This document shows, piece after piece, positions 1-64,000 of a stretch of DNA of 64,000 bases. Every line of letters starts with the position of its first letter. Positions within the stretch are counted from its first letter, which is position 1. The stretch spans positions 8,468 to 72,467 of the forward strand of contig CAZBMQ010000003.1 in NCBI GenBank assembly GCA_964493485.1. The letters are read 5' to 3'. Origin of the DNA: an uncultured Candidatus Saccharibacteria bacterium. GTDB taxonomy: Bacteria; Patescibacteriota; Minisyncoccia; Minisyncoccales; JANBVM01. The translations under genes and the position numbers were made by a program. The notes under the pieces were generated by a model that was given only the letters and a program-made list of their open reading frames with translations, did no database searches and was not told the origin of the DNA.

Positions 1-1354
1 CTTTTAGTTTTGTCAATAAATCTTTAAAGAACAACTCTGACTGCACAATAGACATCTCAACTATTTTATCAATAGATTTCCCAGCTACTTTTACTGCCAA
101 CACTTCGGGTTTAAGTCTTTTCCCATTACAAACATTGCATCTTTTTTCAACCATATATTTCTTATATTCCTCTCTGGCATGATCTGAGTCAGTCTCATGA
201 AATTTTCTTTCCAGCCACGGAATTACTCCCTCAAAATCAATATCCCCATATAATATAGAATTAACATCTTCTTTAGATAATTCTTTAACAGGGTCGTACA
301 AAGAAAAATTATGGCGTTGTGCTAAATCTTCCAGTTTAGGCCAGAAATATCCCAACGGACCACCTCTTCCAGAAGCATAAGCCCAGGGAGCAATTGCTCC
401 TTCTGCAATCGACAGATTTGGATTAGGAATTACTCTTTCAGGATCTGCTTTTAATTTTTCACCTAACCCCTGACATGCAGGACATGCGCCATAAGGAGCA
501 TTAAATGAAAAAAGTCTTGGTTCTAATTCAGGCAAGGAAATACCGCATTCTTCACAGGCAAAATGCTCACTAAATATTAGATCCTGATATCCTCGAGGCT
601 TAAGGTTTGATGACAACTTCTGACTTACAATAACAATCCCTTTGCCCAACTTCAGTGCGGTCTCCAAAGAATCAACCAGCCGGGTTCTGTCTAGATTTTC
701 ATCCAAAACCAATCTATCCACCACTACCTCTATATTGTGTTTTTTATATCTTGCAAGTTTTAATTCCAAAGCTTCCTCTATACGATAGATTATTCCATCA
801 ATCCTCACTCTCACGAATCCGCTTCTCTGAATCTCTTCTAAAACCCCATGATACTCTCCTTTTTTTCCTCTTATCACAGGTCCTAAAATTATAATTTCAC
901 CAGGCTTTTTCTTTTCAGTTTTCAACTCTAAAACCTGTTCTGTAATTTGGTCAATTGTCTGCCTTTGAATCTTTCTCCCGCATTTAGGACAATGAGGAAT
1001 GCCTATTCTTGCAAAAAGCAGTCTTAAATAGTCATAGATCTCTGTGATTGTACCCACAGTAGATCTTGGGTTATGGGAAACAGTCCTTTGGTCAATTGAA
1101 ATAGCAGGAGAAATGCCTTCAATTTTATCCACATCGGGTTTTCTCATTATACCTAAAAACTGCCTGGCATAGGCAGAAAGAGATTCTACATATCTTCTCT
1201 GTCCTTCGGCATACAAAGTATCAAAAGCCAAAGAGGTCTTACCAGAGCCTGACACTCCAGTTATTGCAATGAGTTTATTTTTTGGAATATCTAAATTAAT
1301 ATTCTTTAGATTATGAACCCTGGCCCCTCTGATTTTAATAAAATTTCCAGACAT
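1..1354 (-). CDS. uvrA: Excinuclease ABC subunit A (UvrA), N-terminal ~451 aa; continues beyond window start
   Basis: Manual minus-strand translation from the ATG at 1354: MSGNFIKIRGARVHNLKNINLDIPKNKLIAITGVSGSGKTSLAFDTLYAEGQRRYVESLSAYARQFLG. Contains a Walker A motif, the UvrA signature and a CxxC zinc finger (HCPKCGRKI). Open to position 1, so absent from the complete-ORF track. Confidence 0.9.
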   Translation of the reverse strand, partial: MSGNFIKIRGARVHNLKNINLDIPKNKLIAITGVSGSGKTSLAFDTLYAEGQRRYVESLSAYARQFLGIMRKPDVDKIEGISPAISIDQRTVSHNPRSTVGTITEIYDYLRLLFARIGIPHCPKCGRKIQRQTIDQITEQVLELKTEKKKPGEIIILGPVIRGKKGEYHGVLEEIQRSGFVRVRIDGIIYRIEEALELKLARYKKHNIEVVVDRLVLDENLDRTRLVDSLETALKLGKGIVIVSQKLSSNLKPRGYQDLIFSEHFACEECGISLPELEPRLFSFNAPYGACPACQGLGEKLKADPERVIPNPNLSIAEGAIAPWAYASGRGGPLGYFWPKLEDLAQRHNFSLYDPVKELSKEDVNSILYGDIDFEGVIPWLERKFHETDSDHAREEYKKYMVEKRCNVCNGKRLKPEVLAVKVAGKSIDKIVEMSIVQSELFFKDLLTKLK

Positions 1355-1444
1355 AATCGTTATTATATCCTAAATTAAAAAACTTTTCAATAATAAAGTC
1401 TTATTAAAAAATAAGTCAGTGAAACCACTGACTTTATAAATGTG

Positions 1445-1762
1445 CTAAGAATATTCATATACATCAGAAAAAATCACCCGGATATTCCATGGCAATTTGT
1501 TTATTTCTGAACTCAAAAGACTCATTTCTCCTTCTGTGAAAGAAAATCCATGCTTTCCTTCTACTTTTCCTTTTACTTTTCGAATAAAATCTAATTCTAT
1601 CTCTAAGTGAGGTTTTTCTTCCATCAATTTCTGCATAGTGATCCTTGCCTCATTTGAAATCTTTTTCAAAACTTCAATATCTTGATATCTCTCCGGTATC
1701 ACATATCTGACAACTATACTCTTTTCTGAAAACACGATCTCTGGCTCTTCCACTCTTTCCAC
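1445..1762 (-). CDS. Hypothetical small protein (105 aa) with no recognisable motif, sitting divergent between uvrA and uvrC
   Basis: ORF track only; position between uvrA and uvrC on the minus strand; no motif recognised. Confidence 0.3.
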   Translation of the reverse strand: MERVEEPEIVFSEKSIVVRYVIPERYQDIEVLKKISNEARITMQKLMEEKPHLEIELDFIRKVKGKVEGKHGFSFTEGEMSLLSSEINKLPWNIRVIFSDVYEYS

Positions 1763-1854
1763 CTTTTTTTGTTAATATTATATTTCTTGCCTATTTTGAA
1801 AATTTGTCAAGCTCTTAATTGAAAACAGCAATATTTTTAAGTAGAATTTACAGT

Positions 1855-3123
1855 ATGGAAAGGTTTAAATTTCTTAAAAAAGAAGAGGTTTCAAATCTGC
1901 CAAAAACTTCTGGAGTGTATGCCTTTAAAAGCAAAAGGGAAATTTTATATATTGGAAAAGCAATTAACATTAAAGAAAGAGTGAAAAATCATTTTCAAAA
2001 GTCAAGCTTTAGAGACAATCTATTCATAGATAAAGTAGAGAATGTGGGATTTATTAAAACAAATTCTGAAATCGCAGCTTTAATCTTAGAGGCAAATTTA
2101 ATCAAAAAGTATCAACCAAAATATAACATTATGTGGAGAGATGATAAGAATTTTTTTTATGTTGGCATCACAAAGCAGAATCTACCCAGGATATTTATCA
2201 CACATCAGATCAAAAAAGAAAAAATAAAAAATGGAAAGCAAACTGTGTTTATAGGACCATTTGTCGACGGCACCAGCCTAAAAAAAACATTAAAAATACT
2301 CAGAAAAATATTTCCCTACTATACAGTAAAAAAACATTCAAGGCTTCCTTGCACCTGGTGTCATTTAGGGCTTTGTCCCGGACCTAATCCAGATGAAAAA
2401 AAATACAAAAAAAACATCAAAAATCTAATTTCTATCTTAAAAGGAAAAAGCGCCCCTGTTTTAAAAAGTTTAAAAAAAGAAATGAAAAAAGCAGCTAAGC
2501 TGCAGGAATACGAAAAGGCTGCAGGATTAAGAGATAAAATCCAAGCCCTACAAAGGACCATCTCGCATGCTAAGATTTTTGAAGAAATAAAAGCAAAAAA
2601 AGATAAATGGGAAAAAATAGAAAAAGAGCTTAAAAAAATCTTAAAAACAAAAAAGAAAATCTTAAGAATTGAAGCCTACGATGTCTCAAATATCCAAGGG
2701 CAAAAAGCTACTGGTTCCATGGTAACATTCATTCAGGGAAATCCAGAGAAAGATTTCTACCGAAGATTTAAAATAAAGTCTATAGATAAACCAAATGACA
2801 TAGCTATGATAGAAGAAGTGTTAGAAAGAAGATTTAAGCATTTGGAATGGAAAATGCCAGATGTGATTTTAATTGATGGAGGCAAAGCCCAATTAAACAT
2901 TGCAATAAAAACAAAAAACAGAAATAGGAAAACAAAGAATATAAGTGTGATAAGTCTGGCAAAAAAACAAAATAAGTTGTATATTGAAAATCGAAAAGAT
3001 CCGATATTATTAAAAAAACTATCAAAAGAGGTTGCTGATTTAATTCTACAAATAAGAGACGAAGCTCATAGGTTTGCAATCACTTATCACAGAAAATTGC
3101 GAAAAAAGGAGTTATTTGGGTAA
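1855..3123 (+). CDS. uvrC: Excinuclease ABC subunit C (UvrC), short form lacking the C-terminal HhH2 domain
   Basis: GIY-YIG motif (SGVYAF...ILYIGKA...NHF). UvrB-interaction motif (LQEYEKAAGLRDKIQALQ). Endonuclease-V/RNaseH-like block (RIEAYDVSNIQG...ILIDGGKAQL...DEAHRFAITYHRKLR). The ATG at 1855 (MERFKF) is preferred over the TTG at 1819 in the ORF track. The protein ends directly after the RNaseH-like block. Confidence 0.8.
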   Translation: MERFKFLKKEEVSNLPKTSGVYAFKSKREILYIGKAINIKERVKNHFQKSSFRDNLFIDKVENVGFIKTNSEIAALILEANLIKKYQPKYNIMWRDDKNFFYVGITKQNLPRIFITHQIKKEKIKNGKQTVFIGPFVDGTSLKKTLKILRKIFPYYTVKKHSRLPCTWCHLGLCPGPNPDEKKYKKNIKNLISILKGKSAPVLKSLKKEMKKAAKLQEYEKAAGLRDKIQALQRTISHAKIFEEIKAKKDKWEKIEKELKKILKTKKKILRIEAYDVSNIQGQKATGSMVTFIQGNPEKDFYRRFKIKSIDKPNDIAMIEEVLERRFKHLEWKMPDVILIDGGKAQLNIAIKTKNRNRKTKNISVISLAKKQNKLYIENRKDPILLKKLSKEVADLILQIRDEAHRFAITYHRKLRKKELFG

Positions 3124-3208
3124 TCCTCGCCTACTATACTTGTTAAATTAATTATTTCTTGCTATTATCTTAAAAGATACCCAAAATATCTTTTTTTGAA
3201 TAAAAATT

Positions 3209-3592
3209 ATGTTAGAACGATTATTTTGGTATATCATAGCTGGAATCCTGTCAATCTTTCTTGCAACAAAGTTCGTACCCGGGGTAAGTTTAGAGATAAT
3301 CCCCGGGCAAAGTGTTTATTTTGGAATAGAACTAACAGAACAATGGCATATTCTTTTTTTGGTTGGAGGAATCTTGGGTTTTATTAATTGTTTTATCAAA
3401 CCGATCTTAGACAAAATTACTATACCACTGAAGATCTTGACTTTGGGTTTATTTTCTTTAATCCTTAATATGATGCTTATTTGGTTTCTGGATATATTGT
3501 TTCCAGAACTCCAGATCTTGGGCATTGCCGCTTTATTCTTTACTACAATCATAGTATGGATAATTAATTTTCTTTTAGGGGTGAGGAAATAA
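3209..3592 (+). CDS. Small 4-TM membrane protein, DUF360/PF04020-like ('phage holin 4-2' family)
   Basis: 127 aa, four hydrophobic segments, family-like core PLKILTLGLFSLILNMML. Confidence 0.5.
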   Translation: MLERLFWYIIAGILSIFLATKFVPGVSLEIIPGQSVYFGIELTEQWHILFLVGGILGFINCFIKPILDKITIPLKILTLGLFSLILNMMLIWFLDILFPELQILGIAALFFTTIIVWIINFLLGVRK

Positions 3593-3621
3593 TCTCTCTT
3601 TTACCATACTCATATTGATTT

Positions 3622-3837
3622 ATGAAAGAAATCTTGCTAATCTCTCAAATCATAGTCTCTATATTCTTAACCATTTTAATTCTTTTACAGCAAAGAGGCG
3701 GGGCTTTGGGTTCTGCATTTGGAGGAAGCGGAGAGTTCTATGCCTCAAGAAGGGGAATAGAAAAGAAAATATTTATTGCCACAATAGTATTGGGGATTGT
3801 CTTTGTGGCTTTGGCTTTGTTGAATCTTATTATATAA
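3622..3837 (+). CDS. secG: Preprotein translocase subunit SecG
   Basis: 71 aa, two TM segments, signature LLQQRGGALGSAFGGSG between them. Confidence 0.8.
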   Translation: MKEILLISQIIVSIFLTILILLQQRGGALGSAFGGSGEFYASRRGIEKKIFIATIVLGIVFVALALLNLII

Positions 3838-3847
3838 TCAATTTACT

Positions 3848-5860
3848 ATGTCTAAACGCTGGCCTTCGAAAAAACAATGGAGGCAATTTTTTAAAGTTTT
3901 GAAAAAAGAAGAAAAAATTATTTTCTCTATTTTGCTTGCCTTGTTCTCAGGCTCTCTTTTATATCTTTTGGTTAATTTTTATTTTGAACAAACAAAAATA
4001 GCGCCAGCACCTGGAGGAATATATGTAGAAGGTGTGGTTGGTTTCCCAAGATTTATAAATCCTGTATATGCCACAATTTCAGATGTAGATAGAGACCTGA
4101 CAGAACTTATCTTTTCTGGATTAATGAAATATGATTTACAAAATAAACTCCAATTAGATCTGGCAAAAGAATATAAAATACTGGAAGACGGAAAGGTGTA
4201 TGAATTCACCTTAAAAGAAAATCTAGTATGGCAGGACTCACAACCCCTTACTGCAGACGATGTGATATTCACAATAGAAACAATACAGAACGCAGAGATT
4301 AAAAGTCCTTTGAGAACAACTTGGCTGGGAGTGGAAATAGAAAAAATTTCTGACCTTACTTTGCGCTTTAGACTTAAAAATGAATCTTCAATTTTCTTGG
4401 AAAACTGTACTTTAAAGATAATACCAAAACACATCTGGGAAAATGTTTCAGCTTCAAACTTCTCCTTGAGTCCGTTGAACTTAAATCCAGTGGGCTCAGG
4501 ACCCTATAAATTGGAAAATCTGTTCCAAGACGATGACGGAAAGATAATCTCTTTAGATTTAGTAAGAAATCCTTTATACTTTGATAATCCTCCATATCTT
4601 TCCAAAATCTCTTTCAGATTCTTTAGTTCAGAAAAAGAATTAATTTCAGCCTATGGAAAAGGAGAAATAAAAGGGTTTGCATTAAATTCTATTGATACCA
4701 TTCCTGGATGCAATCTTGATCCAAATTCAAGCAATATCTGTGAAAGCGGAAAGATTTATTCGTTTACCCTTCCTAGATATTTTTCGGTGTTTTTCAATCC
4801 TAAAAACTCAAAAGCGCTTTCAGAAAAAAATGTAAGAATCGCACTAAACTATGCCACAAACAAAGAAGAAATCTTAAGCAATCTCTTTGCAAACCAAGGA
4901 AAAATTGTTCATTCCCCTATCTTGCCTGAAATCTATGGATTCAAAAACCCTACAGAAATTTATGAATACGATGCAGAAAAAGCCAATGAGATTTTAGAAA
5001 AAGCTGGATTCTTAACAAATGAAGACGGTTTTAGAGAAAAAACAATAAAGAAAACTCCTGCCTTTACTTTTAAAAGTACTCTTTCTGTAGGATCGAGAGG
5101 AGAAGAGGTCACAGAACTTCAGAAGTGTTTGGCTAATCCTCCAGCAGGAGGACCTGATATATATCCTGAAGGAAAAATCACTGGATATTTTGGCTCCCAA
5201 ACAAAAGCTGCTGTGATAAGATTTCAAGAAAAATATGCTAAAGATATCTTAGAACCATTTGGCCTAAAAAGCGGAACAGGACAAGTAAAAGCAAAGACTA
5301 GAGAAAAACTAAATGAGGTGTGCTTTGAAAAACCAGAAGAAAAGATTCCTTTAAAATTTTCTCTTATTACTGTGGACCAGCCAACTCTTAAAAAAGTGGC
5401 TGAAAATTTAAAAGAACAATGGGAAAAAGTAGGTGCTCAGATAACAATTAAAACATTTGATATTAATACACTAGAAAGGGAGGTTCTTAGAAAAAGAGAT
5501 TTTGAAGCCCTGTTGTTTGGAGAAGTATTAGGGGCTATACCAGATCCATTTCCCTTTTGGCATTCCTCTCAAAAAGGAGAATTAGGGCTGAATCTGGCTA
5601 ATTATGAAAATAAGGAATCTGACAAACTTTTAGAAGACAACAGGAAGTCATTAGATCCCGAAGAAAGAAGAGAAGATCTTGAAGAATTTCAAGAAATTTT
5701 AATAAAAGATTGTCCTGTTGTGTTTTTATATAATCCAGATTATCGCTATTTTGTGTCTAAAGAAATTAAAGGAATAAAGGAAGGGACAATTGTTGACCCG
5801 TCAAAAAGATTTATTGATATAGAAGAATGGTATATCAAAACAAAAAGAGTGTGGGACTAA
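3848..5860 (+). CDS. Membrane-anchored solute-binding-protein family 5 (OppA/DppA-like) protein with an inserted peptidoglycan-binding (PG_binding_1) domain
   Basis: N-terminal TM anchor. SBP_bac_5-type blocks on both sides of the insert. The insert LSVGSRGEEVTELQKCLAN...GKITGYFGSQTKAAVIRFQEKY...KSGTGQVKAKTREKL matches the PG_binding_1 pattern. No ABC permease or ATPase genes are adjacent. Confidence 0.7.
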   Translation: MSKRWPSKKQWRQFFKVLKKEEKIIFSILLALFSGSLLYLLVNFYFEQTKIAPAPGGIYVEGVVGFPRFINPVYATISDVDRDLTELIFSGLMKYDLQNKLQLDLAKEYKILEDGKVYEFTLKENLVWQDSQPLTADDVIFTIETIQNAEIKSPLRTTWLGVEIEKISDLTLRFRLKNESSIFLENCTLKIIPKHIWENVSASNFSLSPLNLNPVGSGPYKLENLFQDDDGKIISLDLVRNPLYFDNPPYLSKISFRFFSSEKELISAYGKGEIKGFALNSIDTIPGCNLDPNSSNICESGKIYSFTLPRYFSVFFNPKNSKALSEKNVRIALNYATNKEEILSNLFANQGKIVHSPILPEIYGFKNPTEIYEYDAEKANEILEKAGFLTNEDGFREKTIKKTPAFTFKSTLSVGSRGEEVTELQKCLANPPAGGPDIYPEGKITGYFGSQTKAAVIRFQEKYAKDILEPFGLKSGTGQVKAKTREKLNEVCFEKPEEKIPLKFSLITVDQPTLKKVAENLKEQWEKVGAQITIKTFDINTLEREVLRKRDFEALLFGEVLGAIPDPFPFWHSSQKGELGLNLANYENKESDKLLEDNRKSLDPEERREDLEEFQEILIKDCPVVFLYNPDYRYFVSKEIKGIKEGTIVDPSKRFIDIEEWYIKTKRVWD

Positions 5861-5864
5861 AATA

Positions 5865-6470
5865 ATGAATAAAACAAAGAAAATTGAAAAAATAAAAGGA
5901 ATAAAACCTGACATTAGATATCTGAATGACATGAGAAAAGTTCTTTATGATAAAGAATGGCAAAAGACTGCTCCTAATCTTGAGCTTTACTATATGTACA
6001 GAGGGATAAAAGAAAAAAACGGGCTTAGATACGACATCACAATAATTCCTCCAAAAATGCTTGGGAAAGAGTTTGTAAAAACAAAAGGACATTATCATAA
6101 AGGAAGTTATGGAGAATTATATATCGTTTTAGAAGGAAAAGCCATTTATTTAATGCAGAAAGAAAAAAATGGAAAGATTGAAGATGTCTATTATGTCAAA
6201 GCAAAAAAGGGGGATTTTGTTCCAATCCCGCCCTATTACGGTCATATCACTATAAATCCATCTTATGAAAAATTAAAAATGGCAAATTGGGTATCAAAAG
6301 AATGCAAATCAGATTATACTCCAATAGGAAAGAAAGGAGGGGCATGTTATTTTTATACTAAATCTGGTTGGATAAAGAATAAAAATTACAAAAATGTTCC
6401 TAAGCTCCATTTTAAAAGGCCGAAGAAATCATTTCCTAAAAATTTAACATTTCTTTACGGCGTATCATAA
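5865..6470 (+). CDS. Cupin-type (archaeal-type) glucose-6-phosphate isomerase-like protein
   Basis: Cupin metal-site pattern TKGHYHKGSYGELYIV (HxH...E) plus downstream PPYYGHITINP (His). Size ~200 aa. Lies next to galU, an NTP-transferase and pgm. Confidence 0.55.
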   Translation: MNKTKKIEKIKGIKPDIRYLNDMRKVLYDKEWQKTAPNLELYYMYRGIKEKNGLRYDITIIPPKMLGKEFVKTKGHYHKGSYGELYIVLEGKAIYLMQKEKNGKIEDVYYVKAKKGDFVPIPPYYGHITINPSYEKLKMANWVSKECKSDYTPIGKKGGACYFYTKSGWIKNKNYKNVPKLHFKRPKKSFPKNLTFLYGVS

Positions 6471-6474
6471 AAAT

Positions 6475-7311
6475 ATGACAAATAAAATTAAAAAAGCTGT
6501 TATCCCAATAGCTGGATTGGGAACAAGATTCTTGCCTCTATCAAAAATTATTCCAAAAGAATTCTTTCCTTTAGGGACGAAACCTGTAGTGCAATATGTG
6601 GTCGAAGAAGCTCTAAAGGCAGGAATAGAAGAAATTATATTTGTCGTATCTCCTAAAAAAAAGAATATCTTTAGAAAATATATATTAAAATACTTTCAAG
6701 AGGAAAAAGAACTTTTAAGAATTTTAAAAAGAAGGAAAAAAGAAAAAGCATTAAAAGCTCTTAATGAAATTCCAAAGATAAAATATAGATATACAATCCA
6801 GAAAAAACCTCTTGGAGATGGTGACGCAATACTAAGGGCTGAAAAACTCGTGGGGAAAGAACCTTTCTTGGTTCTCTTTGGCGATGATGTATCATGGGGA
6901 GAAAAAGGAATGCCTACACAACTTGTGGAAGCCTTCAATAAAATAAAAAAGCCTCTCTTGTGTCTCTATAAAATGCCAAAGAATAAACTCTCTGCATATG
7001 GAGTTCCTAAGGTTGAAAAAGTAAAAGATAGAATATATAGAATTAAAGACCTGATAGAGAAGCCTAAAAAGAATCCTCCTTCGGATTTTGCGCTTGTTGG
7101 CAACTATGTGCTAACACCTGATGTCTTTGATTATCTCAAAAAAACCCAACCAAAAAATGAAGAAATAATTTTAGCTAATGCTCTAAGAAAAATGATTGAA
7201 GAAGGGAAAGATATATTTGGCCTCTGGGTTAAAGGAAGATGGTTAGAGTGCGGAGATAAAGAAAAATGGATAAAGAGCTTTATATTTCTAACCAAATCAA
7301 AGAAAAAATGA
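6475..7311 (+). CDS. galU: UTP--glucose-1-phosphate uridylyltransferase
   Basis: N-terminal KAVIPIAGLGTRFLPLSKIIPKEFFPLGTKPVVQYVVEEA, the classic GalU signature. Confidence 0.85.
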   Translation: MTNKIKKAVIPIAGLGTRFLPLSKIIPKEFFPLGTKPVVQYVVEEALKAGIEEIIFVVSPKKKNIFRKYILKYFQEEKELLRILKRRKKEKALKALNEIPKIKYRYTIQKKPLGDGDAILRAEKLVGKEPFLVLFGDDVSWGEKGMPTQLVEAFNKIKKPLLCLYKMPKNKLSAYGVPKVEKVKDRIYRIKDLIEKPKKNPPSDFALVGNYVLTPDVFDYLKKTQPKNEEIILANALRKMIEEGKDIFGLWVKGRWLECGDKEKWIKSFIFLTKSKKK

Positions 7312-8009
7312 AGGGATTCATTTTAGCAGCAGGAGAAGGCACAAGGCTCTATCCTCTCACGCTGGAAATACCAAAACCCTTACTGCCGGTAGGGAAAATT
7401 CCAGTAATCACATATCTGGTAGATTTATATTTAAAATATGGAGTGAATGATATCAAAATAAATATCCAGCAAAAACATCTTGAAGATTTTTATAAATGGA
7501 AGGCTACATATTTCCCAAGAGAAAAAATTGAATTTATTGTAGAACCAAAACCTTCAGGCACATTCACTCCAATCGCTAAAAAATTAGACCCTAAATGGTT
7601 TTCGAGAGCAATAGTAGTATCAAACGGAGATGAATTAAAAGAACTCAATCTTAAAAAAATGATAGACTTTCACAAGAAAAAGAAAGCTTTGGTTACAATC
7701 GGACTAGTAAAAGTAAAAGATCCAGGAGCCTATGGCTCTGTAAAAGTAAAGAATGACAAAATTATAGAGTTTAGTGAAAAAACAGAAAAACCTCTCTCAT
7801 CGTATATCAACTCCGGGCTTTATATAATGAATCCCGGAATTAGAAAATACTTCAAAAAGGGAGCTACTTTTTCAATGCTGGAAACAGATCTGTTTCCAAA
7901 ATTAGCAAAAGAAAGAAAATTGTTTGGATATAAATGGAAAGGAAAATGGCAAGATGTAGGCACCTGGAAACGATGGGAAGAAGCAATAAAGCATTGGAAC
8001 AAAAAATAA
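7308..8009 (+). CDS. Sugar-phosphate nucleotidyltransferase (glucose-1-P thymidylyl/mannose-1-P guanylyl-transferase-like)
   Basis: MKGFILAAGEGTRLYPLTLEIPKPLLPVGKIPVITYLVD is the NTP_transferase G-x-G-T-R motif. The in-frame ATG at 7308 is preferred over 7266, which overlaps galU. Confidence 0.7.
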   Translation: MKGFILAAGEGTRLYPLTLEIPKPLLPVGKIPVITYLVDLYLKYGVNDIKINIQQKHLEDFYKWKATYFPREKIEFIVEPKPSGTFTPIAKKLDPKWFSRAIVVSNGDELKELNLKKMIDFHKKKKALVTIGLVKVKDPGAYGSVKVKNDKIIEFSEKTEKPLSSYINSGLYIMNPGIRKYFKKGATFSMLETDLFPKLAKERKLFGYKWKGKWQDVGTWKRWEEAIKHWNKK

Positions 8010-8017
8010 TACTCCTG

Positions 8018-8101
8018 CCCAGGTGGTGGAACTGGCAGACACGTTAGCTTCAGGAGCTAATGCTCGCAAGAGCTTGGGAGTTCGAATCTCCCCCTGGGCA
8101 C
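8018..8101 (+). tRNA. tRNA-Leu (anticodon CAG), class II with long variable arm
   Basis: Acceptor GCCCAGG/CCTGGGC. Anticodon stem GTTAGC/GCTAAT with loop TTCAGGA. Variable arm GCTCGCAAGAGC. T-loop GGAGTTCGAATCTCC. Discriminator A. No encoded CCA. Confidence 0.85.
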
Positions 8102-8202
8102 AGTTTACATAAACTAAGATCCTAAATCTCTAAATAATAGTATAAAATCCAATCTTCGATGGATTTGGAATACTTTATTTAGAATTTAGATTTAAAACTC
8201 TT

Positions 8203-9891
8203 ATGGCAAAACAATCAAAACACCAAAGCCTCCGCATTATCCCACTGGGAGGACTGGGAGAAGTGGGGCGCAATATGACCCTGTTAGAACACGAAAAAAA
8301 GATTTTAATTATTGATATGGGATTAAGAATGCCAGAAGAAAACATGCCCGGAATTGATTTTATCATCCCAAATATAGAATATCTCAAGAAAAGAAAGAAA
8401 GATATCTTAGGGGTTGTGTTTACCCATGGTCATTATGACCATATCGGAGCCATTCCTTATTTAATTGAAAAGATATACAAAAAGAATCTGAAGTTTTTTG
8501 CCAGCCCTCTTACGAAAGGAATAATTTTGAAAAGACAAGAAGATTTCCCGGGGCAGCCCAGATTAAAGATTAACGAAGTAAAAGAGGGGTCAAAGATACA
8601 ATTGGGGGTATTTAAGATTGAATTCTTTAAACAAAATCACAACATTCCAGATAATTTGGGATTGTTTATCGAAACCCCTGTGGGGAATATCCTGCATACA
8701 TCAGACTTTAAGTTTGACCGAAATCCAGTCAATGATACTCCAACTAATTTTAGAAAGTTAAGAAGTATCGGAAAAAGGAATATCCTTTTAATGATGTCTG
8801 ATTCCACTGACGCAGAAGAAGAAGGCCATTCTTTGTCTGAAAAAGAAATCTCAAAAAATCTAGAAGAAATCTTCAAAAAAGCTCGCGGCAGAGTTATTGC
8901 GGCCACTTTTGCTTCTCTTATAAACAGAATCCAACAGATTATCACTATTTCAGAAAAATATAAAAGAAAGGTATGTATTGAAGGCTATTCAATGAAGACT
9001 AATGTGGAAATATCCAAAGCTTTAGGGTATATCAAGGCAAAAAGAGAAACATTTATAAAGGCAAAAGATATAAAAAATTACCCGGAATCCCAAATAACAA
9101 TTTTGTGTACAGGAGCCCAAGGGGAAGCAGAAGCCGCTCTAATGAGAATTACCAATAAAGAACACAAGTTCATAAGAATAGCAAAAAAAGATACCGTTAT
9201 CTTTTCCTCTTCAGTTATTCCAGGAAACGAAAGAACTGTCCAAATTATGAAAGATGAAATTTTGCGACAAGGGGCTAAGGTATATCACTACAAAATGATG
9301 GATATCCATGCCGGGGGTCATGCGAAACAAGAAGAACTAAAGAAAATGATAGAAATAATGAGACCGAGGTTTTTGTTTCCAAACCACGGGCAACACTCAA
9401 TGCTGTTCGCGCATGCTGAGTTAGCAAAAGAAATGGGCATGCCTGAAAAAAATATCATTATTGCTGAAAACGGAGAGGTTATCACCTTAACGCCAAAGAG
9501 ATTTTTTATTGAAAAAAACAAGGTTCCTTCAAATTATGTTATGGTAGACGGTTTAGGCGTGGGAGATGTGGGCGAAGTAGTCTTAAGAGACAGACAGATG
9601 CTGGCAAAGGACGGAATGTTTGTAATCATTGTCGTGGTTGATAAACAAACAGGCAGGGTTATTGGTTCTCCTGATATTATATCAAGGGGGTTTGTCTATT
9701 TAAGAGAATCAAAGGAATTATTGAAAGATACAAGAAAAAAGACAATTGCTATTGTACATAAAGCCACTGGAAGCGGCGGAGCTGTGAACTGGGTTTATGT
9801 AAAAGACGAGATCAAGAACAAAATAGGTAAATTCCTATTTTCAAAAACCCAGCGCCGACCTATGATTCTTCCTGTGGTAATAGAAGTATAA
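8203..9891 (+). CDS. rnj: Ribonuclease J (metallo-beta-lactamase/beta-CASP RNase)
   Basis: LRIIPLGGLGEVGRNMT; metallo-beta-lactamase motif HGHYDHIGAIPYL; beta-CASP region; 562 aa. Confidence 0.9.
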   Translation: MAKQSKHQSLRIIPLGGLGEVGRNMTLLEHEKKILIIDMGLRMPEENMPGIDFIIPNIEYLKKRKKDILGVVFTHGHYDHIGAIPYLIEKIYKKNLKFFASPLTKGIILKRQEDFPGQPRLKINEVKEGSKIQLGVFKIEFFKQNHNIPDNLGLFIETPVGNILHTSDFKFDRNPVNDTPTNFRKLRSIGKRNILLMMSDSTDAEEEGHSLSEKEISKNLEEIFKKARGRVIAATFASLINRIQQIITISEKYKRKVCIEGYSMKTNVEISKALGYIKAKRETFIKAKDIKNYPESQITILCTGAQGEAEAALMRITNKEHKFIRIAKKDTVIFSSSVIPGNERTVQIMKDEILRQGAKVYHYKMMDIHAGGHAKQEELKKMIEIMRPRFLFPNHGQHSMLFAHAELAKEMGMPEKNIIIAENGEVITLTPKRFFIEKNKVPSNYVMVDGLGVGDVGEVVLRDRQMLAKDGMFVIIVVVDKQTGRVIGSPDIISRGFVYLRESKELLKDTRKKTIAIVHKATGSGGAVNWVYVKDEIKNKIGKFLFSKTQRRPMILPVVIEV

Positions 9892-10109
9892 AGCAAAACC
9901 TTAAGCTTTAAATTTCAAACTCTTTATCTTGACATATATTTTTAACTAATATATTCTTAAAAACGGTATGACAGATATGTATTGTTTGAATAATAAGAAA
10001 AAAACTAAACCAGAAAATCAGAACTGGTGGGTTTTGCATTCTTATTCCTGCAAAGCCCGGTTTTGGGTTGTTTATGAATAAATAAATAAAACTAATAGAT
10101 AAACAAGAA

Positions 10110-10146
10110 ATCCTCTCCTGGCTTTGCAGGAGAGGATTTTTGTTTT
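10110..10146 (+). terminator. Strong rho-independent terminator hairpin (11-bp stem atcctctcctg/caggagaggat, loop gctttg, then TTTTTGTTTT)
   Basis: Read directly from the sequence. Sits ~220 nt after the rnj stop and ~55 nt before the trpB2 ATG. Confidence 0.55.
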
Positions 10147-10198
10147 ATTACAAAGGTCGAAAAAGGTCGAAATAAAATCAGATAAATATTTAACAAAT

Positions 10199-11566
10199 AT
10201 GAAAAACACAAAAATCATTCTTGAAGAAAATAAAATCCCAAAACAGTGGTATAACATCCTGGCTGACCTGCCCTTTAAGATGCCTCCTGTTATCAATCCT
10301 GCTACCAAAAAGCCAGTTAAGCCTGAAGATTTGCTGCCTATTTTCCCAGAAGCCTTAGTGCAACAAGAAATGACAACAGAAAGATATATAGATATCCCAG
10401 AAGAGGTATTAGAGGTATATAAAATATGGAGACCTACCCCATTATATCGGGCTTACCGGTTAGAAAAAGCTCTGAATACGCCAGCTAAAATCTATTATAA
10501 GTGGGAGGGTGTAAGTCCACCGGGCAGTCATAAACCAAATACTGCTGTAGCCCAAGCCTATTACAACAAAAAAGAAGGTATCAAAAGGCTCACTACTGAA
10601 ACAGGGGCAGGGCAATGGGGAAGCGCGCTTGCCTTTGGTTGTCAAACCTTTGGTCTTGAATGCAAGGTTTATATGGTAAAAATCAGTTATGAGCAAAAGC
10701 CGTACCGAAAGATATTAATGAAGACATGGGGGGCTGAGGTTGTTCCAAGTCCCAGCACGGAGACAAAGGCTGGAAGAGAAGTTCTTGCAAAGAATCCTGA
10801 TTCTCCGGGTTCTTTAGGAATAGCAATAAGCGAAGCAATTGAAGATGCAGTCACCCACAAAGATACAAAATACTCCTTAGGAAGCGTATTGAACCATGTG
10901 CTTTTGCATCAAACCATTGTCGGGCAAGAAACCAAAAAACAATTAGAAATCGTTAATGAATACCCAGACATCTTGATAGGGTGCGTTGGAGGAGGAAGCA
11001 ATTTTGCAGGACTCTTCTTGCCTTTTGTAAAAGATAAGCTTCAAGGCAAGAAACCCAATCTAAGAATAGTATGTGCTGAATCTACTGCCTGTCCAAGTCT
11101 CACAAAAGGGCTTTACAGATATGACTTTGGAGATACTGCCTGCACTACTCCCCTATTGAAAATGTACACATTGGGACATGGGTTTATTCCAGCCCCTATA
11201 CACGCTGGAGGACTTCGTTATCACGGAATGGCTCCAATTGTGTGTGCTCTTTATGATAGAAAAATTATTGAAGCTGTAGCATACCACCAAAATGAAGTGT
11301 TTAAAGCGGCTATTCAGTTTGCTAAAGCAGAGGGTTTTATTCCTGCACCAGAATCAGCACATGCAATAAAAGCTGTAATAGATGAAGCAGAAAAGTGTAA
11401 AAAGACAGGGGAACCAAAAGTAATTGTATTCAGCTTTAGCGGACATGGACATTTCGACCTTAAGGCTTATGAGAGTTATCTTGAAGGTCGCCTCAAAGAC
11501 TACGAATATCCAGAAGAAAAAGTAAGAGAAGCTTTAAAATATCTTCCTGTAATAAACAACCAATAG
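10199..11566 (+). CDS. trpB: TrpB2-type tryptophan synthase beta-like PLP enzyme (stand-alone)
   Basis: Long TrpB2-type N-terminus ([14 protein letters not shown]). PLP-lysine region ([21 protein letters not shown]), [23 protein letters not shown]. About 455 aa from the ATG at 10199. The ORF-track TTG start at 10124 lies inside the terminator hairpin. Confidence 0.8.
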
Positions 11567-11584
11567 GCAAATAGGAGAATGGGT

Positions 11585-11614
11585 GGCTAGAGAAAATCTA
11601 GCCATCCTTCTTCT
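11585..11614 (+). terminator. Putative terminator hairpin GGCTAGA-gaaaa-TCTAGCC followed by a T-rich tail
   Basis: Inverted repeat read from the sequence just after the trpB2 stop. Confidence 0.35.
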
Positions 11615-11673
11615 GGATATAGACTTATAAAGGTCTAAATGATATTATTAAAAAATAATTTCTCTAAAAAACT

Positions 11674-12648
11674 ATGAGAATCTTTAGCGGCATAAGACCC
11701 ACAGGAGAACTTCATATTGGAAATTATTTGGGCGCTATTAAACAATGGATTGAACTGCAGGAAAAGAATGAATGTATTTTTTGTATTGTTGACCTACATG
11801 CTATCACTACTCCTTATGAAAAAGAAAATCTACAAAAAAATATTTTAGAGATAGCTGTAGAATATCTATCTGCTGGTTTAAATCCTGAAAAAACCATTAT
11901 CTTTGTCCAATCACAAGTAAAAGAACATGCTGAACTTGCTTGGCTTTTAGGCAGTATCACCCCTCTCGGAGAATTGAAAAGAATGACTCAATTCAAAGAA
12001 AAAGCAAAAAAGCATCCAGAATACATTAATGCCGGGCTATTAAACTATCCTGTATTAATGGCGGCTGACATATTGCTGTATCAAACAGAAGCAGTACCTG
12101 TAGGAAAGGACCAACAACAGCATGTGGAGTTAACCAGAACTATTGCAAAGAGATTTAATCAAAAGTTTGGAAAAACATTTAAGATTCCCAAAACCCTTCT
12201 GCCAAAAACAGGTGCTAAGATTATGTGTCTGCAAAATCCAAAGAAAAAAATGTCAAAAACCGGCAATCCAAAAGGATGTATCAATCTCTCCGATGAACCA
12301 GAGATAATCAGGAAAAAAGTGATGTCTGCTGTTACAGATACTGGAAAAGAAATCCGCTATAATCCTCAAAAGAAACCAGGAATTTCAAACCTCCTAACTA
12401 TTTATTCCTTATTTTCGGGAAAACCAATAAAACTGCTGGAAAAAGAATTCAAAAATAAAGGTTATGCAAACTTCAAAAAATCCTTAGCAGAGTTATTGAT
12501 AGAATCTTTAAAGCCTTTAAGAGAGAAAAGAAAAGAACTTCTCATGAGAGAAGTATATGTTGAAGAAATCTTAAAACAAGGAAAAAGAAAAGCTCAACTT
12601 ATTGCCCAATCCACCATGCAGAAAGTCAAAAAAAGGATGGGGCTTTGA
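11674..12648 (+). CDS. trpS: Tryptophanyl-tRNA synthetase
   Basis: MRIFSGIRPTGELHIGNYLGAI (HIGH motif) and KMSKTGNP (KMSKS motif); 324 aa. Confidence 0.9.
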   Translation: MRIFSGIRPTGELHIGNYLGAIKQWIELQEKNECIFCIVDLHAITTPYEKENLQKNILEIAVEYLSAGLNPEKTIIFVQSQVKEHAELAWLLGSITPLGELKRMTQFKEKAKKHPEYINAGLLNYPVLMAADILLYQTEAVPVGKDQQQHVELTRTIAKRFNQKFGKTFKIPKTLLPKTGAKIMCLQNPKKKMSKTGNPKGCINLSDEPEIIRKKVMSAVTDTGKEIRYNPQKKPGISNLLTIYSLFSGKPIKLLEKEFKNKGYANFKKSLAELLIESLKPLREKRKELLMREVYVEEILKQGKRKAQLIAQSTMQKVKKRMGL

Positions 12649-12656
12649 TTTGATTA

Positions 12657-14024
12657 TTATTTATCACTCTTTTCTATTAAAGAAAGCAGTCTCTTTTTAT
12701 GTTTTTCTAATAGGTTTTTGGTTTTTGCTTCTAGGACCAATCTAACAAGGGGTTCTGTATTCGATGGACGCAGATTAAACCACCAATCTTTAAAACTAAT
12801 CTTTATCCCATCAATCTTAGAAATTTCCCCCTTTCTACCAAACTCTTTCTCTAAAACCGCTAAGACTTTCTTTTTGTCTTTTACTTTAAAGTTTATTTCT
12901 CCTGAATGAAAATATTTTTGGAACGACTTTATTAGTTGAGAAAGAGGTTTATGAGCTTTTGACATCTCTTTAAGAATTAAAAACAAAACATAAAAAGGAC
13001 ACTCACAAAAATAATGTTCTCTTGAATAATAGTGGCCTGAAAACTCTCCGGCAAAGAGAATATTCTCTCTTCTCATTCTTTCTTTTATAAAAGAATGGCC
13101 TATTCTGTTTGCTAAGGGGATACCTCTATTTTTCTCTATGGTCTCTTTTACTATATTGCTTGAACGAACATCGTATATTACCTTCTCTTTAGGTCTTCCT
13201 CTCAAAAGTATATCTGAAACCAATGCTGTTATAATATCTCCTGATACAATCTTTGCTTTTTCAGTAAGAAAAACAATTCTATCTCCATCTCCATCAAAAG
13301 CCACACCTAGGTCTCCTTTTCGTCTTATAAGTTCTTTTTTTAAAAATCTCAGGTTTTCCTTTTTTAAAGGGTCTGGATTATGGTTTGGGAAAGTGCCATC
13401 GAGTTCTTTAAATAGATGAAATATTTTAAATGGGAATTTTTTAAAAATAGATGGGATTATTATCCCAGAAACACTATTTGCTGTATCTATTACTATCCTA
13501 AGCGAAGAAAATGCTCTGGTATCAATTCCCTTTAAATTAAATCTGACATAGTCTTGCAGTACCTTCTTTTTTATTATTCTGCCTTTTTTAGACGCTCTAA
13601 GTTCTTTCTCAAAGACAAATTTTTCTATCTTTTTCAGTCCTGTCTTACCGCTGATTGGAATTGCGTTTTCTCTTACCAATTTAAACCCATTATATTCAGG
13701 AGGATTATGAGAACTAGTAATCATTATTCCTCCGTCAAACCCATAAAAGGCGACTGCAAAATAAAACATTGGTGTGGTTGAGAGCCCAATATTCACTACA
13801 TCAGATCCAGCTTGAGTGATTCCTTTGCTTAGGTGCTTAAAGAGAGCTGGAGAAGAAATACGATTATCCTGCCCTACCACAATCTTGAATTTTGATTTTT
13901 TTTGCTTTTCTTTTAAAAATTTAATGAATCCCTGTCCTACCTTAAAAGCCATTTCTTCATTTACTTCATCTGGATATAAACCTCTAATGTCGTATGCCTT
14001 AAAGATGTTTGATTTCTTTTCCAT
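12657..14024 (-). CDS. Phosphoglucomutase/phosphomannomutase
   Basis: AYDIRGLYPDEVN; active-site loop TSSHNPPEYNGFK; metal-binding FDGDGDR. Confidence 0.85.
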   Translation of the reverse strand: MEKKSNIFKAYDIRGLYPDEVNEEMAFKVGQGFIKFLKEKQKKSKFKIVVGQDNRISSPALFKHLSKGITQAGSDVVNIGLSTTPMFYFAVAFYGFDGGIMITSSHNPPEYNGFKLVRENAIPISGKTGLKKIEKFVFEKELRASKKGRIIKKKVLQDYVRFNLKGIDTRAFSSLRIVIDTANSVSGIIIPSIFKKFPFKIFHLFKELDGTFPNHNPDPLKKENLRFLKKELIRRKGDLGVAFDGDGDRIVFLTEKAKIVSGDIITALVSDILLRGRPKEKVIYDVRSSNIVKETIEKNRGIPLANRIGHSFIKERMRRENILFAGEFSGHYYSREHYFCECPFYVLFLILKEMSKAHKPLSQLIKSFQKYFHSGEINFKVKDKKKVLAVLEKEFGRKGEISKIDGIKISFKDWWFNLRPSNTEPLVRLVLEAKTKNLLEKHKKRLLSLIEKSDK

Positions 14025-14107
14025 ATAGTTTTATTCTACCAAACTATAAAAAACCAGCCAAATTAACAATAATTGACATTAAACCCCTAAAAGGTTATCA
14101 TATCCTT

Positions 14108-15136
14108 ATGAGTTTTTCAGTAGGTATTGTAGGATTGCCGAATGTAGGCAAATCCACTTTATTTAAAGCACTAACAAAAAAAGAGGTTGCTATAGAACCT
14201 CGTCCTTTTACAACCATAAATCCAAACTTTGGAGTGGTTTCTGTTCCAAACGAAAGACTGAATAAGCTGGCTGAAATAATCAAGCCTGAAAAAACAACAC
14301 CTACTATAATAGAATTTATAGATATTGCAGGCCTGGTAAAAGGAGCTCACAAGGGAGAAGGATTAGGAAATCAATTCTTAGCCCAGATAAGAAACTGCGA
14401 TGCAATATTAGAGGTAGTGAGAATCTTTAAAAACCCAGGGGTTGAGAATGTATTGGGAGAGATTAATCCTAAAAAAGAAATTGAGGTGGTAAAAACTGAG
14501 TTGTTAATGAAAGACCTGGAAACCTTAGAAAAAATAATATCAAAATTAGAAAAAAAGAGAGAGAGAAAAGATATAAAAAAAATTGAAATATTAAAAAGAA
14601 TTAAAGAAGAGGTCTCTCAAGGCAAACTCATTTCAGAGATAGATTTAACAGAAGAAGAAAAAACAGAGATTAAAGAATATCAAACATTAACAGAAAAACC
14701 CATTCTTTATGTCTTAAACACTGATAATGATATAAAACCTCTTGATCTTCAAGCAAGGTACCTGGTTATGAATCTAAAAGAAGAAAATGAAATCTTAGAA
14801 CTTTCAGAAGCAGATAGAAAAGAATTGGGTTTAGAATCCCATCTTGGCAAATTAATCTTATCCTGCTATGATATTTTAAATCTTATCACTTTCTTTACAG
14901 TGGCCGGGGGCAAGGAAGTAAGGGCTTGGACAATTGAAAAGGGCTCTAAAGCGCCTGAGGCAGGCGGAGCTGTGCACACGGATTTTAAAGAAAAATTCAT
15001 CAGGGCAGAGGTTATCAATTGGCAAGATCTGGTTTCAGCTGGCTCCTGGTCAAAAGCAAGAGAAAAAGGCTGGGTAAAAGTAGCAGGAAAAGACTATATC
15101 GTGCAAGATGGAGATGTAATTGAATTTAAGATATAG
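14108..15136 (+). CDS. ychF: Obg-family GTPase/ATPase YchF
   Basis: MSFSVGIVGLPNVGKSTLFKALT (G1 motif), DIAGLVKGAHKGEGLGNQFL, C-terminal TGS domain (GDVIEFKI). The ATG at 14108 is preferred over the extended ORF-track start. Confidence 0.9.
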   Translation: MSFSVGIVGLPNVGKSTLFKALTKKEVAIEPRPFTTINPNFGVVSVPNERLNKLAEIIKPEKTTPTIIEFIDIAGLVKGAHKGEGLGNQFLAQIRNCDAILEVVRIFKNPGVENVLGEINPKKEIEVVKTELLMKDLETLEKIISKLEKKRERKDIKKIEILKRIKEEVSQGKLISEIDLTEEEKTEIKEYQTLTEKPILYVLNTDNDIKPLDLQARYLVMNLKEENEILELSEADRKELGLESHLGKLILSCYDILNLITFFTVAGGKEVRAWTIEKGSKAPEAGGAVHTDFKEKFIRAEVINWQDLVSAGSWSKAREKGWVKVAGKDYIVQDGDVIEFKI

Positions 15137-15213
15137 TTAATTATTACGAATTGAAGTGCTAGTTTATGCTATTAGGTTAGCCTAAATCTGCACCAAATTC
15201 GTACTCTATTCCC

Positions 15214-15603
15214 ATGAATTTTTATGAATTTACATATCTAATAGATCCTGAACTCTCAAAAACAGAAATAACTTCTTTGCAAGATAAAATAAAATCTTTG
15301 ATACAAGAAGAAGGAGGAACAGTCAAAAGCACTGGTCATCCTAGTAAAAGAATTTTGGCATATCCAATCAAAAAAAAGAGAGAGGCTTTCTTGGCTGATT
15401 TAAGTTTTGTTCTTGAACCAGAAAAATTGAAAAATATTAAAAAGAAGTTAAAAGCAGAAAAACAAATCCTTAGGTTTTTACTTTTAAAAAAGCAACCTCC
15501 AAAAGAACCAAAGGTTGCGAGAAAACCAAGAATAAAAACAAAAACAAAGGTCGAGCTAAAAGAAATTGAAAAAAAGCTTGAAGAAATCTTGGGAGCTGAT
15601 TAG
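15214..15603 (+). CDS. rpsF: 30S ribosomal protein S6
   Basis: MNFYEFTYLIDPELS N-terminus typical of S6; lies in a conserved rpsF-ssb-rpsR arrangement; basic, lysine-rich C-terminal tail. Confidence 0.75.
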   Translation: MNFYEFTYLIDPELSKTEITSLQDKIKSLIQEEGGTVKSTGHPSKRILAYPIKKKREAFLADLSFVLEPEKLKNIKKKLKAEKQILRFLLLKKQPPKEPKVARKPRIKTKTKVELKEIEKKLEEILGAD

Positions 15604-15610
15604 CTCATTG

Positions 15611-15662
15611 GCTTATTAGGTTTGATATTAAATGATTAATTTTAATTAATAACCTAATAGGC
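15611..15662 (+). promoter_or_regulatory. 12-bp stem (gcttattaggtt / aacctaatag gc) enclosing a 28-nt AT-rich loop between rpsF and ssb; possible processing or regulatory structure
   Basis: Inverted repeat read from the sequence. No U-tract on either strand, so probably not a terminator. A related ctattaggtt motif sits in the rpsF leader (15168-15187). Confidence 0.3.
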
Positions 15663-15669
15663 TAAAAAT

Positions 15670-16131
15670 ATGAACCTAAACAAAGTATTTTTAATCGGAA
15701 GGTTGACTAGGGACCCGGAAATGAGAATGCTTCCTTCTGGACAGGCGGTAGCTAATTTTGGACTAGCTACAAGCAGATATTTTACTGATAAATCAGGACA
15801 GAAACAGCAGGAAACAGAATTTCATAATATTGTGTTGTTTGGAAGACTGGCTGAAATTGCTTCTCAATATCTGAGAAAAGGCTCGTTGGCTTTTGTGGAG
15901 GGGAGAATCAGAACCAGAAATTGGGAAGATTCCTCGGGAACAAAAAAATACAGAACAGAAATTATTGTTGAAAGATTGCAATTAGGTCCTAAATTAGCTG
16001 AAAAAGTTATACCTCCTATTCCAGAAGAAACTACAACCCAACAGCCAGCCGCTGAAAAAACCCAAGTATCTGAAGAAGAAATACCTATAATTGAAGAGGA
16101 AGAAATAAATGTTGAGGATATACCATTTTAA
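15670..16131 (+). CDS. ssb: Single-stranded DNA-binding protein
   Basis: MNLNKVFLIGRLTRDPEMR...EFHNIVLFGRLAE...AFVEGRIRTRNWED OB-fold, acidic tail ending DIPF. Confidence 0.9.
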   Translation: MNLNKVFLIGRLTRDPEMRMLPSGQAVANFGLATSRYFTDKSGQKQQETEFHNIVLFGRLAEIASQYLRKGSLAFVEGRIRTRNWEDSSGTKKYRTEIIVERLQLGPKLAEKVIPPIPEETTTQQPAAEKTQVSEEEIPIIEEEEINVEDIPF

Positions 16132-16263
16132 CCTCTTTAACCTCGCTTCGTGAGGAAACTCTAAATCCGAAATCCTAAACTCTAAACTTTATGGAAACTA
16201 TTTATCTGTGGTTCAGAATTTACAAGTTAGGATTTAAGATTTTCCCTGCGAAGTAGTGACATC

Positions 16264-16461
16264 ATGGCTTGTTATTTTTGTCAAAGAAATATCAAGGAGA
16301 TTGATTTTAAGAATGTAGAACTTCTAAGGAAGTTTATTTCTGGTTTAGCAAAAATCAGACCAAAAAAAAGAACTGGGGTCTGTGCCAGTCATCAAAGAAA
16401 ATTAGCCAAAGCTATTAAGAGAGCTCGATTTTTAGGATTGCTTCCTTTTACTACAAAATAG
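16264..16461 (+). CDS. rpsR: 30S ribosomal protein S18
   Basis: CYFCQ...IDFKNVELLRKFIS...KIRPKKRTGVCASHQRKLAKAIKRARFLGLLPF. Confidence 0.9.
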   Translation: MACYFCQRNIKEIDFKNVELLRKFISGLAKIRPKKRTGVCASHQRKLAKAIKRARFLGLLPFTTK

Positions 16462-16488
16462 GTACAGCAAAAGAATAAAATCAAAAGG

Positions 16489-17499
16489 CTACATCACTTT
16501 ATTTTTGATGGCCTTTTTTATTCTTTCCAATACATCTTTATTTTCCTTTAAAAATTGTCTGCTCGCTTCCATGCCTTGCCCTAACTTTATGTCTTCAAAA
16601 AGATACCAGCTTCCAGAACGTTTTATTATCTCGTTTTTCAAAGCTGTGTTTAGAATGTCGCCGAAATAAGATATTCCTTCGTTGTAATAAATATCAAACT
16701 CGGCTGTCTTAAACGGGGGCGCTACCTTGTTCTTTACTACTTTAGCCATTACCCTATTCCCAATAATTTCATTGCCATGTTTTATTTGCGCTATTCTTTT
16801 CAAATGAATTCTCACAGAAGCATAAAATTTTAATGCTAATCCCCCAGGAGTGGTCTCTGGATTGCCAAAACGCTGGCCAATCTTCATCCGCGTTTGATTA
16901 ATAAAAATAACTATTGTTTTTGTCTTTGCTATAATACCAGAAAGTTTTCTTAAAGCTTGACTCATTAAACGAGCCTGAAGGCCAATTTGAAATTCCCCCA
17001 TTTCTCCTGCAATTTCAGCCTGAGGCACCAAGGCTGCTACAGAATCCACCACAATCACATCAATCTCTCCTGATTTTACTAATGTTTCTACGATTTGAAG
17101 AGCCTGTTCACCAGAATCAGGCTGAGAAATTAATAAATCATCAACATTCACACCGATTCTTTTTGCATAATCCGGATCTAAAGCGTGTTCTGCGTCTACA
17201 AAAGCACCTACTCCTTTCCTTTTTTGAGCTTCTGCTAAAATGTGGAGAGCAAGAGTGGTTTTTCCTGACATCTCCGGTCCATAAATTTCAATCACCCTCC
17301 CTCTTGGAACTCCTCCTACCCCTAAGGCTAAATCTAAAGAAATAGAACCTGTAGGGATAACCTCTACAGTAGAAGATTTGCTTTCTTTCAATCTCATAAT
17401 AGATCCTTCACCAAATCGCTGTTTAATTTCAGCTACTGCCTCTTCTAATTGCTTCTTTTCCTTATCGCTTGAAGCTTTTTTGGTTTTTTGTTTTGCCAT
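16489..17499 (-). CDS. recA: Recombinase RecA
   Basis: [18 protein letters not shown] (Walker A), L1/L2 regions, 336 aa. Confidence 0.95.
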
Positions 17500-17520
17500 A
17501 TATTATATTTTAGACTATTT

Positions 17521-19716
17521 TTATACTGCCTGCCACTCGTCATTTTCATCTTGATATTCTTGAAAATCTCCTGAGGAATTTTCATCAGATTCAGAGATAT
17601 AAATCTCTCTAGGTTTTGCTCCCCTACTAGGGCCTACCACTCCTTTTTCTTCAAGCATATCTATTATCCTAGCAGCTCTAGCATAACCTATTCTCAATTT
17701 TCTCTGTAAGAGAGAGGCTGATGCTCTTCTGTATTGCAAAATAACTCTTTTTGCTTCTTCATATAAAGGATCATCTACAGAACCTGTCTCTTCAAACCCA
17801 TCTTGGTGTGCCTCTAAGTCTCTATCTAAAGCCTCTGCCAGGTCCTGTTTTAAAGATTCATCCTCTGAAGCCTCTTCCCCTAAAGCCTCTTCATAGCTTG
17901 ATTTTATCCATTCTACCACCTTCTTTACCTCTTTTTCTGAAACATAAGCTCCTTGTATCCTTTTTGGTTTTACAATCTCATTTGAGATAAAAAGCATATC
18001 CCCCAACCCCAATAATCTTTCAGCACCTGCCATATCAAGGACTGTCCTGGAATCAACCTGAGAAGCAACCTGAAATGTCACTCTTGAGGTAATGTTTGCT
18101 TTTATAAGGCCTGTAATAACCTCTACTGAAGGTCTCTGTGTAGCCACTACTAAATGGATACCAACTGCACGAGCCATCTGAGCCAATCTTACAATTGCAG
18201 TCTCTACATCCCTGCCCTTAGCCACCATTAAATCAGCTAATTCGTCAACAATCAAGACAATATAAGGAAGATACTCGCTTTTATTGTCTAATGCTTTTCT
18301 GTTATAGCTTAGTATGTTTCTTGATTTTTTTTCAGCTAACAACTTAAATCTTCTTTCCATCTCTCCGATCAACCATTTTAAAGCATTTACTGCTCTAGAT
18401 GATTCCACAATTGGGGGACATAAAAGATGAGGAAGTTCATGATAAACTGTAAATTCGACTCTTTTCGGGTCAATTAAAAGAAATTTTAAGGAATCTGGAG
18501 AGTTTCTATAGATTAAAGATAGAATCAGACTGTTTAAAAAAATTGTTTTTCCTGTACCAGTAGAACCTGCAACCAATAAATGGGGCATTCTTTCTAAATT
18601 AGTATAAACAGGGGTCCCTGCAACATCCTTGCCTAAACAGAAAGTTAAATTATATGGAGAATTCTGAAACTGAGGATTTTCTATCAATTCTCTTAAACGA
18701 ACAAAGGATCTTACTTTGTTTGGAACCTCTACACCTACCAAACTCTTTCCTGGTATTGGAGCTTCAATTCTTATAGGATGGGTAGCTAGAGCCAAAGCTA
18801 AATCATTGGCAAGAGAAGTAATTCTTGAAAGTTTTATTCCTTCAGCCGGCTTTAAGGAATATTGAGTGACTGTAGGACCCACACGATAATCTGCCATTTC
18901 TACGGGGATATCAAAACTCTCAAGGGTCTTTTTAATAATTGCCATATTCGTCTCAACATCACCTCCAGAAGGCTTTTCTTTTGTCAGACCCAATAAATCA
19001 AAAGGAGGAGTCTTATAATATTTTTCAAAAACTGAAACTCTTCGCTTTAAAGGTTTTGCTTTAAACTCTAAAGGAGGCTCTTTTATAATTTTTTTCTCTT
19101 TTTTTACAGGCTTAGGTTCAATTGTTTGGGTCTGAAAAGATGGAGCAGAAGAGAATATTTTTTTCATCCAAGAAGACTTCTTTTTTTCTGGTTCAAGAGA
19201 GGGCTTTTCTTTAGAACCAGGTTCTATTAAAAGATGTCGGAAAATTAAACCCCCGCTCAGTAATATAAAGCTAAACACGACCCTTGTTACCCATACATCA
19301 AAAAATTTCAAAAAGGGCCAAGTAAAAATATATCCAATCCATCCACCCTTCATTTCTCCTTGTTTCCAGCTCTCTAAAACTCCTGAAATACCAACGATAC
19401 ATATCAAAATCGCTAATATTAAAGCTTTCAAGACTTCTTTGTATCTTGATTTTAAAAATGCCAAACCTGAAAGCACAAAGATAAAAGGCAGCATAAAAAC
19501 TGCCTTGCCTGTAAGAAGAGAAGAAAAATTAAAAAGAAATTTTCCAGCTATTCCTGCTTTTTCAAAAAAACTCAAAGAAAATATGGCTGCAATGGCAAAG
19601 AATACTACTCCAAAAATATATCTTTTTGTTTCGTCAGATAGAGAAAAGCTGGCAAATTCTCTTTTTTTAGATACTTGCCTTTTATTTTTTTTTCGCTTAT
19701 TCTTTTTCCGGGCCAT
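17521..19716 (-). CDS. ftsK: DNA translocase FtsK/SpoIIIE
   Basis: N-terminal TM segments. Motor domain LLVAGSTGTGKTIFLNS (Walker A) and LIVDELADLM (Walker B). C-terminal winged-helix gamma domain (RRASASLLQRKLRIGYARAARIIDMLEEKGVVGP). Confidence 0.9.
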   Translation of the reverse strand: MARKKNKRKKNKRQVSKKREFASFSLSDETKRYIFGVVFFAIAAIFSLSFFEKAGIAGKFLFNFSSLLTGKAVFMLPFIFVLSGLAFLKSRYKEVLKALILAILICIVGISGVLESWKQGEMKGGWIGYIFTWPFLKFFDVWVTRVVFSFILLSGGLIFRHLLIEPGSKEKPSLEPEKKKSSWMKKIFSSAPSFQTQTIEPKPVKKEKKIIKEPPLEFKAKPLKRRVSVFEKYYKTPPFDLLGLTKEKPSGGDVETNMAIIKKTLESFDIPVEMADYRVGPTVTQYSLKPAEGIKLSRITSLANDLALALATHPIRIEAPIPGKSLVGVEVPNKVRSFVRLRELIENPQFQNSPYNLTFCLGKDVAGTPVYTNLERMPHLLVAGSTGTGKTIFLNSLILSLIYRNSPDSLKFLLIDPKRVEFTVYHELPHLLCPPIVESSRAVNALKWLIGEMERRFKLLAEKKSRNILSYNRKALDNKSEYLPYIVLIVDELADLMVAKGRDVETAIVRLAQMARAVGIHLVVATQRPSVEVITGLIKANITSRVTFQVASQVDSRTVLDMAGAERLLGLGDMLFISNEIVKPKRIQGAYVSEKEVKKVVEWIKSSYEEALGEEASEDESLKQDLAEALDRDLEAHQDGFEETGSVDDPLYEEAKRVILQYRRASASLLQRKLRIGYARAARIIDMLEEKGVVGPSRGAKPREIYISESDENSSGDFQEYQDENDEWQAV

Positions 19717-19751
19717 ACTCCAAAGCCACTATCTTATTATACATTTTTCCC

Positions 19752-22700
19752 TCAATTCTTGACAAAACCTGTACCTGCAGGAATAAGTTTTCCTATAATC
19801 ACATTTTCCTTCAATCCTCTCAACTTGTCTTCTTTCCCTTCTACTGCAGCTTTAATCAAAACCCTTGAAGTCTCTTGGAAAGAAGCAGCTGACAAGAAAG
19901 AATCTGTAGTCAATGCCACCTTAGAAATACCTAATAACAGTGAAGTGCCTGTGGCAAATTTTGCATCTTTGCCTTTTTCCCGTTTCAATTTTAGATTTTC
20001 TTCTATAAACCTTGCTCTTTCAACAATCTCGCCTGGAGTAAATGGAGTTTCACCAGGATCCTTTATCTTTACCCTAGAGAACATCTGTCTTACAATAATC
20101 TCTAAATGTTTATCGTGAATCTGAACTCCTTGAGAAACATATATCTTTTGAATTTCTTTTATTATATATCTCCAGGTCTCTTCCTTATTTGTCAACTTAA
20201 ACAGCCTTCTTACATCTAAACTTCCCTCACAAAGCTGCTGCCCTTTTCTTACTGTTTGGCCCGGTTTTACCCAAATTGCTAAGTCTGGAGGAATTTGATA
20301 TTCCAAAATTTCATCTTTTTTCTTTCGTTTTGCACCTTCAACCTTTATCTTTATCACTTTGTCTGGAGTAATCTCTACCACCTTTCCATCAGTTAAAGAC
20401 ATAACAGCCTTTCCTTTAGGAACCCTTACTTCAAATAACTCTTGTACCCTTGGTAAACCAAAGGTAATATCTCCTCCTCCAGCTACTCCTCCAGTATGAA
20501 ATGTTCTCATTGTCAACTGTGTTCCAGGCTCCCCAATAGCTTGAGCCGCTACAATACCTACTGCTTCCCCTAATTTTATCAATTGATTATTCCCGAGATC
20601 CCAACCATAACATTTTTGACATACGCCTCTAACATTCTTGCATCTCAGAGGAGAACGAACCCTTACCTTCTCCACACCACTATCAATTATCTCTTTTCCT
20701 TTCTGCCAGTCTATTATCTCATCTTTTTTACAGATTACTTTTGAACCTGTACCTCTGGGAGTTTTTATGTCTTCTAAACATACCCTTCCAACAATCTTTA
20801 AAAGAAAATCCTGTCCAATATCATCTGCATCTTCTCTGAATATCTCAATACCAGTTTTATCTTTGCAGTCTTCTTCTGAAATTATCACATCATGAGAAAC
20901 ATCAATCAATCTTCTTGTTAAATATCCTGCACTAGAGGTTCTTAAAGCTTTATCTGCTGTACCTTTTCTTGCACCGTGCGTAGAAATGAAATATTCAAGA
21001 GGGGTAAATCCTTCTTTATATGAACTCTTAACTGGAAGCTCTATAATATCACCTATCGGATTAATAACCAAGCCCTTCATTCCACACATCTGTACAGACT
21101 GAGTCCAAGATCCTTTTGCACCAGCATTAATCATTTGAAATACAGATCCTCTTTTCGGAAGAGCCTCTGGCACCTCTTTTTCTATTTCCGACTTAGCTCT
21201 ACTCCATATACTAATTATTTTCACTATTCTTTCTTCATTAGTGAGAAGACCTTTTTCAAAATAACTTTCAACCTTTTCTTCTTCCTTTTCAGCTTGCTCT
21301 AAAATTTTCTTTTTTGCCTCAGGTATCACCAAATCATCTATACCCCAGGTGATTCCAGCTAATGTTGAATACTCAAATCCTAAATCTTTTATTTTATCCA
21401 AAGTATCCTCTACTACTTCTATTGGATATTTTTCAATAATATCTGCAACAATCTTTTTTAAATCTTTTAGTTTAATCAACTTATTCTGAAAAGGAAAATC
21501 TTCAGGAAGAGCTTCATTGAAAAGAATTCTTCCTACAGAAGTCTCCACAAAATCAGTATTTTTAGCTTTTAAATTAGATTTTAAAGTGTTTGCTCTTACT
21601 TTAATCTTTGCCTTTATGTTTATTTCACCAAACTCATGCGCTAAAATTGCTTCATTCGGGTTCCCAAAAATCTTCCCCTCTCCTTTCAAACCTTCCCAAA
21701 TATCAGTAAGCCAATAGCATCCTAAAATAATGTCCTGATAGAGGGTAACAATAGGCATTCCTGTAGCTGGTTTCAGAATATTTAAGCCAGCCAGCATTCT
21801 TTCTTTTGCTTCTTTTTGCGCCATATTTGAGAGAGGTACATGCACAGCCATTTGGTCGCCATCAAAATCAGCATTGAATGCCTTACAAATCATTGGATGA
21901 ATTCTTATTGCTTCACCCTCGATTAATTTAGGATAAAAAGCTTGAATGCCTAATCTGTGCAAAGTAGGAGCCCTATTTAATAGAATTAACTTCTTCTTTA
22001 CTACTTCTTCCAAACATTCCCAAACCTCATCTGTTTCTTCGTCAATCAACCTTGATGCGCCTCTCACATTATATGCAAGCTCTCTTTCTAAAAGCTTTTT
22101 AATTACAAATGGCTTAAAGAGTTCCAAAGCCATTTTCTTTGGCAAACCTACTTCATTGAATTTTAACTCAGGACCAACACATATCACTGACCTACCAGAA
22201 TAATCAACTCTTTTACCTAACAGATTCTGCCTGAATCTACCTTGTTTTCCTTTAAGCATATCTGCTAAAGATTTCAGCAATCTTCTTCCTCCTGTGGTAG
22301 CCCTGGTTGTAGTTCCTCTTCTCATTCCATTATCAATTAAAGAATCAACAGCTTCTTGTAGCATTCTTTTTTCATTTCTCACAATTACCTCTGGTGCTCC
22401 TATCTCTAGAAGATATTTTAATCTATTATTTCGATTAATCACTCTTCTATATAAATCGTTTAAATCAGAAGAAGCATATCTGCCTCCATCTAGCTGAACC
22501 ATTGGTCTTAAAGCAGGGGGTAAAACAGGCAGGACTGTCAAAAACATCCATTCAGGACGAATATTGGCTCTTTTCATTGCCTGAAAGAGTTTTAACCTTC
22601 TTAATGTCTTTTTTCTCTTCTGCACAGAGATTTCTTTTAGTTCTTTTTTTAATTCCTTAATTTTTTGGTCTAAATTTATTTTCTTGAAAATAGATCTTAA

Positions 22701-23384
22701 TGTCTCTGCTCCAGTCCCAGCTTCAAATACCTCTCCATATTTCAAAGAAAATTCTCGGTATTCAACTTCGTTCAATATCTTCAAGGGCTTAATCGACATT
22801 AACTCTTCTTTTGCTTTGGTTTTCGCCAATTTTAAATCTCTAAGCTGGTTGTTTAGAGCTCTTTGTGCAGTTTTTGTCTTTTCTTTTGCAAGTTCAGATT
22901 TTATCTTTTTAACTTTTCTTTTGTACTCTTTCTCAATTCTTTCTAAAATATTCTTTTTTGCTTCCTCATTCACCTCAGTAATAATATAAGAAGAGAAATA
23001 AATCACTTTCTCCAATTTCTGCATTGGAATATCAAGAACCATTCCTATCCTTGAAGGAATTCCTTTCAAAAACCAAATATGAGACACAGGAGCTGCTAAT
23101 TTAATATGCCCCATTCTTTGTCTTCTTACAGAAGACTTTGTCACCTCTACACCGCATCTATCGCAAACTATACCTTTATATCTGATTCTTTTATATTTCC
23201 CGCAATAGCATTGATAATCCTTCTCAGGACCGAATATCTTCTGACAGAATAATCCATCCTTTTCTGCTCTCTGTGTCCTATAATTGATGGTTTCAGGTTT
23301 TGTGACCTCACCATGACTCCACGAAAGAATCTCTTCGGGTGAGGCAATTTTTATTCTAATTGCTTCTAAATTTTCAACTTTCAT
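19752..23384 (-). CDS. rpoC: DNA-directed RNA polymerase subunit beta'
   Basis: Zn-finger CxxC...CxxC near the N-terminus, catalytic NADFDGDQM, 1210 aa. Confidence 0.95.
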
Positions 23385-23415
23385 AGTTGATATAAATCAA
23401 TTTTATATTAAATTT

Positions 23416-26400
23416 TTAAGATTTTTCTTCTTCTCTTTTTTCTTTTTCTTTAACTTCAACGCTTAAACCTAATGCTTTTAATTCATTGACCAAAAGATTA
23501 AATGAAGCCGGAATATTGGGTTCTTTGATGTCTTCTCCTTTTAATATAGCTTCATAAGCAGCTGCTCTTCCTGGTACATCATCAGATTTTATAGTCAACA
23601 TCTCTTGAAGACTATGAGCTGCCCCATAACCCTCCAAAGCCCAAACCTCCATCTCTCCAAACCTCTGTCCCCCAAATTGCGCTTTTCCTCCTAACGGCTG
23701 CTGGGTAATTAAAGAATAAGGACCAATAGAACGCATGTGGATTTTATCTTCTACCATATGTATTAATTTCATCATATAGATATAACCTACTGTAATCTTT
23801 TCTGGGAATGGAAGTCCTGTTCTTCCATCGAAAAGCTGCATCTTTCCGTCTTCAGAAAATCCTGCTCTTTTCAACTCTGCTTTTACGTCTTCTTCTGTGG
23901 CACCGGAAAGAGCAGGGGTTATAGCATGATACCCCAAAGTTTTTGCCGCTAAACCAAGATGTGTTTCTAAAACCTGGCCCAGGTTCATTCTTGAAACCAC
24001 ACTCAAAGGATTAATAATAATATCTACTGGCGTACCATCTTCTAAAAACGGCATTTCTTCTATTGGCAGGACTTTAGATATAACTCCTTTGTTTCCGTGT
24101 CTACCTGCCAGCTTATCACCAGCCTGTATCTTTCTTATATGAGCTATCTCTACTTCAATTCTTTTTATAACGCCTGGCTCAAGCTTGTGTCCTAATTCTC
24201 TTGAAAATATTTTAACATCTATCACTCTCCCTCTTTTACCGTGCTCCATCCTTAAAGAAGTATCTTTTACCTCTTTTGCTTTCTCACCAAAGATTGCTCT
24301 CAGCAATCTCTCTTCCGGAGTTAATTCTGCCTTTCCTTTTGGAGATATTTTTCCAACCAAAATATCATTTGGACCTACCTCAGCTCCTATCCTGATAATT
24401 CCCTCTTCGTCTAAATCTTTTAATTTTTCTTCTGAAACATTAGGAATATCACTGGTTGTTATCTCTGGTCCTAGTTTGGTTTCTCTAACATCACAACTAA
24501 AATTCTCTATATGAATAGATGTGTATACATCATCCCGTACTAATCTTTCAGAGATTAAAACAGCATCTTCAAAACTCCCTCCTCGCCAGGGAATAAAAGC
24601 AACCAAAATATTTCTACCAAGAGCTAAATGGCCCTTTGCTATTGCTCCTCCATCAGTCAATACATCTCCTTTCTTTACAATTTGACCCTTCTTTACTATT
24701 GGCTTCTGATGAAAACAAGTGTATTGATTTGTTCTTATAAAACTCCTTAGCTTATATTCTATTATCTTATTAGAATTTTTTGTCTTGATTTTAATATGAG
24801 TAGCGTCTACTTCAACAACTTTTCCGTCTTCTTCGCAAATAATCGCTCTCCCAGAATCCTCAGCTACTCTTTTTTCTAATCCTGTCATTACCAATGGTGG
24901 GTCACCATTAATCAGCGGCACTGCCTGTCTCTGCATATTCGAACCCATCAATGCTCTTGTTGCATCGTCATTCTGTAAAAATGGAATCAATCCTGTGGCA
25001 ATAGAAATAGCCTGCTCTGGAGAAATATCAATAAAATCAAGATCTTTTTTATCTACTATGTCTGGTTTTCCTTTTACTCTTGCCTCTACCCTCTTTGGAA
25101 TAATATTATTGTTTTTGTCTATAGGAATAATACCTGAACCTATAATATGTTTCTCTTCCTCATAAGCATTAAGGTATTGAATCTTGGAAGTAATCTTTCC
25201 ATTTTCCACTTTAAGATAAGGTGTTTCCAAAAAACCATATGGATTTATTCTAGCAAAACTTGCCAAATGTCCGACCAGTCCAATGTTTGGACCTTCTGGA
25301 GTCTGAATTGGACAAATCCTACCGTAATGGGAAGGCTGTACATCTCTCACTTCAAAACCAGCTCTTTCTCTTGTTAATCCTCCGGGACCTGTAGCAGAAA
25401 CCCTTCTCTTATGTTCAAGTTCAGCCAAAGGATTTTGATTATCCATAAACTGGGACATCTGACTTGAGATGAAGAATTGCTTCACCACCACCATCACAGG
25501 CTTTGGATTTATCAGCTGGGTAGGAGTCAATGTATGAATATCCAAGGTAGACATCCTGTCTCTGGCAATTCTTTCCAATCTCATAAATCCTACTCTTAAT
25601 CTGTTAATCAATAATTCTGTAAATGGCCTTACTCTTCTATTTCCTAAGTGGTCAATCTGGTCAGGTTTTGCTTCGGGATCGTTATTTAACCTTATTATCT
25701 CTCTTATAACCGCTACAACATCTTCTAGCTTTAAAACTCTATCTTGAATTGTAATTTCTTTGTCTAAGTTATAAGAATCTTTATTTTTTGGATCTCTTGG
25801 TCTTAATTCAGGGAGTCGAGACCACATTCTCCATCTTCCTACTTTTGACAAGTCATATCTTTCGAAATTAAAGAACATGTTTTCTATTAACTCTCTTGCT
25901 GTATCAGGTGTAGCCATATCTCCAGGTCTCAATCTTTGATAAATCTCAACCAAAGCTTCTGCTTGATTGTGTGTTAAGTCTTTCTTTAGGGTCTCTTTGA
26001 TATAATCTATTTCTCCCTTATTTACATCTTGAAATTTCTCTTTAATATCTTGGTCATTATCAATCCCGAATGCCCTCAATAAAGTAGTAGCTGCCACCTT
26101 TCTTTTTCTATCTATCTTTACCCCTATTGCTCCTGATAAATCTGTTTGAAATTCCAGCCAGGAACCCCTATTAGGAATAATCTTTGCCCCAAAGCAATTT
26201 CTCCCGGCAATTCTCTTCAGAGTAAAGAATGCGCCGGGAGAACGAATTAATTGAGAGATTGCAACCCTTTCTACTCCATTTACAACAAAAGTTCCCCTTT
26301 CTGTTTGTAAGGGGAAATCGCATAAAAAAACCTCCTGCTCTTTTACCTCCTTAGTTTTCAGGTTGACCAATCTTGTCTTTACAATAAGAGGAGCTTCATA

Positions 26401-26643
26401 AGAATCATTGTTCTTCTTTGCCTCTAGGTCTGTCTTATATTTCGGCTCTCCCAACTTATAATCTAAAAACCATAACTCAAACTCTTTTTTTGTATAGTCC
26501 CGAATAGGAGAAATTTCTTTAAATAATTCCTTTAAATCTCTCTCCCAAAACTTTTTCCAACTTTCTTTTTGGAGTCCTAATAAATATGGTAACTCTAAGA
26601 AAATTTTTGCTTTTCTAAAATCTTTGGTTTTTATTTTTTCCAT
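23416..26643 (-). CDS. rpoB: DNA-directed RNA polymerase subunit beta
   Basis: Conserved blocks incl. GEMEVWALEGYGAAHSLQE, 1075 aa, immediately upstream of rpoC. Confidence 0.95.
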   Translation of the reverse strand: MEKIKTKDFRKAKIFLELPYLLGLQKESWKKFWERDLKELFKEISPIRDYTKKEFELWFLDYKLGEPKYKTDLEAKKNNDSYEAPLIVKTRLVNLKTKEVKEQEVFLCDFPLQTERGTFVVNGVERVAISQLIRSPGAFFTLKRIAGRNCFGAKIIPNRGSWLEFQTDLSGAIGVKIDRKRKVAATTLLRAFGIDNDQDIKEKFQDVNKGEIDYIKETLKKDLTHNQAEALVEIYQRLRPGDMATPDTARELIENMFFNFERYDLSKVGRWRMWSRLPELRPRDPKNKDSYNLDKEITIQDRVLKLEDVVAVIREIIRLNNDPEAKPDQIDHLGNRRVRPFTELLINRLRVGFMRLERIARDRMSTLDIHTLTPTQLINPKPVMVVVKQFFISSQMSQFMDNQNPLAELEHKRRVSATGPGGLTRERAGFEVRDVQPSHYGRICPIQTPEGPNIGLVGHLASFARINPYGFLETPYLKVENGKITSKIQYLNAYEEEKHIIGSGIIPIDKNNNIIPKRVEARVKGKPDIVDKKDLDFIDISPEQAISIATGLIPFLQNDDATRALMGSNMQRQAVPLINGDPPLVMTGLEKRVAEDSGRAIICEEDGKVVEVDATHIKIKTKNSNKIIEYKLRSFIRTNQYTCFHQKPIVKKGQIVKKGDVLTDGGAIAKGHLALGRNILVAFIPWRGGSFEDAVLISERLVRDDVYTSIHIENFSCDVRETKLGPEITTSDIPNVSEEKLKDLDEEGIIRIGAEVGPNDILVGKISPKGKAELTPEERLLRAIFGEKAKEVKDTSLRMEHGKRGRVIDVKIFSRELGHKLEPGVIKRIEVEIAHIRKIQAGDKLAGRHGNKGVISKVLPIEEMPFLEDGTPVDIIINPLSVVSRMNLGQVLETHLGLAAKTLGYHAITPALSGATEEDVKAELKRAGFSEDGKMQLFDGRTGLPFPEKITVGYIYMMKLIHMVEDKIHMRSIGPYSLITQQPLGGKAQFGGQRFGEMEVWALEGYGAAHSLQEMLTIKSDDVPGRAAAYEAILKGEDIKEPNIPASFNLLVNELKALGLSVEVKEKEKREEEKS

Positions 26644-26898
26644 AATATTTATTATCGGCAGATACCGATTTCAAAATAAAAATAGCTTCTTTTTGTCTTT
26701 AATATATTTTGGAATAGACAAAAAGACCCCCTAAGAATATTAGGGCAACCTTAAAACAAATTATTTCTAGTAGAGGATAGAATTAATCAAATATTTGCTA
26801 ATCAAATAATATTAATAAAGGTTATATGTATAACTTTACTCTTTTTAAAAATTTTGTCAACCCCTCTATAGAATTTTTTGATTTTTGCAATCAAAAAA

Positions 26899-27996
26899 CT
26901 ATTCACTTCTTTTTATGCTTTGCAGGATACCCAATCCTATAAACATAGTCAAAAGACCTGACCCCCCATAACTGATGAAAGGAAGAGAAATACCAATGAT
27001 AGGGAGAATTCCTAAATTCATGCCAATATGTATAAATACTTGGGAAAGCAATAAAATAGCAAATCCTAAAGCAAAAAGACGGGAGAAATTCGACCTGCTT
27101 TCACCTGCAATTTTTAAAATCCTCCAAATCAATATCAAAAACAAAGAAAGCAGAATGCCAACTCCAATTAAACCGGTAGATTCTGCAATAACAGAAAAAC
27201 TAAAGTCTGTAACGGGTTCTGGCAGAAATCCATATTTTGTTTGAGAACCTCCCTTTATCCCCTGGCCAAATATCCTGCCTGAGCCAATAGCAATCTTTGC
27301 CTGTCTCTGACTCCACCCAACGCTTAAAGGATCGGACAGTTGAGGTCTTATAAAACTTAAAATCCTTTGTTTTTGATAATCTTTTAAAATGCTTGACCAA
27401 CCGAAAATAAAAACTAAAATTCCGCAAAGAATTAATATTAAAAAATGACGCAACTTAATTCCCGAAACAAGCAACATGCCTATCCATAAACTCACCAAGA
27501 TTAAAACAGAACCTAAGTCTGGCTGAAAGAAAACCAAAATAGAAGGAATGAACACATACAAACCAGAAATTAAAATATGAATGACACGATACATTTCAAT
27601 GTGTCTGTTTGAGAAATACTTTGCCAGTAATATAATCATAACAATTTTTGTCAGTTCAATTGGATCAAAAGACATAAATCCTATCTTATACCAGGACTTT
27701 ACTCCCCTTATCTCCGGGGCAAAAAAGAACAATCCTGCCAGCAAAATTATACAAAAGAAATAAAAAAATAAAATAATATGAGTTTCTTGTTTTAAAAATC
27801 TCCAATCAAAAAAACTAATTAAAAACATTAAAAAAAACCCTATAAATAAAAAAATTATCTGTTTTTTAAAAACCACTAGTTCTTCGTCTAACCTAGAAGA
27901 ATTATAAATAGAAAGAAGTCCGAAACTCACAAGAAATAATACAACAAAAATTAAAATCCAGTCTAATTTTTTAAGATGAAATAAAATTTCTTTCAT
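26899..27996 (-). CDS. SEDS-family peptidoglycan polymerase (FtsW/RodA)
   Basis: About 10 TM segments. Conserved loop GSGRIFGQGIKGGSQTKYGFLPEPVTDFSFSVIAESTGLIG. Confidence 0.8.
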   Translation of the reverse strand: MKEILFHLKKLDWILIFVVLFLVSFGLLSIYNSSRLDEELVVFKKQIIFLFIGFFLMFLISFFDWRFLKQETHIILFFYFFCIILLAGLFFFAPEIRGVKSWYKIGFMSFDPIELTKIVMIILLAKYFSNRHIEMYRVIHILISGLYVFIPSILVFFQPDLGSVLILVSLWIGMLLVSGIKLRHFLILILCGILVFIFGWSSILKDYQKQRILSFIRPQLSDPLSVGWSQRQAKIAIGSGRIFGQGIKGGSQTKYGFLPEPVTDFSFSVIAESTGLIGVGILLSLFLILIWRILKIAGESRSNFSRLFALGFAILLLSQVFIHIGMNLGILPIIGISLPFISYGGSGLLTMFIGLGILQSIKRSE

Positions 27997-28006
27997 TATT
28001 TTAGAA

Positions 28007-30076
<2,070 letters not shown>

Positions 30077-30152
30077 TCAAAATCTAAACACCCAAAAACT
30101 TGTTTGAAAATTTTGGTTATAATACTTTATTTAGAATTTAGAGTTTAAAACA

Positions 30153-30554
30153 TCAATATACCACTTCAATAGCACGGCTTGTGTTTTTATAAGCTCCGAT
30201 AGATTTTATGGTGGTAGTACCAGTAGTGCTGGTAGAAAAAGTTACATCATAGCTTGCCTCATTACTTAGAATAGTAGAGGTAGTATATGGGGCAATCAAA
30301 CCCCTGCAGACAGAAGTACAATATACTGGAGGACTACTTGTTGAACAAGCAGGAGGGTAGCAGCTTTTGTCTTTATACAAAACAGCCTCCACCCCGCTGT
30401 CAGCTGCATAAAAAGCAACTACAGAATAACCAAGTTCTCTTAATGTCTTACTTTGTCTAATAAAAATAATGCTTGTTCCCAAGGCAATGCCCAATACAAA
30501 ACTTAGAATTAAGACAGCAAGCATTATTGATAATCCTTTTTGGTTAATATCCAT
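30153..30554 (-). CDS. PilX-like minor pilin / pilus tip-associated protein (non-canonical N-terminus)
   Basis: N-terminal NQKGLSIMLAVLILSFVLGIALG resembles the PilX_N pattern (QRG..L...AL..L..LG) rather than the G|FTLIE prepilin motif. Last gene of the minor-pilin operon. Ser/Thr-rich C-terminal half. Confidence 0.4.
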   Translation of the reverse strand: MDINQKGLSIMLAVLILSFVLGIALGTSIIFIRQSKTLRELGYSVVAFYAADSGVEAVLYKDKSCYPPACSTSSPPVYCTSVCRGLIAPYTTSTILSNEASYDVTFSTSTTGTTTIKSIGAYKNTSRAIEVVY

Positions 30555-30567
30555 AATTTTTCAAGTT

Positions 30568-31158
30568 TTAATACAAAACATCAAGGTTTCTTTGAGACAC
30601 GGTGGTCTGAAGTTTCACAGCCGGAGAATTGGAAACCCCTCTTTTTTCAATCTCAAAAGAAAGTGTGACTCTTGGCTGATTATCATCATCTTGGTTCTCT
30701 CCATAAATCCTAAATTCAAGCTGCTTTACCTCCAAGTCGTCTGAAGTCAAAAACAAAATTTCTGAACCCCTTTCTTCTTTTATCCTTCCATTCTCTAAAT
30801 AAAAAGAATGACACTGTTCGTTATGGTCTTTAAAGTTTATTCTATGATTAGAATCTTCTAATTCATAATTCACATTGTCTCCAGAAAGACAACTTACTCC
30901 ATCTAAATCATCTTTCAACGCCATTCTTAAAGACCGACTCATATATTCTGCAACATAGGAAGCATTATCAGTAATTTCTCTAAGAATGAGGGCTCTGTTT
31001 TGTCCTTTTAAAGAAGAGACAAAAATGCCGGTTGGAGCAGCAACCAAAATCGCAAATATGGTGACAGCTACTATAAGCTCCACTAAGGTGTATCCTTTTG
31101 TTTTATTTAAACCTTCTGTTAACTCTTTGTTATGTTTATTTTTTGTATTATCTCTCAT
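30568..31158 (-). CDS. Prepilin-type (type IV pilin-like) minor pilin
   Basis: KGYTLVELIVAVTIFAIL, a class III signal with G|Y cleavage site and Glu+5. Confidence 0.7.
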   Translation of the reverse strand: MRDNTKNKHNKELTEGLNKTKGYTLVELIVAVTIFAILVAAPTGIFVSSLKGQNRALILREITDNASYVAEYMSRSLRMALKDDLDGVSCLSGDNVNYELEDSNHRINFKDHNEQCHSFYLENGRIKEERGSEILFLTSDDLEVKQLEFRIYGENQDDDNQPRVTLSFEIEKRGVSNSPAVKLQTTVSQRNLDVLY

Positions 31159-31687
31159 ACCAATTTGATAAATCTTCTACTACTTCTATGCTATGACTCC
31201 TTTCTCTCTCCTGCCATTCTACTATTACTTTCACTTCCATTTTATCAGACCCTTTTGGGGTAATAATTATTTTTCTTTTGAACTTTGTAGGTGTACCAGA
31301 GTCATAGCTGTAGAATCCATTTGTGTCAATATTAAGATATCTAAGATTGGAAGAATTACAATTTGAAACATTTGTCAAAGAAGTATAGATCTTATAGTCT
31401 CCCTCACAACAATTTGGAGATTGACAATTAGTAAGACCATCGTCCCAAGATACAGAGCTGGATCTTGACTCAAGCCAGTTGCTATCTCTGATATTTCTTA
31501 CTATTTCTATTCCTTCTTGAGCTAAATAAGCAGCAGTCACTTTAAGTTCAACCATTGAGGCGCCGGAAAGACTCTGACGGAGCAAAGCAAAAGCGCCTCC
31601 TATTCCTACAGTAAGAATAAAAATAGCAGTAATTACTTCCAAAAGAGTAAATCCTAACTTTTCTTTTTTGGGTAAGTATTCATTCAT
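31148..31687 (-). CDS. Prepilin-type minor pilin
   Basis: MNEYLPKKEKLGFTLLEVITAIFILTVG. The ATG at 31687 is preferred over the overlapping ORF-track start at 31738. Confidence 0.7.
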   Translation of the reverse strand: MNEYLPKKEKLGFTLLEVITAIFILTVGIGGAFALLRQSLSGASMVELKVTAAYLAQEGIEIVRNIRDSNWLESRSSSVSWDDGLTNCQSPNCCEGDYKIYTSLTNVSNCNSSNLRYLNIDTNGFYSYDSGTPTKFKRKIIITPKGSDKMEVKVIVEWQERERSHSIEVVEDLSNWYER

Positions 31688-31724
31688 TTTTTGCTCTTTG
31701 ATTATTATATAAAAAATACAACTT

Positions 31725-32300
31725 TTAATCGATATCAATTAAGCCTGCTTTATTTATAGTAATAGTTCTGGTCTTTGAGTAATCTGTTTCTAAAGCAAAT
31801 GTAATCTTTGTCTCTGTACCATTGTCTGACTGAATCCTTTTTATTTTTATCACGGGGTCTGGAGGCCTGAAATTGATAGAAATCTGATTAGAATCTATAG
31901 AATCCATCTTTATATCTATAATCACCACCCCCTTTTCTAATTCTATTGTTTCTATCTCCTCTCCTGCGGTATAAATCTCATCTCCGTTCTCATCTGCATA
32001 CAAAATATAAGATGTATTATTGGGAGATGTATCTCTGAAATAAATCCCATAGCCCGGGGGAACTCCCCCTCCACATTCTTGGCATTCCATACCTGACATA
32101 GTTTTCTCTTGAGCAACCCTTATATCTTGAGAAACCTGGTGAACTGCTCTGTTTAATGAAAATTCTCTTTCTCCCATTCTATAGCTTGCCAGTACAAAAG
32201 TAGTCAAAATAATAATCATTCCTGAGACAACCAAAAGCTCTACCAAAGTGAATCCTTTATATCTTCTTTTTAAATCATATTTTTTTATTAATTCAAACAT
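31725..32300 (-). CDS. Prepilin-type minor pilin (GspH/FimT-like)
   Basis: KGFTLVELLVVSGMIIILTTFVL. Confidence 0.7.
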   Translation of the reverse strand: MFELIKKYDLKRRYKGFTLVELLVVSGMIIILTTFVLASYRMGEREFSLNRAVHQVSQDIRVAQEKTMSGMECQECGGGVPPGYGIYFRDTSPNNTSYILYADENGDEIYTAGEEIETIELEKGVVIIDIKMDSIDSNQISINFRPPDPVIKIKRIQSDNGTETKITFALETDYSKTRTITINKAGLIDID

Positions 32301-32316
32301 TTACTTTTAAAATATA

Positions 32317-34845
32317 TTACGGAGAAATCTCACGCCATTGAGGAAGAGGAACTGTAACATACAACTTGTATGAAACCTGGTCTGATCTTCCATTTTGGTC
32401 AACAACTGAGAGGGTAACAAGACCTGAATTAGAGCTTAAAGCTTCAAATGTAGCTGAAGGATTTTGGGCGTTGCTTGTAGATGGAGTACCGTCTGTAAAT
32501 GTCCAGCTCCAAGAAGTAATAGGCCAGTAGCCGCCTGATGTGTTTTCAGAACCTGTGGAGGTGTCTTTGAAATACACCCTTGCTCCTTCTGATACCTTGA
32601 AACCATCACAGCTCTGCCAACCTGAGTCAGGTTTCAAGGAACATTCAAAGTCTGCGATGATGTCTTGGCTAACATAAAAATCATGAGTTGTGGCATCTGT
32701 CGAACCTGCTGTATCTTCAACCTCCAGTTCAGCATAATACCACTGACTGGCAGGCATATTGGCAGGTAAGGTTATATCACAAATTGCTTCATTTTGTCCT
32801 GAGGTCAACATATTATCTGTGCATACTGTATAATCCTCTTGATATGGGGTCCCTCCCTGATAAAAGATAGACCATGTAGAAGTGACAATATCGTTGTTAT
32901 CGTCTGGATCAAGATAGGATCTTTCATAACTATATGCTACTCCGCAGTTTGGACATTCAATATCAGAATTATAACTACCAGCTACAACATCAGGATAGCA
33001 TTCATTTTCATCTTGATATCTCACACATCCTACTGATACATTGCGGAATCCAAACAAAGCACTGCTGTCGCTGCCGGGATACTCAATATATATATCATAG
33101 TCCTTATCCATTGAAGAAGAACCAAAATATATATACACTGCTCCACAATCTGAACATTTTGCGTCAGAATAAGGAGCGCCTACCACCACATCATCATAGT
33201 TGTCTTTATTAATATCTTCTGCAAAAACTGCACTTCCAAAATCAATAAGATTTAAAAGAGAACCAGGTTCATTTCTTGGATATTCAAGATATACATCATA
33301 ATCGCTGTCCATTGAACTTCCTCCATAATATACATACACAGCTCCACAATAAGTGCATTTGACATCAGACCAATTGGCGCCAGAAATCACATCATCATAG
33401 CCATCATTATTTACATCTCCTGCAGCAACTGAAAAACCCAAATGAGCAATATCACTTCCTGGATATCTTAAATAAACATCATAATTGCCATCCATCGAAG
33501 AAGAACCATAATAAACAAATACAGCTCCACCGTCACTACACTCATAATCAGAAAGAGAAGCTCCCACTATTGCATCATCATAACCATCATTATTTACATC
33601 TCCTGCAGCAGCAGCTTCTCCCAATCTCGCAGTTGAATCATTCCAAGGATATTGAAGATATACATCAGAGGTAGCTGTGGCTGAAAGAAAAGCAGAGCCG
33701 AAATAAATATAAGCTGCACCACAGTCAGTGCACTTTGTATCATCAGTAAACGCTGTAACTATCACATCGTCAAAATTGTCATTATTAAAATCGCCAAAAT
33801 ACACTGATTTACCAAAATTTCCTATTAAAGAATCACTGTCTGTTCTTGAATACTCAAGATACACATCATAATCGCCATCCATTGGATTGCCTCCATAAAA
33901 AATATAAGCTGCCCCGCAATCAGTGCATTTTGCGTCAGATTTAGGAGCCCCAACAACTACATCATCATAGCCATCATTATTAATATCTCCACCTGAAAAC
34001 ACTATATAACCAAATTCTGAACCAGCATCATTTTTAGGATATTTAAGATATAGGTCTGGACTAGAAGTAGAGGGCATTGAATTAGAGCCATAAAAAACAT
34101 ATACAGCTCCGCTATCTGTGTAATCTGCATCAGCATAAGGAGCACCTACAATAATATCTTTGTAACCATCATTATTCAGATCTCCCGTAGCAGATACAGC
34201 AAGTCCATACTGAGAATTATCTGTCAAGGGATATTTAAGGTAGATATTGTGGACAGAATAAAAATCAGTAGATTGGTTTATTAAATTAAAAATACAGTCT
34301 TTATTGTATGTTCCCCATACACCGTTGCAAGCAGCGCCTTGACATAAAGAACCATCACAGGAAAAAGCAGCTGTGGGAGGAGTATTTTCTGGAGCTCCTC
34401 CTCCTTCACTTACATCAACTTCTTTAGCACAATTAGCCGGGCAGTTTCCCGGATCACCTGACCAATTTCCATCATTATCCTGTACCCTTAATTTGGCACA
34501 AAAAGTCCCTGTAGTAGTATAAGTATGTTTTACAGTATCGCTAGTGGTTGTTATTTTTGGAGAACCATCTCCAAAATCAAATTCATACTGAGTTATTGTG
34601 CCATCAGTATCATGACCTGACCCTGTAAATGTAACCTGTAATGGAGGCAAACCGTTAGCAGGAGTTCTTGATAAAGAATCGCAAACAGGAGGAATAGTAT
34701 ATCCTACTGTTACCTTTACATAATCTGTCGCTAAATCATAATCTATTGATATTACGGCTTTGACAGCAAAGCTCTTTAATAGAAAACTACCTATTATTAA
34801 CAAGAAGATGCTCCATATTAAATTCTTTGATTTCTTAAAAAACAT
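32317..34845 (-). CDS. Giant secreted surface protein: N-terminal PKD domain, ~7 FG-GAP/integrin-alpha-like repeats, C-terminal PKD module
   Basis: Signal/TM N-terminus. PKD motif (VTFTGSGHDTDGTITQYEFDFGDGS). Repeated units (DLNNDGYKDIIVGAP, DINNDGYDDVVVGAP, DVNNDGYDDAIVGAS, ...). Its C-terminal 103 aa are identical to those of the protein at 40717..42531. Confidence 0.7.
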   Translation of the reverse strand: MFFKKSKNLIWSIFLLIIGSFLLKSFAVKAVISIDYDLATDYVKVTVGYTIPPVCDSLSRTPANGLPPLQVTFTGSGHDTDGTITQYEFDFGDGSPKITTTSDTVKHTYTTTGTFCAKLRVQDNDGNWSGDPGNCPANCAKEVDVSEGGGAPENTPPTAAFSCDGSLCQGAACNGVWGTYNKDCIFNLINQSTDFYSVHNIYLKYPLTDNSQYGLAVSATGDLNNDGYKDIIVGAPYADADYTDSGAVYVFYGSNSMPSTSSPDLYLKYPKNDAGSEFGYIVFSGGDINNDGYDDVVVGAPKSDAKCTDCGAAYIFYGGNPMDGDYDVYLEYSRTDSDSLIGNFGKSVYFGDFNNDNFDDVIVTAFTDDTKCTDCGAAYIYFGSAFLSATATSDVYLQYPWNDSTARLGEAAAAGDVNNDGYDDAIVGASLSDYECSDGGAVFVYYGSSSMDGNYDVYLRYPGSDIAHLGFSVAAGDVNNDGYDDVISGANWSDVKCTYCGAVYVYYGGSSMDSDYDVYLEYPRNEPGSLLNLIDFGSAVFAEDINKDNYDDVVVGAPYSDAKCSDCGAVYIYFGSSSMDKDYDIYIEYPGSDSSALFGFRNVSVGCVRYQDENECYPDVVAGSYNSDIECPNCGVAYSYERSYLDPDDNNDIVTSTWSIFYQGGTPYQEDYTVCTDNMLTSGQNEAICDITLPANMPASQWYYAELEVEDTAGSTDATTHDFYVSQDIIADFECSLKPDSGWQSCDGFKVSEGARVYFKDTSTGSENTSGGYWPITSWSWTFTDGTPSTSNAQNPSATFEALSSNSGLVTLSVVDQNGRSDQVSYKLYVTVPLPQWREISP
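32359..32667. repeat. 309-bp perfect direct repeat, copy A (encodes the shared C-terminal PKD module)
   Basis: Checked line by line against 40762..41070 at a constant offset of 8403 nt. No mismatches or indels were seen. Confidence 0.85.
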
Positions 34846-34852
34846 AAAATCT

Positions 34853-35641
34853 CTATTTACATGTATTGGTATATTGAATAATAGCTCCTAATGCCAGCAC
34901 AGTGGTATGAGGACTATCAGCCCAACTTCCATTTTCTTTTTGACATTTTAAAATATTTTCAATCCATTCTTGCTTCACAGGAAACCCCGCATATCCAAGA
35001 AATAAAGCTCTTTCACAATATACATCTAAAAAAGCTATATTATTGCAAAAAATAGAAAAATCTTCTTGTTTCGTATCTTTATCCTCAGCTGCTATCAATT
35101 CTTTGGCTAATTCTTTCATTAATGGATCTAAAGTATTTCCATAGCATCCTTTTTCTTTCATTAAAGACAATGCGTGTAAAAGATGAATTGAATTATATCT
35201 TACATCCCTTTCTACTTCATTTATATCCTTTAACACTTCATTATAATCAATATTTTTGCAACACATAGCTTTTATTGTAATTCGTTCAAGTAAAGAAAAG
35301 AAGGATATTTCTTTTAGTAGCTCAGAGATATTCTGATTTCTACAAGAAGAATTGTAAAGCTCAAAAAAAAGCTTTTTGTTGCTATTTTCCTCTGCACTCT
35401 TTATCTTCCAAAGCTCCTCTAGTCTCTCATCATGGCATATTTTATTAAGTTTTTGAATTAAAAGAATTATTCCTACATCAAACTTTTTTTCTGTAGTTAA
35501 AAGAAAAACTATTCCTTTCTCAATTGCGCTGCTGCTTTGTCTCTTAAAGGGTTCCGAATAATTAATTACCAACCAAAACAATATTCCTAATATTAATAAT
35601 GGGCCTAAAAGTAAAAGTATGTGTTTTATTGTAAACTTCAT
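34853..35641 (-). CDS. Hypothetical membrane-anchored protein (262 aa) with a weak prenyltransferase/squalene-cyclase-like repeat at the C-terminus
   Basis: N-terminal TM. The C-terminal segment QKENGSWADSPHTTVLALGAI resembles a Q..dGgW...T..AL repeat. The match is weak. Confidence 0.3.
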   Translation of the reverse strand: MKFTIKHILLLLGPLLILGILFWLVINYSEPFKRQSSSAIEKGIVFLLTTEKKFDVGIILLIQKLNKICHDERLEELWKIKSAEENSNKKLFFELYNSSCRNQNISELLKEISFFSLLERITIKAMCCKNIDYNEVLKDINEVERDVRYNSIHLLHALSLMKEKGCYGNTLDPLMKELAKELIAAEDKDTKQEDFSIFCNNIAFLDVYCERALFLGYAGFPVKQEWIENILKCQKENGSWADSPHTTVLALGAIIQYTNTCK

Positions 35642-35655
35642 TTTAATTTATTCTA

Positions 35656-37986
35656 CTAATACTGACATACACAATATCTCCAATAACCTGAGACAGATGC
35701 GTTACAACTTTGAGAGTATGAGCTATCTCTAGCCCAACATTCTTTGTTTCCCCATGCATCAGCTTTTACCATAGGCTGAGCTGCATTAACACCATTAGAA
35801 TGACAAAGAGAACATCCTCCTAGATTACAACAAACTGTACAATTATTATCGTCATTCCAATTAGCTTGTACACATCCACCGTAATTAGAACAAAGTCCTT
35901 CACATGTTCCTCCTTGAGCTGACATTCGCCAACAAGCCTTTCCTCCCTGCCCTGCACAGCCGTTACATCCATCATCATAGAAATACACATTCCCTTCACA
36001 TACCCTACAAACTCCCTGATAACATCTTGCATTACTTCCTGTGCACATATAATAATTACTTCCCCAATTTGAAGTAACATCAACATCGCATCTCCCAGAA
36101 CCACCACATGTTTTACATACTGCACATCCTATCTCAATGGTAGTTATACAACCATCTCCCACCTTATATGCTGTCTCTGCAATTGCAGTACCAGGAAATG
36201 CATACCAATCGCTATAACGAACTCTTCCTGCATCAGTACACTTACTGCTACCCGCCAAACAACCTCTATAATATCTTTGAGCTGAACAAGCATAGGTAAC
36301 ACAATCTATTGTTCTATCACAATAAATGCTTGATGAAGGATTTATTTCGCTCCCAGCACTACACACTTTTCCGGATGTCGAAAGATAGGCAATACTATCT
36401 CCTACATCAGGTCCTGCTGCACCTCCTGAACCGTCGCAAGCAAGTTTATCTCTTTTCTTTTGGCAAGCGCCAACACAACCATTGAATGAAGATAAACTAG
36501 AATAATAAGTATCTGAACCTGTAGCTTCCTGTCCCGCTCCTATACAAACATATCCTGCGGCAATATTTACAACATCATCCTCTCCTGTATCATATGCACA
36601 GTTATGAGAAGCATCACACCTTAATTTGTCTCTTTGCTTCTGACAGGTATAAGGAGAACCCTCACCTGTGCACGCGTTGAAATCAGAATATCCGCATACT
36701 GCAATGCCTGTTGTACCACAAGTATCAGTAAGTGTATATCCTTCTTGAGCATAAACTGCACGTGAATAAGCATCAGTATGGTCTGTGGGCGCTCTACAGC
36801 TTCCAGAACCGTTACAAGAGATAAACCACTCAGTAGCTGAACAATCCCCATCATCACAATCTTCATCATAATTACAATAAGCAGAAGGAGAAACTGGTGT
36901 CTCCTGTCCTGCCCCTGTACATACATAGCCTGACCTCACATAGGTTGTGGCACCTGAGGATTCGCAAGAACCAGCTCCATCACAATTACCAGTAGTCTGT
37001 CCAATTGTACATTCATTAATACAACTCATAGTAATGTCGCATTGGTTTCCGGGATCAGTACCGGCTGTCGCATATCCACAAGAACCATTTTGACAAGCGC
37101 GACAGATACCTGTACATCCTTCATGCTGTTCATTATTAGGCCAATTTTCACAACTCCCACTTACGCAATGAGTACAATCCCCTGTACAATTGACTCCTTC
37201 GTCCCCTGTATAAGGCACTGAGCTAGTGCTCACTCCATCACAATAATAACAAACACTACTCACCTCTATGTTTTGGTTCACTGGCCGCACGGTACAATAT
37301 CCATCTGAACCAATACCACTACAGGCTTCACAGTCTCCTGTACAAGGACCATCACAACACACCCCATCTACACAATATCCGGAAATACATTCACCCGAAG
37401 AACCGCAAGACTCTCCCAATGAAAGACCCGGCCTAGGACTAGAAACCATAATAGTTAAATGTTTGGTAGTAGGATCAATATAATCTGCAATATTGGTTGT
37501 AATATTGCCTAATAAAGTATCATCTATCTGCTGAGTAAAATCTTTACTATCCAATTCTTCCCAATTGTTTGTATTCCTGTTCCAAATATAAAAATAAGTA
37601 ACTGCATTCTGATCAATCCCTCCATATCCCTCCCATTCAAAATCTAACGAAGTAATATTATTTATGTTCTCGTTTATGGTAAATGTAAAGATATGAGTAT
37701 TCCATTGATTTGGTGGAGGAAGCAAAAGCTCCCATCTTGAATCATCGCTTGAAGAGATAGCATTATACTCTCCAGAGAGAGCTTCTGTATCATAGTCACT
37801 TGGATCTGATGGCTGACTTCCTTGTTTTCTATAAGCCCATTTGTCTACTCCAGCATTTGAAGAAAAATCATACATGCTTGTGGCTGCAAAAACCCTAAAA
37901 GAAAATCCAAATATGCCTAGAACAAATAAGACAAGAATTAGATAAATAATAACAATGTCAGTTTTGAATCTCAGAAATTTAAACAT
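35656..37986 (-). CDS. Large secreted cysteine-rich protein (776 aa) with internally duplicated Cys-rich modules
   Basis: Signal peptide (FGFSFRVFA). A Cys-free domain of ~150 aa. The remainder is packed with CxxC/CxxxC spacings (e.g. CTGDCEACSG, CTGDCTHCVSGSC, CTGICRACQNGSC). Internal duplication: CQKQRDKLRCD... vs CQKKRDKLACD.... Confidence 0.6.
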   Translation of the reverse strand: MFKFLRFKTDIVIIYLILVLFVLGIFGFSFRVFAATSMYDFSSNAGVDKWAYRKQGSQPSDPSDYDTEALSGEYNAISSSDDSRWELLLPPPNQWNTHIFTFTINENINNITSLDFEWEGYGGIDQNAVTYFYIWNRNTNNWEELDSKDFTQQIDDTLLGNITTNIADYIDPTTKHLTIMVSSPRPGLSLGESCGSSGECISGYCVDGVCCDGPCTGDCEACSGIGSDGYCTVRPVNQNIEVSSVCYYCDGVSTSSVPYTGDEGVNCTGDCTHCVSGSCENWPNNEQHEGCTGICRACQNGSCGYATAGTDPGNQCDITMSCINECTIGQTTGNCDGAGSCESSGATTYVRSGYVCTGAGQETPVSPSAYCNYDEDCDDGDCSATEWFISCNGSGSCRAPTDHTDAYSRAVYAQEGYTLTDTCGTTGIAVCGYSDFNACTGEGSPYTCQKQRDKLRCDASHNCAYDTGEDDVVNIAAGYVCIGAGQEATGSDTYYSSLSSFNGCVGACQKKRDKLACDGSGGAAGPDVGDSIAYLSTSGKVCSAGSEINPSSSIYCDRTIDCVTYACSAQRYYRGCLAGSSKCTDAGRVRYSDWYAFPGTAIAETAYKVGDGCITTIEIGCAVCKTCGGSGRCDVDVTSNWGSNYYMCTGSNARCYQGVCRVCEGNVYFYDDGCNGCAGQGGKACWRMSAQGGTCEGLCSNYGGCVQANWNDDNNCTVCCNLGGCSLCHSNGVNAAQPMVKADAWGNKECWARDSSYSQSCNASVSGYWRYCVCQY

Positions 37987-38087
37987 TCTATTTTTGCTAA
38001 CAATAAGTTATAATAACTCTAATAATTTAATTATCATTTCTTTTTCGTAATTATATCACAATAACAAAAATCAAAAAACTTAATAAA

Positions 38088-39614
38088 ATGTTTTTGAAAA
38101 AGATTGAAAAACTAATATTCAGAATTGAAAATTCAAAAGTTCCTTTTGCTTATTTTTTATCTACATTCTTCTTTTTAATTATTTTTAGATATTTTTTAGA
38201 AATGTTCTCTACTGACTTTTTATTCTCTCCATCTGATTTTTATCATATTTTTCTTTTTTTTCTCTCATGTCTCTTAACATTTGTTTTATTGTTCCATTTC
38301 AGTACGAAAGAAAATATAGAAAAGATAGTACGGTTTCTTTTCCTCTCTTTTGGTGTTATACTTCTTACTCCATTATTAGATATAATTCTCACTAAAGGAA
38401 AAGGTTATAAAATGACATATATTCTTCCAGGAGTCCACAAAAATCTACTCTTAAGATTTCTCACTTTTGGGGGATCTTTTCACAAAGACGGTTTATCTCC
38501 TGGTATAAAAATAGAAGTAGGATTAATTCTGTTGGGATGCTTTGTTTATTTTTTAATAAAGAACAAAAATATCTTCAAAAGCTTATTTTTTACATTTTTT
38601 GCATATCTTATTATATTTTTATTTGGAATTGCCCCATTTTTAGCAAAAGCATTTCTGCAGTTATTTAATTTACAATACAGGTTTTCAGCTTCCTTGATGA
38701 TAAATTTTTATCTCTTACTGCTCTTTATTTTAAGTATATGGATATTCTATCTTTACAATAAAAAATTCTGTATAGAAATATTTAAAGACATAAGACCATT
38801 TAGATTATTACACTATGAACTGATGTTTATGTTGGGATTTGTAATAAGAGAGGTTTCTTTTATGGGAGATAAGGCTCAATTTTCACAAGAGCTTTTGTTT
38901 TCATGGATATTTATAATAATTGCAATAATGTATGCAGGTTTATTCTCTGGTATTACGAACAACTTAGCAGATTATGAAATAGATAAAATAAGCAACCCAA
39001 ACAGGCCTACAGTTGCTAATACCATTCCGATAAAGGAATATAAAATGCTTTCTGGTGTCTTCCTGATGCTCGCAATAATCTATTCTCTTGCAGCAAGTTA
39101 TATGAGTTTGTTTTTAATCTTATTATTAATAGGGAGCTACTTTTTATATTCAGTTCCACCCTTAAGATTAAAAAGAATCACATTTTTTTCAAAAATTCTT
39201 ATTTCTCTCAATGCAATCACAGTAATGATGCTTGGTTATAGTCTCAATAGCATTAATTACAGCATATTTCTTCCTTCTAAAATCATTTTCTTTTCTTTAA
39301 TATTTTTAACAGCCAGTATTAATTTCATTGATATTAAAGATTACAAGGGAGACAAAAAAGCAGGGATTAAAACCCTGCCGGTTATTCTTGGGTTAGAAAA
39401 AAGTAAAAAAGTCATTGGGCTGTTTTTTCTTATTTCTTATCTTGCTTTTTATTTTCTTTTAAAGGATAATTTCTTGCTGCCTTTTTTGATTTTATTTGGT
39501 ATTATTGAGTTTCTTCTTATCAATCGAAAAAAATATAACGAAAAACCAGTATTTTTGGTTTATTTATTAAGTGTAATCTCATTAATTATCTATCTCCTTT
39601 TTTTTAACTTTTAA
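38088..39614 (+). CDS. Polytopic membrane protein: unknown N-terminal ~250-aa multi-TM domain fused to a UbiA-family prenyltransferase domain
   Basis: First UbiA Asp-rich motif NNLADYEIDKISNPNRP (NDxxDxxxD-like). Second motif DIKDYKGDKKAGIKTLPVILG (DxxDxxxD...GxxT). 508 aa with about 14 hydrophobic segments. Confidence 0.65.
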   Translation: MFLKKIEKLIFRIENSKVPFAYFLSTFFFLIIFRYFLEMFSTDFLFSPSDFYHIFLFFLSCLLTFVLLFHFSTKENIEKIVRFLFLSFGVILLTPLLDIILTKGKGYKMTYILPGVHKNLLLRFLTFGGSFHKDGLSPGIKIEVGLILLGCFVYFLIKNKNIFKSLFFTFFAYLIIFLFGIAPFLAKAFLQLFNLQYRFSASLMINFYLLLLFILSIWIFYLYNKKFCIEIFKDIRPFRLLHYELMFMLGFVIREVSFMGDKAQFSQELLFSWIFIIIAIMYAGLFSGITNNLADYEIDKISNPNRPTVANTIPIKEYKMLSGVFLMLAIIYSLAASYMSLFLILLLIGSYFLYSVPPLRLKRITFFSKILISLNAITVMMLGYSLNSINYSIFLPSKIIFFSLIFLTASINFIDIKDYKGDKKAGIKTLPVILGLEKSKKVIGLFFLISYLAFYFLLKDNFLLPFLILFGIIEFLLINRKKYNEKPVFLVYLLSVISLIIYLLFFNF

Positions 39615-39621
39615 ACTCTTA

Positions 39622-40641
39622 TTAGGGTTTACAGCAATATACTTGAAAAAAATGATCAGCAGAACCTGAGGGAGTAATATATACTCCTTTCACATAATAT
39701 CCATCATTACATAGATGGGTGCCAGTAGAAGGATTAGAGGGTTCCCAATAACAATCGCTTGTTCCTAAATTTCCATGGATCACACCGGGACCCGTCACAC
39801 TTAAATCTCCTTCGTCAGACATCAAAATATGTGTTGTTTGAGGACACTGAACATTTTGTACCTCAAACTCACTAGAACCATATAGTCCACCGCCGAAATT
39901 GAATCGATCCCAGCATTTTGTTCCAATAGGTTCTGTGGCCAAATCACACTGAGAACATTCAAATCCAGAACCTGTATCGCAGGCGCATTGAGGACTCTCT
40001 AAACCCATAGATGAATTGCCCGTGGAAACATAACCTTTTTGGGTAGCATCTTTTGTTCCCTTTAAATCAAATTTAGCAGTAGGATTGGTTGTCCCAATAC
40101 CTAAACGTTTATTTGTATTATCCCAATATAAATTAGAATCTGAAGTAATGCTGTTCCCGCTATTAAAAAATGCAATTCTGTTGGCACTTCCGCTTCCCTC
40201 AATAGTACCCTTATCATCTGCGCAAATCCAGTTGTTGTTTGCGCTATCATATTTTAATATCTGATTGTTGCTACAATAAGCACCCGACGGTTGAATACCT
40301 CTTAGTCTGCCTTCTATAAAAACATCGCCTGAAGTCTTGATGCCCATTGGATTGCTTGCAGTGCCCACTGTTAAACCATAGGAGGAATCATAAGTCTCTC
40401 CTTCTGGAATTGAAATACCAAGCCATCCTTTATTGCTGTCATTAACATATCTCTTAACCTGACCAGTTCCTGTGGCATTTAGAGGAGGTGCCACATTACC
40501 TCCAGGCGGGTTTTGAGAAGGACCTGTCCAAGCAAAAATATATAAAACAGAAAGCAAAGAAAATATCAATACACCAATGCTAATAGGTATTAATTGGTTT
40601 TTGGTTTTCATATTCATATATTTTTCAATCAGCTTCCCCAA
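39622..40641 (-). CDS. Secreted tail-fibre-like protein (GIGTTNP motif) with a Cys-rich C-terminus
   Basis: N-terminal TM/signal. Motif NLYWDNTNKRLGIGTTNPTAKFDL, typical of phage tail-fibre-like proteins. C-terminal cluster CACDTGSGFECSQCD...VYCCKP. Confidence 0.5.
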   Translation of the reverse strand: MGKLIEKYMNMKTKNQLIPISIGVLIFSLLSVLYIFAWTGPSQNPPGGNVAPPLNATGTGQVKRYVNDSNKGWLGISIPEGETYDSSYGLTVGTASNPMGIKTSGDVFIEGRLRGIQPSGAYCSNNQILKYDSANNNWICADDKGTIEGSGSANRIAFFNSGNSITSDSNLYWDNTNKRLGIGTTNPTAKFDLKGTKDATQKGYVSTGNSSMGLESPQCACDTGSGFECSQCDLATEPIGTKCWDRFNFGGGLYGSSEFEVQNVQCPQTTHILMSDEGDLSVTGPGVIHGNLGTSDCYWEPSNPSTGTHLCNDGYYVKGVYITPSGSADHFFQVYCCKP

Positions 40642-40716
40642 ATAAGATAAGGCTCTTATTAGGGTTTGCTATTGTTAATTATTTTTTATTAAATTAATTT
40701 TTACCTTTGAAAGAAA

Positions 40717-42531
40717 TTAATACGGAGAAGCTTCCTGCCATTGAGGAAAAGATTTAGTAATATACAACTTGTATGAAACCTGGTCTGATCTTCCATTTTG
40801 GTCAACAACTGAGAGGGTAACAAGACCTGAATTAGAGCTTAAAGCTTCAAATGTAGCTGAAGGATTTTGGGCGTTGCTTGTAGATGGAGTACCGTCTGTA
40901 AATGTCCAGCTCCAAGAAGTAATAGGCCAGTAGCCGCCTGATGTGTTTTCAGAACCTGTGGAGGTGTCTTTGAAATACACCCTTGCTCCTTCTGATACCT
41001 TGAAACCATCACAGCTCTGCCAACCTGAGTCAGGTTTCAAGGAACATTCAAAGTCTGCGATGATGTCTTGTAAAATCTTAAAAGATTGATTGACAATATC
41101 TACTTCTCCAGCATAATCTTCTACATGCAATTCTGCATTATAGTCTCCTGAAGGAAAGTATGAAGGCATTGTCCAATTGCAAAGAGGATCAACAGTACAA
41201 TGTAGGGTGTCATTTGTCTCTCCTGTAATAATCCAGGTAGAGCTTGCAATATCTCCCTGACCATCAGGATCAGTAGAATCGTTTTTTAAACAAAAGAGAG
41301 AACGGGTATATCCAGTACAAGAACCCGGAGACTGACTGCAGCCTTCTGGATAACAAGTTATATCAGCTGTTGGGGGATTATTACCTCCTTCACCCTCAGT
41401 AACAATAATCTGTTGGGTACAGGTATCAGGACAATCTCCTGGAGTTTCAGACCAATCACCATAATCGTCTTGAACCCTTAATTTCGCGCAATAAGTCCCA
41501 GTGGCATTGTATGTATATTGAGCAGTATTTTCAGATGTAGTGATTTTATTAAAATTCCAACTACAGAGACCACAGGGACTGCAACTCTCCTCTGAATCGA
41601 GAGAAGAACAGTCTCTTGATGGACCCGTGCAAAATCCTGACACCTTGTCCCAAGAACATCCACAAGCCTCACATGCTGCTTGAGTTAAAGCTAAACCGCA
41701 AACAATACTTCCCTCACATGCTCCCTCGCCAGTATTAAACTCATATTGAACAATTGTTCCTGTTTCATCTTGATCATGGCCTGAACCAGTAAAATTAACC
41801 GTTAAAGGAGCGTCACCTGAAGAAGGATTGGCTATTAAAGAATCACACACCGGAGTAAGGTTAGTTGAGGGAAGATTCCATTCGGCAATTTTATAATTAG
41901 AAGTAGTACATTCCTCTTCATTTAAACAATTGAAGGAAATCCACCCAAAATCATCTGACCATGCCCAACCTTCGAATTCACCTGTATCTCTATTAATCAC
42001 AAGATTAGGATCTGCATTTAAGCTTATCCATCCATCCCATTCTCCCGCATCGGGATTTAAAGGACCACTGCACCCTGATTGAAAAACATAGCAAGCTCTT
42101 GCCCAACCACCAACAGGTTCTTCCGGGTCTGTCTTCATGGAGCTGGTATAAGCCTGACAGGGCGAAGAAGGACATCCTGCCAACTCAGACTCATTAAATG
42201 TTATCCATCCAATATTATCTGACCAGGCATAACCCTGTAAAAGACCAGGACAATATGGAGGAATCCCACCTAATGCTTCGTAGTCAATTTTTACTCCATA
42301 CTCAACAGAAGAACCATCTGTTTCACTGCTAAAGCTTATCCATCCAATATTGTCTGACCAAGCCCATCCATGAACCTCAACCAAACCTACACATTCTTCG
42401 CTTGGAGGAGGACCGGGAGGACCCAAGTCTCCTTTTGTTCTTGTTGCCGTTAAAATTAGTGCTCCGCAGACAACTAACAGAAATATTTTAATAAGTTGTC
42501 TTTTCTTAATAAAAGAAGAATTTTTAAACAT
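40717..42531 (-). CDS. Giant secreted surface protein: WSDxxGWISF repeat region, split PKD domain with a Cys-rich insertion, C-terminal PKD module
   Basis: Signal peptide. Three repeats (GWAWSDNIGWISF, YAWSDNIGWITF, GWAWSDDFGWISFNC). PKD blocks paralogous to 32317..34845 (GTYCAKLRVQDDYGDWSETPGDCP vs GTFCAKLRVQDNDGNWSGDPGNCP). Identical C-terminal 103 aa. Confidence 0.65.
   Translation of the reverse strand: MFKNSSFIKKRQLIKIFLLVVCGALILTATRTKGDLGPPGPPPSEECVGLVEVHGWAWSDNIGWISFSSETDGSSVEYGVKIDYEALGGIPPYCPGLLQGYAWSDNIGWITFNESELAGCPSSPCQAYTSSMKTDPEEPVGGWARACYVFQSGCSGPLNPDAGEWDGWISLNADPNLVINRDTGEFEGWAWSDDFGWISFNCLNEEECTTSNYKIAEWNLPSTNLTPVCDSLIANPSSGDAPLTVNFTGSGHDQDETGTIVQYEFNTGEGACEGSIVCGLALTQAACEACGCSWDKVSGFCTGPSRDCSSLDSEESCSPCGLCSWNFNKITTSENTAQYTYNATGTYCAKLRVQDDYGDWSETPGDCPDTCTQQIIVTEGEGGNNPPTADITCYPEGCSQSPGSCTGYTRSLFCLKNDSTDPDGQGDIASSTWIITGETNDTLHCTVDPLCNWTMPSYFPSGDYNAELHVEDYAGEVDIVNQSFKILQDIIADFECSLKPDSGWQSCDGFKVSEGARVYFKDTSTGSENTSGGYWPITSWSWTFTDGTPSTSNAQNPSATFEALSSNSGLVTLSVVDQNGRSDQVSYKLYITKSFPQWQEASPY
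40762..41070. repeat. 309-bp perfect direct repeat, copy B
   Basis: Identical to 32359..32667. Confidence 0.85.
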
Positions 42532-42541
42532 CTTAAATTAA

Positions 42542-43351
42542 TTATAACAAAAGATTAAAGTAAAGATTAATTAATTTATCTCCATAGAAAAAAGCCAAAA
42601 AAGTTCCTGTGATTAAAAATGGAGCAAACGGAATTTCTGATTTTAATTTCTTTTTACCAAGAAAAATTAATATTATACCTATTATAGCCCCTATAAAAAA
42701 ACTTAAAAAAATAGCCACCGCAATCCTTGGAAACCCCAGAAAAATACCCATAAAAAAGGCTAATTTCACATCACCCATACCCATTCCTTTTCCTCGAGAA
42801 ATAAAAACTATTGCCAAAAAAAATAGACTTGCTCCAATACCTGAGAAAAGAATATTAAATATATTGTATTTAAAAAAAGGAGAAAAGAAAATCCTTGAAA
42901 TTAAATACCACACAGCAGTCGTCAAAACAGCGGGATAGATTACTCTATCTGGAATAATATAATACTTTACATCATAAACAAAAATGACAATCAGAAAACA
43001 ACAAATAATAAATAAAAAAAAGAGGTCTAAAACCCAAAAAAGAACAGGGATAGAAAATAATGATTCTATGTTTTTTAAAAAAATAAAAGAAAATAAAAGC
43101 CCTGTTGATAACTCCACTAAGGGATATTGAATAGAGATAGGCTTTTGGCAATACCTACATCTTCCTTTTAAGATAATAAAACTTAAAATAGGAATCAAAT
43201 CAATGGCATGTAAGGTATGACCGCAATAAGGGCAGTAAGATCTTTTGGATAGAAAGCTTTGTTTTTTAGAAAGTCTATATATAACGCAGTTCAAAAAAGA
43301 ACCAATTATCAATCCAAATATAAAAATGAAAAATGAAAAGAAAATATTCAT
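42542..43351 (-). CDS. pilD: Prepilin peptidase (A24 family, PilD)
   Basis: N-terminal Zn-finger CPYCGHTL...CRYCQKPI. Catalytic-Asp region [16 protein letters not shown]. Polytopic, 269 aa. Confidence 0.85.
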
Positions 43352-43390
43352 TTTAAAATATCTACTATCTCAATTTCTTTTTATAAAAAA

Positions 43391-43924
43391 CTAAAAACAG
43401 GTACAGCTACCCATTACACTGGGTTCTTCTTCTAACTCACACTTTTTTGTTCCTTTATGGGAAGCACAAAAATATACCTTATTACCAGGAGTTGCAGGTT
43501 CTTCTTCTAATATAGCGTAAGCGCAAAACCAATCTCCAGCAGAAAGACTGCCAAGATCCGGATCACTGCATAATATGTTGAAGCGGTTATCTACCCATAC
43601 ATAATCAGTACATGCCTCTCCCGGACATTGCGGATCATGCAAGGGGCTCAGATAACGATAAATCGCAGGAACTCCTCCCTCTTCTGGGGGAGCGGCAGTA
43701 AAATATCTATCGTTAAAGCCAAAGTATATTCCTTGAGCTGAAACCAATTGTCTCATATCTGACTGTCTCATCGCATCTCTTGCGCTGCTTCTTGCTCCTT
43801 TTAAATATGTAAAAACCACAGTAGAAAGTGTTCCAATAATAGCAATAACAACCAATAGCTCGATCAAAGTAAAACCTTTAAGTTTTTTAATCCTAAAGTG
43901 TTTGCTTCTTAATACTTGCATCAT
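43391..43924 (-). CDS. Type IV pilin (major pilin paralog 3)
   Basis: [22 protein letters not shown] class III signal. C-terminal Cys pairs consistent with a D-region disulfide. Confidence 0.8.
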   Translation of the reverse strand: MMQVLRSKHFRIKKLKGFTLIELLVVIAIIGTLSTVVFTYLKGARSSARDAMRQSDMRQLVSAQGIYFGFNDRYFTAAPPEEGGVPAIYRYLSPLHDPQCPGEACTDYVWVDNRFNILCSDPDLGSLSAGDWFCAYAILEEEPATPGNKVYFCASHKGTKKCELEEEPSVMGSCTCF

Positions 43925-44029
43925 ATAATTTAAAAAATTAATAAGTTTTAAAAATAGGCCTTTATTGTGTTTATTATATTATAATTTAAAAAAACAAGCG
44001 AGAAAAAAACTGAAAAACTATATCTTAAC

Positions 44030-44557
44030 TTACATTGCAAATTTAATACAACTACTTAATGTTGGAAGATGGCCTGCTGTATATGTCTCATCAGAACATA
44101 CTTCCTTAACCCCTCTATTTGAACTTACAAAATACCGGTGGGAAGTAGGACATCCCTCAAGATTTTCTAATTCTGCAAAAACACAAAACACATCACTTGT
44201 TGTAGCAGTTTCTGTATTGTCTAACCATATATAATCTATATGATTGGAACAGACTCCATCAGGACATAGTGGATCATGTAAGCCTATCAGATAGTTTCCA
44301 ATAGGAGGAGTTCCATCTGTTTTCTCAGTATTCTCAAAATATGTCTCATTGTCTATATAATACATTTCCTGCGCTGTAGCCAATTGTCTCATATCTGTCA
44401 TTCTATTTGTATCTCTTGCTCTCCTTCTTGCCCCTCCCAAAGACACCAAAACAATTCCAGATAAGGTTCCAATAATAGCAATAACAACCAATAGCTCAAT
44501 CAAAGTAAAACCTTTTTCTTTTTTAAGCCTTAAAAATCTCCATTTCAAGGTCTCCAT
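44030..44557 (-). CDS. Type IV pilin (major pilin paralog 2)
   Basis: [30 protein letters not shown]. The N-terminal coding DNA is identical to paralog 1 over 102 bp. Confidence 0.8.
   Translation of the reverse strand: METLKWRFLRLKKEKGFTLIELLVVIAIIGTLSGIVLVSLGGARRRARDTNRMTDMRQLATAQEMYYIDNETYFENTEKTDGTPPIGNYLIGLHDPLCPDGVCSNHIDYIWLDNTETATTSDVFCVFAELENLEGCPTSHRYFVSSNRGVKEVCSDETYTAGHLPTLSSCIKFAM
44427..44528. repeat. 102-bp perfect repeat (pilin 5' coding segment), copy 1
   Basis: Identical to 45103..45204 by direct reading. A near-identical shorter segment lies in the third pilin at ~43836-43885. Confidence 0.8.
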
Positions 44558-44625
44558 AAATAAAAATACATATAAAACTTATTTTATTAATTATACTAAA
44601 AAGTACGGAGAAAAATAAAGTTAAA

Positions 44626-44656
44626 TTGGCGGGTTTTTGCCCGCCAATTTTTCTCT
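44626..44656 (-). terminator. Putative terminator hairpin (ttggcggg-tttttg-cccgccaa) between pilin genes
   Basis: 8-bp GC-rich stem with A/T-rich flanks on both strands. Downstream of the pilin at 44700..45206. Confidence 0.35.
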
Positions 44657-44699
44657 CCATGATAACTGATTTTCAAAACTATCTACCTCCTAATCTAAA

Positions 44700-45206
44700 C
44701 TACAGATTAAAGTCACGACAATTTGCTAATGTGGGGCAATTTGCAGTATCATCCCGTGCAGTATCACTACAAACTTCTTGGACTCCTTTATCAGAAGCAA
44801 CATAGTATCGGTAGTTTGTAGTACAGCTTCCAAGGTTTTCTAATCTAGCAAAGGCGCAAAAACTAGTTGTAGCGGTAGTACCGTTGTTAACCCACACATA
44901 ATCTACATGAGTAGTACAAGTACCACCAGGACATTGTGGATCATGTAAAGCAACTAAATAATTTCCAATTGCAGGAATACCTGCTGTACAACTGCCTGGA
45001 GTTCCATTAGCATAATATCCTTCATGATCTCCATAATACATCTCTTGAGCAGTAGTTACTTGTCTCATATCAGACTGTCTGTTTGCATCCCTTGCCTTAC
45101 TCCTTGCCCCTCCCAAAGACACCAAAACAATTCCAGATAAGGTTCCAATAATAGCAATAACAACCAATAGCTCAATCAAAGTAAAACCTTTTTCTTTTTT
45201 AAGCAT
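44700..45206 (-). CDS. Type IV pilin (major pilin paralog 1)
   Basis: [50 protein letters not shown]-terminal Cys residues. Confidence 0.8.
45103..45204. repeat. 102-bp perfect repeat (pilin 5' coding segment), copy 2
   Basis: Identical to 44427..44528. Confidence 0.8.
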
Positions 45207-45305
45207 GATAAATTATTAGTATAATAATTTCATAATTAATGTTTTACATTTTCGACCTTTTATCTTTTTTATCTATTTTTTATTTTAGCATAATTTTTAA
45301 AAAAC

Positions 45306-46508
45306 CTAAATAGACATCATCTGATACATAGGCATTAGTATTGAAAACATTAATCCTCCTACTATCAAACCTAAAGAAACAATCAATAAAGGCTCCAATA
45401 TTCCCAACATAGCAACCACACCTTCCTCCACCTCTCTCCTGTAAAAAAGAGCTATCTTCATTAAGCTGGTGTCTAATGTTCCTGTCTTTTCACCTACCAA
45501 TGCCATCTGAACAAACACAGGAGGAAAAATTTCTGGATAAAGAGCCAAAATAGAAGAAATAGGCACACCCCTTCTTACTTCATCTTTGGTCTTTAGAATA
45601 GCTTTTTTGTACATAGAATTTCCAACCACATCAGCTGATAACTCTAAGGCCTGGGCTATCATTATTCCTCCTGAAATCAAAGTGGAAAGATTCTCAGCTA
45701 ATCGGGCTAAATACATTGTTTTCATCACTGTACCTATAACTGGAATTTTAAGAAGAATCCTGTCTATAACATCTTTTCCCTGCTCTGTTTTATAAATTCT
45801 ATAAAGAACAAACAAAAAGACAAAAACTCCCAATATAAAAAAGAAGCCGTAGTCTTTTAAAAAACCTGCAGCTTTCAATATCTTCATTGTAAATTCCGGC
45901 ACCTCTGCTCCGCTTTCTTCAAGCACTGTCTGAAATTGGGGGATTACAGTATAAATCATCAAAATTATAACAAAGCTCACCAGCATAAGAATAAAAATTG
46001 GATATACCATAGCTCCCTTTATCTTTGAAGCCAACTGATATTGTCTTTCTAAATAGTCTGCCAAGTAATTTAATGACTCTGCCAATTTTCCTGAAGCTTC
46101 ACCTGATTTTATCATAGAGATATATAGGTCAGAAAAAATCTCAGGATAGCGGGAAAGAGCCTTAGACAAAGCTGTTCCTCCTTCAACATCTTCTGAAATA
46201 TTTAGAATCTTCTCTCTAAAATCTGCATTTTTTGTCTGACTTGATAAAACCCTCAAACTTTCCACTAAAGGAACCTTTGCATTAAACATCATTGCCAATT
46301 GTCGTGAAAAGATAACAATATCTTTTTGAGATATTCTACTGAAAAACTCTAACTTCTTTGCATAAAATGGAAGTTTTTCTTCCTCTAAGTATGTAACATA
46401 AAATCCATGCTTCTGTAAAAGTGAAAGAGCTGCATCTTTTGAAGAAGCTTCTACAATTCCAGCCCGAACATCTCCTTCTTTAGTTCTGGCTTGATAATTA
46501 AATTTCAT
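45306..46508 (-). CDS. pilC: Type IV pilus inner-membrane platform protein PilC (GspF family)
   Basis: Two GspF repeats, 3 TM segments, 400 aa, adjacent to pilT/pilB. Confidence 0.9.
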   Translation of the reverse strand: MKFNYQARTKEGDVRAGIVEASSKDAALSLLQKHGFYVTYLEEEKLPFYAKKLEFFSRISQKDIVIFSRQLAMMFNAKVPLVESLRVLSSQTKNADFREKILNISEDVEGGTALSKALSRYPEIFSDLYISMIKSGEASGKLAESLNYLADYLERQYQLASKIKGAMVYPIFILMLVSFVIILMIYTVIPQFQTVLEESGAEVPEFTMKILKAAGFLKDYGFFFILGVFVFLFVLYRIYKTEQGKDVIDRILLKIPVIGTVMKTMYLARLAENLSTLISGGIMIAQALELSADVVGNSMYKKAILKTKDEVRRGVPISSILALYPEIFPPVFVQMALVGEKTGTLDTSLMKIALFYRREVEEGVVAMLGILEPLLIVSLGLIVGGLMFSILMPMYQMMSI

Positions 46509-46522
46509 TTATAAACAAAAGT

Positions 46523-47593
46523 TTAATGCCGAATGAGTATTCTTAATTCATTAGGAGACAGAGAATAAGAAAGAGCTGTTTCTAAAGAAACCTCTTTTCT
46601 TTTAACTAAATCTGCTAAAGACCGATTAAGAGAAATCATACCTAACTCAAGATTGGTTTCAATTACCATTGGAATCTCATGGATTTTATTTTCCCTGATT
46701 AAGTTTGCTACAGCTGGAGTAGCAATCATTACCTCACATGCAGGAATCAATCCGCCTTTGATTCTGGGTACTAGTCTTTGAGACACAACCCCTAAAAGAG
46801 AACCTGAAAGCTGGGCCCTTATTTGGTCCTGCTGTTGAGAAGGAAAAGAGTCTACAATTCTGTGAATCGTTTGAGCTGCGGAGTTAGTGTGTAATGTGGC
46901 AAACACCAAATGACCTGTCTCTGCAGCAGTAATAGCTGTAGCCATTGTTTCTGGATCTCTCATCTCTCCTACCATAATCACATCTGGATCCTGCCTAAAG
47001 GTTGAACGGAGTGCAGTAGAAAAGCTCATTGTATCCTGACCCACCTCTCTCTGGTCTATAATTGCTTTGTCTGGAGTAAACACATATTCAATAGGATCCT
47101 CAATCGTCACAATATGGTCAGTCCTTGTATGATTAATTTCATCAATCAATGCCGCCAAAGTAGTAGATTTTCCTTGAGATGAAGGTCCGCATATTAATAC
47201 AAAACCTTGGGTAGGTTTGGTAAATTCATACAACACAGGGGGGAGATTAAGTTCTGTAATAGTGCGAATTTTAGCAGGAATTAATCTCAAAGCGCAAGAA
47301 ATGTATCCTTTTTGAAAAAATATATTTACCCTAAACCGCGCTTCTTCTCCGAATTTATAAGAAAAATCTATCTCCTTCTCCTTCAAAAATCTCTCTTTTT
47401 GCGCTACATTCATTAATGTAAAAGCTAAATTCTCTGTATCTTCTGGAGAAAACTTCTCTTCTTTTACCAATGGAACAAGCTCTCCTGCAATCCTCAATAC
47501 TGGAGGATGTCCTACTGAAATATGCAAATCAGAAGCCTGTTCTTTTATGGTTAAGGCAAGCAATTTTCTAAGCTGACTCAAATAGTTTGGCAT
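46523..47593 (-). CDS. pilT: Type IV pilus retraction ATPase PilT
   Basis: LICGPSSQGKSTTLAALID (Walker A), DHIVTIEDPIEYVF, Asp and His boxes. 356 aa and no N-terminal GSPII_E_N domain, as expected for PilT rather than PilB. Confidence 0.85.
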   Translation of the reverse strand: MPNYLSQLRKLLALTIKEQASDLHISVGHPPVLRIAGELVPLVKEEKFSPEDTENLAFTLMNVAQKERFLKEKEIDFSYKFGEEARFRVNIFFQKGYISCALRLIPAKIRTITELNLPPVLYEFTKPTQGFVLICGPSSQGKSTTLAALIDEINHTRTDHIVTIEDPIEYVFTPDKAIIDQREVGQDTMSFSTALRSTFRQDPDVIMVGEMRDPETMATAITAAETGHLVFATLHTNSAAQTIHRIVDSFPSQQQDQIRAQLSGSLLGVVSQRLVPRIKGGLIPACEVMIATPAVANLIRENKIHEIPMVIETNLELGMISLNRSLADLVKRKEVSLETALSYSLSPNELRILIRH

Positions 47594-47620
47594 AAATTTA
47601 TCAAATTATTATTTTATAAT

Positions 47621-47989
47621 CTAATCTTTTAATACCTTTTTAATTTCATCTACCACCTCTGCTGGAGTATAATGGGCTTTGATAAAATATTTTACTACTC
47701 CCATTTCCAAGCCTTTCTCAACTTCCTCTTTCTGACCAAGATTAGAAAGAATAAAAACCTTTAAATCTTTTAACTTCTTGTCTTTTTCAATTTCTTTTAA
47801 AATCTGCCAACCATCAATATGAGGAAGAACAATATCCAATACCAATAAATCAAAATGTTTTTCCTTTAATTTTTTCAAACCTTCCAATCCATCAGTAGCA
47901 ACATCTACATCAAAACCCATTTCTTTCAATTTTGTGTGATAAATATCTACTAAAAATGGGTCGTCTTCAATTACTAAAATATGCTTCAT
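47621..47989 (-). CDS. Stand-alone CheY-like response-regulator receiver (PilH/PilG-like)
   Basis: MKHILVIEDDPFLVDIY...DLLVLDIVLPHIDGWQIL...KVFILSN; 122 aa, receiver domain only. Confidence 0.8.
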   Translation of the reverse strand: MKHILVIEDDPFLVDIYHTKLKEMGFDVDVATDGLEGLKKLKEKHFDLLVLDIVLPHIDGWQILKEIEKDKKLKDLKVFILSNLGQKEEVEKGLEMGVVKYFIKAHYTPAEVVDEIKKVLKD

Positions 47990-48028
47990 ATTAATAGAAA
48001 GAAGTTAATTATTAATTATATTTAATTA

Positions 48029-49750
48029 TTATTTCTCTTGAGTTACCCTTAATACCTCAGTTAGAGTAGTAACCCCTTCTAATATTTTTAATATCCCATC
48101 CTGCCTCATAGTCACCATTCCTTGCCTTTCAGCTTCTTCTTTTAACTTCTTTTCTGAAAGGTCTCCTAATACAATTTCAGAAAGCCTGTCTGTCATCTCT
48201 AAAATCTCAAAAACTCCAATTCTTCCAGAAAAACCTTGGTTGTTGCAATCTCTGCAGCCTACAGCTTCCCATAAATAAAGCGTCTTGGGAACTTTTACTT
48301 CTTTTCTTAATTCTTCAGGAAAACCTTCTATCTCTCTCAAAATCATATCTCTGACCTCTTTTGAGGCTTTCACTTTCTTCTTGCATTTATCGCACAGTCT
48401 TCTTACCAATCTTTGACCTATGACTAAACTAAGTGTCGGAGGTATTAAATAAGGTTGAACTTTTAAATCAACTAATCTTGGAATAACCCCCAATGAATCA
48501 TTAGTATGCAGTGTTGAAAAAACCATATGCCCTGTCAAAGCAGCATGCGTCACTAAAGAAGCTGTCTCTTCGTCTCTTATCTCTCCCACCATAATAATAT
48601 CAGGATCCTGTCTTAATATAGATCTCAATCCATTTGCAAAACTATATCCAATCTCAGGTCTCACCTGGGACTGATTGATTCCTTTTAAAAAATACTCTGC
48701 CGGATCTTCAAGGGTCACAATATTTACTTCTTCTTTGTTTAAAATCTGTAAGATTGCATACAAGGTAGTAGTTTTTCCTGAACCAGTAGGTCCTGTGCTT
48801 AGAACCAGTCCATAAGGTTTTTTAATAGCTTTCATTATAGCCTCGCTATGCCTTTTTGACAATCCCAAATCCTCAAATTTTTTCAATCCTACTGTAGGAT
48901 CCAAAACCCTCAATACTACTTTCTCTCCAAGAGTGGTAGGGAAGGTAGACACCCTGAAATCAATATCTTTATTTTCAATCCTAGCAGAAAATCTGCCGTC
49001 TTGGGGAACTCTTGTCTCATCTAGTTTTAAATTAGACAATACCTTTATTCTAGAAACTATTGCTTTATGAAGTCTTATCGGCAAAAAAATAGAAGAATGC
49101 AATGCTCCCAAAAATCTAAAACGAGCCCTTAATTTATCTCTTCCAGGCTCGATATGAATATCTGAGGCCTTACCTTCAACCGCATATCTTAAAAGCACAG
49201 CTACCACTTTGGAGATAGGGGCTTCTTCTACCAACCTTTCTATCTCTGCTTCTGTGGCTCTAGATACTCCTTCTATTTTTAATTCTTCTTCCAGCTCTTC
49301 CAATGCTTTTCCCACTTCTCTCTTTAATGTTCTGTGTTGTTTTAATATTTTATTAAATGTGTTTGGAGTTATCAAAAAAATCTTATAGTCAAACTTTCCT
49401 CTTCTTGCTAAAAATTTTAAAGCTTCCTGGGCATCTAAATCCTCAGGATATACCATTCCTACTTCTAAAATATTGTCTTTCTTAGACAAGGCTACCATCT
49501 CATAATGCTTGGCGGTCTCTTCAGGAATAAGCTCTAGCACCTCTAACTCTACTTGTTTGGGGTCTACTTCTTTTAGAGGAATATTTAAATATTCTGATTT
49601 TAGATTAAACAAAACCTCTTCTGTTACAATTCCTTTTTCTAAAATAAACTCCTCTTCTTTCTTATCTGATGATTCCAATTCCTGTTTAAAAACATCAAAT
49701 TGTTCTTTTTTTAAAAATCCTTTCTTTAATAATTCTTCTAATAAAGGCAT
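48029..49750 (-). CDS. pilB: Type IV pilus assembly ATPase PilB (GspE family)
   Basis: N-terminal GSPII_E_N-like domain. LSTGPTGSGKTTTLYAIL (Walker A). Tetra-Cys motif (CDKC...CRDC). 573 aa. Confidence 0.9.
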   Translation of the reverse strand: MPLLEELLKKGFLKKEQFDVFKQELESSDKKEEEFILEKGIVTEEVLFNLKSEYLNIPLKEVDPKQVELEVLELIPEETAKHYEMVALSKKDNILEVGMVYPEDLDAQEALKFLARRGKFDYKIFLITPNTFNKILKQHRTLKREVGKALEELEEELKIEGVSRATEAEIERLVEEAPISKVVAVLLRYAVEGKASDIHIEPGRDKLRARFRFLGALHSSIFLPIRLHKAIVSRIKVLSNLKLDETRVPQDGRFSARIENKDIDFRVSTFPTTLGEKVVLRVLDPTVGLKKFEDLGLSKRHSEAIMKAIKKPYGLVLSTGPTGSGKTTTLYAILQILNKEEVNIVTLEDPAEYFLKGINQSQVRPEIGYSFANGLRSILRQDPDIIMVGEIRDEETASLVTHAALTGHMVFSTLHTNDSLGVIPRLVDLKVQPYLIPPTLSLVIGQRLVRRLCDKCKKKVKASKEVRDMILREIEGFPEELRKEVKVPKTLYLWEAVGCRDCNNQGFSGRIGVFEILEMTDRLSEIVLGDLSEKKLKEEAERQGMVTMRQDGILKILEGVTTLTEVLRVTQEK

Positions 49751-49765
49751 AATTTTATTTTTTAA

Positions 49766-50062
49766 TTAAGGCTGCTGGGTTGGTAGATAAGGAACAAAAG
49801 GGTTTTCTCTTCCTAATTCACCTTCAAAATCAGGTATCTTTTCAATTGGCTGAAGTTCTTTTAATAATGGATTGTCCAATACCTCAAAATCTATTTTAAT
49901 TTTTTTAAAATGTTGCTGAATAAACACTTCTTCTGTGGAAGTCTCCTGCTGCATATAAAAATACCACACTCCTATAAATATACCAGCCGCAACGAGAACT
50001 CCTAAAAATATAAAAATCAATCTCTTCTGTCTCTTTATTTGCTCTTGAAATGTAATTGCCAT
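49766..50062 (-). CDS. Small single-TM protein in the pilMNO-pilB operon (possible PilP-like component)
   Basis: 98 aa, one TM (LIFIFLGVLVAAGIFIGVWYF). The call rests on operon position only. Confidence 0.3.
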   Translation of the reverse strand: MAITFQEQIKRQKRLIFIFLGVLVAAGIFIGVWYFYMQQETSTEEVFIQQHFKKIKIDFEVLDNPLLKELQPIEKIPDFEGELGRENPFVPYLPTQQP

Positions 50063-50079
50063 AGTTATAAAAATTGAGC

Positions 50080-50619
50080 TTAGTAGATTGGGTTTTCATT
50101 TATAAAATAAACCTTTATTATAAGATCAAATCCAAAAATTTTTTCCTTTTCTGAAAAAGTAAGATCAATATTTGTAATCTCAATTAATCTGTCTGACTTT
50201 TCCACTAGGGAAACAAATTGTTTAAAACCCTGATAATCTCCTTTTAGAGCAACTCCTATTTGGGCGACCCCAATATTTTTCCCCATTTCAGAAGAGGGAA
50301 AAACCTCTGTTCTTATCTGGTCTAATACAAGCCCGGATTGCGAAGCTGCTTTTTGTAAAAAATTTAAAAGCTCTGATAAACGAGGACTTTTAGGCAAAGC
50401 GGCCTCTATCTTTTCTAAAGAATCTTTTCTCTTTTTCAATTCTTCTGATATTCGCTGAACCTCCTTTAAATAATTCTCTTGTGATAATAATTCTCCTTCC
50501 TTTACTAATATCTTCTGTCTAATATCATTAAGTTCTCTGTATTTTGGAAGTACTGCCACAAATACAAGCAACAGAATAAAGGAAAAAACTATAAAACTAT
50601 AGAATGAATAATTTTTCAT
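50080..50619 (-). CDS. PilO-like type IV pilus alignment protein
   Basis: Short N-terminus, single TM, coiled-coil, periplasmic-type domain. Called by position after pilM/pilN. Confidence 0.5.
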   Translation of the reverse strand: MKNYSFYSFIVFSFILLLVFVAVLPKYRELNDIRQKILVKEGELLSQENYLKEVQRISEELKKRKDSLEKIEAALPKSPRLSELLNFLQKAASQSGLVLDQIRTEVFPSSEMGKNIGVAQIGVALKGDYQGFKQFVSLVEKSDRLIEITNIDLTFSEKEKIFGFDLIIKVYFINENPIY

Positions 50620-50620
50620 A

Positions 50621-51148
50621 TTAATATTTAAAAAGCTCTTTATTTAGCAAAAGAGTCAAGTCGAACTCAATCCCTCCTTTTTTTCCAAAACCAACATTAC
50701 CTATTTTTAATCTCTCCACTAAAGGAGATTGTTTAAAAATAGAAATCTGTTGACCCAAAGAAATAAAGTTATCTGTTCCTCCTTTAAAATCAACCTCTCT
50801 AAGAACGGACTTTATTTTTGTATCAGAAAAGAAAACCTTTGGATGGGTATTTTTCTCTAAAAAATCAAAAAGTTTTGAGTTAATAATATGGGCTTCAAGA
50901 AAAGGAGCAAAATCCTTTATTTTCTTTTTGTAATAAAGTACTTCTTTTTCCAAAGAGAGCATTTCCTCACCTTTCTTGCTTTCTATCTTATTTTCTAACT
51001 CCTGAAGATAGACAGTTGTCTTTGAAATAAGATGAAGAAAGATAAAATATCCTATTACTGTGGCTATCAGCAAAAACACCAAGAAATAAAACATAAATAC
51101 CTGCCATTTTGGTGCTTCTTCAACTGGTTTTGGTATTATCTCTACCAT
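50621..51148 (-). CDS. PilN-like type IV pilus alignment protein
   Basis: Single TM after a short cytoplasmic N-terminus; coiled-coil; immediately downstream of pilM. Confidence 0.5.
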   Translation of the reverse strand: MVEIIPKPVEEAPKWQVFMFYFLVFLLIATVIGYFIFLHLISKTTVYLQELENKIESKKGEEMLSLEKEVLYYKKKIKDFAPFLEAHIINSKLFDFLEKNTHPKVFFSDTKIKSVLREVDFKGGTDNFISLGQQISIFKQSPLVERLKIGNVGFGKKGGIEFDLTLLLNKELFKY

Positions 51149-51171
51149 AATATTATTATGTGGTTATATAA

Positions 51172-52251
51172 TTATTCCAATTCTCTAAGAGCCAATCCTA
51201 CTGCTATTGCATAAGAAGGGCCCATTTTTCTTAATGTTTCATCAAGAATTGGAGGATAAAAAATATTTGAAAAAGGATTTACTATCTCTACCTGTTTATT
51301 GTTAAAGTGATCCTGAAAGTGCTCCAATAGACCAGGAAGAAAAGCTGTTCCTCCTGCTATAATAATCTTTTTTACTTCTTTTTTCTCTTTTAAATAAAAA
51401 CTTCTAAAAATCCTCTCTACTTCTCTAATTATTAAATCAACCAATGGAATCAAAATTTCTTTGATATTGCTTGCTTTTGGGTCTTGGTCTGAAGCTGATA
51501 TCCCGTATTTCTTTTTAAGTTTTTCTGCTGTATGATAATCAATTGACAAACCTCTGCTTATTCTTTCTGTCAAGCTATTTCCTGAAATATCAAAGCTGTG
51601 GGAAGTTTTAAGAATTCTTTTTTCAATTATACTACATGTAGTGCTCCTTGCGCCAATATCCAATAGACCAATCACTTCTTTGTCCTCTTTTTCTATAGAA
51701 GCTCGGATTAAACCAAATACTTCAGCCTCTAAAGCCAAAAGTTCGAATTCTAGTTTTGCGGCGATTCTCTGATATTGATTAATTACTTCGTTTGGAACTG
51801 CCACCAAAAGAACCTTAATCTTTTTACTCTCTTTTCCAGGAAAACCTTCTATCACCTGCCAATCTAATGTGACTTCTCCAAGAGGGAGGGGTACATGCCG
51901 TCTGGCTTCAGCTTTCACTGCTTGTGGAACCTCCTCTTGACTCATCTGAGGCAATTCAAATGTAGTAAAAAAACTTGAAAAATCAGGTATTGAGAAAATA
52001 ACCTTACGAGACTTGATATTAGCTTCTTCAACTATAGCCTTAATCGCTTTGGAGATATCATCAGTGGAAAGCAAAAGTGTACTTTTTTCAAATGTTCTAA
52101 AAGGTTTTTTATATAACACTGAAGCTGAAATCTCACCGTAATTTTCTAGTTTCTTTCTACCAGCCCAACTAGATAATTCTACCATTTTTATAGCTGAAGT
52201 ACCAATATCTATTCCTAAAAATTTTTGTGGAAGCAATTTAAAAAACCGCAT
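51172..52251 (-). CDS. pilM: Type IV pilus assembly ATPase-like protein PilM (actin fold)
   Basis: FLGIDIGTSAIKMVELS N-terminus. Actin-like ASKHA motifs (IIAGGTAFLPGL). 359 aa. Confidence 0.8.
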   Translation of the reverse strand: MRFFKLLPQKFLGIDIGTSAIKMVELSSWAGRKKLENYGEISASVLYKKPFRTFEKSTLLLSTDDISKAIKAIVEEANIKSRKVIFSIPDFSSFFTTFELPQMSQEEVPQAVKAEARRHVPLPLGEVTLDWQVIEGFPGKESKKIKVLLVAVPNEVINQYQRIAAKLEFELLALEAEVFGLIRASIEKEDKEVIGLLDIGARSTTCSIIEKRILKTSHSFDISGNSLTERISRGLSIDYHTAEKLKKKYGISASDQDPKASNIKEILIPLVDLIIREVERIFRSFYLKEKKEVKKIIIAGGTAFLPGLLEHFQDHFNNKQVEIVNPFSNIFYPPILDETLRKMGPSYAIAVGLALRELE

Positions 52252-52302
52252 TGTTTTATTTCCCTATAACTATATAATTAATTATATCATAAATTATATC
52301 AC

Positions 52303-52992
52303 ATGAAAGGATTTAATTTTAAAGAGTTTCTTTTAGATTTATTTTTTCCAAAATTCTGCTTTGGATGTAAAACAGAAGGAACATATCTGTGTGAAGATTG
52401 TAAAGCTATCCTTGATATTAATAATTTTCACAAGATATGTAAGAAAAAATGGCTCGATGATTTGTATTTTGCTCTTGATTACAAGAGTTTTTTGATAAAA
52501 AACCTAATCTATAATTTCAAATATAATTCCTTTGCTAGAGATTTATCTTTTCCAATTTCTTCTTTAATAATAGATCATTTTAAACTCTTAGATAAAAAAC
52601 CAAATTTTTCAGATTTTATATTAATCCCAATGCCTCTTGAAAAAACAAGATTAAAGTGGAGAGGATTTAATCAGGCGCAAAAAATCGCAGAACAGATTTC
52701 TTTATTTTTAAAAGTCCCTCTAGTTAATAATGTATTATTTAAAAAGCGAAAAACTCCTCCCCAGATTAATCTTTCTGAAATTCAAAGGAAAAAAAATATC
52801 AAAGATGCATTTTATTGTTATAATTCAGAAAAACTCCTTAAAAGAAAAGGGGTATTATTGGTAGATGATGTATATACTACAGGTGCTACAATGGAAGAAG
52901 CAGCTAAAACTCTTAAAAAAGCTGGAGCTAAAAAAGTCATAGGAATAGTTATTGCAAGATCTACGCTCTTTCAGGATAAATTAAAAAGGTAA
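52303..52992 (+). CDS. comFC: Competence protein ComFC (phosphoribosyltransferase-domain protein)
   Basis: N-terminal Zn-ribbon CFGCKTEGTYLCEDCK. C-terminal PRTase motif VLLVDDVYTTGATMEEA. Divergent from pilM. Confidence 0.8.
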   Translation: MKGFNFKEFLLDLFFPKFCFGCKTEGTYLCEDCKAILDINNFHKICKKKWLDDLYFALDYKSFLIKNLIYNFKYNSFARDLSFPISSLIIDHFKLLDKKPNFSDFILIPMPLEKTRLKWRGFNQAQKIAEQISLFLKVPLVNNVLFKKRKTPPQINLSEIQRKKNIKDAFYCYNSEKLLKRKGVLLVDDVYTTGATMEEAAKTLKKAGAKKVIGIVIARSTLFQDKLKR

Positions 52993-53080
52993 AAAGATAG
53001 GACAAAAAATAAAAGCTAGGACAAAAAAGAATAAAAACCGGATAAACACCGGTCTTTAATATTTGAAATGATAACATTTT

Positions 53081-53566
53081 CTATTGTCTAATGTCTAAAA
53101 GCTCTACTTCAAATATTAAAGTAGCATTAGGAGGAATTGGACCTCCAGGTGTGCCTTTTTCACCATATCCTAATTCAGGGGAAATAATCAGTTTTCGTTT
53201 TTCTCCTATTTTCATTCCTAATACACCAATGTCCCAACCTTTAATTACTTGTCCTATACCCAATTTAAAAGTAAAAGGGCTATTTCTATCTAAACTGGAA
53301 TCAAACTTTGTCCCATCTTCTAACCAACCTGTGTAATGAACAACAACTGTATCTCCATCTTTAGCCTCTTGTCCCTCCCCTTGTTTTAATATCTCTATTT
53401 CTAAACCTTCTACACCTTTCTTGCTTTCAGTTGGAACTGACTTTTCTGTTGTATTTTTGCGAAAAGTCTGAAAGAAAAAATAAGACACAGAAAGAATTGC
53501 TATTAAAATAGTAATTGAAAGAATAATTTTTCTCATAATCCAAAAGGTAACTTCATATTTTATCAA
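53081..53566 (-). CDS. FKBP-type peptidyl-prolyl cis-trans isomerase (secreted or membrane-anchored)
   Basis: [21 protein letters not shown]...[36 protein letters not shown]...[12 protein letters not shown]. Confidence 0.85.
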
Positions 53567-54024
53567 ATATCTCTAAAAAGAAAATCGAGCTTATCTCCTT
53601 TTTTTAATCCTATTTTTCTCGAAATACCTCCATTAATTTCTAAAACATATTTTGCCTTGAATCCCGGACTAATAAACGGACACTCTGTTTCTTTGCAGGG
53701 TTGAGCGTTTTCTTTTATAAATACTACCTTCCCTTCACTATTAATCCAGATAATATCTAAAGGAATTAAGGTATTCTTCATCCAAAAGGAATATTCTCCT
53801 TCTTCATTAAAAATAAAAAGCATACCTTTATCTGGATCCAAATGCTTTCTGAACATTAGCCCCCTACTGCGTTCCTCCGGTGTTACAGCTAATTCAAGAT
53901 TGAAACAGAAATTTTTAAAACAAACCTTGCCTTCCTTTTTTGTTTTTTGATTTAAATAGGTGTTATAAGCAACTCCTGAAGCTATTAAAAAAAGAGTGGC
54001 TATTAAAAAAACTTTCTTTCTCAT
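53563..54024 (-). CDS. DUF192-family secreted protein
   Basis: Signal peptide. DUF192-like blocks [21 protein letters not shown]...[16 protein letters not shown]. Confidence 0.55.
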
Positions 54025-54082
54025 TTGCTTATTTCTTTCCTGTATTTATCTTCTCAGGTCAAAAAATTATTTCCCTTTTAAT

Positions 54083-54649
54083 TTAGAGAACGCATCTTGG
54101 AAGAAAATAGAGATACAAAGCGCTTCCAAAACAAAGAAATGACATTATAACAAATACTGCATCAAAGCCAAATCTTGTCACTATTATCCCGCCTAGTATA
54201 GCACCTGTTGCTGTAGTAAAATAACTCATTGCTTCCCAGCTTCCCCACTGAAAACCGGATTTCTTTCTCTCTAAATGTTTGGAATAAACCGCATCAAATG
54301 CTGGACCATAAATTGCTTCTCCAAATCCAATTACAATTTGAATAAGAAATAAAGCCTCAATCGATCTCACTATCAAATATAAAGCAAAACCAATTCCCAT
54401 TATTATATATCCTAATACTATAATGAGTTCGTTTTCTTTTATCTTATCGCTATATCTTCCAGAGATAAGAGTAGTAATTCCAGCAGCAAGTGCAAAGATT
54501 CCTCCTGCAAAACTGGCATCAAGAAGACCACCACCTATTTCTTCAACAAAAATAGCATAAATGGGCCCCAGCATTGCTCCTGCCAACATCACTATACCAT
54601 CTGTTAAAAGTAAAATGTGGATTGCTTTATTAAAAAACAATTGTCTCAT
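54083..54649 (-). CDS. MFS-transporter C-terminal half (6 TM); probable 5'-truncated gene remnant
   Basis: Opens with a typical MFS TM7 pattern (LFFNKAIHILLLTDGIVMLAGAMLGPIYAIFVEE). Motif-A-like GRYSDK sits between the 2nd and 3rd TM. The N-terminal six-TM half is absent. The region upstream is a tRNA cluster. Confidence 0.4.
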   Translation of the reverse strand: MRQLFFNKAIHILLLTDGIVMLAGAMLGPIYAIFVEEIGGGLLDASFAGGIFALAAGITTLISGRYSDKIKENELIIVLGYIIMGIGFALYLIVRSIEALFLIQIVIGFGEAIYGPAFDAVYSKHLERKKSGFQWGSWEAMSYFTTATGAILGGIIVTRFGFDAVFVIMSFLCFGSALYLYFLPRCVL

Positions 54650-54784
54650 AAAATACCAGGAGAGAGCAAGTGAATCTAATTTTAAAATTTTCTAAATTCC
54701 TGCTCTTGAATTTACTTCCCTATTATCAATATTATTTTTACCACATCATCACTACTAAGATTATCTATATTCAACAAACAAAGG

Positions 54785-54869
54785 CGGAGGGGGTGGGATT
54801 CGAACCCACACGTCCCGTTAGGGACTCCAGTTTTCAAGACTGGTGGAATAGCCGTTATCCGACCCCTCC
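54785..54869 (-). tRNA. tRNA-Ser (anticodon TGA), class II
   Basis: Reverse complement gives acceptor GGAGGGG/CCCCTCC. Anticodon stem CCAGT/ACTGG with loop CTTGAAA. Long variable arm. T-loop GTGGGTTCGAATCCCAC. Confidence 0.85.
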
Positions 54870-54939
54870 TTTTTAAAATAATATTCAAATATAAAAATTT
54901 TTAATAAAAAATATGTTTACTAAAGTGACAAAGCGAGTG

Positions 54940-55027
54940 CGGAGGAGGTGGGACTCGAACCCACAAGCCGCTTTTTACACGGCTACAGTTTAGCAAACTG
55001 CTGGCTTGCCATTCGCCGCACTCCTCC
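54940..55027 (-). tRNA. tRNA-Ser (anticodon GCT), class II
   Basis: Reverse complement gives acceptor GGAGGAG/CTCCTCC. Anticodon stem CAGTT/AACTG with loop TGCTAAA. Long variable arm. T-loop GTGGGTTCGAGTCCCAC. Confidence 0.85.
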
Positions 55028-55125
55028 TGACAACTAGCTATATTGTATCTTCAAAATCTTCTAAAGTCAATTGATTCTAATCAGTTTTTGTGATAAATTT
55101 AAATAGTTTTTATCATATAAATCAC

Positions 55126-55197
55126 TGTCCCCATAGCTTAACGGATAGAGCAGTAGCTTGCGGAGCTACTGGTGAAGGTTCGATTCCTTCTGGGGAC
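55126..55197 (+). tRNA. tRNA-Arg with apparent anticodon GCG
   Basis: Acceptor GTCCCCA/TGGGGAC. D-stem GCTT/GAGC. Anticodon stem GTAGC/GCTAC with loop TTGCGGA (U33, G37). T-arm GAAGG-TTCGATT-CCTTC. Discriminator A. Confidence 0.8.
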
Positions 55198-55238
55198 ACA
55201 ATATATCAGATAAATTTAGATTCTTAGGTTTATATTTT

Positions 55239-57347
55239 ATGAGTCTCACCCTCTCTACTTCAGTCGAGAAAATTCCGCGAATCGGTCCTCAATATCAAAA
55301 AAAACTAATGAGATTGGGGATTAAAACCGTTCGCGATCTTTTATTTCATTTTCCTCATCGATATGAAGACTTCTCAACCTTAACGCCAATTTCAGAAGTA
55401 AAAATCAATGACACTGTCTGTATTCAAGGAAAGATTCTGGAAATAAAAAACACCATAACGTGGAAAAAAAGAATGGCAATTACTGAAGCTATAGTAGAAG
55501 ACGAATCTGGAGCAATTAAAGTAATATGGTTTAATCAGCCCTATCTGATAGATACATTAAAAGCTGGCGACCTGGTATGTCTTGCAGGAAAGGTAGCACT
55601 TGGTAAAAAAAGCTATCCCGGCGTCTATCTCTCTAGCCCTGCTTATGAAAAAATATCAGATGTAGAAAAAAAGACTCTCATTCATACAGGAGGACTTATT
55701 CCAGTTTATCCCGAAACAGAAGGGCTTTCTTCAAGATGGCTGAGATATATATTAAGACCGCTCTTGGCAGAATTTAAAAATAAAATAAAAGATCCTCTCC
55801 CAGAAGAAATTAAAAGAGAAGAGGGCTTGTTGCCCTTAAATAAGGCTTTGTGGCAAATCCATTTTCCAGATTCAAAAGAATTAGCTCAGAAAGCCAGAAA
55901 AAGATTTGCCTTTCAAGAACTCTTTTTTATTCAGTTAAATGTGTTAAGAGAAAAAATGAGATTAAAAATGGAAAAAGCAATCCCTGTTCCTATTAATATT
56001 AATCTCATAAAAAGTTTTGTTGATTCCTTGCCTTTTCAATTAACGAATGCTCAAAGAAAATCCGCTTGGCAGATTCTTAAAAACATGGAAAAGCCAAGAC
56101 CTATGAATAGGTTATTAGAAGGAGATGTTGGCTCTGGAAAAACAATTGTGGCAGTAATTGCTGCCCTGAATGTAGCAAAAGCTGGATATCAGGTAGCCTT
56201 TATGGCTCCAACAGAAATCTTAGCAAAACAGCATTTCAAAAATCTAAAAAATCTCTTAAAAGATTTTGAAATAAAAATAAGCCTTTTAACCAGAGGGGAT
56301 TACAAGCTTTTAGAAGAAAAATTAACTAAAAAGAAGTTCTTGGAAAAAGTAAGAAATGGAGAGATTGATATTGTAATAGGAACACATGCTTTAATCCAAG
56401 AAGAGGTAAAATTTAAAAAGTTGGCTTTTGTTATTTTAGATGAACAACATAGGTTTGGAGTAGAACAAAGGGCTCGTCTTTGTAAAGCATCGAATGAAGA
56501 AAGAAGGCTCATTCCTCATTTGCTTTCAATGACTGCCACTCCAATCCCAAGAACCCTAGCTTTAACAATATATGGAGATTTAGATCTTTCACTTCTCGAT
56601 GAAATGCCAAGAGGAAGAAAAAAAATCATCACTAAGGTTGTTCCACCAAAAAAAAGAAAGGAGGTGTATGAGTTTATTAAGGCTGAAGTTAAAAAAGGAA
56701 AACAGGTGTTTGTTATTTGTCCTAGAATAGAAGATACCCAAACAAATCAAAAATGGACAGAAACCAAAGCAGTGAAAAAAGAATATGAAAGATTACAAAA
56801 GGAGGTATTTCCTGATCTAAGAATAGCCATGCTGCATGGAAGAATGAAAACAAAAGAAAAAGAAGAAATAATGAAAAAAATGAAGAATAAAGAAATAGAT
56901 ATTTTGGTCTCAACCTCAGTAGTAGAGGTGGGGATTGATATTCCTAATGCTACCTTAATGATTATTGAAGGAGCTGAAAAGTTCGGGTTATCCCAACTCC
57001 ATCAGTTTAGAGGAAGAGTAGGAAGAGGAACAGATCAATCCTTCTGTTTTTTATTTACAGATTCTGGTGCCAAAAATACAAGAATGCGTTTAAAAGCATT
57101 GCTGGATTCAAAAACAGGCTTTGAGCTTGCAGAAAAGGACTTAGAAATCAGAGGACCAGGAGAAATCTTTGGTTCAAGACAATGGGGAATACCTGATTTG
57201 GCAATGTCTTCTTTGTCAGATGTTTTTTTAGTTGAAAAAACAAGAAGCTGGGCACAAAAAATCCTACAACAAGATCCTCAATTAAAAAAATATCCGCTTT
57301 TAGCAGAAAAAATAAAAGAATTTGGAAAAATAATCCATTTAGAATAA
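55239..57347 (+). CDS. recG: ATP-dependent DNA helicase RecG
   Basis: Wedge/OB N-terminal region. Helicase motifs LLEGDVGSGKTIVA (I) and ILDEQHRFG (II). QFRGRVGRG (VI). 702 aa. Confidence 0.9.
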   Translation: MSLTLSTSVEKIPRIGPQYQKKLMRLGIKTVRDLLFHFPHRYEDFSTLTPISEVKINDTVCIQGKILEIKNTITWKKRMAITEAIVEDESGAIKVIWFNQPYLIDTLKAGDLVCLAGKVALGKKSYPGVYLSSPAYEKISDVEKKTLIHTGGLIPVYPETEGLSSRWLRYILRPLLAEFKNKIKDPLPEEIKREEGLLPLNKALWQIHFPDSKELAQKARKRFAFQELFFIQLNVLREKMRLKMEKAIPVPININLIKSFVDSLPFQLTNAQRKSAWQILKNMEKPRPMNRLLEGDVGSGKTIVAVIAALNVAKAGYQVAFMAPTEILAKQHFKNLKNLLKDFEIKISLLTRGDYKLLEEKLTKKKFLEKVRNGEIDIVIGTHALIQEEVKFKKLAFVILDEQHRFGVEQRARLCKASNEERRLIPHLLSMTATPIPRTLALTIYGDLDLSLLDEMPRGRKKIITKVVPPKKRKEVYEFIKAEVKKGKQVFVICPRIEDTQTNQKWTETKAVKKEYERLQKEVFPDLRIAMLHGRMKTKEKEEIMKKMKNKEIDILVSTSVVEVGIDIPNATLMIIEGAEKFGLSQLHQFRGRVGRGTDQSFCFLFTDSGAKNTRMRLKALLDSKTGFELAEKDLEIRGPGEIFGSRQWGIPDLAMSSLSDVFLVEKTRSWAQKILQQDPQLKKYPLLAEKIKEFGKIIHLE

Positions 57348-57397
57348 ATCTCCTTTTAGTTTTCTTTTTATTTTTAAATTTTCCTCAAGAAAGTTTT

Positions 57398-58083
57398 CTA
57401 TTTTAGAGAAGAAGGATAGCTAATCGAAGCCATTAAAGCAGCCATCATCATTATTATCCGCGAAAAAACCAAGAACCAACCTGTCTTTATTGCTAATTCG
57501 TCAATAGCGGCTAAACTTAAAAAAATAAAAAGTGAAAGGGTAGCAATAAAGTCTTCTCTCTCAAGAATTTTTCCAATTAACAATTCTCTTTACAAAATCG
57601 AATATCACAAAAAGAAAAGTTGTCACATATGGAAATATAAAAATAAGCGAAGCTATTTTCGCCGGCTTATATTCAGAACCAACCTCAGAAATTTCGGGTC
57701 CTTCTATTCCGTCTTTCAACAAGAAAAATAAAAACAAAAGAGAACAGATACCTGCAAAATACTGAATATCTTTGTCAACTCCTTCTTTTTTGTCAACTTC
57801 CAGGCTGTGTGATACATCATAGGAACAAATACAAAAGAAACAAAAATCTGGTCAAAATAAAAGAAAAATCTATCCATATCAGTTTTTCCCAGAGCAAATG
57901 CAAAAATTCTTACAGCCATAAAAAGGAAAGTAAGGCCTAAAACATCCAAGATAAAGCAAAAGTAAATATCTTTTTATCTTTTTGTTTACGAGAGAAGATG
58001 GTAATCGATGTATAAAGAGCAGAGATACTAATAACAAAAAGGGGGGGAATATTATTTAAAACACCAATTGAAACTATCATTTT
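57398..58083 (-). pseudogene. Fragmented membrane-protein gene (pseudogene candidate, or frameshift/sequencing errors at homopolymer tracts)
   Basis: At least four consecutive hydrophobic ORF pieces on the minus strand in three different frames. Manual translation confirms two pieces (MIVSIGVLNNIPPLFV..., ...FLLKDGIEGPEISEV...). The track-listed ORFs at 57716-57949 and 57398-57583 are the other two. Junctions fall at an A-run and a G7/C7 tract (~58041-58047). Confidence 0.3.
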
Positions 58084-58141
58084 ATTGTTAATTTCTTATC
58101 TATAAAACGACCTTTGTTTGTTTCAAAATAACCCTTTGTCA

Positions 58142-60280
58142 CTATAACTTAGGCCAAGATTCTATCATTAAACATATTTTTTTATTCTTCAAAGGAAGTT
58201 TTTGATAGATTTCTTCTGTTACAAAAGGAATAAAAGGATGCAAAAGTTTCAAAGAAGACAACAACACATATAATAAAACTTTTTGGGTATTTTTCTTTTC
58301 TGATTCTAACTTTGAATTTCTTATTTGTTTTTTGGATTTTTCAATATATATATCGCAAAAATCATGCCAAAAAAACTCATAAATCGTTCTTGCAGCTCTC
58401 CCGAATCTAAAATTCTCCAAATGACTGTCTACAGATTTTATTGTCTTTTCCAATGCTTTTAAAATTCTTTTATCATTTCTGGTAAATTTCAAGTCATCTT
58501 TTAATTTATTTGGAATTTGAAATTTAATACCTGAACATTGAAACATCACATATCTTGCTGCATTCCAAATCTTATTACAAAATTTCTTTCCCATCACAAT
58601 AGTATCCTCTCCAAATTTTATATCCTGTCCACCAGTTGTCTGCCAAGCAAGTCCAAATCTAGTAGCATCGGCACCATATTTTTCAATTAAATCCATGGGA
58701 TCTATTCCTGTCCCAAGAGACTTTGACATTCTCTTTCCTTCCTTTGTCAAAACTGTGGGATGAATATATACATCTTTAAACGGTCTTTTCTTCATAAATT
58801 CCAATCCAGAAAATATCATCCTCAAAACCCATAGATTAATAATATCTCTTGCAGTAGACAAAACATCTGTAGGATAAAATTTCTTCAAATCTCTTGTTTT
58901 TTTAGGCCATCCCAAAGTGGCGAAGGGCCAAAGAGCTGAAGAAAACCAAGTGTCTAAAACATCTTTGGTGCCTTTCACAGGAATCTTATGTCCCCACCAA
59001 ATTTGTCTTGAAATGCACCAGTCTTTTATATTCTTGGTCCAATCAAAAAGAGTTTTCTCAAATCTTTTTGGATGAAATTTTATTCTTCCACTTTTCACTT
59101 CTTTCTCTGCCCTCTTTGCAAGTTTTTTCATCTTCACAAACCACTGCTCAGATGGTAGAATCTCAATTATAGTTTTGCAACGATAACACTGAGGAACCTG
59201 ATGAAAAATTTTCTCTATTTTTTGTATCAAACCCAGCTTATTTAAATCTTCTACGATTTTCTCTCGAGCCTCAAATACATTAAGTTTTTGATAATCTCTT
59301 GGGGCTTTTTCTGTAATTTTTCCTTGCTCATCAATCACTTTTACAACCTCTAGATTATGAGAAAGACCTATCTCATAATCCTTCATATCGTGAGCCGGAG
59401 TCACCTTCACAGCCCCTGTTCCAAACTTAGGATCTACTAATCTATCAGCAATAATTGGGATAACTCTATCTACTAAGGGCAGTATTGCGTATTTCCCTAT
59501 TAAACTGCTATATCTTTTGTCGGCAGGGTTCACGGCTACAGCTGTATCACCAAGCATTGTTTCGGGTCTTGTCGTAGCTACAACAATAAATTCTGATTTT
59601 TTTGATTTATATTTTCGAACTTGCTTTGAGTTTCGGGTTTTGGATTTTGGATTTTCCACAATTGGGTATTTTATATACCAAAACCTGCCCATTTCCTCTT
59701 TATATTCAAGTTCCAGGTCAGAAAGACTGGTTTGGCATTTTGAGCACCAATTAACAGGTCTTTCTTTTTTATAAATCAATCCTTTTTGATAATAATTCAA
59801 AAAAGCTTTTTTCACAGCATCAGAATATTGTCTATCCATCGTAAATCTTGTCCTGGACCAATCTAAAGAAGCACCGATCTTTTTAAACTGGTCAAGAATA
59901 ATATTCCCATATTCTTTCTTCCATTGCCAAACCCTTTTAATAAACAATTTTCTTCCCAATTCAAACCTGGTTTTTCCTTCTTTTTTCAATTCTTTTTCTA
60001 CGCGCACCTGAGTAGCTATTCCAGCATGATCTGTACCCGGCAACCATAGCGCTTTATAACCCTGCAGTCTTTTCCAGCGGATTAAAATATCGTTCACTGT
60101 AGCATTAAGCGCATGGCCCATATGAAGTCTCCCTGTTACATTGGGAGGAGGCAACATTATCACAAAGGGTTTTTTTCTCTTACCAGGTAGTTTATCTGGA
60201 TTAAAAAAACCAGACCTCTGCCAAAGACGATAAATCTTTGCTTCTACCTTTTCTGGATTGTAAGCTTTAGACAATTTCAT
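58142..60280 (-). CDS. valS: Valyl-tRNA synthetase (compact form without the long C-terminal coiled-coil)
   Basis: PPPNVTGRLHMGHAL (HIGH motif), WLPGTDHAGIATQ, KRMSKSLGTGIDP (KMSKS motif). The ATG at 60280 (MKLSKAYNPEKVE) is preferred over the TTG at 60307. Only ~185 aa follow the KMSKS motif. Confidence 0.85.
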   Translation of the reverse strand: MKLSKAYNPEKVEAKIYRLWQRSGFFNPDKLPGKRKKPFVIMLPPPNVTGRLHMGHALNATVNDILIRWKRLQGYKALWLPGTDHAGIATQVRVEKELKKEGKTRFELGRKLFIKRVWQWKKEYGNIILDQFKKIGASLDWSRTRFTMDRQYSDAVKKAFLNYYQKGLIYKKERPVNWCSKCQTSLSDLELEYKEEMGRFWYIKYPIVENPKSKTRNSKQVRKYKSKKSEFIVVATTRPETMLGDTAVAVNPADKRYSSLIGKYAILPLVDRVIPIIADRLVDPKFGTGAVKVTPAHDMKDYEIGLSHNLEVVKVIDEQGKITEKAPRDYQKLNVFEAREKIVEDLNKLGLIQKIEKIFHQVPQCYRCKTIIEILPSEQWFVKMKKLAKRAEKEVKSGRIKFHPKRFEKTLFDWTKNIKDWCISRQIWWGHKIPVKGTKDVLDTWFSSALWPFATLGWPKKTRDLKKFYPTDVLSTARDIINLWVLRMIFSGLEFMKKRPFKDVYIHPTVLTKEGKRMSKSLGTGIDPMDLIEKYGADATRFGLAWQTTGGQDIKFGEDTIVMGKKFCNKIWNAARYVMFQCSGIKFQIPNKLKDDLKFTRNDKRILKALEKTIKSVDSHLENFRFGRAARTIYEFFWHDFCDIYIEKSKKQIRNSKLESEKKNTQKVLLYVLLSSLKLLHPFIPFVTEEIYQKLPLKNKKICLMIESWPKL

Positions 60281-60307
60281 TTTGAAAATGAAATAAAAAT
60301 ATAACAA

Positions 60308-61396
60308 TTATATTTTAAGATTAGCATTTACTTTTATTTTTTTCCAGCCTCTCTTCCCTCGCTCTATCCACTTAAGATAACCTGTGACAGCTACCATTAA
60401 TGCATTATCAGTGCAATATTTTTTCTGCGGAATTAAATATTTTACATTCAGTAATTCTTTTTTTATCTTTTTTCTGAATTGTGTTCTCAGTTCTTTATTT
60501 GCAACAACCCCGCCTCCTAACATTATTGTCTTTGCCTTGAATTCTTTAGCCGCCTTTATAGTTTTTGAAATCAAAACATCAATGACTGCTTGCTGCACTT
60601 CAGCAGCCATTGCTTTTATATATTCTTTTGATGCTTTTATTCTAGATTTTTCCTTCTTGTAAGTATATAAAGCTGCTGTCTTTAAGCCAGAAAAACTGAA
60701 GTCGTAATTCTTTTGATTCATCATAGGTCTTGGCAGAGAAATTTTAAATCTTGAACTCTCAGGTTTGAATTTTAAAGCTTCTTTCTCTATAGCGGGACCA
60801 CCGGGATATCCTAATCCCAACATCCTGCCTATTTTATCAAAACACTCACCAGCTGCATCGTCTCTGGTCTCTCCTAAAATCTTGTATTTGCCAATTTTTT
60901 TCACTAAAATCAATTGAGTATGCCCTCCGCTTACCACTAAACAAACAGCTGGGAAGATATCATGTCCAGAATTTAGAATTGAAAATTTAGAATTGTTTCT
61001 GATTCGCTTCAGCAAACCAGAAACAATATGGGCTTCGATATGATTTACCGGTACCAATGAAGTGTGTAATTCTTTTGCCAGTTTTTTTGCAAAGTTTACC
61101 CCAACCCAAAGACAAGGATCTAAACCGGGACCTATTGTAACGGCAATCAAATCAACCTTTTTTGGTTTATCTAAAAACTTAAACCTTTTTGCAATCTTTT
61201 CAAATAATACAGGTAGATTTTTCTGGTGCTCTCTCTTTGCCAAAAAAGGATACACGCCTCCATATTTTTGATGAATCTTTATCTGGGAAGAAAGAAGATT
61301 GGACAGTATTTCAATTTTTGGATTTTTCTTTCCTTGAGCTCTAATCACAGCAATTCCTGTATCATCACAGGATGTTTCAATTCCTAAAATAATCAT
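60308..61396 (-). CDS. tsaD: tRNA N6-adenosine threonylcarbamoyltransferase TsaD (Kae1/YgjD family)
   Basis: MIILGIETSCDDTGIAVI N-terminus. HIEAH metal-binding motif. ASKHA fold signatures (GVVANKELR). 362 aa. Confidence 0.9.
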   Translation of the reverse strand: MIILGIETSCDDTGIAVIRAQGKKNPKIEILSNLLSSQIKIHQKYGGVYPFLAKREHQKNLPVLFEKIAKRFKFLDKPKKVDLIAVTIGPGLDPCLWVGVNFAKKLAKELHTSLVPVNHIEAHIVSGLLKRIRNNSKFSILNSGHDIFPAVCLVVSGGHTQLILVKKIGKYKILGETRDDAAGECFDKIGRMLGLGYPGGPAIEKEALKFKPESSRFKISLPRPMMNQKNYDFSFSGLKTAALYTYKKEKSRIKASKEYIKAMAAEVQQAVIDVLISKTIKAAKEFKAKTIMLGGGVVANKELRTQFRKKIKKELLNVKYLIPQKKYCTDNALMVAVTGYLKWIERGKRGWKKIKVNANLKI

Positions 61397-61499
61397 AATT
61401 AAAAATAAAATTTATCTAAATGACTCTATTGTCTTAATTAGTATATGCTATCTTTTTCCTTGTTTTTTTTCAATTCTTGAGTTAGAATAGGTTTAATTC

Positions 61500-61571
61500 G
61501 CCGCCATCGTCTAACGGTTAGGACGTCGGGCTTTCAATCCGGCAATCGGAGTTCGACTCTCCGTGGCGGCA
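61500..61571 (+). tRNA. tRNA-Glu (anticodon TTC)
   Basis: Acceptor GCCGCCA/TGGCGGC. D-arm GTCT-AACGGTTA-GGAC. Anticodon stem TCGGG/TCCGG (with G-U pairs) and loop CTTTCAA. T-arm CGGAG-TTCGACT-CTCCG. Discriminator A. Confidence 0.85.
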
Positions 61572-61616
61572 CAAATATGTGAAAATTATATCAAAGGAGT
61601 GTTTTCAGAAGAAGGA

Positions 61617-63158
61617 ATGTATATGAATAAAGATTATTTAGAGATTTCAAAAACTGCAGATTTAAAAAATCCAAAAGAAAAAATTGTATACCGTGTGCTT
61701 GAAATTCTTCCTGGATTTTTATCTTGGACAACCTTAATTTTGGCCTTTATATTGTCTTGGCTGGCGCCGGCAGTAATTGCCGTTTTTATTATTCTTTTTG
61801 ACTTTTATTGGCTTTTAAGAATTTTTTATTTATCAGTACATCAAATATCAAGTTACAAAAGAATGAAGGAACATTTAAAAACTAATTGGATAGAAAAACT
61901 TAATCAACTCGGAAAAAATTGGAAAGAAATATATCATTTAATAATCCTCCCTACCTATAAAGAAGGGGAGGAAATAATTGCAGGCTCCTGCCAAGCCTTG
62001 GTAGATTGCGATTATCCAAAAGAAAAAATGATAGTGGTATTAGCTATAGAAGAAAGAGCAGGGGAGACAGCAAAACAAATAGCAAGAAATATCGAAAAGA
62101 GATTTGCACACTATTTTTTTAAGTTCCTTATAACAGTACATCCAAAAAATTTACCTGGAGAAGTAAAAGGGAAAGGGTCTAATACATATTGGGCATTAAA
62201 AGAAGTAGAAAGAAAAATAATTAAACCTTTAAATCTGAAGGAAGAGAATATTATAGTATCGAGCTTTGATATTGACACAAAGCCCTATTCACAATATTTT
62301 GCATGTCTAACTTTTTATTTTCTAACAGTAAAGAAACCTGAAAGATGTGCTTTCCAACCAATCCCTGTCTATAACAATAATATATGGTCTGCTCCAAATT
62401 TCTCCAGGGTAGTTGCCACCTCAAATACATTCTGGCAAATGATGCAACAAGAAAGACCAGAAGTGCTTGTCACTTATTCTTCCCATTCAATGCCGTTTAA
62501 GGTTTTAAAAGAAGTAGGATATCCAAAAAATGTAGTACCAGATGATTCAAGAATATTCTGGAAGGCTTTTCTTTATTATAATGGAGATTATCAGGTAATA
62601 CCTCTTTATTATCCTGTATCAATGGATGCTGTTTTAGCAAAAAATCTACCCAGAACAATAATAAATCAATATAAACAACAAAGGCGCTGGGCTTGGGGAT
62701 GTGTAGATATTCCATTTCTGTTGTTCGGTTTTTTAAAAAACAAAAAAATCCCTCTTTCTAAAAAACTGTATCTATCATGGAACATCTTGGATGGTTTCTG
62801 GGCTTGGGCTACAGTCTCTCTGCTAGTATTCTTTCTAGGATGGCTACCTTTAATCTTGGGGGGAGAAAAATTCAATATCACCCTTCTTTCATATAATCTG
62901 CCGCGTGTAACAAGAAATTTAATGACGGTCTCAATGACAGGAATGCTAATCTCCTGTATTATTAGTTTTTTAATTCTGCCTCCTAAGCCTAAAAATTTTA
63001 GCAGACTTAAGAATCTCTCATTATTTTTGCAGTGGTTATTATTGCCAATAACTTTAATAGTATTCGGAAGTATCCCCTGTTTAGATGCTCAAACAAGACT
63101 TATCTTGGGAAAATACTTAGAGTTTTGGGTTACTGAAAAAACAAGAGTAAAAGTATGA
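61617..63158 (+). CDS. Membrane-integrated family-2 glycosyltransferase (processive beta-glycan synthase-like, QxxRW motif)
   Basis: Multiple TM segments flank a GT-A domain (ILPTYKEGEEI, SFDIDTKP (DxD), QQRRWAWG). The ATG at 61617/61623 with an upstream AAGGAG is preferred over the ORF-track GTG start at 61563, which overlaps tRNA-Glu. Confidence 0.6.
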   Translation: MYMNKDYLEISKTADLKNPKEKIVYRVLEILPGFLSWTTLILAFILSWLAPAVIAVFIILFDFYWLLRIFYLSVHQISSYKRMKEHLKTNWIEKLNQLGKNWKEIYHLIILPTYKEGEEIIAGSCQALVDCDYPKEKMIVVLAIEERAGETAKQIARNIEKRFAHYFFKFLITVHPKNLPGEVKGKGSNTYWALKEVERKIIKPLNLKEENIIVSSFDIDTKPYSQYFACLTFYFLTVKKPERCAFQPIPVYNNNIWSAPNFSRVVATSNTFWQMMQQERPEVLVTYSSHSMPFKVLKEVGYPKNVVPDDSRIFWKAFLYYNGDYQVIPLYYPVSMDAVLAKNLPRTIINQYKQQRRWAWGCVDIPFLLFGFLKNKKIPLSKKLYLSWNILDGFWAWATVSLLVFFLGWLPLILGGEKFNITLLSYNLPRVTRNLMTVSMTGMLISCIISFLILPPKPKNFSRLKNLSLFLQWLLLPITLIVFGSIPCLDAQTRLILGKYLEFWVTEKTRVKV

Positions 63159-63871
63159 GTTATTCTATCTTAAACTATTCAATCTATATCTTCTTTGGGG
63201 CTCTGCCAAGTATTTTGTGGCTTCAATTTTATCTGAGGAAAGATGTAAAACCTGAACCGAAACTAATGATTTTAAAAGTGTTTTTCTTGGGTATATTAGC
63301 TACAGTACCTGCAATTTTTTTAGAAACGGCTTTTTTTGAAAAAATCAACACATTAAATCTCTCAGAACCTTTTATTTTATTTTTAAACATGTTCCTGGGA
63401 GTAGCTTTGGTAGAAGAATTCTTAAAGTTTTTTGTAATAAAAGAAATGGTTTTAGACAATCCTGAATTCGATGAACCGGTAGACGCTATGATTTATATGA
63501 TTGTTGCAGCTTTGGGCTTTGCAGCAGGAGAAAATCTTTTAATTTTATTCCCTCTTGTAAACTCTGGTATATGGGAAGAATTGTTTGAAATTTCACTTTT
63601 AAGATTTCTAGGGGCAACCTTTTTACACGCCCTTTCTTCTGGAATAATTGGATTCTTTATAGGTATTTCTTTTTTTGAAAAAGAAAAAAGAGAAAAATTA
63701 ATTTTTCAAGGACTCTGTTTTGCCACCATCTTGCATGGTTTTTATAATTTCTCTATAATTAAAATGGAAAAAGGTCTAAAAATGATAAGTGCTTTCTTTC
63801 TTTTAATGACAGCTGCTGTATTTATTTCTTTTGGATTTAAAAAACTTAAAAGAATGGCAGGGGTTGAATAA
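63155..63871 (+). CDS. PrsW-family intramembrane metalloprotease-like protein
   Basis: Polytopic, 238 aa. PrsW-like motifs VEEFLKFF (EExxK) and FAAGENLL. Also HALSSG and HGFYN. Confidence 0.5.
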   Translation: MSYSILNYSIYIFFGALPSILWLQFYLRKDVKPEPKLMILKVFFLGILATVPAIFLETAFFEKINTLNLSEPFILFLNMFLGVALVEEFLKFFVIKEMVLDNPEFDEPVDAMIYMIVAALGFAAGENLLILFPLVNSGIWEELFEISLLRFLGATFLHALSSGIIGFFIGISFFEKEKREKLIFQGLCFATILHGFYNFSIIKMEKGLKMISAFFLLMTAAVFISFGFKKLKRMAGVE

Positions 63872-63882
63872 CAAAATCTTTT

Positions 63883-64000
63883 ATGAAAAATTCCTTTTTT
63901 CAAAAACTCAAAAAAGGAATGAAGCTAAATGAAACACCAAAGGAAGAAAAAGGGGAAATTAAAAATTCTGAAATAGAAGAAATCTCTATTGATCTAGAAG
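63883..64000 (+). CDS. Partial CDS (5' end only); N-terminus resembles signal-recognition-particle receptor FtsY
   Basis: MKNSFFQKLKKGMKLNETPKEEKGE resembles the common FtsY N-terminus (FFxKLKxGLxKT). Runs off the window end. Confidence 0.25.
   Translation, partial: MKNSFFQKLKKGMKLNETPKEEKGEIKNSEIEEISIDLE

Follow-up and report, generated by a model that had tools for sequence, protein, structure and literature searches.

A lineage-specific six-gene insertion in the type IV pilus cluster of an ultrasmall CPR bacterium

The pilus cluster and its described relatives

In Pseudomonas and Myxococcus, PilY1 forms a tip complex with the fimU-pilVWXE minor pilins. A candidate tip adhesin for which the analogy to PilY1 has been stated is the propeller-bearing PilX2 of TM7x (Nanosynbacter lyticus; PMC11623550), and in Streptococcus sanguinis PilB and PilC are modular type IV pilins onto which adhesive or lectin modules have been grafted (PMC8179133). 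The type IV pili (T4P) of Saccharibacteria (TM7x T4P-1 and T4P-2; PMC11623550) and of the CPR (PMC10187176) share with the window, that is, the whole 64,000-nucleotide stretch analyzed here, a secretin-less, T4aP-like set of PilB, PilT, PilC, PilM/N/O, and PilD; a small major pilin accompanied by several minor ones; a PilX-like pilin lacking the canonical leader; a candidate β-propeller adhesin associated with the minor pilins; and the co-occurrence of ComFC/ComEC competence genes in the genome. The window differs from TM7x in that its propeller is of the FG-GAP rather than the RCC1 type and belongs to a separate Sec-type protein instead of forming a C-terminal domain of PilX. It differs from TM7x and CPR T4P alike in that its operon contains, over 10 kb, genes for additional secreted proteins. 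The T4P portion has the layout usual for CPR, as published previously (PMC11623550, PMC10187176), and the locus as a whole is a lineage-specific variant of a known system.

Every gene named in the initial annotation is present where it had been placed (Pfam, orthologue matches). The full secretin-less system that it described was confirmed by Pfam; no secretin turned up in the ORFs of 110 aa or longer in the window, nearly all of which were Pfam-scanned, and the scanned ORFs outside the cluster are housekeeping genes. The cluster is the standard T4P cluster of an ultrasmall CPR/Parcubacteria (“Nealsonbacteria”-like) bacterium, with a complete operon on the minus strand (42542-52251) that begins with the actin-like assembly protein PilM (51172-52251; PF11104 PilM_2, E=1.6e-41). 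PilN (50621-51148), with one TM segment, has no Pfam match of its own and is identified through its syntenic orthologues, 21 of 28 of which match PF05137 PilN. PilO (50080-50619; PF04350 PilO, E=2e-11) is followed by a small single-TM protein (49766-50062), which has a homologue at that position in 21 loci, and by the extension ATPase PilB (48029-49750; T2SSE, E=9e-124, plus MshEN). A stand-alone receiver domain (47621-47989; Response_reg, E=1.7e-22), whose position is kept in 28 loci, separates pilB from the gene for the 356-aa retraction ATPase PilT (46523-47593; T2SSE, E=5e-45), beyond which lies that for the platform protein PilC (45306-46508; two T2SSF domains, E=5e-57). Three N_methyl pilins complete the structural set: pilin 1 (44700-45206; 168 aa; leader KG/FTLIE), the probable major pilin, with the strongest terminator-like hairpin just downstream of it (44650-44623, minus strand); pilin 2 (44030-44557; 175 aa), which is paralogous to pilins 1 and 3 (repeat family D3); and pilin 3 (43391-43924; 177 aa). 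The prepilin peptidase PilD (42542-43351; A24_N_bact, E=1e-33, plus Peptidase_A24) forms the upstream edge of the insertion. At the other end, the adjacency of comFC that had been claimed is present: a comFC-like gene (52303-52992, plus strand; double zinc ribbon and phosphoribosyltransferase, Pfam DZR_2 and Pribosyltran; NCBIfam TIGR00201 comF at E=2e-28, under the curated cut-off) is divergent from and adjoins pilM, as in 29 of 55 related loci.

The minor-pilin genes, also on the minus strand, occupy 30153-32300. Minor pilin 1 (mp191; 31725-32300; 191 aa; KG/FTLVE) marks the downstream edge of the insertion and is followed by minor pilin 2 (31148-31738; 196 aa; LG/FTLLE), where gene order is kept in 43 loci, and minor pilin 3 (30568-31158; 196 aa; KG/YTLVE), the profile of which matches pilin N-termini in the PDB; all three carry N_methyl. 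The fourth is a PilX-like protein of 133 aa (30153-30554) lacking Glu5 and any domain match of its own, assigned through its orthologues, 10 of 21 of which match PF14341 PilX_N. The orthologue in a close relative, L047, carries a fused RCC1 propeller.

The pilD/minor-pilin junction

Using the window's PilD, 80 related CPR loci were recovered. The minor pilins directly follow pilD in 34 of these, with ligA-ftsW next and no large secreted proteins between, and therefore what had been read as two operons is one ancestral operon, split here. The “separate” minor-pilin operon of the initial annotation thus exists as a gene set, but its separateness is due to the insertion, in which six genes spanning 10.2 kb (32317-42531) occupy precisely the junction of pilD and minor pilin 1. 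The ancestral CPR string would have run from a divergent comFC through pilM-N-O, the small TM gene, pilB, receiver, pilT, pilC, pilins, and pilD to the four minor pilins, ligA, and ftsW; it is uninterrupted in most relatives, and the six-gene block would have entered it in this lineage.

The initial annotation had made its reading of the island depend on the large secreted-protein genes being kept beside pilus genes in related genomes. They are largely not: a similar island at this slot occurs only in one small Nealsonbacteria-like clade, the island-bearing genomes forming a single clade in the PilD tree. Among the loci compared, a window-like non-pilin island is found only in L085 (7.0 kb), and the order in this sister island (L085/L008) is pilD-AWT180-WSD1057-236aa-286aa-506aa-mp191. 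The first large protein encoded there and the last one have C-terminal modules that are 61% identical.

In the window the corresponding module is encoded by an exact 309-nt direct repeat with sharp boundaries, one copy (32359-32667) within the gene FGGAP842 and the other (40762-41070) within WSD604. Such a repeat permits an alternative assembly-graph path, and short-read contigs break in or at it (L001-L004 and L169, with L001 and L169 stopping in or at the repeat). The 8.4-kb segment between the copies could on this account have been misjoined and not truly lie inside the pilus cluster. We regard such an artefact as highly improbable; the adjacencies pilD-WSD604 and Cys776-p262-FGGAP842 are independently confirmed, the latter on separate contigs, and the sister species has the same bookend layout with copies that have diverged to 74% nucleotide identity and hence cannot mislead an assembler. 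The identity over 309 nt was probably maintained by recent gene conversion. The C-terminal motif P-x-W-x-E of the module was found in 57 of 120 family members versus 0 of 120 in the control, and the shared Ig-like module would anchor FGGAP842 and WSD604 to a single partner, the envelope of the cell or the tip of the pilus.

Spacing at both edges is tight (WSD604-pilD, 10 nt; FGGAP842-mp191, 16 nt), which agrees with the co-orientation of adhesin-like and pilus genes proposed earlier, except that UbiA508 is on the plus strand and so divides the island into two minus-strand units. To judge from gaps of 7-75 nt, transcription of the pilin-pilD unit probably runs on into WSD604 and p339, and Cys776, p262, and FGGAP842 are probably transcribed together with the minor pilins. 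A promoter scan gave 64 sites against 59.8 +/- 7.4 expected, which is not above chance.

Products of the six island genes

WSD604 (40717-42531, minus strand; 604 aa) possesses a signal/anchor helix, four WSD hairpin repeats, a PKD domain, and the shared Ig-like module, ending FPQWQEASPY. The four hairpins are predicted to form an eight-stranded β-barrel. Identity to eight-stranded meander barrels (OmpA N-domain, hemophilin, and the barrel lobes of TbpB/HpuA/NHBA) is only 5-17%, a Foldseek search returned nothing at E<=1e-3, and, unlike those barrels, this one is made of four sequence repeats. In a CPR cell of the monoderm type, such as this host, an outer-membrane role for the barrel is unlikely.

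The neighboring p339 (39622-40641, minus strand; 339 aa) has an N-terminal hydrophobic helix (signal anchor), a conserved “FA-WTGPSQNPPGGNVAPPLN” motif (“AWTxPS..PPGGN”), a tail-fiber-type “NLYWDNTNKRLGIGTT” motif, and a Cys-rich C-terminus; its AF2 model, with a pLDDT of 57.5, is uninformative. With phage tail fibers bearing the Peptidase_S74 intramolecular chaperone, p339 and many members of the AWT family share the “LYWDNTNKRLGIGTT” motif and the style of trimeric-fiber repeats, and the “NLYWDNTNKRLGIGTT” motif is likewise common to proteins with Peptidase_S74 domains. That p339 and its neighbors are a prophage or tail-fiber remnant is nevertheless scarcely credible: p339 is a cellular gene that carries the AWTxPS motif and encodes a membrane helix at its N-terminus but no Peptidase_S74 domain; no viral homologue of its N-terminal motif was found among 2.9 million IMG/VR contigs; integrase, capsid, and terminase genes are missing from the island, as is a flanking tRNA; and the AWT family occurs in cellular housekeeping contexts.

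UbiA508 (38088-39614; 508 aa), the sole plus-strand gene of the island, converges on p339 across a gap of 7 nt and is separated by 101 nt from the divergently oriented Cys776. It encodes a polytopic UbiA-family membrane enzyme of approximately 14 TM segments, in which the UbiA prenyltransferase domain (residues 272-477, E=9e-30) is confined to the C-terminal half and every NCBIfam match is under its cut-off. The N-terminal half has no known domain and stands alone as the 236-aa ORF of the sister island. Cys776 (35656-37986, minus strand; 776 aa) is a modular secreted protein with 70 Cys and no Pfam, NCBIfam, or PDB match; its 846 representative homologues share separate modules. The initial annotation counted five proteins and overlooked p262 (34853-35641, minus strand; 262 aa), a small membrane-anchored orphan with 9 Cys and one homologue among 5.8 billion sequences. 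Counterparts of Cys776 and p262 are absent from all 163 related loci.

The last gene before the minor pilins, FGGAP842 (32317-34845, minus strand; 842 aa), encodes a signal/anchor helix, PKD, an FG-GAP β-propeller (Pfam; E=2e-41, six stretches), and the shared module, ending LPQWREISP. It resembles PilY1 in being large, in not being a pilin, in combining a signal peptide with a β-propeller, and in being encoded beside four core minor-pilin genes. It differs in having no PilY1-type domain match, in the integrin-alpha type of its propeller, in a gene position upstream of rather than among the minor pilins, with which its partnership is putative, and in its absence from nearly all relatives; no counterpart of the propeller lies near any other pilus locus examined. 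Given the PilX-RCC1 fusion in L047, the FG-GAP propeller, whose gene precedes those of the minor pilins, is a plausible PilY1/PilX2 analogue.

Apart from the polytopic UbiA508, every product contains many cysteines and one hydrophobic segment, at its N-terminus; these five are therefore most likely proteins of the envelope or surface that are exported by Sec. None of the six has a prepilin leader (class III signal peptide).

Relation of the island to the pilus

p339 and WSD604 represent an undescribed CPR-wide gene pair that is usually found away from pilus genes. AWT and WSD genes are paired in 15 of 29 metagenome loci of at least 10 kb, versus none of 76 PilD loci without an AWT gene. T4P genes are near the pair in only 7 of 38 loci, and it lies mostly among housekeeping genes (ClpP...RNase Y, FtsA-FtsZ). 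In other CPR bacteria genuine prepilins carry a fused WSD domain (P0154, P0178, and P0190), one of these fusions sitting within a pilC-pilin operon. The grafting principle of S. sanguinis is thus seen in relatives of the window, both in these WSD-barrel pilins and in the RCC1-PilX of L047, whereas in the window the modules are borne by separate non-pilin proteins. AWT genes have landed directly after pilD at least three times in separate PilD lineages, those in L144 and L146 being independent arrivals.

The initial annotation had proposed pilus-associated adhesins. In its full form, the island proteins would be physically borne by the pilus, at the tip via the four minor pilins or along the fiber, in one machine for adhesion and DNA uptake. 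The packing of the island genes against pilD and mp191, the recurrence of AWT genes behind pilD, the identical module in the bookend proteins, the prepilin-WSD fusions, and the propellers fused to PilX-like pilins in L047 and TM7x all speak for such a link. We nonetheless judge this arrangement unlikely: the class III signal peptide is missing from every island protein and no interaction module was identified, the 34 related loci without the island have otherwise identical pilus operons, in most loci the AWT/WSD pair has no linkage to T4P genes, and none of the other loci compared has Cys776 or p262.

Another explanation, that in this clade the junction simply accepts insertions readily and its cargo is unrelated to the pilus, is possible but doubtful. 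The slot in the closest relatives, L005 and L006, holds radical-SAM, SPASM, and PMT_2 (glycosyltransferase) genes, and the junction may simply tolerate insertions; the housekeeping context of most AWT/WSD loci agrees with this, as does the p262 homologue, which follows an AWT-motif protein among tRNA-synthetase genes, away from pilus genes. Against it are the retention of a comparable island at this one junction in at least three species-level genomes, the independent arrivals in L144 and L146, and the existence of pilin-WSD fusions.

On balance, we consider it probable that the island is a lineage-specific insertion in a standard CPR T4P cluster, most likely encoding proteins for adhesion or the cell surface whose expression accompanies that of the pilus. 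Credible candidates for direct pilus partners would be FGGAP842, with its β-propeller in the PilY1/PilX2 position heading the minor-pilin genes, and WSD604, the barrel domain of which is fused to true pilins elsewhere in the CPR. Host attachment, twitching, and ComFC-linked DNA uptake are established functions of pili in Saccharibacteria. The pilus of this organism would act as CPR pili do, in host attachment, twitching, and, with ComFC, DNA uptake, and the surface proteins of the island may help the cell stick to its host.

Pilus machinery and ancestral gene order

The minus strand from 52251 to 42542 encodes, in this order, PilM, a 175-residue protein, PilO, a 98-residue protein, PilB, a receiver, PilT, PilC, three pilins and PilD; an ORF listing combined with Pfam and NCBIfam scans bore out every gene named in the initial annotation. 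As is characteristic of type IVa pili, there is an extension ATPase (PilB, 573 residues; Pfam T2SSE, E=9e-124, plus MshEN) and a retraction ATPase (PilT, 356 residues; T2SSE, E=5e-45). The platform and alignment proteins PilC (T2SSF twice), PilM (PilM_2) and PilO were also matched by Pfam. The 175-residue protein between PilM and PilO, with a single TM segment, has no Pfam match of its own, and is assigned as PilN because 21 of 28 syntenic orthologues match PF05137. The 98-residue protein between PilO and PilB likewise possesses a single TM segment, and the receiver domain between PilB and PilT stands alone. The prepilin peptidase (Peptidase_A24) is accompanied by six N_methyl proteins with class III leaders, G|FTL(I/V/L)E or G|YTLVE; the three pilins upstream of PilD are paralogous, with leaders KG|FTLIE. 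The first of these is likely the major pilin, since the best terminator-like hairpin, a strong one (44623-44650, minus strand; 11-bp stem, 6 GC pairs), lies directly 3′ of its gene, a position which fits attenuation behind a major pilin gene.

The minor pilins comprise three prepilins (30568-32300) and a 133-residue protein without Glu5 (p133; 30153-30554), for which PilX_N is matched by 10 of 21 orthologues; together they represent the four-member core set, including its PilX/GspK-like member. Their order is kept in 26-46 loci, and PDB searches with profiles of two of them returned pilin N-termini at most. In a Minisyncoccales relative with 60% PilD identity (L047:6049-7662), a 537-residue PilX-like minor pilin is fused to a seven-blade RCC1 propeller, and the adjoining minor pilin is also enlarged (615 residues). 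The architecture of this fusion is the same as that of PilX2 of Saccharibacteria TM7x, whose RCC1 propeller protein is a proposed tip adhesin (PMC11623550). Other CPR loci carry Ig-domain proteins of 620-830 residues downstream of the minor pilins.

The reported lack of a secretin holds for the window ORFs scanned: none encodes the outer-membrane secretin PilQ, which together with PilP characterizes the diderm type IVa pilus. This absence is expected for CPR, and the pilus is filed as the monoderm/CPR form. Divergent from pilM lies a comFC-like gene (52303-52992), whose product combines a zinc ribbon with a phosphoribosyltransferase of the ComF type (Pfam DZR_2 and Pribosyltran); its score against TIGR00201 comF (99.5 bits) is under the curated cut-off of 233.55, and its synteny with pilM is conserved. 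Type IV pili are nearly universal in Patescibacteria, in which ComEC, ComFC and DprA are conserved (PMC11623550; PMC10187176), and the pilus cluster is of an ordinary, already described CPR type.

The window is otherwise occupied by housekeeping genes (UvrC, RNase J, RecA, FtsK, RpoB/C, FtsW, LigA, RecG, tRNA synthetases, TsaD). The match of a 188-residue ORF (54083-54649, minus strand) to MFS_1 covers positions 6-173 of the 347 in the profile, its first half only; this ORF, which adjoins two tRNA-Ser genes and one tRNA-Arg gene, represents a truncated gene or else an MFS transporter of half size. At 3848-5860 (plus strand) a family-5 solute-binding protein (SBP_bac_5) contains an inserted PG_binding_1 domain at residues 417-463. 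A 531-residue ORF without Pfam match (61563-63158, plus strand) probably begins further downstream, since the GTG start listed for it overlaps with the terminal part of a tRNA-Glu gene (61500-61572).

The 80 loci yielded by a genome scan with PilD all belong to CPR; a Candidatus Nealsonbacteria genome, with 63% PilD identity, is the nearest. When the window proteins were compared by BLASTP with six-frame ORFs from these loci, a conserved order emerged: RecG< ComFC< PilM PilN PilO p98 PilB REC PilT PilC pilin(s) PilD mp191 mp196b mp196a p133 LigA FtsW. The distance from pilD to the start of the first minor pilin is within 400 nt in 34 loci. The minor pilins, initially described as a separate operon, thus belong to one ancestral operon, interrupted at its pilD/minor-pilin junction by the insertion 32317-42531.

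The six-gene insertion

The block consists of six genes, not only those of the five large or unusual proteins first recognized here, p262 having been overlooked. From pilD (42542-43351) to the first minor pilin, mp191 (31725-32300), these are WSD604 (40717-42531, minus strand; four WSD repeats and a PKD domain, 31 Cys), p339 (39622-40641, minus; an AWT motif and a tail-fibre-type motif, 12 Cys), UbiA508 (38088-39614, plus; a UbiA domain at residues 272-477 only), Cys776 (35656-37986, minus; 70 Cys), the orphan p262 (34853-35641, minus; 9 Cys) and FGGAP842 (32317-34845, minus; PKD and FG-GAP repeats, 25 Cys). Each of the five minus-strand products is cysteine-rich and has exactly one N-terminal hydrophobic segment.

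The shared orientation claimed for the block applies to these five genes, tightly packed with pilD and mp191, but not to UbiA508 on the opposite strand. The gaps measure 10 nt (pilD-WSD604), 75 nt (WSD604-p339), 7 nt (p339/UbiA508, convergent), 101 nt (UbiA508/Cys776, divergent), 14 nt (Cys776-p262), 7 nt (p262-FGGAP842) and 16 nt (FGGAP842-mp191). Judged from this spacing only, two minus-strand units are likely, one running from pilM through pilD to WSD604 and p339, the other comprising Cys776, p262, FGGAP842 and the four minor pilins. A sigma-70 promoter scan gave results not above chance.

UbiA508 scores 104 bits against Pfam UbiA (cut-off 34), every NCBIfam equivalog match being far under its cut-off, and on these profile scores it would be placed in the UbiA superfamily only. 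Cys776 is built of modules, one or other of which is shared by 846 representative proteins in a full HMMER search, and a C-terminal module recurs at the ends of many proteins. PDB sequence searches with p262, Cys776 and WSD604 returned PKD domains at most. Among 5.8 billion sequences p262 has a single homologue, which lies directly 3′ of a 653-residue AWT-motif fibre protein among tRNA-synthetase and RecO genes (L164:8027-10807); this position hints that the partners of p262-type proteins are AWT proteins and not pili.

FGGAP842 is encoded together with the core minor pilins, ending 16 nt before mp191, as is a PilY1-type tip adhesin. It is like PilY1 in position and fold class but not in family membership, as Pfam shows FG-GAP and PKD domains and neither a PilY1-type domain nor the C-terminal propeller of the PilY1/PilC family. 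In none of the other loci is there a counterpart of the FG-GAP propeller.

Of the usual marks of a mobile genomic island (an integrase or transposase, a tRNA or att target, foreign base composition) none was found: the window ORFs include no integrase or transposase, and island GC (0.27-0.41) overlaps that of the flanks (window approximately 34%). A tRNA-targeted island was considered and rejected, the nearest tRNAs being at 8017 and 54783.

Among the PilD loci, homologues of the island are rare. Only L007 and L008 have the WSD domain and the AWT motif, only L008 has the N-terminal half of UbiA508, and none of the related loci has Cys776 or p262. A sister island is seen whole, and on one strand, in L085, a longer metagenome contig from the species of L008: pilD, AWT180, WSD1057, proteins of 236 and 286 residues, a 506-residue Cys-rich protein, mp191, mp196b, mp196a, p133 and LigA. 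Its 236-residue ORF corresponds to the N-terminal half of UbiA508, without the UbiA domain. In the two closest PilD relatives (L005 and L006) radical-SAM/SPASM genes and a PMT_2 glycosyltransferase follow pilD in place of the minor pilins. This block (L005:10823-20785; L006:10900-20781), with four to five radical-SAM/SPASM genes, a 497-509-residue protein with a signal-like N-terminus and PMT_2, may serve to modify a peptide or glycan.

In a neighbor-joining tree of PilD the window falls in one clade with L007, L008/L085, L021, L022 and L005/L006. Two further loci with an AWT gene directly after pilD (L144 and L146) nest inside an otherwise uninterrupted clade; on three or more occasions, therefore, an AWT gene has come to lie behind pilD. 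Such repeated arrival weakens the explanation that the insertion is purely accidental, as does retention of the island in several species. The same neighborhood comparison, proposed with the initial annotation, also weakens the strong form of the opposite explanation, an integrated pilus-adhesin machine, since the island is missing from most relatives.

The AWT-motif and WSD-repeat families

Following a hydrophobic helix, the N-terminus of p339 reads 'FA-WTGPSQNPPGGNVAPPLN'. This motif, with its invariant A-W-T-x-P...PP..N...P, heads a large CPR family with varied, fibre-like C-terminal parts, which is recognized by neither Pfam nor NCBIfam. Across p339 (39622-40641) and L085-L163 the near-invariant form is 'A-W-T-E/G-P-S-x-x-P-P-G-G-N-V-x-A-P-I/L-N', again after an N-terminal hydrophobic helix, and the C-terminal parts include tail-fibre-like, PA14 and Peptidase_S74 domains. 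The 'V/I-x-A|W' junction resembles a cleavage site of signal peptidase I. The AWT motif was rejected as a PilD substrate because of its topology: it lies beyond the hydrophobic helix, on the outer side, while PilD cuts ahead of the helix, on the cytoplasmic face. A Shufflon_N Pfam match of AWT-family proteins was likewise rejected as a link to PilV pilins, for it maps to an internal Gly/Trp motif and not to the N-terminal motif. The AlphaFold2 model of p339, built from a 33-sequence alignment, was unusable (pLDDT 57.5).

A metagenome scan with the AWT motif gave 79 loci, some of them redundant, whose neighbors were named by recognizable N-terminal sequences. Of the 29 loci that measure 10 kb or more, 15 have a WSD-repeat protein nearby, versus none of 76 PilD loci without an AWT gene. 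The other neighbors are typically housekeeping genes (e.g., H+-pyrophosphatase, ClpP, AWT, AWT, WSD, RNase Y), and T4P genes are present in only 7 of the 38 loci of at least 5 kb. That the AWT/WSD pair is found mostly in housekeeping contexts again speaks against the integrated machine. On one metagenome contig (L121:8577-14172) a 1027-residue AWT protein is encoded between ftsA and ftsZ, an odd site for a surface-fibre gene. Prophage origin was rejected after a scan of IMG/VR viral contigs found no AWT-motif proteins.

Residues 1-225 of WSD604 matched 680 proteins at E<=1e-5, nearly all of them unnamed CPR proteins. No Pfam or NCBIfam model covers the WSD repeats, Foldseek comparison of the WSD model with PDB gave nothing at E<=1e-3, and a literature search with the AWT and WSD motif strings returned nothing relevant. 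Three homologues (P0154, P0178 and P0190) are genuine prepilins, with an N_methyl match and WSD repeats at the C-terminus, and P0178 is encoded in the order pilC, pilin, P0178; the WSD domain can therefore be pilus-borne elsewhere in CPR.

FGGAP842 and WSD604 have 309 nt exactly in common (32359-32667 and 40762-41070), with abrupt boundaries. The stretch encodes an Ig-like domain directly before the tails LPQWREISP (FGGAP842) and FPQWQEASPY (WSD604). Short-read contigs break in or at this repeat; a misjoin is unlikely, since the local adjacencies were independently confirmed. In the sister island a 211-residue C-terminal module is common to the first large and the last protein. Its identity there (61%) exceeds that between the two species (42-45%), a pattern which points to concerted evolution and to conservation of a "bookend" layout. 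At the extreme C-terminus, 57 of 120 WSD-family members (P0081-P0200) possess the motif P-x-[FWY]-x-[E/Q/D]-x(1-5)-COOH, exemplified by LPEWKEVVPF and IPVFEEF, versus 0 of 120 when the same proteins are truncated by 30 residues; the window tails lie at 32317-32358 and 40717-40761. The motif differs from sortase and PEP-CTERM signals in that no TM segment follows.

Relation of the island to the pilus

What sets this locus apart is that, in this lineage, genes for surface proteins have been inserted between pilD and the minor pilins. The evidence best supports a reading in which these encode lineage-specific adhesion or envelope proteins that are co-expressed with the pilus. No island protein has a prepilin leader, a further point against the integrated pilus-adhesin machine, and the only credible direct pilus partners would be FGGAP842, by its PilY1/PilX2-like position, and WSD604, whose domain is pilin-fused elsewhere. 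The module common to their C-termini is likely a docking element.

A far bolder proposal, to which we give little credence, is that AWT fibres and WSD-barrel/PKD proteins with a P-x-W-x-E tail would constitute an undescribed CPR-wide surface-display system, docking through the common module onto the minor-pilin tip or exported with the help of the pilus. The island would then act as an exchangeable cassette for host recognition, which gene conversion diversifies and which sets the host range of the episymbiont. Our verdict is a known system with a new local variant, together with two widespread unannotated CPR protein families.

Few host-interaction devices of CPR/Patescibacteria have experimental support, and type IV pili are among them; here the pilus operon contains, at a defined junction, a lineage-specific block of genes for secreted adhesin-like proteins. 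The two large families, the AWT-motif proteins and the WSD-barrel proteins with their conserved C-terminal tail, recur across CPR and are sometimes pilin-fused. If none of the AWT/WSD proteins is pilus-associated, the locus is an ordinary CPR pilus cluster plus an insertion; if any is, they would be concrete candidate host-recognition determinants.

What the first reader, a model, noticed from the sequence alone, without database searches (positions are those of the whole stretch)
32359..32667. 309-bp perfect direct repeat shared by two giant surface-protein genes 8.4 kb apart (second copy at 40762-41070)
The 3' ends of the genes at 32317..34845 and 40717..42531 (both minus strand) contain a 309-bp stretch that is identical base for base, at a constant offset of 8403 nt. 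It encodes exactly a 103-aa PKD-type module (QDIIADFECSL...SYKLY). The final ~15 codons diverge (…VTVPLPQWREISP vs …ITKSFPQWQEASPY). The upstream parts of the two proteins are only distantly related. Perfect identity inside otherwise diverged paralogs implies recent gene conversion or concerted evolution of a constant C-terminal module. This would fit a conserved anchoring or pilus-docking domain carrying variable adhesive N-terminal regions. The repeat is also a substrate for deletion or inversion of the intervening 8 kb.
Basis: seen in the sequence. Interest (0 to 1): 0.7.

Follow-up and report, generated by a model that had tools for sequence, protein, structure and literature searches.

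The report
Shared tail module in pilus adhesins
Two secreted adhesin-like genes in the type IV pilus cluster of a tiny CPR/Patescibacteria bacterium carry the same 103-codon C-terminal module, which recombination keeps nearly identical between them; the perfect identity seen here does not hold in another assembly of the same organism.

Summary
The 309-bp exact direct repeat is real (32359-32667 = 40762-41070). It is in frame, covers exactly 103 codons, and is far longer than chance allows. It is the last PKD-like domain of two Sec-signal proteins, A842 and B604, inside a complete type IV pilus cluster.

The flanks are old. The neighbouring domain has dS about 1.8, and each copy resembles orthologues in other genomes more than its own paralogue. 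The module is therefore homogenised within the genome: concerted evolution by gene conversion. RecA is encoded in the window.

An independent 108-kb assembly of the same population is identical over 20.6 kb except for 10 mismatches. Nine of them lie in the B copy of the module, so the copies are 97.1% identical there. A third assembly is mosaic. The perfect identity is either a very recent B-from-A conversion or assembler homogenisation. Only reads can decide.

About 50 Patescibacteria representative proteins with unrelated N-terminal parts end in the same two PKD-like domains plus an extreme C-terminal tail, [LF]P[EQ]WxE..P[FL]. They usually sit directly upstream of the four minor-pilin genes. 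This fits a PilY1-like arrangement of a constant pilus-docking stalk and a variable adhesive head, but docking is inferred, not shown.

Direct repeats allow deletion, not inversion.

The parts
32359..32667 (-). Repeat copy 1: PKD3 module (103 codons) of A842, aa 727-829
   Evidence: Identical in L037, L038 and L039.
40762..41070 (-). Repeat copy 2: PKD3 module of B604, aa 488-590. This copy varies between assemblies, with 0, 2 or 9 differences from copy 1.
32317..34845 (-). A842: Sec-type signal peptide, PKD1, PKD2 interrupted by an FG-GAP propeller, PKD3, C-terminal tail. Other annotations start it at TTG 34803 (828 aa).
32911..34263 (-). 451-aa FG-GAP (integrin-alpha-like) beta-propeller inserted in the first loop of PKD2 of A842 (aa 195-645), with six or seven DxNxDGxxD-type blades
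   Evidence: FG-GAP, E=1.9e-41, 6 stretches; families D1, D2, D5.
32668..32910 (-). PKD2 (A-type) C-terminal part of A842, just upstream of the repeat. It is 39% aa identical to B604 PKD2 and 50-56% identical to A-type homologues in other genomes.
   Evidence: dS about 1.8.
32317..32358 (-). A tail VTVPLPQWREISP plus stop codon: family motif [LF]P[EQ]WxE..P at the extreme C-terminus
40717..42531 (-). B604: signal peptide, WAWSDNIGWISF repeats, PKD1 with a 53-aa Cys-rich insertion, PKD2 (B-type), PKD3, tail
40717..40761 (-). B tail ITKSFPQWQEASPY plus stop codon
30153..32300 (-). Four minor pilin genes immediately downstream of A842: GspH-like 191 aa, I-like 196 aa, J-like 196 aa, and a K/PilX-like 133 aa protein that lacks Glu5
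   Evidence: The same order is found in L001, L002, L003, L004, L007, L013 and L018.
34853..40641 (.). Genes between the two copies, which recombination between the repeats would delete: 262 aa, a 776-aa Cys-rich secreted protein, a UbiA-family protein (plus strand), and a 339-aa protein with an AWTGPSQNPPGGN motif
42542..43351 (-). Prepilin peptidase PilD, immediately upstream of B604
43391..45206 (-). Three tandem pilin paralogues. Two of them share a 102-nt exact repeat at their 5' ends.
   Evidence: (family D3).
45306..52251 (-). Pilus machinery: PilC, PilT, response regulator, PilB, PilO, PilN-like, PilM
16489..17499 (-). RecA, the recombinase needed for homologous gene conversion, is encoded in the same window

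Best explanation
The repeat is the last PKD-like Ig domain (PKD3) of two paralogous secreted proteins, A842 and B604. Both are encoded in the type IV pilus (T4P) cluster of a Patescibacteria (CPR) bacterium, and both are built on the same stalk: PKD1, PKD2, PKD3 and a short tail. Different adhesive parts are grafted onto that stalk. A842 has a 451-aa integrin-like FG-GAP propeller inserted in PKD2. B604 has N-terminal WAWSDNIGWISF repeats and a Cys-rich insertion in PKD1.

Shown: the two genes are old paralogues, yet their PKD3 DNA is 97-100% identical. This means non-reciprocal homologous recombination (RecA-dependent gene conversion) has repeatedly copied this segment between them, which is concerted evolution. 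The window shows the fully homogenised state, in which the B copy carries the A sequence.

Inferred: the constant end (PKD2, PKD3 and the tail [LF]P[EQ]WxE..P[FL]-COOH) is the part that attaches these Sec-exported soluble proteins to the pilus. The most likely attachment point is the tip complex formed by the four minor pilins encoded directly downstream of A842. The variable parts would then point outward as adhesins. This is the logic of PilY1/PilC in Gram-negative T4aP, carried out with an unrelated constant domain. Sharing a partner would supply the selection that tolerates or favours homogenisation of PKD3. The two tails stay different and may distinguish the two proteins.
For: Repeat and reading frame.

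Conversion signature: in the module 103 of 103 codons are identical, against 17 of 46 identical-residue codons upstream. PKD2 has dS about 1.8 and dN 0.61, while the module in L037 has dS 0.11 and dN 0.008. PKD2 of A842 is 50-56% identical to A-type homologues elsewhere but 39% identical to B604. PKD2 of B604 is up to 56% identical to B-type homologues. PKD3 is at most 58% identical to any homologue from another genome.

Population data: L037 differs from the window at 10 of 20,576 positions, and 9 of these are in the B module (P about 4e-16). The 9 sites are clustered within the module (P about 0.006). L033 keeps only the two 5'-most differences. RecA, RecG, SSB and LigA are encoded in the window.

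Family: a HMMER scan of 1.84 billion representatives gives about 50 proteins of 150-1766 aa whose extreme C-terminus matches the whole 199-aa query and ends in the tail motif. The AF2 model of the 199 aa has pLDDT 90.2 and shows two Ig/PKD-like sandwiches followed by an unstructured conserved tail. Its best single-domain matches are ColG PKD domains (TM 0.75-0.82).

Synteny: in 7 of 12 genome loci the tail protein lies immediately upstream of 3-4 minor pilins, followed by LigA and FtsW (then RpoB where the locus extends that far), exactly as in the window. Three more lie within 7 kb of T4P genes. B-like proteins follow PilD or precede PilM.

N-termini are Sec-like and not prepilin-like. The fourth minor pilin lacks Glu5, like PilX/GspK, which contacts PilY1 in Myxococcus (PMC7541494). 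In Saccharibacteria a propeller-bearing protein without a PilD signal, encoded in the minor-pilin locus, is needed for efficient host binding (PMC11623550).
Against: No experiment or complex model links the module or tail to any pilin. Docking rests on gene neighbourhood and on analogy. Four of 12 tail proteins are not adjacent to minor pilins. The perfect identity may come from the assembler rather than from a real recent conversion: the window-type B604 protein is listed only from NCBI, while the 2-aa variant is listed from JGI/IMG and ENA. The mosaic contig L033 could be a chimera made at low k. If the N-terminal hydrophobic segment is an uncleaved anchor, the C-terminus would be distal rather than a docking end.
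Confidence: 0.65

Rival explanations
1. Assembler homogenisation. In the real genome the two modules are about 97% identical, as in L037. The 9 clustered differences formed a bulge between 75-nt and 102-nt identical flanks. A de Bruijn assembler working at k below about 75 popped that bulge, and repeat resolution then wrote the same consensus into both genes. Under this view the perfect identity is an artefact. The older concerted evolution and the family-level interpretation still stand.
For: L037 (MEGAHIT, k=141, another sample) resolves two distinct copies, while everything else is identical except 1 SNP in 20 kb. The variant B604 protein (S513A, T548S) is listed from two sources (JGI/IMG, ENA), and the window-type B604 only from NCBI. 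Assemblies break at this repeat: Logan k=31 contigs stop exactly 30 nt inside the module from all four sides, and L033 and L039 overlap by exactly k=141. That bulge popping can homogenise near-identical repeat copies is my own knowledge of assemblers and was not tested here.
Against: The samples are not the same strain pool, since one extra SNP separates each ENA contig from the window, so real strain differences exist. The three states (9, 2 and 0 differences) form a nested series, as conversion tracts of different length sharing a 3' end would. At k=141 an L037-type genome has no 141-mer shared between the copies, so the L033/L039 junction needs either a real hybrid molecule or a carried-over chimeric contig.
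Confidence: 0.4
2. The constant C-terminal module is not a pilus-docking device. It would instead be the functional binding end, or a cell-envelope or S-layer attachment module. In that case the proteins are held in the membrane by an uncleaved N-terminal helix, and their linkage to T4P genes reflects co-regulation only.
For: PKD domains often mediate protein or glycan binding (general knowledge). The N-terminal segments are hydrophobic, and cleavage was not tested. Four of 12 family members are not next to minor pilins.
Against: The module and its extreme C-terminal tail are conserved across Patescibacteria that presumably have different hosts, while the rest of each protein is hypervariable. 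That pattern is what is expected of the machinery-facing end. Seven of 12 are adjacent to the minor-pilin operon, and the PilY1 precedent has the same polarity (PMC7541494).
Confidence: 0.25
3. One-off recent domain duplication or shuffling: one gene acquired PKD3 from the other for the first time by illegitimate recombination, rather than by conversion between modules that were already homologous.
For: The tract boundaries coincide with a domain boundary.
Against: Every family member, both A-type and B-type, already has PKD3 plus the tail. The tails downstream of the tract are homologous but diverged (69% nt), so both genes had the module before. The boundaries are simply where homology ends. 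The population shows several tract states.
Confidence: 0.05
4. Diversity-generating retroelement: one copy is a template repeat and the other a variable repeat at the 3' end of a target gene. Such elements are common in CPR genomes.
For: A near-identical repeat at the 3' end of a surface-protein gene in a CPR genome.
Against: No reverse transcriptase was found among the ORFs of 100 aa or more in the 64-kb window that were scanned with Pfam. Both copies are coding. Of the 9 differences in L037, 7 are synonymous and mostly T/C changes at third codon positions, and only one site has an A in either copy on the coding strand. The fold is PKD-like, not C-type lectin.
Confidence: 0.01

Closest known systems
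PilY1 / PilC tip-associated adhesins of type IVa pili (Pseudomonas, Neisseria, Myxococcus; PMC7541494)
   Same: [quoted passage not shown] It is encoded with four core minor pilins, one of which lacks Glu5. Paralogues within one genome differ in their heads. A842 carries a calcium-loop beta-propeller.
   Different: No PilY1 C-terminal domain is detected (no PF05567 hit). The constant part here is two PKD-like Ig domains plus a short tail. The propeller is the variable insert, not the constant domain. The host is a monoderm-like CPR bacterium without a secretin. The interaction with pilins is not shown.
PilX2 / PilX1 of Nanosynbacter lyticus TM7x (Saccharibacteria; PMC11623550)
   Same: A Patescibacteria T4P locus encodes a large accessory protein with a seven-bladed propeller or a lectin-like domain and no PilD-type signal. 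PilX2 is needed for efficient host binding and is proposed to be the tip adhesin.
   Different: Sequence relationship was not tested. Those proteins are described as pilin-like lollipops with C-terminal accessory domains. No shared C-terminal tail motif or paralogue homogenisation has been reported.
Helicobacter pylori babA/babB (and sab, hom) adhesin paralogues (PMC3444412, PMC4552749)
   Same: Paralogous adhesin genes at separate loci have divergent ligand-binding parts and conserved ends. RecA-dependent intragenomic recombination and gene conversion between them creates chimeras and homogenised segments.
   Different: Those are outer-membrane beta-barrel proteins, in which the conserved 3' part encodes the barrel. 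Here the conserved part is a soluble Ig-like stalk linked to a pilus system.
Neisseria pilE/pilS antigenic variation
   Same: Non-reciprocal transfer between pilus-related genes, bounded by conserved segments.
   Different: There the variable part is what is exchanged, from silent cassettes, with a dedicated G4-dependent mechanism. Here the constant part is homogenised between two expressed genes, and no silent cassettes were seen.
Modular minor pilins (Streptococcus sanguinis PilB/PilC; PMC8179133)
   Same: Adhesive modules are displayed by a monoderm T4P.
   Different: Those are true pilins with a prepilin leader and a grafted module. A842 and B604 lack the prepilin motif.

Membership tests
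PKD / Ig-like domain | Match to the Pfam PKD profile family | tested here: inconclusive
   Over the module itself only a sub-threshold K319L-like_PKD hit is seen (B604 aa 537-584, 24.4 bits against a cut-off of 27). PKD_4 passes for the whole proteins through PKD1. Homologues give PKD_4 over the equivalent C-terminal domain (L013, aa 261-342).
PKD / Ig-like domain | Beta-sandwich fold superposable on solved PKD domains | tested here: met
   AF2 model with pLDDT 90.2. Foldseek against ColG/ColH PKD domains gives TM (target) 0.69-0.82 and rmsd 3.1-4.8 A, and tandem hits to GhpA Ig repeats.
PilY1/PilC family | Conserved C-terminal PilY1 beta-propeller domain (Pfam PF05567) | tested here: not met
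   Pfam scan at E<=0.01 returns only FG-GAP and PKD families for A842 and only PKD families for B604.
PilY1/PilC family | Encoded with core minor pilins, including a Glu5-less PilX/GspK-like pilin | tested here: met
   A842 is followed by four pilin-like genes, and the fourth reads G|LSIML with no Glu5. The synteny is conserved in 7 other loci.
PilY1/PilC family | Type I signal peptide, soluble protein, located at the pilus tip | not testable with these tools
   The N-termini look Sec-like by eye. No signal-peptide predictor or localisation data were available.
Type IV pilin / modular pilin | Prepilin leader ending in Gly, followed by a hydrophobic helix with Glu5 (N_methyl motif) | tested here: not met
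   No PF07963 hit for A842 or B604, whereas the neighbouring pilins hit it.
Gene conversion / concerted evolution between paralogues | Within-genome identity, including synonymous sites, far above that of the flanks | tested here: met
   Module dS is 0 (window) or 0.11 (L037), against about 1.8 in PKD2 and 0.42 in the tail.
Gene conversion / concerted evolution between paralogues | The converted segment groups by genome while the flanking segment groups by orthology | tested here: met
   PKD2 is A-type or B-type across genomes, while PKD3 is 97-100% identical within the genome and at most 58% identical to any other genome. This rests on identity tables, not a full phylogeny.
Gene conversion / concerted evolution between paralogues | Polymorphic tracts in the population, confirmed at read level | tested here: inconclusive
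   Three haplotypes with 9, 2 and 0 differences appear in three assemblies. Reads were not available, so assembler artefacts cannot be excluded.
Diversity-generating retroelement (TR/VR pair) | A nearby reverse transcriptase, and differences confined to template adenines | tested here: not met
   No RT was found among the ORFs of 100 aa or more that were scanned with Pfam. The differences are mostly synonymous T/C changes.
C-terminal sorting signals (LPXTG/sortase, PEP-CTERM, GlyGly-CTERM and similar) | Motif followed by a transmembrane helix and a basic tail; match to NCBIfam sorting-domain models | tested here: not met
   The protein ends 4-6 residues after the motif, with no hydrophobic segment. 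There are no NCBIfam hits to sorting domains.

The most novel reading that the evidence does not exclude
The two-PKD module ending in [LF]P[EQ]WxE..P[FL]-COOH is a previously undescribed, Patescibacteria-wide adaptor. It plugs interchangeable Sec-exported adhesin heads (propellers, cadherin-like arrays, WAWS repeats) onto the minor-pilin tip of the type IV pilus, which is the organelle these episymbionts use to find hosts. In this population the module is also an active recombination cassette. Conversion tracts of different lengths exist, and possibly a B-head/A-tail fusion with loss of the 8.4-kb segment between the copies. These would re-pair heads with tails and with the minor-pilin operon, giving a simple way to switch host adhesion.
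Probability: 0.25. Interest if true: 0.7.

Novelty: new variant of a known kind. Interest (0 to 1): 0.5.

Why it matters
Patescibacteria make up a large share of bacterial diversity, and all cultivated members live attached to host cells. Type IV pili are their best-supported host-recognition organelle, but how adhesins are coupled to these pili outside Saccharibacteria is unknown. A recognisable constant module with a short invariant C-terminal tail, encoded next to the minor pilins, would give a sequence handle for finding candidate tip adhesins in thousands of uncultured genomes. It would also give a concrete interaction to test. The homogenised module shows that these tiny genomes still use homologous recombination to shape surface-protein paralogues. 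The finding is also a practical warning: perfect repeats in metagenome-assembled genomes may overstate identity, because another assembly of the same organism shows 9 differences.

Tried and rejected
1. The word-index homologue search with the 199-aa C-terminus found nothing. The exhaustive HMMER scan was needed.

2. A single-sequence AF2 model of whole B604 was useless (pLDDT 34). The alignment-based model of the C-terminal 199 aa worked.

3. The search for related loci with the 37-sequence alignment failed for lack of a conserved stretch. An 8-sequence alignment worked.

4. The metagenome scan with B604 returned only distant relatives (29-43% identity) and not the source population.

5. Exact-product look-ups of A842, B604, P0004, the 776-aa protein and the 339-aa protein failed. 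For the 339-aa gene a different called start (329 aa) was later seen; for the others the cause is unclear. Neighbouring genes (PilD, the 191-aa pilin, the 262-aa protein, UbiA) did retrieve independent contigs.

6. No contig from ERZ27248139 covering the B tail could be retrieved, so the mosaic L033 could not be resolved.

7. The DGR hypothesis was rejected (no RT, wrong substitution pattern). C-terminal sorting signals were rejected (no TM segment, no NCBIfam hit). PilY1 membership was rejected (no PF05567).

8. Selection alone cannot explain identity at about 69 synonymous sites.

9. Collapse or chimera as the origin of the two copies was rejected, because all four flanks and both crossings are independently assembled.
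Full report
OBSERVATION. Window 32359-32667 and 40762-41070 are identical at all 309 positions, at offset 8403, and the exact match cannot be extended on either side. Shuffled copies of the window give longest exact repeats of 15-19 nt. The only other long exact repeat in the window is 102 nt, in two pilin genes. The tract lies in frame at the 3' end of two minus-strand genes: 32317..34845 (842 aa, here called A842) and 40717..42531 (604 aa, here called B604). It spans exactly 103 codons, A842 aa 727-829 and B604 aa 488-590. The last 13 or 14 codons differ (VTVPLPQWREISP against ITKSFPQWQEASPY; 69% nt identity). tblastn finds only these two copies of the module in the window.

CONTEXT. Positions 30.1-52.3 kb on the minus strand form a complete type IV pilus cluster. 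In gene order it contains:
- PilM, a PilN-like protein, PilO, PilB, a response regulator, PilT and PilC;
- three pilin paralogues;
- the prepilin peptidase PilD, followed by B604;
- a 339-aa protein, a UbiA-family protein on the opposite strand, a 776-aa Cys-rich protein and a 262-aa protein;
- A842, followed by four minor pilins (H-, I-, J- and K-like; the last lacks Glu5).

LigA, FtsW, RpoB, RpoC and FtsK follow. G+C content is about 34%. The closest related loci are from Candidatus Nealsonbacteria and other Patescibacteria, so the organism is a CPR bacterium. This taxonomic assignment is an inference.

ANATOMY OF THE TWO PROTEINS. Both start with a Sec-like hydrophobic N-terminus and have no prepilin motif. 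Removing aa 195-645 from A842 leaves a sequence that aligns end to end with B604 and with homologues such as P0010, as PKD1, PKD2, PKD3 and tail.
- A842 is this stalk with a 451-aa FG-GAP (integrin-alpha-like) propeller inserted in the first loop of PKD2 (Pfam FG-GAP, E=1.9e-41).
- B604 is the same stalk with a 53-aa Cys-rich insertion in PKD1 and N-terminal WAWSDNIGWISF repeats.
- An AF2 model of the last 199 aa, built on a 37-sequence alignment, has mean pLDDT 90.2. It shows two beta-sandwiches followed by an unstructured tail of about 11 residues.
- Foldseek matches solved PKD domains of collagenases (target TM 0.69-0.82) and tandem Ig repeats.

WHY THIS IS GENE CONVERSION.
- In the module all 103 codons are identical. 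In the 137 aligned residues upstream, only 17 of 46 identical residues use the same codon, and nt identity is 43%.
- By Nei-Gojobori estimates, PKD2 has dS about 1.8 (saturated) and dN 0.61, and the tail has dS 0.42.
- PKD2 of A842 is 50-56% identical to A-type homologues from other genomes but only 39% identical to B604. PKD2 of B604 is up to 56% identical to B-type homologues. PKD3 is at most 58% identical to anything outside this genome.

The two genes are therefore ancient paralogues whose PKD3 has been homogenised within the genome. All family members already carry PKD3 and the tail, so this is conversion between homologous modules and not a first-time domain transfer. RecA, RecG, SSB and LigA are encoded in the window. 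A diversity-generating retroelement is excluded, because no reverse transcriptase was found among the scanned ORFs of the window and the substitution pattern is wrong.

IS THE PERFECT IDENTITY REAL? Look-ups with neighbouring genes retrieved independent assemblies of the same population.
- L037 (ENA ERZ27248458, a 108,472-bp MEGAHIT contig) matches window 42300-21725 with 10 mismatches in 20,576 nt. Nine of them are in the B module, at module positions 76, 99, 141, 147, 150, 153, 182, 183 and 207. Seven substitutions are synonymous and two are replacements, S513A and T548S. The tenth mismatch is at 38598. The probability of nine or more falling in the module by chance is about 4e-16.
- In L037 the A module equals the window sequence and the B module differs from it at 9 of 309 positions (97.1% identity; dS 0.11, dN 0.008). 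The nine sites are clustered in the central 132 nt (P about 0.006).
- L033 (ERZ27248139) carries only the two 5'-most B alleles and A-type bases at 141-207. It stops at module position 240. It overlaps by exactly k=141 nt with L039, which starts at position 100 of the A copy and runs into the A tail and the minor pilins.
- Logan k=31 contigs stop exactly 30 nt inside the module from all four sides (L034, L042, L043, L040).
- The protein collection lists the variant B604 from JGI/IMG and ENA, and the window-type B604 only from NCBI.

Two conclusions follow. First, the two-copy arrangement is real: every unique flank is independently linked to its neighbours, and L037 and L038 cross the module. 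Second, the perfect identity is one of three observed states. It is either a very recent B-from-A conversion, with L033 as a shorter tract, or the result of bulge popping and chimeric low-k contigs in short-read assemblies. I put these at roughly 55:45 and cannot separate them without reads. The L033/L039 adjacency is also what a recombinant joining the B head to the A tail, with deletion of 8.4 kb, would produce. That point remains unexplained. Direct repeats can give deletion or duplication, not inversion.

A FAMILY WITH A CONSTANT C-TERMINUS. An exhaustive HMMER scan of 1.84 billion representatives with the last 199 aa gave 1994 hits. Most are generic multi-PKD proteins. About 50 proteins, 150-1766 aa long, match the whole query once, at their extreme C-terminus. 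These end in [LF]P[EQKDS][WF]xE[IVA]x[PS][FLPI]-COOH, typically PLPEWxEVPPL or PLPEWxEIPPF. Invariant positions include a Cys pair in PKD3 and the P, W, E and P of the tail. Their N-terminal parts are unrelated: WAWS repeats, PKD, cadherin-like, Big_9, Ig_Rha78A_N and the FG-GAP propeller. No NCBIfam model covers the module or the tail, and it is not followed by a transmembrane segment, so it is not a sortase- or exosortase-type signal. Literature searches found no description of it.

LINK TO THE PILUS. Among 12 genome loci with a tail protein:
- seven (L001 Ca. Nealsonbacteria, L002, L003, L004, L007, L013, L018) place it immediately upstream of three or four minor pilins, followed by LigA and FtsW (then RpoB where the locus extends that far), the same order as A842 in the window;
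- L009 has it in the same cluster as PilD and the minor pilins;
- L005 and L010 have a PilB-type ATPase within 4-6 kb.

B604-like proteins with WAWS repeats and variant tails follow PilD (L027) or precede PilM (L020, L023, L026, L029, L031).

This is the arrangement known for PilY1. PilY1 is a Sec-exported soluble protein with a variable N-terminal region and a conserved C-terminal domain. It forms a priming and tip complex with four minor pilins, contacts the Glu5-less PilX, and places its variable domain at the extreme tip (PMC7541494). In Saccharibacteria, PilX2 is a propeller-bearing protein without a PilD signal, encoded in a minor-pilin locus. It is needed for efficient host binding and is proposed to be the tip adhesin (PMC11623550).

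A842 and B604 are not PilY1 family members, because they have no PF05567 domain. In A842 the propeller is the variable insert and not the constant part. My working model is that PKD2, PKD3 and the tail form the machinery-facing docking stalk and the inserted or added domains are the adhesins. That model is inferred and not shown.

VERDICT. The gene-conversion interpretation is supported at the level of at least 97% identity against saturated flanks. The claim of perfect identity and a recent event is uncertain. The docking interpretation is plausible and now rests on family-wide conservation and synteny. The phenomenon, concerted evolution of the constant end of adhesin paralogues, is known from the H. 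pylori bab genes, for example (PMC3444412, PMC4552749). The constant module and its tail appear to be undescribed.

Noticed in passing
window 44427-44528 and 45103-45204: A second exact direct repeat of 102 nt. It covers the 5' ends (leader plus N-terminal helix, ...[32 protein letters not shown]) of two tandem pilin genes, 44030..44557 and 44700..45206. The third pilin, 43391..43924, shares a 32-nt exact core. This may be another conversion tract in the same cluster.
   Followed up: partly
window 32911-34263 (A842 aa 195-645): The FG-GAP propeller is a nested insertion between NQSTD and DPDD in the first loop of PKD2. Removing it restores a contiguous alignment with B604 and P0010.
   Followed up: yes
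L033 (ERZ27248139) 11262-11501 and L039 1-141: A contig carrying the B-upstream sequence and a contig carrying the A tail overlap by exactly 141 nt inside the module. The haplotype is mosaic: B alleles at positions 76 and 99, A alleles from 141 onward. This is compatible with a partial conversion tract, with a junction that deletes the 8.4-kb segment, or with an assembly chimera.
   Followed up: partly
window 35656-37986 (minus strand): A 776-aa secreted protein that is very rich in Cys, with many CxxC and CxC motifs and the ending ...YWRYCVCQY. It has no Pfam hit in my scan, but PF27237 (AF_1625_C) is listed for it in the precomputed table. A similar Cys-rich protein sits upstream of the tail protein in L001.
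   Followed up: no
window 38088-39614 (plus strand): A UbiA-family prenyltransferase-like membrane protein of 508 aa with a long N-terminal extension. It is the only plus-strand gene inside the pilus cluster, and it lies between the two repeat copies.
   Followed up: no
window 39622-40641 (minus strand): A 339-aa protein with an N-terminal helix followed by AWTGPSQNPPGGNVAPPLN and a Cys-rich C-terminus, and no family hit. Another annotation starts it 10 codons later (329 aa).
   Followed up: no
window 30153-32300; L001, L002, L004, L007, L018: The four minor pilins have strongly conserved extreme C-termini across Patescibacteria loci: ...GLIDID, ...NWY(E/R), ...SQRNLDVxY and ...RAIEIxY. The fourth lacks Glu5.
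   Followed up: partly
L001, L011, L013 (upstream of the tail protein): In several related genomes the tail-protein gene is preceded by radical-SAM/SPASM-like genes (CxxxCxxC N-termini) and by a polytopic membrane protein that begins ...YEDIRYGK. This suggests a linked modification system that is absent from the window.
   Followed up: no
P0044 (827 aa) and P0050 (529 aa): Two family members have nearly identical N-termini and nearly identical last ~110 aa, but different middles and different PKD2 types. This may be a second example of constant ends around a swapped middle. Whether they come from one genome is unknown.
   Followed up: no
window 47621-47989 (minus strand): A stand-alone response-regulator receiver domain encoded between PilB and PilT. 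It is conserved at that position in the related loci L020, L023, L026, L029 and L031.
   Followed up: no

Follow-up and report, generated by a model that had tools for sequence, protein, structure and literature searches.

The gene under study lies on the reverse strand of the window, which is the whole 64,000-nt stretch of DNA that was analyzed. The coordinates of the gene, its segments, and the neighboring genes are collected in Table 1. The public gene call P0001 begins at an alternative start codon, the TTG at 34803, which has GGAG in front of it. The protein is on record twice in identical form as an 828-aa product, as P0001 (JGI, 62.6-kb contig) and as P0300 (NCBI/ENA, 111-kb contig), and the 111-kb contig also carries the 604-aa paralog. 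The two records may not be independent assemblies.

Table 1. Features of the gene for the PKD/FG-GAP protein and of its surroundings in the window (↓, putative cleavage site)
Feature	Position	Strand	Basis or remark
Whole gene, secreted PKD/FG-GAP protein, 842 aa, ATG start	32317..34845	-	stop codon 32317-32319 (TAA)
N-terminal signal-like segment, aa 1-27, MFFKKSKNLIWSIFLLIIGSFLLKSFA↓VKA	34765..34845	-	AF2 helix aa 3-23; no N_methyl match
PKD1, aa ~50-145	34411..34698	-	Pfam PKD_4; ColH PKD match; block pLDDT 82-92
N-terminal half of PKD2-like domain, aa ~153-194, ends ...FNLINQSTD	34264..34389	-	aligns to paralog aa 386-421 and to P0093; block pLDDT 68-89
Inserted seven-bladed FG-GAP (integrin-alpha-type) propeller, aa 199-646	32908..34251	-	Pfam, motifs, AF2, Foldseek, phmmer
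C-terminal half of PKD2-like domain, aa 647-725, starts PDDNNDIVTSTWSIFYQ	32671..32907	-	alignments; block pLDDT 66-95
PKD3-like domain, aa 726-831	32353..32670	-	block pLDDT 78-97, all blocks but one ≥93
Extreme C-terminal tail, aa 832-842, TVPLPQWREISP, family-wide LPxWxE..P motif; proposed docking peptide	32320..32352	-	sequence conservation
Minor pilin 1, 191 aa, ..RRYKG↓FTLVE, weak ComGD/GspH similarity	31725..32300	-	
Minor pilin 2, ..KEKLG↓FTLLE, weak PilV similarity; likely true start ATG at 31687	31148..31738	-	
Minor pilin 3, 196 aa, ..NKTKG↓YTLVE, weak GspJ/ComGE similarity	30568..31158	-	
Minor pilin 4, 133 aa, ..NQKG↓LSIML, without Glu at +5, conserved AFYAADSGVE motif	30153..30554	-	
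776-aa protein with 70 Cys and 262-aa membrane-anchored protein, upstream of the gene in the same tightly spaced run	34853..37986	-	
604-aa paralog, directly downstream of PilD	40717..42531	-	profile search, alignment
Type IV pilus machinery: PilD, three pilins, PilC, PilT, receiver domain, PilB, PilO, PilN-like, PilM	42542..52251	-	

The gene is separated by 7 nt from its upstream neighbor and by 16 nt, from the TAA to the ATG at 32300, from the first minor pilin gene downstream, a spacer that had originally been given as 17 nt. The pilin genes overlap. Four pilin-like genes were found downstream in place of the three that had been predicted. An N_methyl match was obtained with Pfam for three of the four, and the fourth has the Gly-1 leader only. 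The pilin names returned by NCBIfam for the minor pilins are weak and below threshold. No match to minor pilin 4 was obtained with Pfam (up to E ≤ 5) or NCBIfam, and its homologue search yields no name; Gly-1 is present and Glu+5 absent in this protein and in 20 orthologues. The pattern of leader and motif, rather than any profile HMM, suggests that minor pilin 4 is a PilX/GspK-type (K-type) apical subunit. The window contains a complete type IV pilus machinery, and no secretin gene was seen in it. Promoter-like sites number 34, against 32.8 expected by chance, and the few terminator-like sites are all located inside coding sequence.

The N-terminus of the 842-aa protein resembles a type I (Sec) signal and not a prepilin leader, with the probable cleavage site placed by inspection. 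The Pfam search gave no N_methyl match and the N-terminal helix of the AF2 model spans no more than residues 3-23, which sets the protein apart from type IV (modular) pilins. The C-terminal motif is not followed by the transmembrane helix and basic tail of sortase (LPXTG) or exosortase (PEP-CTERM) substrates. The T9SS C-terminal domain PF18962 was not detected using Pfam, though it is found in many propeller homologues, and no catalytic domain was detected using Pfam and NCBIfam.

The propeller was identified by profile, motif, and structure. The Pfam profile FG-GAP (PF01839) matches six stretches of the protein with an E of 1.9e-41 and 139.7 bits, against a cut-off of 22.1, and the FG-GAP_3 and FG-GAP_2 profiles likewise exceed their cut-offs. 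The motif D-x-N-x-D-(G/N)-(Y/F)-x-D appears in blades 1-6 at residues 222, 287, 352, 416, 477, and 544, position 6 being Gly in four of these blades and Asn in the other two. The seventh blade (aa 586-646) is degenerate. The original prediction of about seven Ca-loop repeats is thus right for the number of blades but not for the motifs, of which six are canonical and one is degenerate; the spacing is 61-67 aa and not 55-60 aa. The repeats are genuine and not of low complexity: at the DNA level a 119-nt unit is present in six copies of 61-71% identity, the blades are 39-64% identical among themselves, and the reading frame is uninterrupted. The six intact canonical motifs predict binding of Ca2+ by the propeller loops.

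In the AF2 model, 28 strands over residues 216-640 form a seven-bladed propeller, the fold that had been anticipated, with a pLDDT mostly of 80-95 across residues 200-640. Blade 7 is weak in a second AF2 model built from a better alignment. Integrin alpha subunits rank at the top of the Foldseek matches in the PDB (E = 1.2e-20), with a TMt of 0.73 and an rmsd of 4.9 Å for 3zdz_A. The TMt for propeller-only chains is 0.70-0.73, and the rmsd for full-length integrin chains is 17-30 Å. Integrin alpha subunits are also the top phmmer matches in the PDB (E = 1.1e-17), the sequence match being confined to the propeller region. A CxxCG sequence appears in the 2-3 loop of five blades (2, 3, 5, 6, and 7) and is absent from 119 other FG-GAP homologues. 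A zinc-ribbon identity for these loops was rejected, the NCBIfam matches being weak and spurious.

PKD1, a PKD domain (PF18911/PF00801), is matched by Pfam PKD_4 over residues 64-128 (E = 1.8e-18, 66.8 bits against a cut-off of 27), and the ColH PKD domain is its PDB match using phmmer (E = 1.3e-7). Both domain types originally named for the 842-aa protein are therefore above their Pfam thresholds. PKD2 and PKD3 taken alone are under threshold (22.7 bits for PKD3 with PKD_4, cut-off 27), yet they are modeled by AF2 as beta-sandwiches with block pLDDT values of 66-97, and they are therefore named PKD-like.

Residues 97-194 and 646-842 match contiguous residues 329-603 of the 604-aa paralog. The loop of PKD2 is 458 aa in length here, compared with 4-12 aa in about 25 other family members. 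By these alignments, the propeller is a 458-aa insertion in a loop of the middle one of three PKD-like domains. The insertion point is a surface loop, and both halves of PKD2 are intact and in frame; they were modeled with block pLDDT values of 66-95 in the second AF2 model, the first having left residues 46-197 unmodeled. The propeller had been described as flanked by an N-terminal and a C-terminal PKD domain. PKD1 is N-terminal and PKD3 is C-terminal to it, but the description is not accurate, since the propeller sits within one of the PKD-like domains; the C-terminal part holds two PKD-like domains. The protein is a clean natural example of a whole propeller grafted in the loop of an Ig-like domain. 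The insertion is known from one population only, and this protein is its sole carrier among the family members examined.

The module formed by PKD2, PKD3, and the tail defines, on sequence comparison, a small, unnamed, and uncharacterized family of about 60 clusters to which the 842-aa protein belongs. Membership was defined by a C-terminal module of ~190 aa with ..ADFxCS.. and a terminal LPxWxE..P, both of which the protein carries. All members with a named genome are placed in Nealsonbacteria. The N-terminal regions are highly variable, with total lengths of 150-2115 aa, and most of the N-termini resemble, by inspection, a type I signal peptide with ..K/E-A↓G sites. GWAWSxNIGWISF repeats are found in the N-terminal part of most members and are absent from the 842-aa protein, so that if the repeats matter for function this protein is a derived and possibly divergent member. 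P0126 was rejected, being a PKD protein of the generic kind with unrelated surroundings.

The tail is more conserved than the body of PKD3 (3.21 vs 2.39 bits). The C-terminus lies 5-6 residues past the Trp in 45 of 47 family proteins, and 5 residues past it in the 842-aa protein. Family matches that were not selected by the motif also bear LPxWxE..P or a close variant. In both AF2 monomer models the tail has low to moderate pLDDT and is not confidently packed. It is proline-rich (PLPxWxE.xP), with no obvious beta-strand. The module is internal, or is followed by a hydrophobic extension, in some few members, and the tail is present in two sub-branches with no pilin genes downstream, so that the partner of the tail may not be a minor pilin.

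The family gene is directly upstream of the four minor pilin genes in most loci with enough flanking sequence. The order of family protein, four small genes, LigA, and FtsW is also found in two complete Nealsonbacteria genomes (CP179889.1 and CP179887.1), one further MAG, and numerous metagenome contigs. The four minor pilins are orthologous across these loci (33-59% identity), and the family proteins at the syntenic loci are 45-58% identical to the 842-aa protein in the C-terminal module. At one such locus (L010), a homologue of the 776-aa protein is directly upstream of the family gene.

The 604-aa paralog contains a signal peptide, GWAWSxNIGWISF repeats, a PKD1 with a Cys-rich loop insertion, PKD2, PKD3, and the tail, and it has no propeller. 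A patch of 314 nt in PKD3 of the 842-aa protein (32354-32667) is 100% identical to positions 40757-41070 in the paralog, and the flanks are diverged. The identity of the two PKD3 domains would fit selection for a common docking partner. P0121, from another assembly, differs from the paralog of the window within the 314-nt patch only.

A large part of bacterial diversity belongs to the Patescibacteria, which live attached to other microbes and whose best-supported attachment device is the type IV pilus. To our knowledge, a host-recognizing molecule is known for one oral Saccharibacterium only (PilX2). Nealsonbacteria attach to methanogenic archaea (10.1101/2022.04.20.488981). With a probability of roughly 50%, the 842-aa protein is a Sec-exported non-pilin that serves as a type IV pilus adhesin of an ultrasmall, Nealsonbacteria-like (Patescibacteria) cell, following the logic of PilY1/PilC or MshQ with different parts. 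Its location at the pilus tip and its binding of a ligand are presumed. The comparative data partly support this reading through the synteny of the family with four minor pilins and through a layout like that of PilY1, with an apparent signal peptide, a variable N-terminus, and a conserved C-terminus with an invariant end peptide.

Once the protein had been exported, its conserved C-terminal module, the LPxWxE..P peptide above all, would dock on the minor-pilin initiation complex, much as PilC/PilY1 adds a C-terminal beta-strand to PilK/PilX, and the docked protein would then be carried out at the tip of the pilus. The PKD domains would form a stalk. The Ca2+-loaded propeller, displayed from the loop of PKD2, would bind a ligand on the surface of the host cell; its 2-3 and 4-1 loops, the five CxxC loops included, would by topology lie on the face used by integrins for ligand binding. 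The propeller-less paralog with the identical PKD3 would use the same docking site, in competition or in alternation, and tips with different heads would result.

PilY1 joins four minor pilins in the complex that primes the pilus and forms its tip (PMC7541494). PilC/PilY1 uses its last ~10 residues to dock on PilK, and the same is predicted for the nonhomologous MshQ (PMC13533445). The 842-aa protein resembles PilC/PilY1, the type IVa pilus tip adhesins of Neisseria, Pseudomonas, and Myxococcus, in its apparent Sec-type signal (assigned here by inspection), variable N-terminus, conserved C-terminus, and short conserved end peptide, and in the clustering of its gene with four core minor pilins, one without Glu5. 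Both proteins contain a seven-bladed, Ca-associated beta-propeller (PMC7541494, PMC13533445). The propeller is the conserved docking domain in PilY1, whereas here it is the variable head and the conserved part is PKD2-PKD3 with the tail. The gene is downstream of the pilins in PilY1 systems and upstream of them at this locus, and the host is a Patescibacteria cell. The PilY1 domain PF05567 was not detected by Pfam in the whole protein (E ≤ 0.01) or in the C-terminal module (E ≤ 5), and the top 50 Foldseek matches in the PDB do not include PilY1. The protein is not a PilY1 homologue. It is also not an integrin: seven FG-GAP blades and DxDxDGxxD-type Ca loops are shared with the integrin alpha beta-propeller (PF01839), the best PDB match by structure and by sequence, but the thigh and calf domains, the C-terminal transmembrane segment, and the beta-subunit partner are absent, and the protein ends in a PKD-like domain and an 11-aa tail. 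It has six Ca-loop motifs, compared with three or four in integrins, and CxxCG loops.

In the MSHA pilus of Vibrio cholerae, MshQ is a large protein of non-PilY1 type whose gene is beside pilIJK homologues and whose extreme C-terminus is predicted to dock on the PilK homologue (PMC13533445). Its domain content is different, and the likeness is one of a syntenic, nonhomologous tip protein. PilX2 of Nanosynbacter lyticus TM7x (Saccharibacteria) is encoded in a minor-pilin locus and has a propeller of seven blades, and experiments show that efficient binding to the host depends on it; its loss leaves piliation intact and abolishes host attachment (PMC11623550). The 842-aa protein shares with PilX2 the Patescibacteria host, the minor-pilin locus, the lack of a canonical PilD signal, and the seven-bladed propeller (PMC11623550). 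The propeller of PilX2 is RCC1-type and C-terminal on a pilin-like scaffold, whereas that of the 842-aa protein is FG-GAP/integrin-type, is placed in a PKD-like domain, and is accompanied by no pilin-like N-terminus. The modular minor pilins PilB and PilC of Streptococcus sanguinis also place an adhesive module on a monoderm type IV pilus (PMC8179133), but these modules are carried by true pilins with class III signal peptides, and the 842-aa protein, with no N_methyl match, is not a pilin.

More tentatively, the PKD2-PKD3-LPxWxE module could be an undescribed docking device unrelated to PilY1, whose invariant end peptide would sit in the Glu5-less minor pilin. The family would then be a new one of tip adhesins with exchangeable heads for Nealsonbacteria-type pili, in which one copy has here gained an integrin-like, Ca-dependent propeller in a PKD loop as the head for host recognition. 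Gene conversion would keep its docking domain the same as that of the differently headed paralog, which would use the same minor pilins. If the family is the counterpart of PilY1, it offers a way into host specificity, the docking module being constant and the heads variable, and the recently proposed rule that a C-terminal peptide licenses the tip complex would extend to a nonhomologous protein in a deeply divergent lineage. If the protein is merely an ordinary surface protein, the result is a routine annotation.

It is somewhat unlikely that the protein is instead a cell-surface adhesin or a surface-layer component that is co-expressed with the pilus and not borne on it. An uncleaved N-terminal signal-anchor would keep it on the cell, or else its C-terminal peptide would bind the wall or S-layer, and it would make close-range contact once the pilus had pulled the cell to its host. 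The predicted hydrophobic helix of residues 3-23 and a cleavage site judged by eye allow for such an anchor, although the small residues at -3/-1 (SFA↓V here, KA↓G in relatives) suit signal peptidase I. The branches with the same tail away from pilin genes and the few hydrophobic C-terminal extensions past the motif also favor retention at the surface, as does the frequency of PKD/Ig-like and FG-GAP domains in ordinary surface proteins, the nearest propeller relatives being T9SS-sorted. PKD proteins are listed among the candidates for host adhesion in Patescibacteria (PMC10936435). However, strict adjacency to the block of four minor pilins recurs at only 45-58% identity of the C-terminal module, the constant distance from the motif to the C-terminus fits a terminal docking peptide, and the transmembrane segment or basic tail that sortase and exosortase signals require is missing.

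A main role in pilus biogenesis rather than adhesion is improbable. The C-terminal module would here license or prime the minor-pilin complex, or would stop retraction, as has been demonstrated for the C-terminus of PilC/PilY1, with the propeller as a minor lineage-specific decoration. Conservation across the family resides in the C-terminal module and in no head domain, the propeller is present in this protein alone, and the complex of PilY1 with minor pilins primes extension (PMC7541494). This role is not exclusive of the adhesin reading because PilY1 does both. Moreover, a propeller of 450 aa with six intact Ca-loop motifs in an open frame looks selectively maintained, and the propeller-less paralog of the window could fill the basal role.

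An assembly chimera is very unlikely. In that case the gene would truly encode an ordinary PKD family member, and either the FG-GAP block or the PKD3 patch of 100% identity would be an artifact. The restriction of the insertion to one population would agree with an artifact, as would the difference of P0121 in the patch only, and an exact repeat of 314 nt at a distance of 8.4 kb could mislead a short-read assembler. Against this, the insertion is exactly in a surface loop and leaves both halves of PKD2 in frame and intact; the JGI contig and the NCBI/ENA contig that holds the paralog encode the identical 828-aa product; the GC content of the propeller (0.37) is in line with the gene and the locus; and no contaminating donor is evident because the nearest FG-GAP relatives reach no more than 35-46% identity. 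Equally hard to credit is a secreted protein that, as an enzyme or a binder, targets polysaccharide or mineral substrates and has no relation to the pilus, whose genes it adjoins by chance: FG-GAP propellers and PKD domains are found in some glycan-active and matrix-binding proteins, and the CxxCG loops gave weak zinc-ribbon-like matches, but no catalytic domain was detected (Pfam, NCBIfam) and the adjacency to minor pilins is family-wide and not a one-off.

The 842-aa protein itself has no second example of its architecture in the full-length homologue search, which returned only generic FG-GAP proteins over the propeller. GC content gives no signal of a foreign origin of the propeller (0.37, compared with 0.40 in the remainder of the gene). 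The nearest propeller relative, P0017 (45-46% identity), was considered as a clue to a donor and is uninformative, being located on a 2.5-kb contig with a GC of 0.47 and fragmented FG-GAP frames. The closest propeller sequences belong to FG-GAP surface proteins of Ignavibacteria, Bacteroidota, and Calditrichia, with 35-46% identity over ~50% of the query. These proteins differ in having no PKD2-PKD3-tail module and no reported pilus context, and they contain multiple propellers and, in many cases, the T9SS domain PF18962.

The target gene, encoding an 842-aa PKD/FG-GAP protein, was found to be a real ORF with the predicted extent (Table). Translation from the ATG gives the N-terminus a basic n-region, as is usual for signal peptides. 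An alternative TTG start is located 14 codons downstream, at position 34803, with GGAG 8 nt upstream, and is the start chosen in the public gene call P0001. Both expected domain types were matched in Pfam. The FG-GAP match has an E-value of 1.9e-41 (139.7 bits against a cut-off of 22.1) over six stretches, and the PKD_4 match to PKD1 has an E-value of 1.8e-18 at residues 64–128. Residues 61–129 also match the PKD domain of ColH in a phmmer search of the PDB sequences. From alignment and modelling, the protein is ordered as a signal-like N-terminus, PKD1, the N-half of PKD2, the FG-GAP propeller, the C-half of PKD2, PKD3 and an 11-residue tail.

Features of the type IV pilus locus and the genes that follow it, in gene order, with window coordinates
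Feature	Position	Strand	Description
PilM, PilN-like, PilO, PilB		minus	start of pilus locus, in this order
Receiver-only response regulator	47621–47989	minus	between PilB and PilT
PilT, PilC		minus	
Three tandem major-pilin-like paralogs	43391–45206	minus	168, 175 and 177 aa; 6–8 cysteines each
PilD		minus	
Propeller-less paralog	40717–42531	minus	604 aa
GWAWSxNIGWISF repeats of paralog	~41900–42400		aa ~50–205
DNA repeat family of paralog	41931–42372		
Cys-rich insertion in paralog PKD1	41548–41718		aa 272–328, ~57 aa
PKD3 patch, paralog copy	40757–41070		314 nt
339-aa protein	39622–40641	minus	N-terminal TM segment
UbiA-type prenyltransferase	38088–39614	plus	long membrane N-terminal extension
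776-aa protein	35656–37986	minus	secreted-looking; 70 Cys
262-aa protein			
Target	32317–34845	minus	842 aa; ATG start at 34845
CxxCG motifs of target	32908–34251		blades 2, 3, 5, 6 and 7
PKD3 patch, target copy	32354–32667		314 nt
Four small pilin-like genes			directly after target
LigA, SEDS protein, RpoB, RpoC			

Proteins sharing the C-terminal PKD2-PKD3 and tail module of the target (the PKD2-PKD3-LPxWxE family) were collected using a search with the propeller-deleted target, scans of reference genomes and metagenomes, and exhaustive HMMER searching with the C-terminal 197 residues as query. Clustering at 50% identity left about 60 clusters in which the module is matched once and over its full length, and it is found at the extreme C-terminus in nearly all of them. 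The named genomes carrying the family in the reference-genome scan are all Candidatus Nealsonbacteria. Family members range from fragments to 2115 aa, and their N-terminal regions are wholly different, with Flg_new_2, CARDB, extra PKD domains or Cys-rich stretches. Most full-length members have a type I signal-like segment ending in K/E-A↓G that is followed by GWAWSxNIGWISF repeats. These repeats correspond to no Pfam family; they are absent from the target and present in the 604-aa paralog. Apart from the target, no FG-GAP motifs were detected in the family proteins or locus translations. A full-text literature search returned no description of the family or of its link to Nealsonbacteria-type minor pilins, and both are apparently undescribed.

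The tail consensus (P)(L/F)P-x-W-x-E-x-x-P is carried by all members, exactly or as a close variant. In 47 members that had been selected by the motif itself, a circular choice, the mean per position is 3.21 bits in the tail and 2.39 bits in the body of PKD3, and the protein ends 5–6 residues past the Trp in 45 cases. The 13 single-stretch matches missed by this filter were examined besides. The motif is present in seven of them (two internal, four with a hydrophobic extension of 18–25 residues, and one Val variant), and the other six have close variants, for example LPIWFPVPPR. The extension-bearing and internal-module members are at odds with a docking peptide that is always terminal. Members with a post-motif extension or an internal module include proteins P0220, P0271, P0281, P0293, P0173 and P0183 and loci L011 and L033. 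The extension after LPxWxE..PF is hydrophobic or amphipathic, and the two proteins with an internal module are very long.

A full type IV pilus locus is present within the window on the minus strand. The original prediction of closely spaced downstream minor pilins holds in outline, but there are four pilin-like genes and not three, and the TAA of the target is separated from the next ATG by 16 nt and not 17 nt. The first three small genes encode canonical prepilin leaders (KG↓FTLVE, LG↓FTLLE and KG↓YTLVE) and give N_methyl matches. The fourth encodes a 133-aa protein with the leader QKG↓LSIML, lacking Glu at +5, and was not matched by any naming profile HMM in NCBIfam or Pfam. In all 20 of its orthologues the leader has Gly-1, Glu+5 is missing and the motif AFYAAD(S/A)G(I/V)E is conserved. 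This sequence profile is what would be expected for an apical subunit of the PilX/GspK type.

The same arrangement accompanies the family elsewhere. Directly after the family gene, the complete genomes CP179889.1 and CP179887.1 have four small genes (~200, 195, 200 and 115 aa), then LigA and FtsW, and this order is repeated in the MAG contig JAUUXB010000007.1 and many metagenome contigs. Orthologues of all four window pilins were identified by tblastn in eight loci, at 33–59% identity and with the order kept; LigA is 64–73% identical. Two minor sub-branches (the 348-aa type and the P0123 type) depart from the pattern and are followed by small non-pilin membrane proteins. In CP179887.1 the next gene upstream of the family gene encodes a homologue of the 776-aa protein (48% identity over 336 aa), and the window gene is nearly so placed; the 776-aa protein may therefore belong to the same functional unit. 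Neither Pfam nor NCBIfam gave a match for it.

The FG-GAP and PKD domains are both common, and PilY1 and PilX2 provide precedents for a non-pilin that bears a propeller and is encoded at a minor-pilin locus. [quoted passage not shown] Its gene is clustered with those of four minor pilins, among them PilX, which lacks Glu5, and the PilY1/minor-pilin complex primes assembly and finishes at the pilus tip (PMC7541494). A 2026 study described docking of the last ~10 residues of PilC/PilY1 onto PilK via β-strand addition, and the same docking was predicted for the non-homologous but syntenic MshQ (PMC13533445). Saccharibacteria PilX2 is encoded at a minor-pilin locus, has a seven-bladed RCC1 propeller, no PilD signal, and is required for efficient host binding (PMC11623550). 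The PKD2-PKD3-LPxWxE family appears to match the logic of PilY1, MshQ and PilX2 point by point, save for PF05567, which was not detected in the target using Pfam.

Because of this fit, the target is read as a PilY1-like, pilus-borne adhesin with a probability of about 0.5; we infer its docking, tip location and ligand. The PKD2-PKD3-tail module would be the docking part, the PKD domains would form a stalk, and the integrin-like propeller would serve as the binding head in this one genome. It is tentatively proposed that the family as a whole would be an analogue of PilY1 unrelated by homology, whose terminal peptide docks and whose heads can be exchanged. An adhesin of the cell surface that is not borne on the pilus is unlikely, though to be taken seriously. 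A role mainly in biogenesis is rather improbable and would be compatible with the adhesin reading.

The binding head proposed for the PilY1-like adhesin was characterized by motif and structure comparison. Six canonical D-x-N-x-D-(G/N)-(Y/F)-x-D loops appear at residues 222, 287, 352, 416, 477 and 544, and a seventh repeat unit (residues 586–646) is degenerate. The loops are spaced 61–67 aa apart, and not 55–60 aa as predicted. The DNA of the blades forms a six-copy family of 119-nt units with 61–71% identity, and the proteins of blades 1–6 are 39–64% identical to one another. The repeats are those of a genuine repeat protein and not low complexity. A first AlphaFold2 run, using an alignment rich in FG-GAP homologues, provided 28 strands in seven four-stranded blades over residues ~200–640, with pLDDT values mostly of 80–95, in agreement with the anticipated seven-bladed fold. 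The best 50 Foldseek matches in the PDB are all integrin α subunits (best E-value 1.2e-20). For chains that consist of the propeller alone, such as 3zdz_A, the TMt is 0.73 and the rmsd 4.9 Å. Integrin α-V was matched on the Ca-loop blades by phmmer against PDB sequences (E = 1.1e-17). An integrin-like FG-GAP propeller is confirmed by these fold and sequence matches. The target as an integrin is ruled out, since the thigh and calf domains, the C-terminal TM segment and any sign of a β-subunit partner were not found.

A CxxCG motif is located in the 2-3 loop of five blades, ~20 residues after the Ca loop, and in none of the 119 other FG-GAP homologues retrieved. These motifs gave weak, spurious zinc-ribbon matches in NCBIfam. 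The topology of the strands would put the Ca loops (1-2 loops) on one side of the propeller and the CxxCG loops on the opposite face, which would be the counterpart of the integrin ligand-binding face.

The PKD domains had been predicted to flank the propeller; alignment to the 604-aa paralog and to the Nealsonbacteria family member P0093 instead places the propeller inside PKD2. Target residues 97–194 align with residues 329–421 of the paralog and residues 646–842 with 421–603, so ~450 aa appear to have been inserted at a single point. Where P0093 has ...FYFLNDSTDPNSTNPPDDNNDIVKSTWSIFYQ..., the equivalent stretch of the target is ...FNLINQSTD[458 aa]IVTSTWSIFYQ.... The loop at the insertion site is 4–12 residues long in ~25 distinct family members, with the target as the sole exception. 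A second AlphaFold2 run, using trimmed propeller homologues and family C-terminal modules as the alignment, raised the block pLDDT values to 82–92 for PKD1, 68–89 and 66–95 for the halves of PKD2, and 78–97 for PKD3; the split PKD2 probably closes into one domain. That the FG-GAP block is an assembly chimera is highly improbable, given in-frame junctions within a surface loop, a propeller GC of 0.37 matching the locus, nearest FG-GAP sequences only 35–46% identical and devoid of CxxCG loops, and the same protein in two records, although both records may derive from the same reads. An integrin-type propeller nested in a PKD loop is apparently undescribed. PKD1 of the paralog has a Cys-rich insertion at the loop where the target has FDFGDGS, a second case of loop insertion in these PKD domains.

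PKD3 of the target and PKD3 of the paralog are 100% identical over 314 nt. The flanks are diverged, the PKD2 halves being ~40–50% identical and the last 12 codons differing. A paralog copy from another assembly (P0121) has two residue differences from the window copy, both inside the patch, and a 111-kb NCBI/ENA contig has the target together with the paralog in its window form; the near-identity is therefore real. The perfect identity is due either to gene conversion in the very recent past or to collapse of a short stretch during assembly. Homogenization of the proposed docking domain would be expected if both paralogs must fit a single minor-pilin set, which is suggestive only.

In the 339-aa protein, the TM segment is followed by AWTGPSQNPPGGNVAPPLN; no family match was obtained, and no homologue was found by tblastn in the eight related loci. 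The UbiA-type gene interrupts the otherwise minus-strand pilus cluster, and this gene and its neighbours are missing from the syntenic Nealsonbacteria locus L001. A gene matching the receiver-only regulator in size and position is present in L001. The leaders and α-1 regions of the three tandem major-pilin-like paralogs are nearly identical.

Follow-up and report, generated by a model that had tools for sequence, protein, structure and literature searches.

The minus strand of the window (the whole stretch of DNA that was analysed, 64,000 nucleotides) carries an ORF that runs from ATG to stop and encodes a cysteine-rich protein of 776 residues. Public databases contain an identical protein (P0001). 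The gene sits inside a complete type IV pilus cluster of about 22 kb. The gene, the regions of its product and the surrounding features are as follows.

35656..37986, minus strand: the whole ORF, 776 aa, 70 Cys (stop codon 35656-35658 included)
37885..37986, minus strand: residues 1-34, putative Sec-type signal peptide or N-terminal anchor (from sequence reading and 11 family members)
37417..37884, minus strand: D1, residues 35-190, Cys-free beta-sandwich, probable PF27237 (AF_1625_C) region (from relatives and an AF2 model)
37042..37416, minus strand: D2, residues 191-315, module A and two mini-modules, 20 Cys including C316 (from segment matches and AF2)
36151..37041, minus strand: D3, residues 316-612, larger duplicated Cys modules, 26 Cys in residues 317-612
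35659..36150, minus strand: D4, residues 613-776, C-terminal Cys-rich domain, 24 Cys (from an HMMER search and alignments)
37987..38087, no strand assigned: divergent intergenic region of 101 nt, presumed promoter region, between the 776-aa gene and a plus-strand UbiA-family gene
34853..35641, minus strand: 262-aa protein of unknown function with an N-terminal hydrophobic segment (from ORF and profile searches)
32317..34845, minus strand: 842-aa surface protein with PKD, six FG-GAP repeats (beta-propeller type) and a PKD-like tail (Pfam)
30153..32300, minus strand: four small pilin-like genes (191, 196, 196 and 133 aa; weak ComGD, PilV and GspJ/IV_pilin_GFxxxE matches)
42542..52251, minus strand: type IV pilus machinery genes, on the strand of the 776-aa gene and upstream of it

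The machinery genes encode PilD, three pilins, PilC, PilT, a response regulator, PilB, PilO, PilM and a candidate PilN, the last having no Pfam match. No Dsb, MdbA or VKOR gene occurs within the window. From the 776-aa gene down to position 30153 the successive gaps are 14, 7, 16, -14, -11 and 13 nt, a spacing that fits an operon. A promoter scan gave two promoter-like matches on the minus strand in the intergenic region. Since such matches are not above chance there (44 versus 42.2), the promoter is placed from the divergent arrangement only.

An initial reading made from the sequence only had described this gene as the first of a minus-strand transcript that goes on to the FG-GAP protein and minor pilins. 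Its position at the head of such a block is supported. We compared the query with three other Nealsonbacteria genomes (L001, L002 and L008) and found the order kept in all four: a gene of the 776-aa type, a large variable surface protein, four minor pilins and LigA. LigA is 66-74% identical across these genomes and the surface proteins are 39-57% identical over partial lengths. The 842-aa protein (Pfam FG-GAP 1.9e-41, PKD 1.8e-18) occupies the variable slot, and about 200 aa of it are shared with its counterpart there in each of the other three. Orthologues of the four pilin-like genes, the first three of which have GFTL[VL]E-type prepilin N-termini, are 38-59% identical. The 262-aa protein is not found at this position in the other three genomes and has no BLAST match to their compared genes.

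Export signal and cysteine content

The protein begins with MFKFLRFKTD, followed by a 20-aa hydrophobic core and RVFA|AT. The n-region carries three positive charges and the putative cleavage site is V-F-A|A; a small-x-Ala site directly ahead of D1 is kept in most of the 11 family members compared, and the positive n-region and hydrophobic core are conserved in the family as well. These features bear out the signal peptide first noticed by eye and support export through a Sec-type N-terminus, which may be cleaved or retained as an anchor. There is no prepilin signature (no N_methyl or TIGR02532 match, and no G|FxxxE motif in the first 60 residues), and the protein, lacking the class III module, therefore cannot be polymerised into a filament in the manner of a pilin.

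Cysteine makes up 9.0% of the protein, compared with a median of 0.8% in the other ORFs of the window. It ranks first in cysteine content among 49 ORFs, and the top eight are all genes of the pilus cluster. The proposed division into a Cys-free N-terminal domain and a Cys-rich remainder was correct: residues 1-190 contain no cysteine and all 70 lie from residue 194 onwards. The peptide strings quoted in the initial reading were all located (residues 215-231, 267-279, 291-305, 562-576, 448-487 and 508-547). Residues 191-776 are composed of 11.9% Cys and 13.8% Gly, with only five His in 586 aa. Cysteine totals are even, both for the whole protein and for D2, D3 and D4 individually (20, 26 and 24). 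The CxxC, CxxxC and CxC spacings to which attention had been drawn do occur, but for the first two the counts (n = 10 and 8) do not stand out from those of composition-matched shuffles (8.2 each), while CxC (n = 1) and CC (n = 2) are depleted about 4-8-fold against an expected 8.2. The cysteine spacing is therefore not a metal-site signature. A single C-x2-C-x2-C stretch is present at residues 621-627.

Four regions with separate distributions

The 776-aa protein as a whole gave no Pfam match at E ≤ 1 (the PF27237 model lies outside the Pfam set used), no NCBIfam match and no PDB sequence match. Comparison with its homologues divides it into D1, D2, D3 and D4, four regions that are distributed differently among these homologues. 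Cys-rich modules are indeed present, as had been suggested, but they are not of one kind: they fall into three regions with different phylogenetic distributions.

D1 is common to the query, P0002, P0003 and P0043. A precomputed PF27237 (AF_1625_C) match exists for P0001 and its orthologues P0002, P0003, P0087, P0133 and P0132, and we place it on D1 because only D1-bearing proteins list it; the D1 homologue P0043 is without such a listing. The AF2 model of D1 contains beta strands (pLDDT roughly 65-92). It gave only weak jelly-roll/CBM-like Foldseek matches (best E 3e-3), and a D1+D2 profile had no PDB sequence match.

D2 starts with module A, C-x5-C-x4-C-x4-CC-x3-C-x3-C-x2-C-x8-C ('CxSGYCVDGVCC'), which is beta-rich with an AF2 pLDDT of 83-95 and is followed by two C-x3-C-x2-C-x4-C mini-modules. 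Segments matching D2 number 130 and come from 32 proteins, among them pilin fusions and proteins of Polyangia. Module A aligns with dozens of 'CxSGxCVDGVCC' repeats, in which 10 Cys are conserved within about 65 aa, from extracellular proteins of Polyangia/Myxococcota and other bacteria; those proteins carry long tandem arrays, whereas the 776-aa protein has one module A together with different modules. A few distant matches to repeats of this type are annotated Disintegrin or Dicty_CTDC.

D3 consists of subunits 322-447, 448-507 and 508-612, and has homologues in 26 proteins. The internal duplication reported from the sequence is beyond chance: residues 448-495 align with 508-555 with a score of 81 (shuffle mean 25.5, z = 11), and the larger unit containing this shorter repeat aligns 322-431 with 504-624 (z = 9.7). 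It is seen at the protein level only; the gene DNA contains no tandem repeat. The AlphaFold model of residues 316-495 is all-beta with pLDDT up to 98. Used as a Foldseek query, this confident model had no match (best E 0.31, TM ≤ 0.1) and neither a PDB nor a viral structural neighbour. The AF2 model is not usable over residues 496-776, where the second unit of D3 and all of D4 lie, and a D3+D4 profile found no PDB sequence match.

D2 and D3 modules occur in dozens of extracellular proteins from CPR bacteria, an archaeal MAG and Polyangia. Proteins with homologous Cys modules also carry PKD, fn3, FG-GAP, VWA and dockerin domains, all of them extracellular. The initial impression that such a protein is unusual in bacteria has to be qualified for these two regions; D4, on the other hand, is genuinely rare.

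An exhaustive HMMER search found D4 in 72 representative clusters among 1.84 billion proteins. It lies at the C-terminus in 55 of 57 cases. About 20 of its cysteines are at least 80% conserved (58 sequences), and near-invariant positions include W641, GQGG (680-682), C685-W686, W710-x-D712, P738 and the terminal R770-x-CVC-x-Y. Across D4 the AF2 pLDDT is below 50. Searching PDB sequences with a family alignment anchored on D4 (A3) revealed no homologue; the best match, to an S-layer protein at E 0.3, was spurious. A W-N-D motif led us to consider a C-type-lectin-like domain (Fib_succ_major/CTLD). This was dropped because hhalign against the Fib_succ_major-bearing P0011 was negative (probability 0.9%), a weak test with D4 unmodelled.

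D1 is present in 14 of 80 D4 proteins. D1 and a C-terminal D4 define a family, here called D1...D4, composed of a signal, D1, an optional Cys-rich spacer of 0 to about 600 aa and the terminal D4; the query has each of these elements. Among 71 D4 proteins, N_methyl is fused in seven, T2SSG in two and T4SS_pilin in five, and P0006 and P0009 carry prepilin N-termini fused to D2+D4. A protein with a lipoprotein-like N-terminus from a non-CPR MAG (L007) also ends in D4. D4 is thus an interchangeable C-terminal head, and in the course of evolution it has also been joined to type IV and T4SS pilins and to further secreted scaffolds. A general adjacency of D4 genes to pilin genes was considered and rejected: across 28 metagenomic loci, 15 of which are 5 kb or longer, just one of these 15 has an ORF with a pilin motif within 5 kb. 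Of the 17 D4 genes that are complete there, 14 encode stand-alone Sec-type proteins. Two D1...D4 relatives (L009 and L010) lie in unrelated, non-pilus contexts. A GTDB genome scan with the D4 alignment yielded two loci, via one peptide pattern.

Known systems and the proposed role

The protein had been likened to granulins and cystine knots. It shares with these and with EGF modules a small, Gly-rich, disulfide-dense extracellular tandem design, but the likeness does not extend to membership, given the sequence-profile and Foldseek results above; moreover, the units of those families are 30-60 aa long while the part of D3 modelled with confidence (residues 316-495) is about 180 aa in length.

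Several pilus-associated proteins offer parallels. PilY1/PilC of Pseudomonas and Neisseria is a large, Sec-exported non-pilin, encoded with minor pilins and probably placed with them at the pilus tip to mediate adhesion. The 776-aa protein resembles it in being a large Sec-type non-pilin with its gene beside those of minor pilins, and could putatively share the tip location. It has no recognisable C-terminal beta-propeller domain (no Pfam match at E ≤ 1, no PDB sequence match), and the FG-GAP propeller protein at 32317-34845 is the closer architectural analogue. TcpF of Vibrio cholerae and CofJ of ETEC are colonisation factors whose secretion depends on a T4b pilus; they bind the minor-pilin tip and are not Cys-rich. 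Here too the Sec signal, the non-pilin nature and the position beside a minor pilin gene in a pilus cluster are alike, and a function that depends on the pilus would be a further common trait. PDB sequence and Foldseek searches revealed no likeness in sequence or fold. Modular type IV pilins carry grafted adhesion modules, for example the vWA of Streptococcus sanguinis PilB and the lectin of PilC (Raynaud et al. 2021, PMC8179133). The D2+D4 cassette on the prepilin N-termini of P0006, P0009 and others similarly places what may be a binding module on a type IV filament. Unlike these pilins, the 776-aa protein is Sec-type without G|FxxxE (and without PF07963/TIGR02532), and D1, D3 and D4 are neither vWA nor lectin. 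A further point in common is that the organism belongs to the CPR, having no PilQ and probably no Gram-negative envelope (bioRxiv 10.1101/335083). Literature searches returned no paper on the 776-aa protein or on AF_1625, and none on pilus-associated proteins of CPR bacteria that are rich in Cys; a 2026 paper on the 'Pam' CPR pilus concerns an unrelated, chaperone-type system.

All functional claims for the protein are ones that we infer from its architecture and gene context. Our preferred reading, with a probability of about 55%, is that it is a Sec-exported, disulfide-stabilised modular surface protein, an adhesin-type factor that works together with the type IV pilus in a Nealsonbacteria-like episymbiont. 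Its disulfide character is proposed because of the even Cys totals, the conserved D4 cysteines, the lack of CxxC excess, the depletion of CC and CxC, the few His, the confident all-beta models of module A and D3, the extracellular co-domains and the concentration of the window's most Cys-rich ORFs in the pilus cluster; CPR genomes are also reported to be enriched in an MdbA-like oxidoreductase with VKOR (bioRxiv 10.1101/335083). The 70 cysteines would form about 35 intradomain disulfides, making D2 and D3 a rigid, protease-resistant spacer, and D4, possibly with the D1 beta-sandwich, would bind a ligand that the host displays on its surface. In the case of Nealsonbacteria this host is probably a methanogen, for example Methanothrix, to which Ca. 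Nealsonbacteria attach; type IV pili have been proposed for this attachment (bioRxiv 10.1101/2022.04.20.488981). [quoted passage not shown] It may dock on the minor-pilin tip complex, or stay anchored or secreted and cooperate with the pilus; because it has no prepilin motif, its physical tie to the filament is conjecture.

The main competitor, which we think possible although unlikely, is a generic surface or secreted binding protein independent of the pilus, for example one anchored at its N-terminus whose Cys-rich stalk projects D4 through the wall or S-layer; the gene order in one clade would then be inherited, without functional coupling. That D4 mostly occurs in stand-alone Sec-type proteins whose genes lie apart from those of pilins would agree with this, as would the non-pilus contexts of L009 and L010, the missing prepilin motif and the D4 at the end of the lipoprotein-like protein of L007. 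This reading sits less well with a six-gene block kept in four genomes at 66-74% LigA identity despite fast-evolving surface genes, with gaps of 7-16 nt or overlaps between its genes, and with the D2+D4 cassette grafted onto pilins elsewhere.

Toxins and inhibitors often contain small disulfide-rich domains, and D3 and D4 match no known fold or family. The protein might be a secreted effector against host or competitors (a disulfide-rich toxin, enzyme inhibitor or carrier of a lytic factor), exported with or through the pilus machinery like TcpF and CofJ, with which it shares the Sec signal, the non-pilin nature and the neighbouring minor pilins. We regard this as improbable: the searches detected neither a catalytic nor a toxin family, the length of 776 aa and the repeated modules look adhesin-like, and D4 occurs on structural filaments and long stalks, so that binding fits better than a diffusible activity. 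A Cys-cluster protein of the metallothionein or ferredoxin kind, binding metal or acting in redox reactions (to sequester metals, for instance, or to transfer electrons outside the cell), an alternative raised in the sequence-only reading, is very improbable, since the high Cys content, the one C-x2-C-x2-C stretch and an anaerobic life in which extracellular thiols could persist are outweighed by the spacing statistics, the scarcity of His, the absence of any Fer4 or metallothionein match at E ≤ 1, the export signal, the even Cys counts and confident beta-rich models typical of disulfide domains.

Type IV pili are implicated in the way in which CPR episymbionts recognise their hosts and stay attached to them. 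For the factors that give specificity, the locus yields several candidates under the adhesin reading: a conserved operon of fast-evolving surface proteins and minor pilins, the rare D4, repeatedly placed at the ends of filaments and stalks, and D3, a confidently predicted Cys-rich beta fold without a solved relative. A more far-reaching version, which we hold only tentatively and consider rather doubtful, is that D4 is a new head for recognising hosts, which ultra-small symbionts, for the most part CPR and perhaps DPANN too, attach to several unrelated display scaffolds: pilins of the type IV and T4SS kinds, 'AWTxPxxxPPxGN' proteins and Cys-rich stalks. In Nealsonbacteria the D1...D4 protein would then be a non-pilin adaptor, with one end on the minor-pilin/FG-GAP tip complex and the other on the sheath of the archaeal host, its reach set by exchangeable disulfide modules in D2 and in D3, the latter a fold absent from the PDB. 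If this is true, the locus would be the specificity determinant of a bacterium-archaeon episymbiosis. Finally, an anaerobic, genome-reduced bacterium is here seen to invest in a protein for which about 35 disulfides are probably required, and this implies that it has a capable system for oxidative folding outside the cytoplasm.

A cysteine-rich, probably exported protein

The analysis concerns one gene and its product:

35656-37986, minus strand: ORF of the Cys-rich protein, ATG to stop, 776 aa

Public records call it hypothetical and note an AF_1625_C match but nothing more, and searches of Pfam (2025 copy), NCBIfam and PDB sequences gave no match. The protein contains 70 Cys, none before residue 194. 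At 9.0% Cys it is first of the 49 ORFs in the window (median of the others 0.8%); within residues 191-776, Cys makes up 11.9% and Gly 13.8%. The sequence-only reading stressed CxxC, CxxxC and CxC spacings. These motifs are present but not above expectation: compared with composition-matched shuffles, CxxC (10 observed, 8.2 expected) and CxxxC (8 observed, 8.2 expected) are not enriched and CC (2) and CxC (1) are depleted (8.2 expected). Together with a count of 5 His per 586 residues in the Cys-rich part, this implies that Cys is dispersed in the fashion of disulfide domains and not clustered in metal sites. Cys totals are even (70 overall; 20, 26 and 24 by region), which favours disulfides but carries little weight because the region boundaries were set post hoc.

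The internal duplication noted earlier is significant (residues 448-495 against 508-555, z=11 against shuffles), as is the larger repeated unit that contains it (322-431 against 504-624, z=9.7). There is no DNA-level tandem repeat within the gene, so the duplication is old.

Residues 1-34 include three positive charges, a 20-residue hydrophobic core and the sequence V-F-A|A. A charged n-region and hydrophobic core are found likewise in eleven other proteins of the D1...D4 family (N-terminal signal, D1, optional Cys-rich spacer, C-terminal D4), and in most of these a small-x-Ala site abuts D1. The signal peptide proposed earlier is thus an export-type N-terminus whose features recur across the family. 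As judged from sequence, this supports export via Sec, with the segment either cleaved at a putative site or kept as an anchor.

Four regions and a family with constant ends

Dissection of 60 homologues with local phmmer divided the protein into four regions with differing distributions: D1 (35-190), D2 (191-315), D3 (316-612) and D4 (613-776). D1 is Cys-free and, among the 60, common only to P0002 and P0003 (Ca. Nealsonbacteria) and P0043 (agmatine-deiminase-family). The public annotation PF27237 'AF_1625_C' is carried by D1-bearing proteins only and, because the listing tracks them, we infer that D1 is this domain. The AF2 model of D1 is a beta-sandwich (pLDDT roughly 65-92) with weak, jelly-roll/CBM-like Foldseek neighbours (best E 3e-3). 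D2 opens with a 10-Cys module ('CxSGYCVDGVCC...'; AF2 pLDDT 83-95) that occurs 130 times in 32 homologues, including long arrays in Polyangia proteins. D3 contains the duplicated larger modules, which occur in 26 proteins, one from an archaeal MAG. Residues 316-495 are predicted to be all-beta with pLDDT up to 98; with this model Foldseek found no PDB neighbour (best E 0.31, TM<=0.1) and none among viral models. Profiles of D1+D2 and of D3+D4 retrieved no PDB sequence at E<=1. The suggested likeness to granulins or cystine knots is backed by no profile or fold search. D3, with its confident predicted fold, and D4, a rare and undescribed C-terminal head, both appear to be without a curated family.

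D4 is a distinct, sharply conserved domain with about 20 near-invariant Cys, as well as W641, GQGG, C685-W686, W710-x-D712, P738 and a terminal R-x-CVC-x-Y. AF2 gave no confident model of it (pLDDT<50). An exhaustive phmmer search of 1.84 billion representatives found D4 in 72 clusters only, 42 of them at E<=1e-10. In 55 of 57 proteins no more than 3 residues follow it, and nearly all D4 proteins start with an export signal. Pfam analysis of 71 D4 proteins identified the type IV pilin N-terminal motif (7), T2SSG (2), the unrelated T4SS_pilin (5) and further domains (fn3, PKD, VWA, SpaA-like, dockerin and similar). D1 is also present in fourteen D4 proteins. The spacer between the two is absent in P0103 (381 aa), consists of D2 only in P0003, P0087, P0095 and P0066, of D3 only in P0002, and of D2+D3 in the Cys-rich protein and P0074 (949 aa). 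The family thus keeps D1 and D4 at its two ends, and what changes between them is the set of Cys-rich modules, a spacer that can be exchanged and differs in length.

Two loci show that D4 is a swappable head. L006, from a Patescibacteria genome, encodes five tandem paralogues that have the N-terminus and Cys modules in common but differing C-terminal heads, just one of which is D4. L007 (CAZXHT010000025.1, labelled uncultured Myxococcales) encodes at 6225-8504 a high-GC, 759-aa Cys-rich protein with a lipoprotein-like N-terminus and a clear D4 at its end (36% identity, E 4e-24). D4 is thus not an exclusive trait of CPR; the L007 copy reflects transfer between CPR and Myxococcota or else a mis-binned contig. 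The family may also extend to DPANN-like archaea: locus L010 (ENA ERZ27250158 k141_1227010; 31.5% GC) carries a D1-D2-D4 member (P0132, 527 aa, gene 7582-9165) among almost entirely unannotated neighbours, one with the archaeal-named domain MJ0753_N.

In the 339-aa ORF at window 39622-40641 (minus strand), the motif 'AWTGPSQNPPGGNVAPP' directly follows an N-terminal hydrophobic segment. This 'AWTxPxxxPPxGN' N-terminus is shared by the tandem paralogues with swapped heads (L006 6951-13602) and by several D4 or D3 proteins (P0108, P0069, P0010), and it may act as a signal for sorting, anchoring or assembly of a kind not yet described.

The pilus cluster and its conservation

The gene is located in a type IV pilus cluster of ~22 kb on the minus strand. 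The order along that strand is PilM, a candidate PilN (no Pfam match), PilO, PilB, a response regulator, PilT, PilC, three pilins, PilD, a PKD protein and the 339-aa protein. A plus-strand UbiA-family gene then interrupts the cluster before the Cys-rich protein gene. This is followed by genes for a 262-aa protein, an 842-aa PKD/FG-GAP protein and four small pilin-like proteins (weak ComGD-, PilV- and GspJ-like matches), then LigA, FtsW and RpoB. Gaps from the Cys-rich gene through the last pilin are 14, 7, 16, -14, -11 and 13 nt. Order and gaps agree with the earlier view that the gene heads a block running into the FG-GAP protein and minor pilins. The gene upstream runs in the opposite direction, so the start of transcription must fall within the 101 nt between the two genes, where a promoter scan gave matches not above chance.

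Three other genomes (CP179887.1 and CP061210.1, both annotated Ca. Nealsonbacteria, and CAYVDD010000001.1) have the same arrangement: the D1...D4 gene, then a large variable surface protein, the four pilin-like genes, LigA and FtsW.

Table. Identity to the window proteins in the three syntenic genomes
LigA: 66-74%
FtsW: 70-73%
Minor pilins: 38-59%
Cys-rich protein: 39-49%, over parts of its length only

The gene block is thus conserved, while its surface components diverge fast.

Several other features of these loci were observed. The 262-aa protein (34853-35641, minus strand; N-terminal hydrophobic segment), encoded between the Cys-rich and FG-GAP genes, has no family match and no BLAST match to the compared genes of the three genomes; its gene seems to have been inserted in this lineage only. 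Directly upstream of their orthologous locus, these genomes carry 5-7 radical-SAM genes (L001 1-9900, L002 1-9860, L008 1-9920) with ORFs of 67-73 aa among them. L001 and L002 add a GT2 glycosyltransferase and a PMT_2 protein. Next come a ~385-aa protein (weak Peptidase_A24 match in L002) and a ~150-aa protein. The arrangement resembles a RiPP-like or modification cluster; the window lacks it and has the UbiA-family gene at that position. A 300-nt direct repeat (96% identity; window 32315-32614 and 40718-41017) encodes the common C-terminal tails of two PKD surface proteins (32317-34845 and 40717-42531) whose central regions differ, which suggests recent duplication or gene conversion. The stand-alone response-regulator receiver gene (47621-47989, minus strand), between PilB and PilT, raises the possibility that a phosphorelay governs pilus extension and retraction in this CPR genome.

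A proposed modular binding protein and its alternatives

The evidence is best accounted for by an exported, modular binding protein stabilised by disulfides, in which D2 and D3 would form a rigid spacer and D4, perhaps jointly with D1, would bind a ligand. In this lineage the protein would act together with the pilus tip set; that it docks there is conjecture. The pilus connection is drawn from fusions of D2+D4 onto pilins, the conserved operon and the precedent of modular pilins, which present modules on pili (PMC8179133). The protein would be a variant of two known themes: type IV pili presenting adhesion modules and pilus operons that include genes for non-pilin proteins. Attachment to Methanothrix filaments is described for Ca. 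Nealsonbacteria, with type IV pili proposed as the mediator (bioRxiv 10.1101/2022.04.20.488981). Two other assignments were rejected: the protein is not a pilin (no class III signal) nor of PilY1 type (no PilY1 domain by Pfam). A closer analogue of PilY1 is the FG-GAP propeller protein, whose gene lies two positions downstream.

The main rival is a surface adhesin independent of the pilus. In a metagenomic census of D4 (28 loci, 15 of at least 5 kb), a pilin-motif ORF lay within 5 kb of the D4 gene in 1 of these 15, and among 17 complete D4 genes 14 encode stand-alone Sec-type proteins and 2 pilin fusions. Two more distant D1...D4 genes (L009 and L010) also have no pilins nearby. A secreted effector or inhibitor is a further rival. 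A metal or redox protein is improbable given the Cys spacing, the His count and the export signal.

For the modular binding protein, oxidative folding would come from an MdbA-like oxidoreductase/VKOR, whose genes are not found in the window. MdbA-like oxidoreductases are enriched in CPR genomes, often adjoining VKOR (bioRxiv 10.1101/335083). The eight window ORFs richest in Cys (3.0-9.0%; housekeeping median 0.8%) all lie within the pilus cluster (30153-45206) and encode surface proteins, three pilins, a minor-pilin-like protein and the 262-aa protein. This concentration implies systematic extracytoplasmic use of disulfides by the organism.
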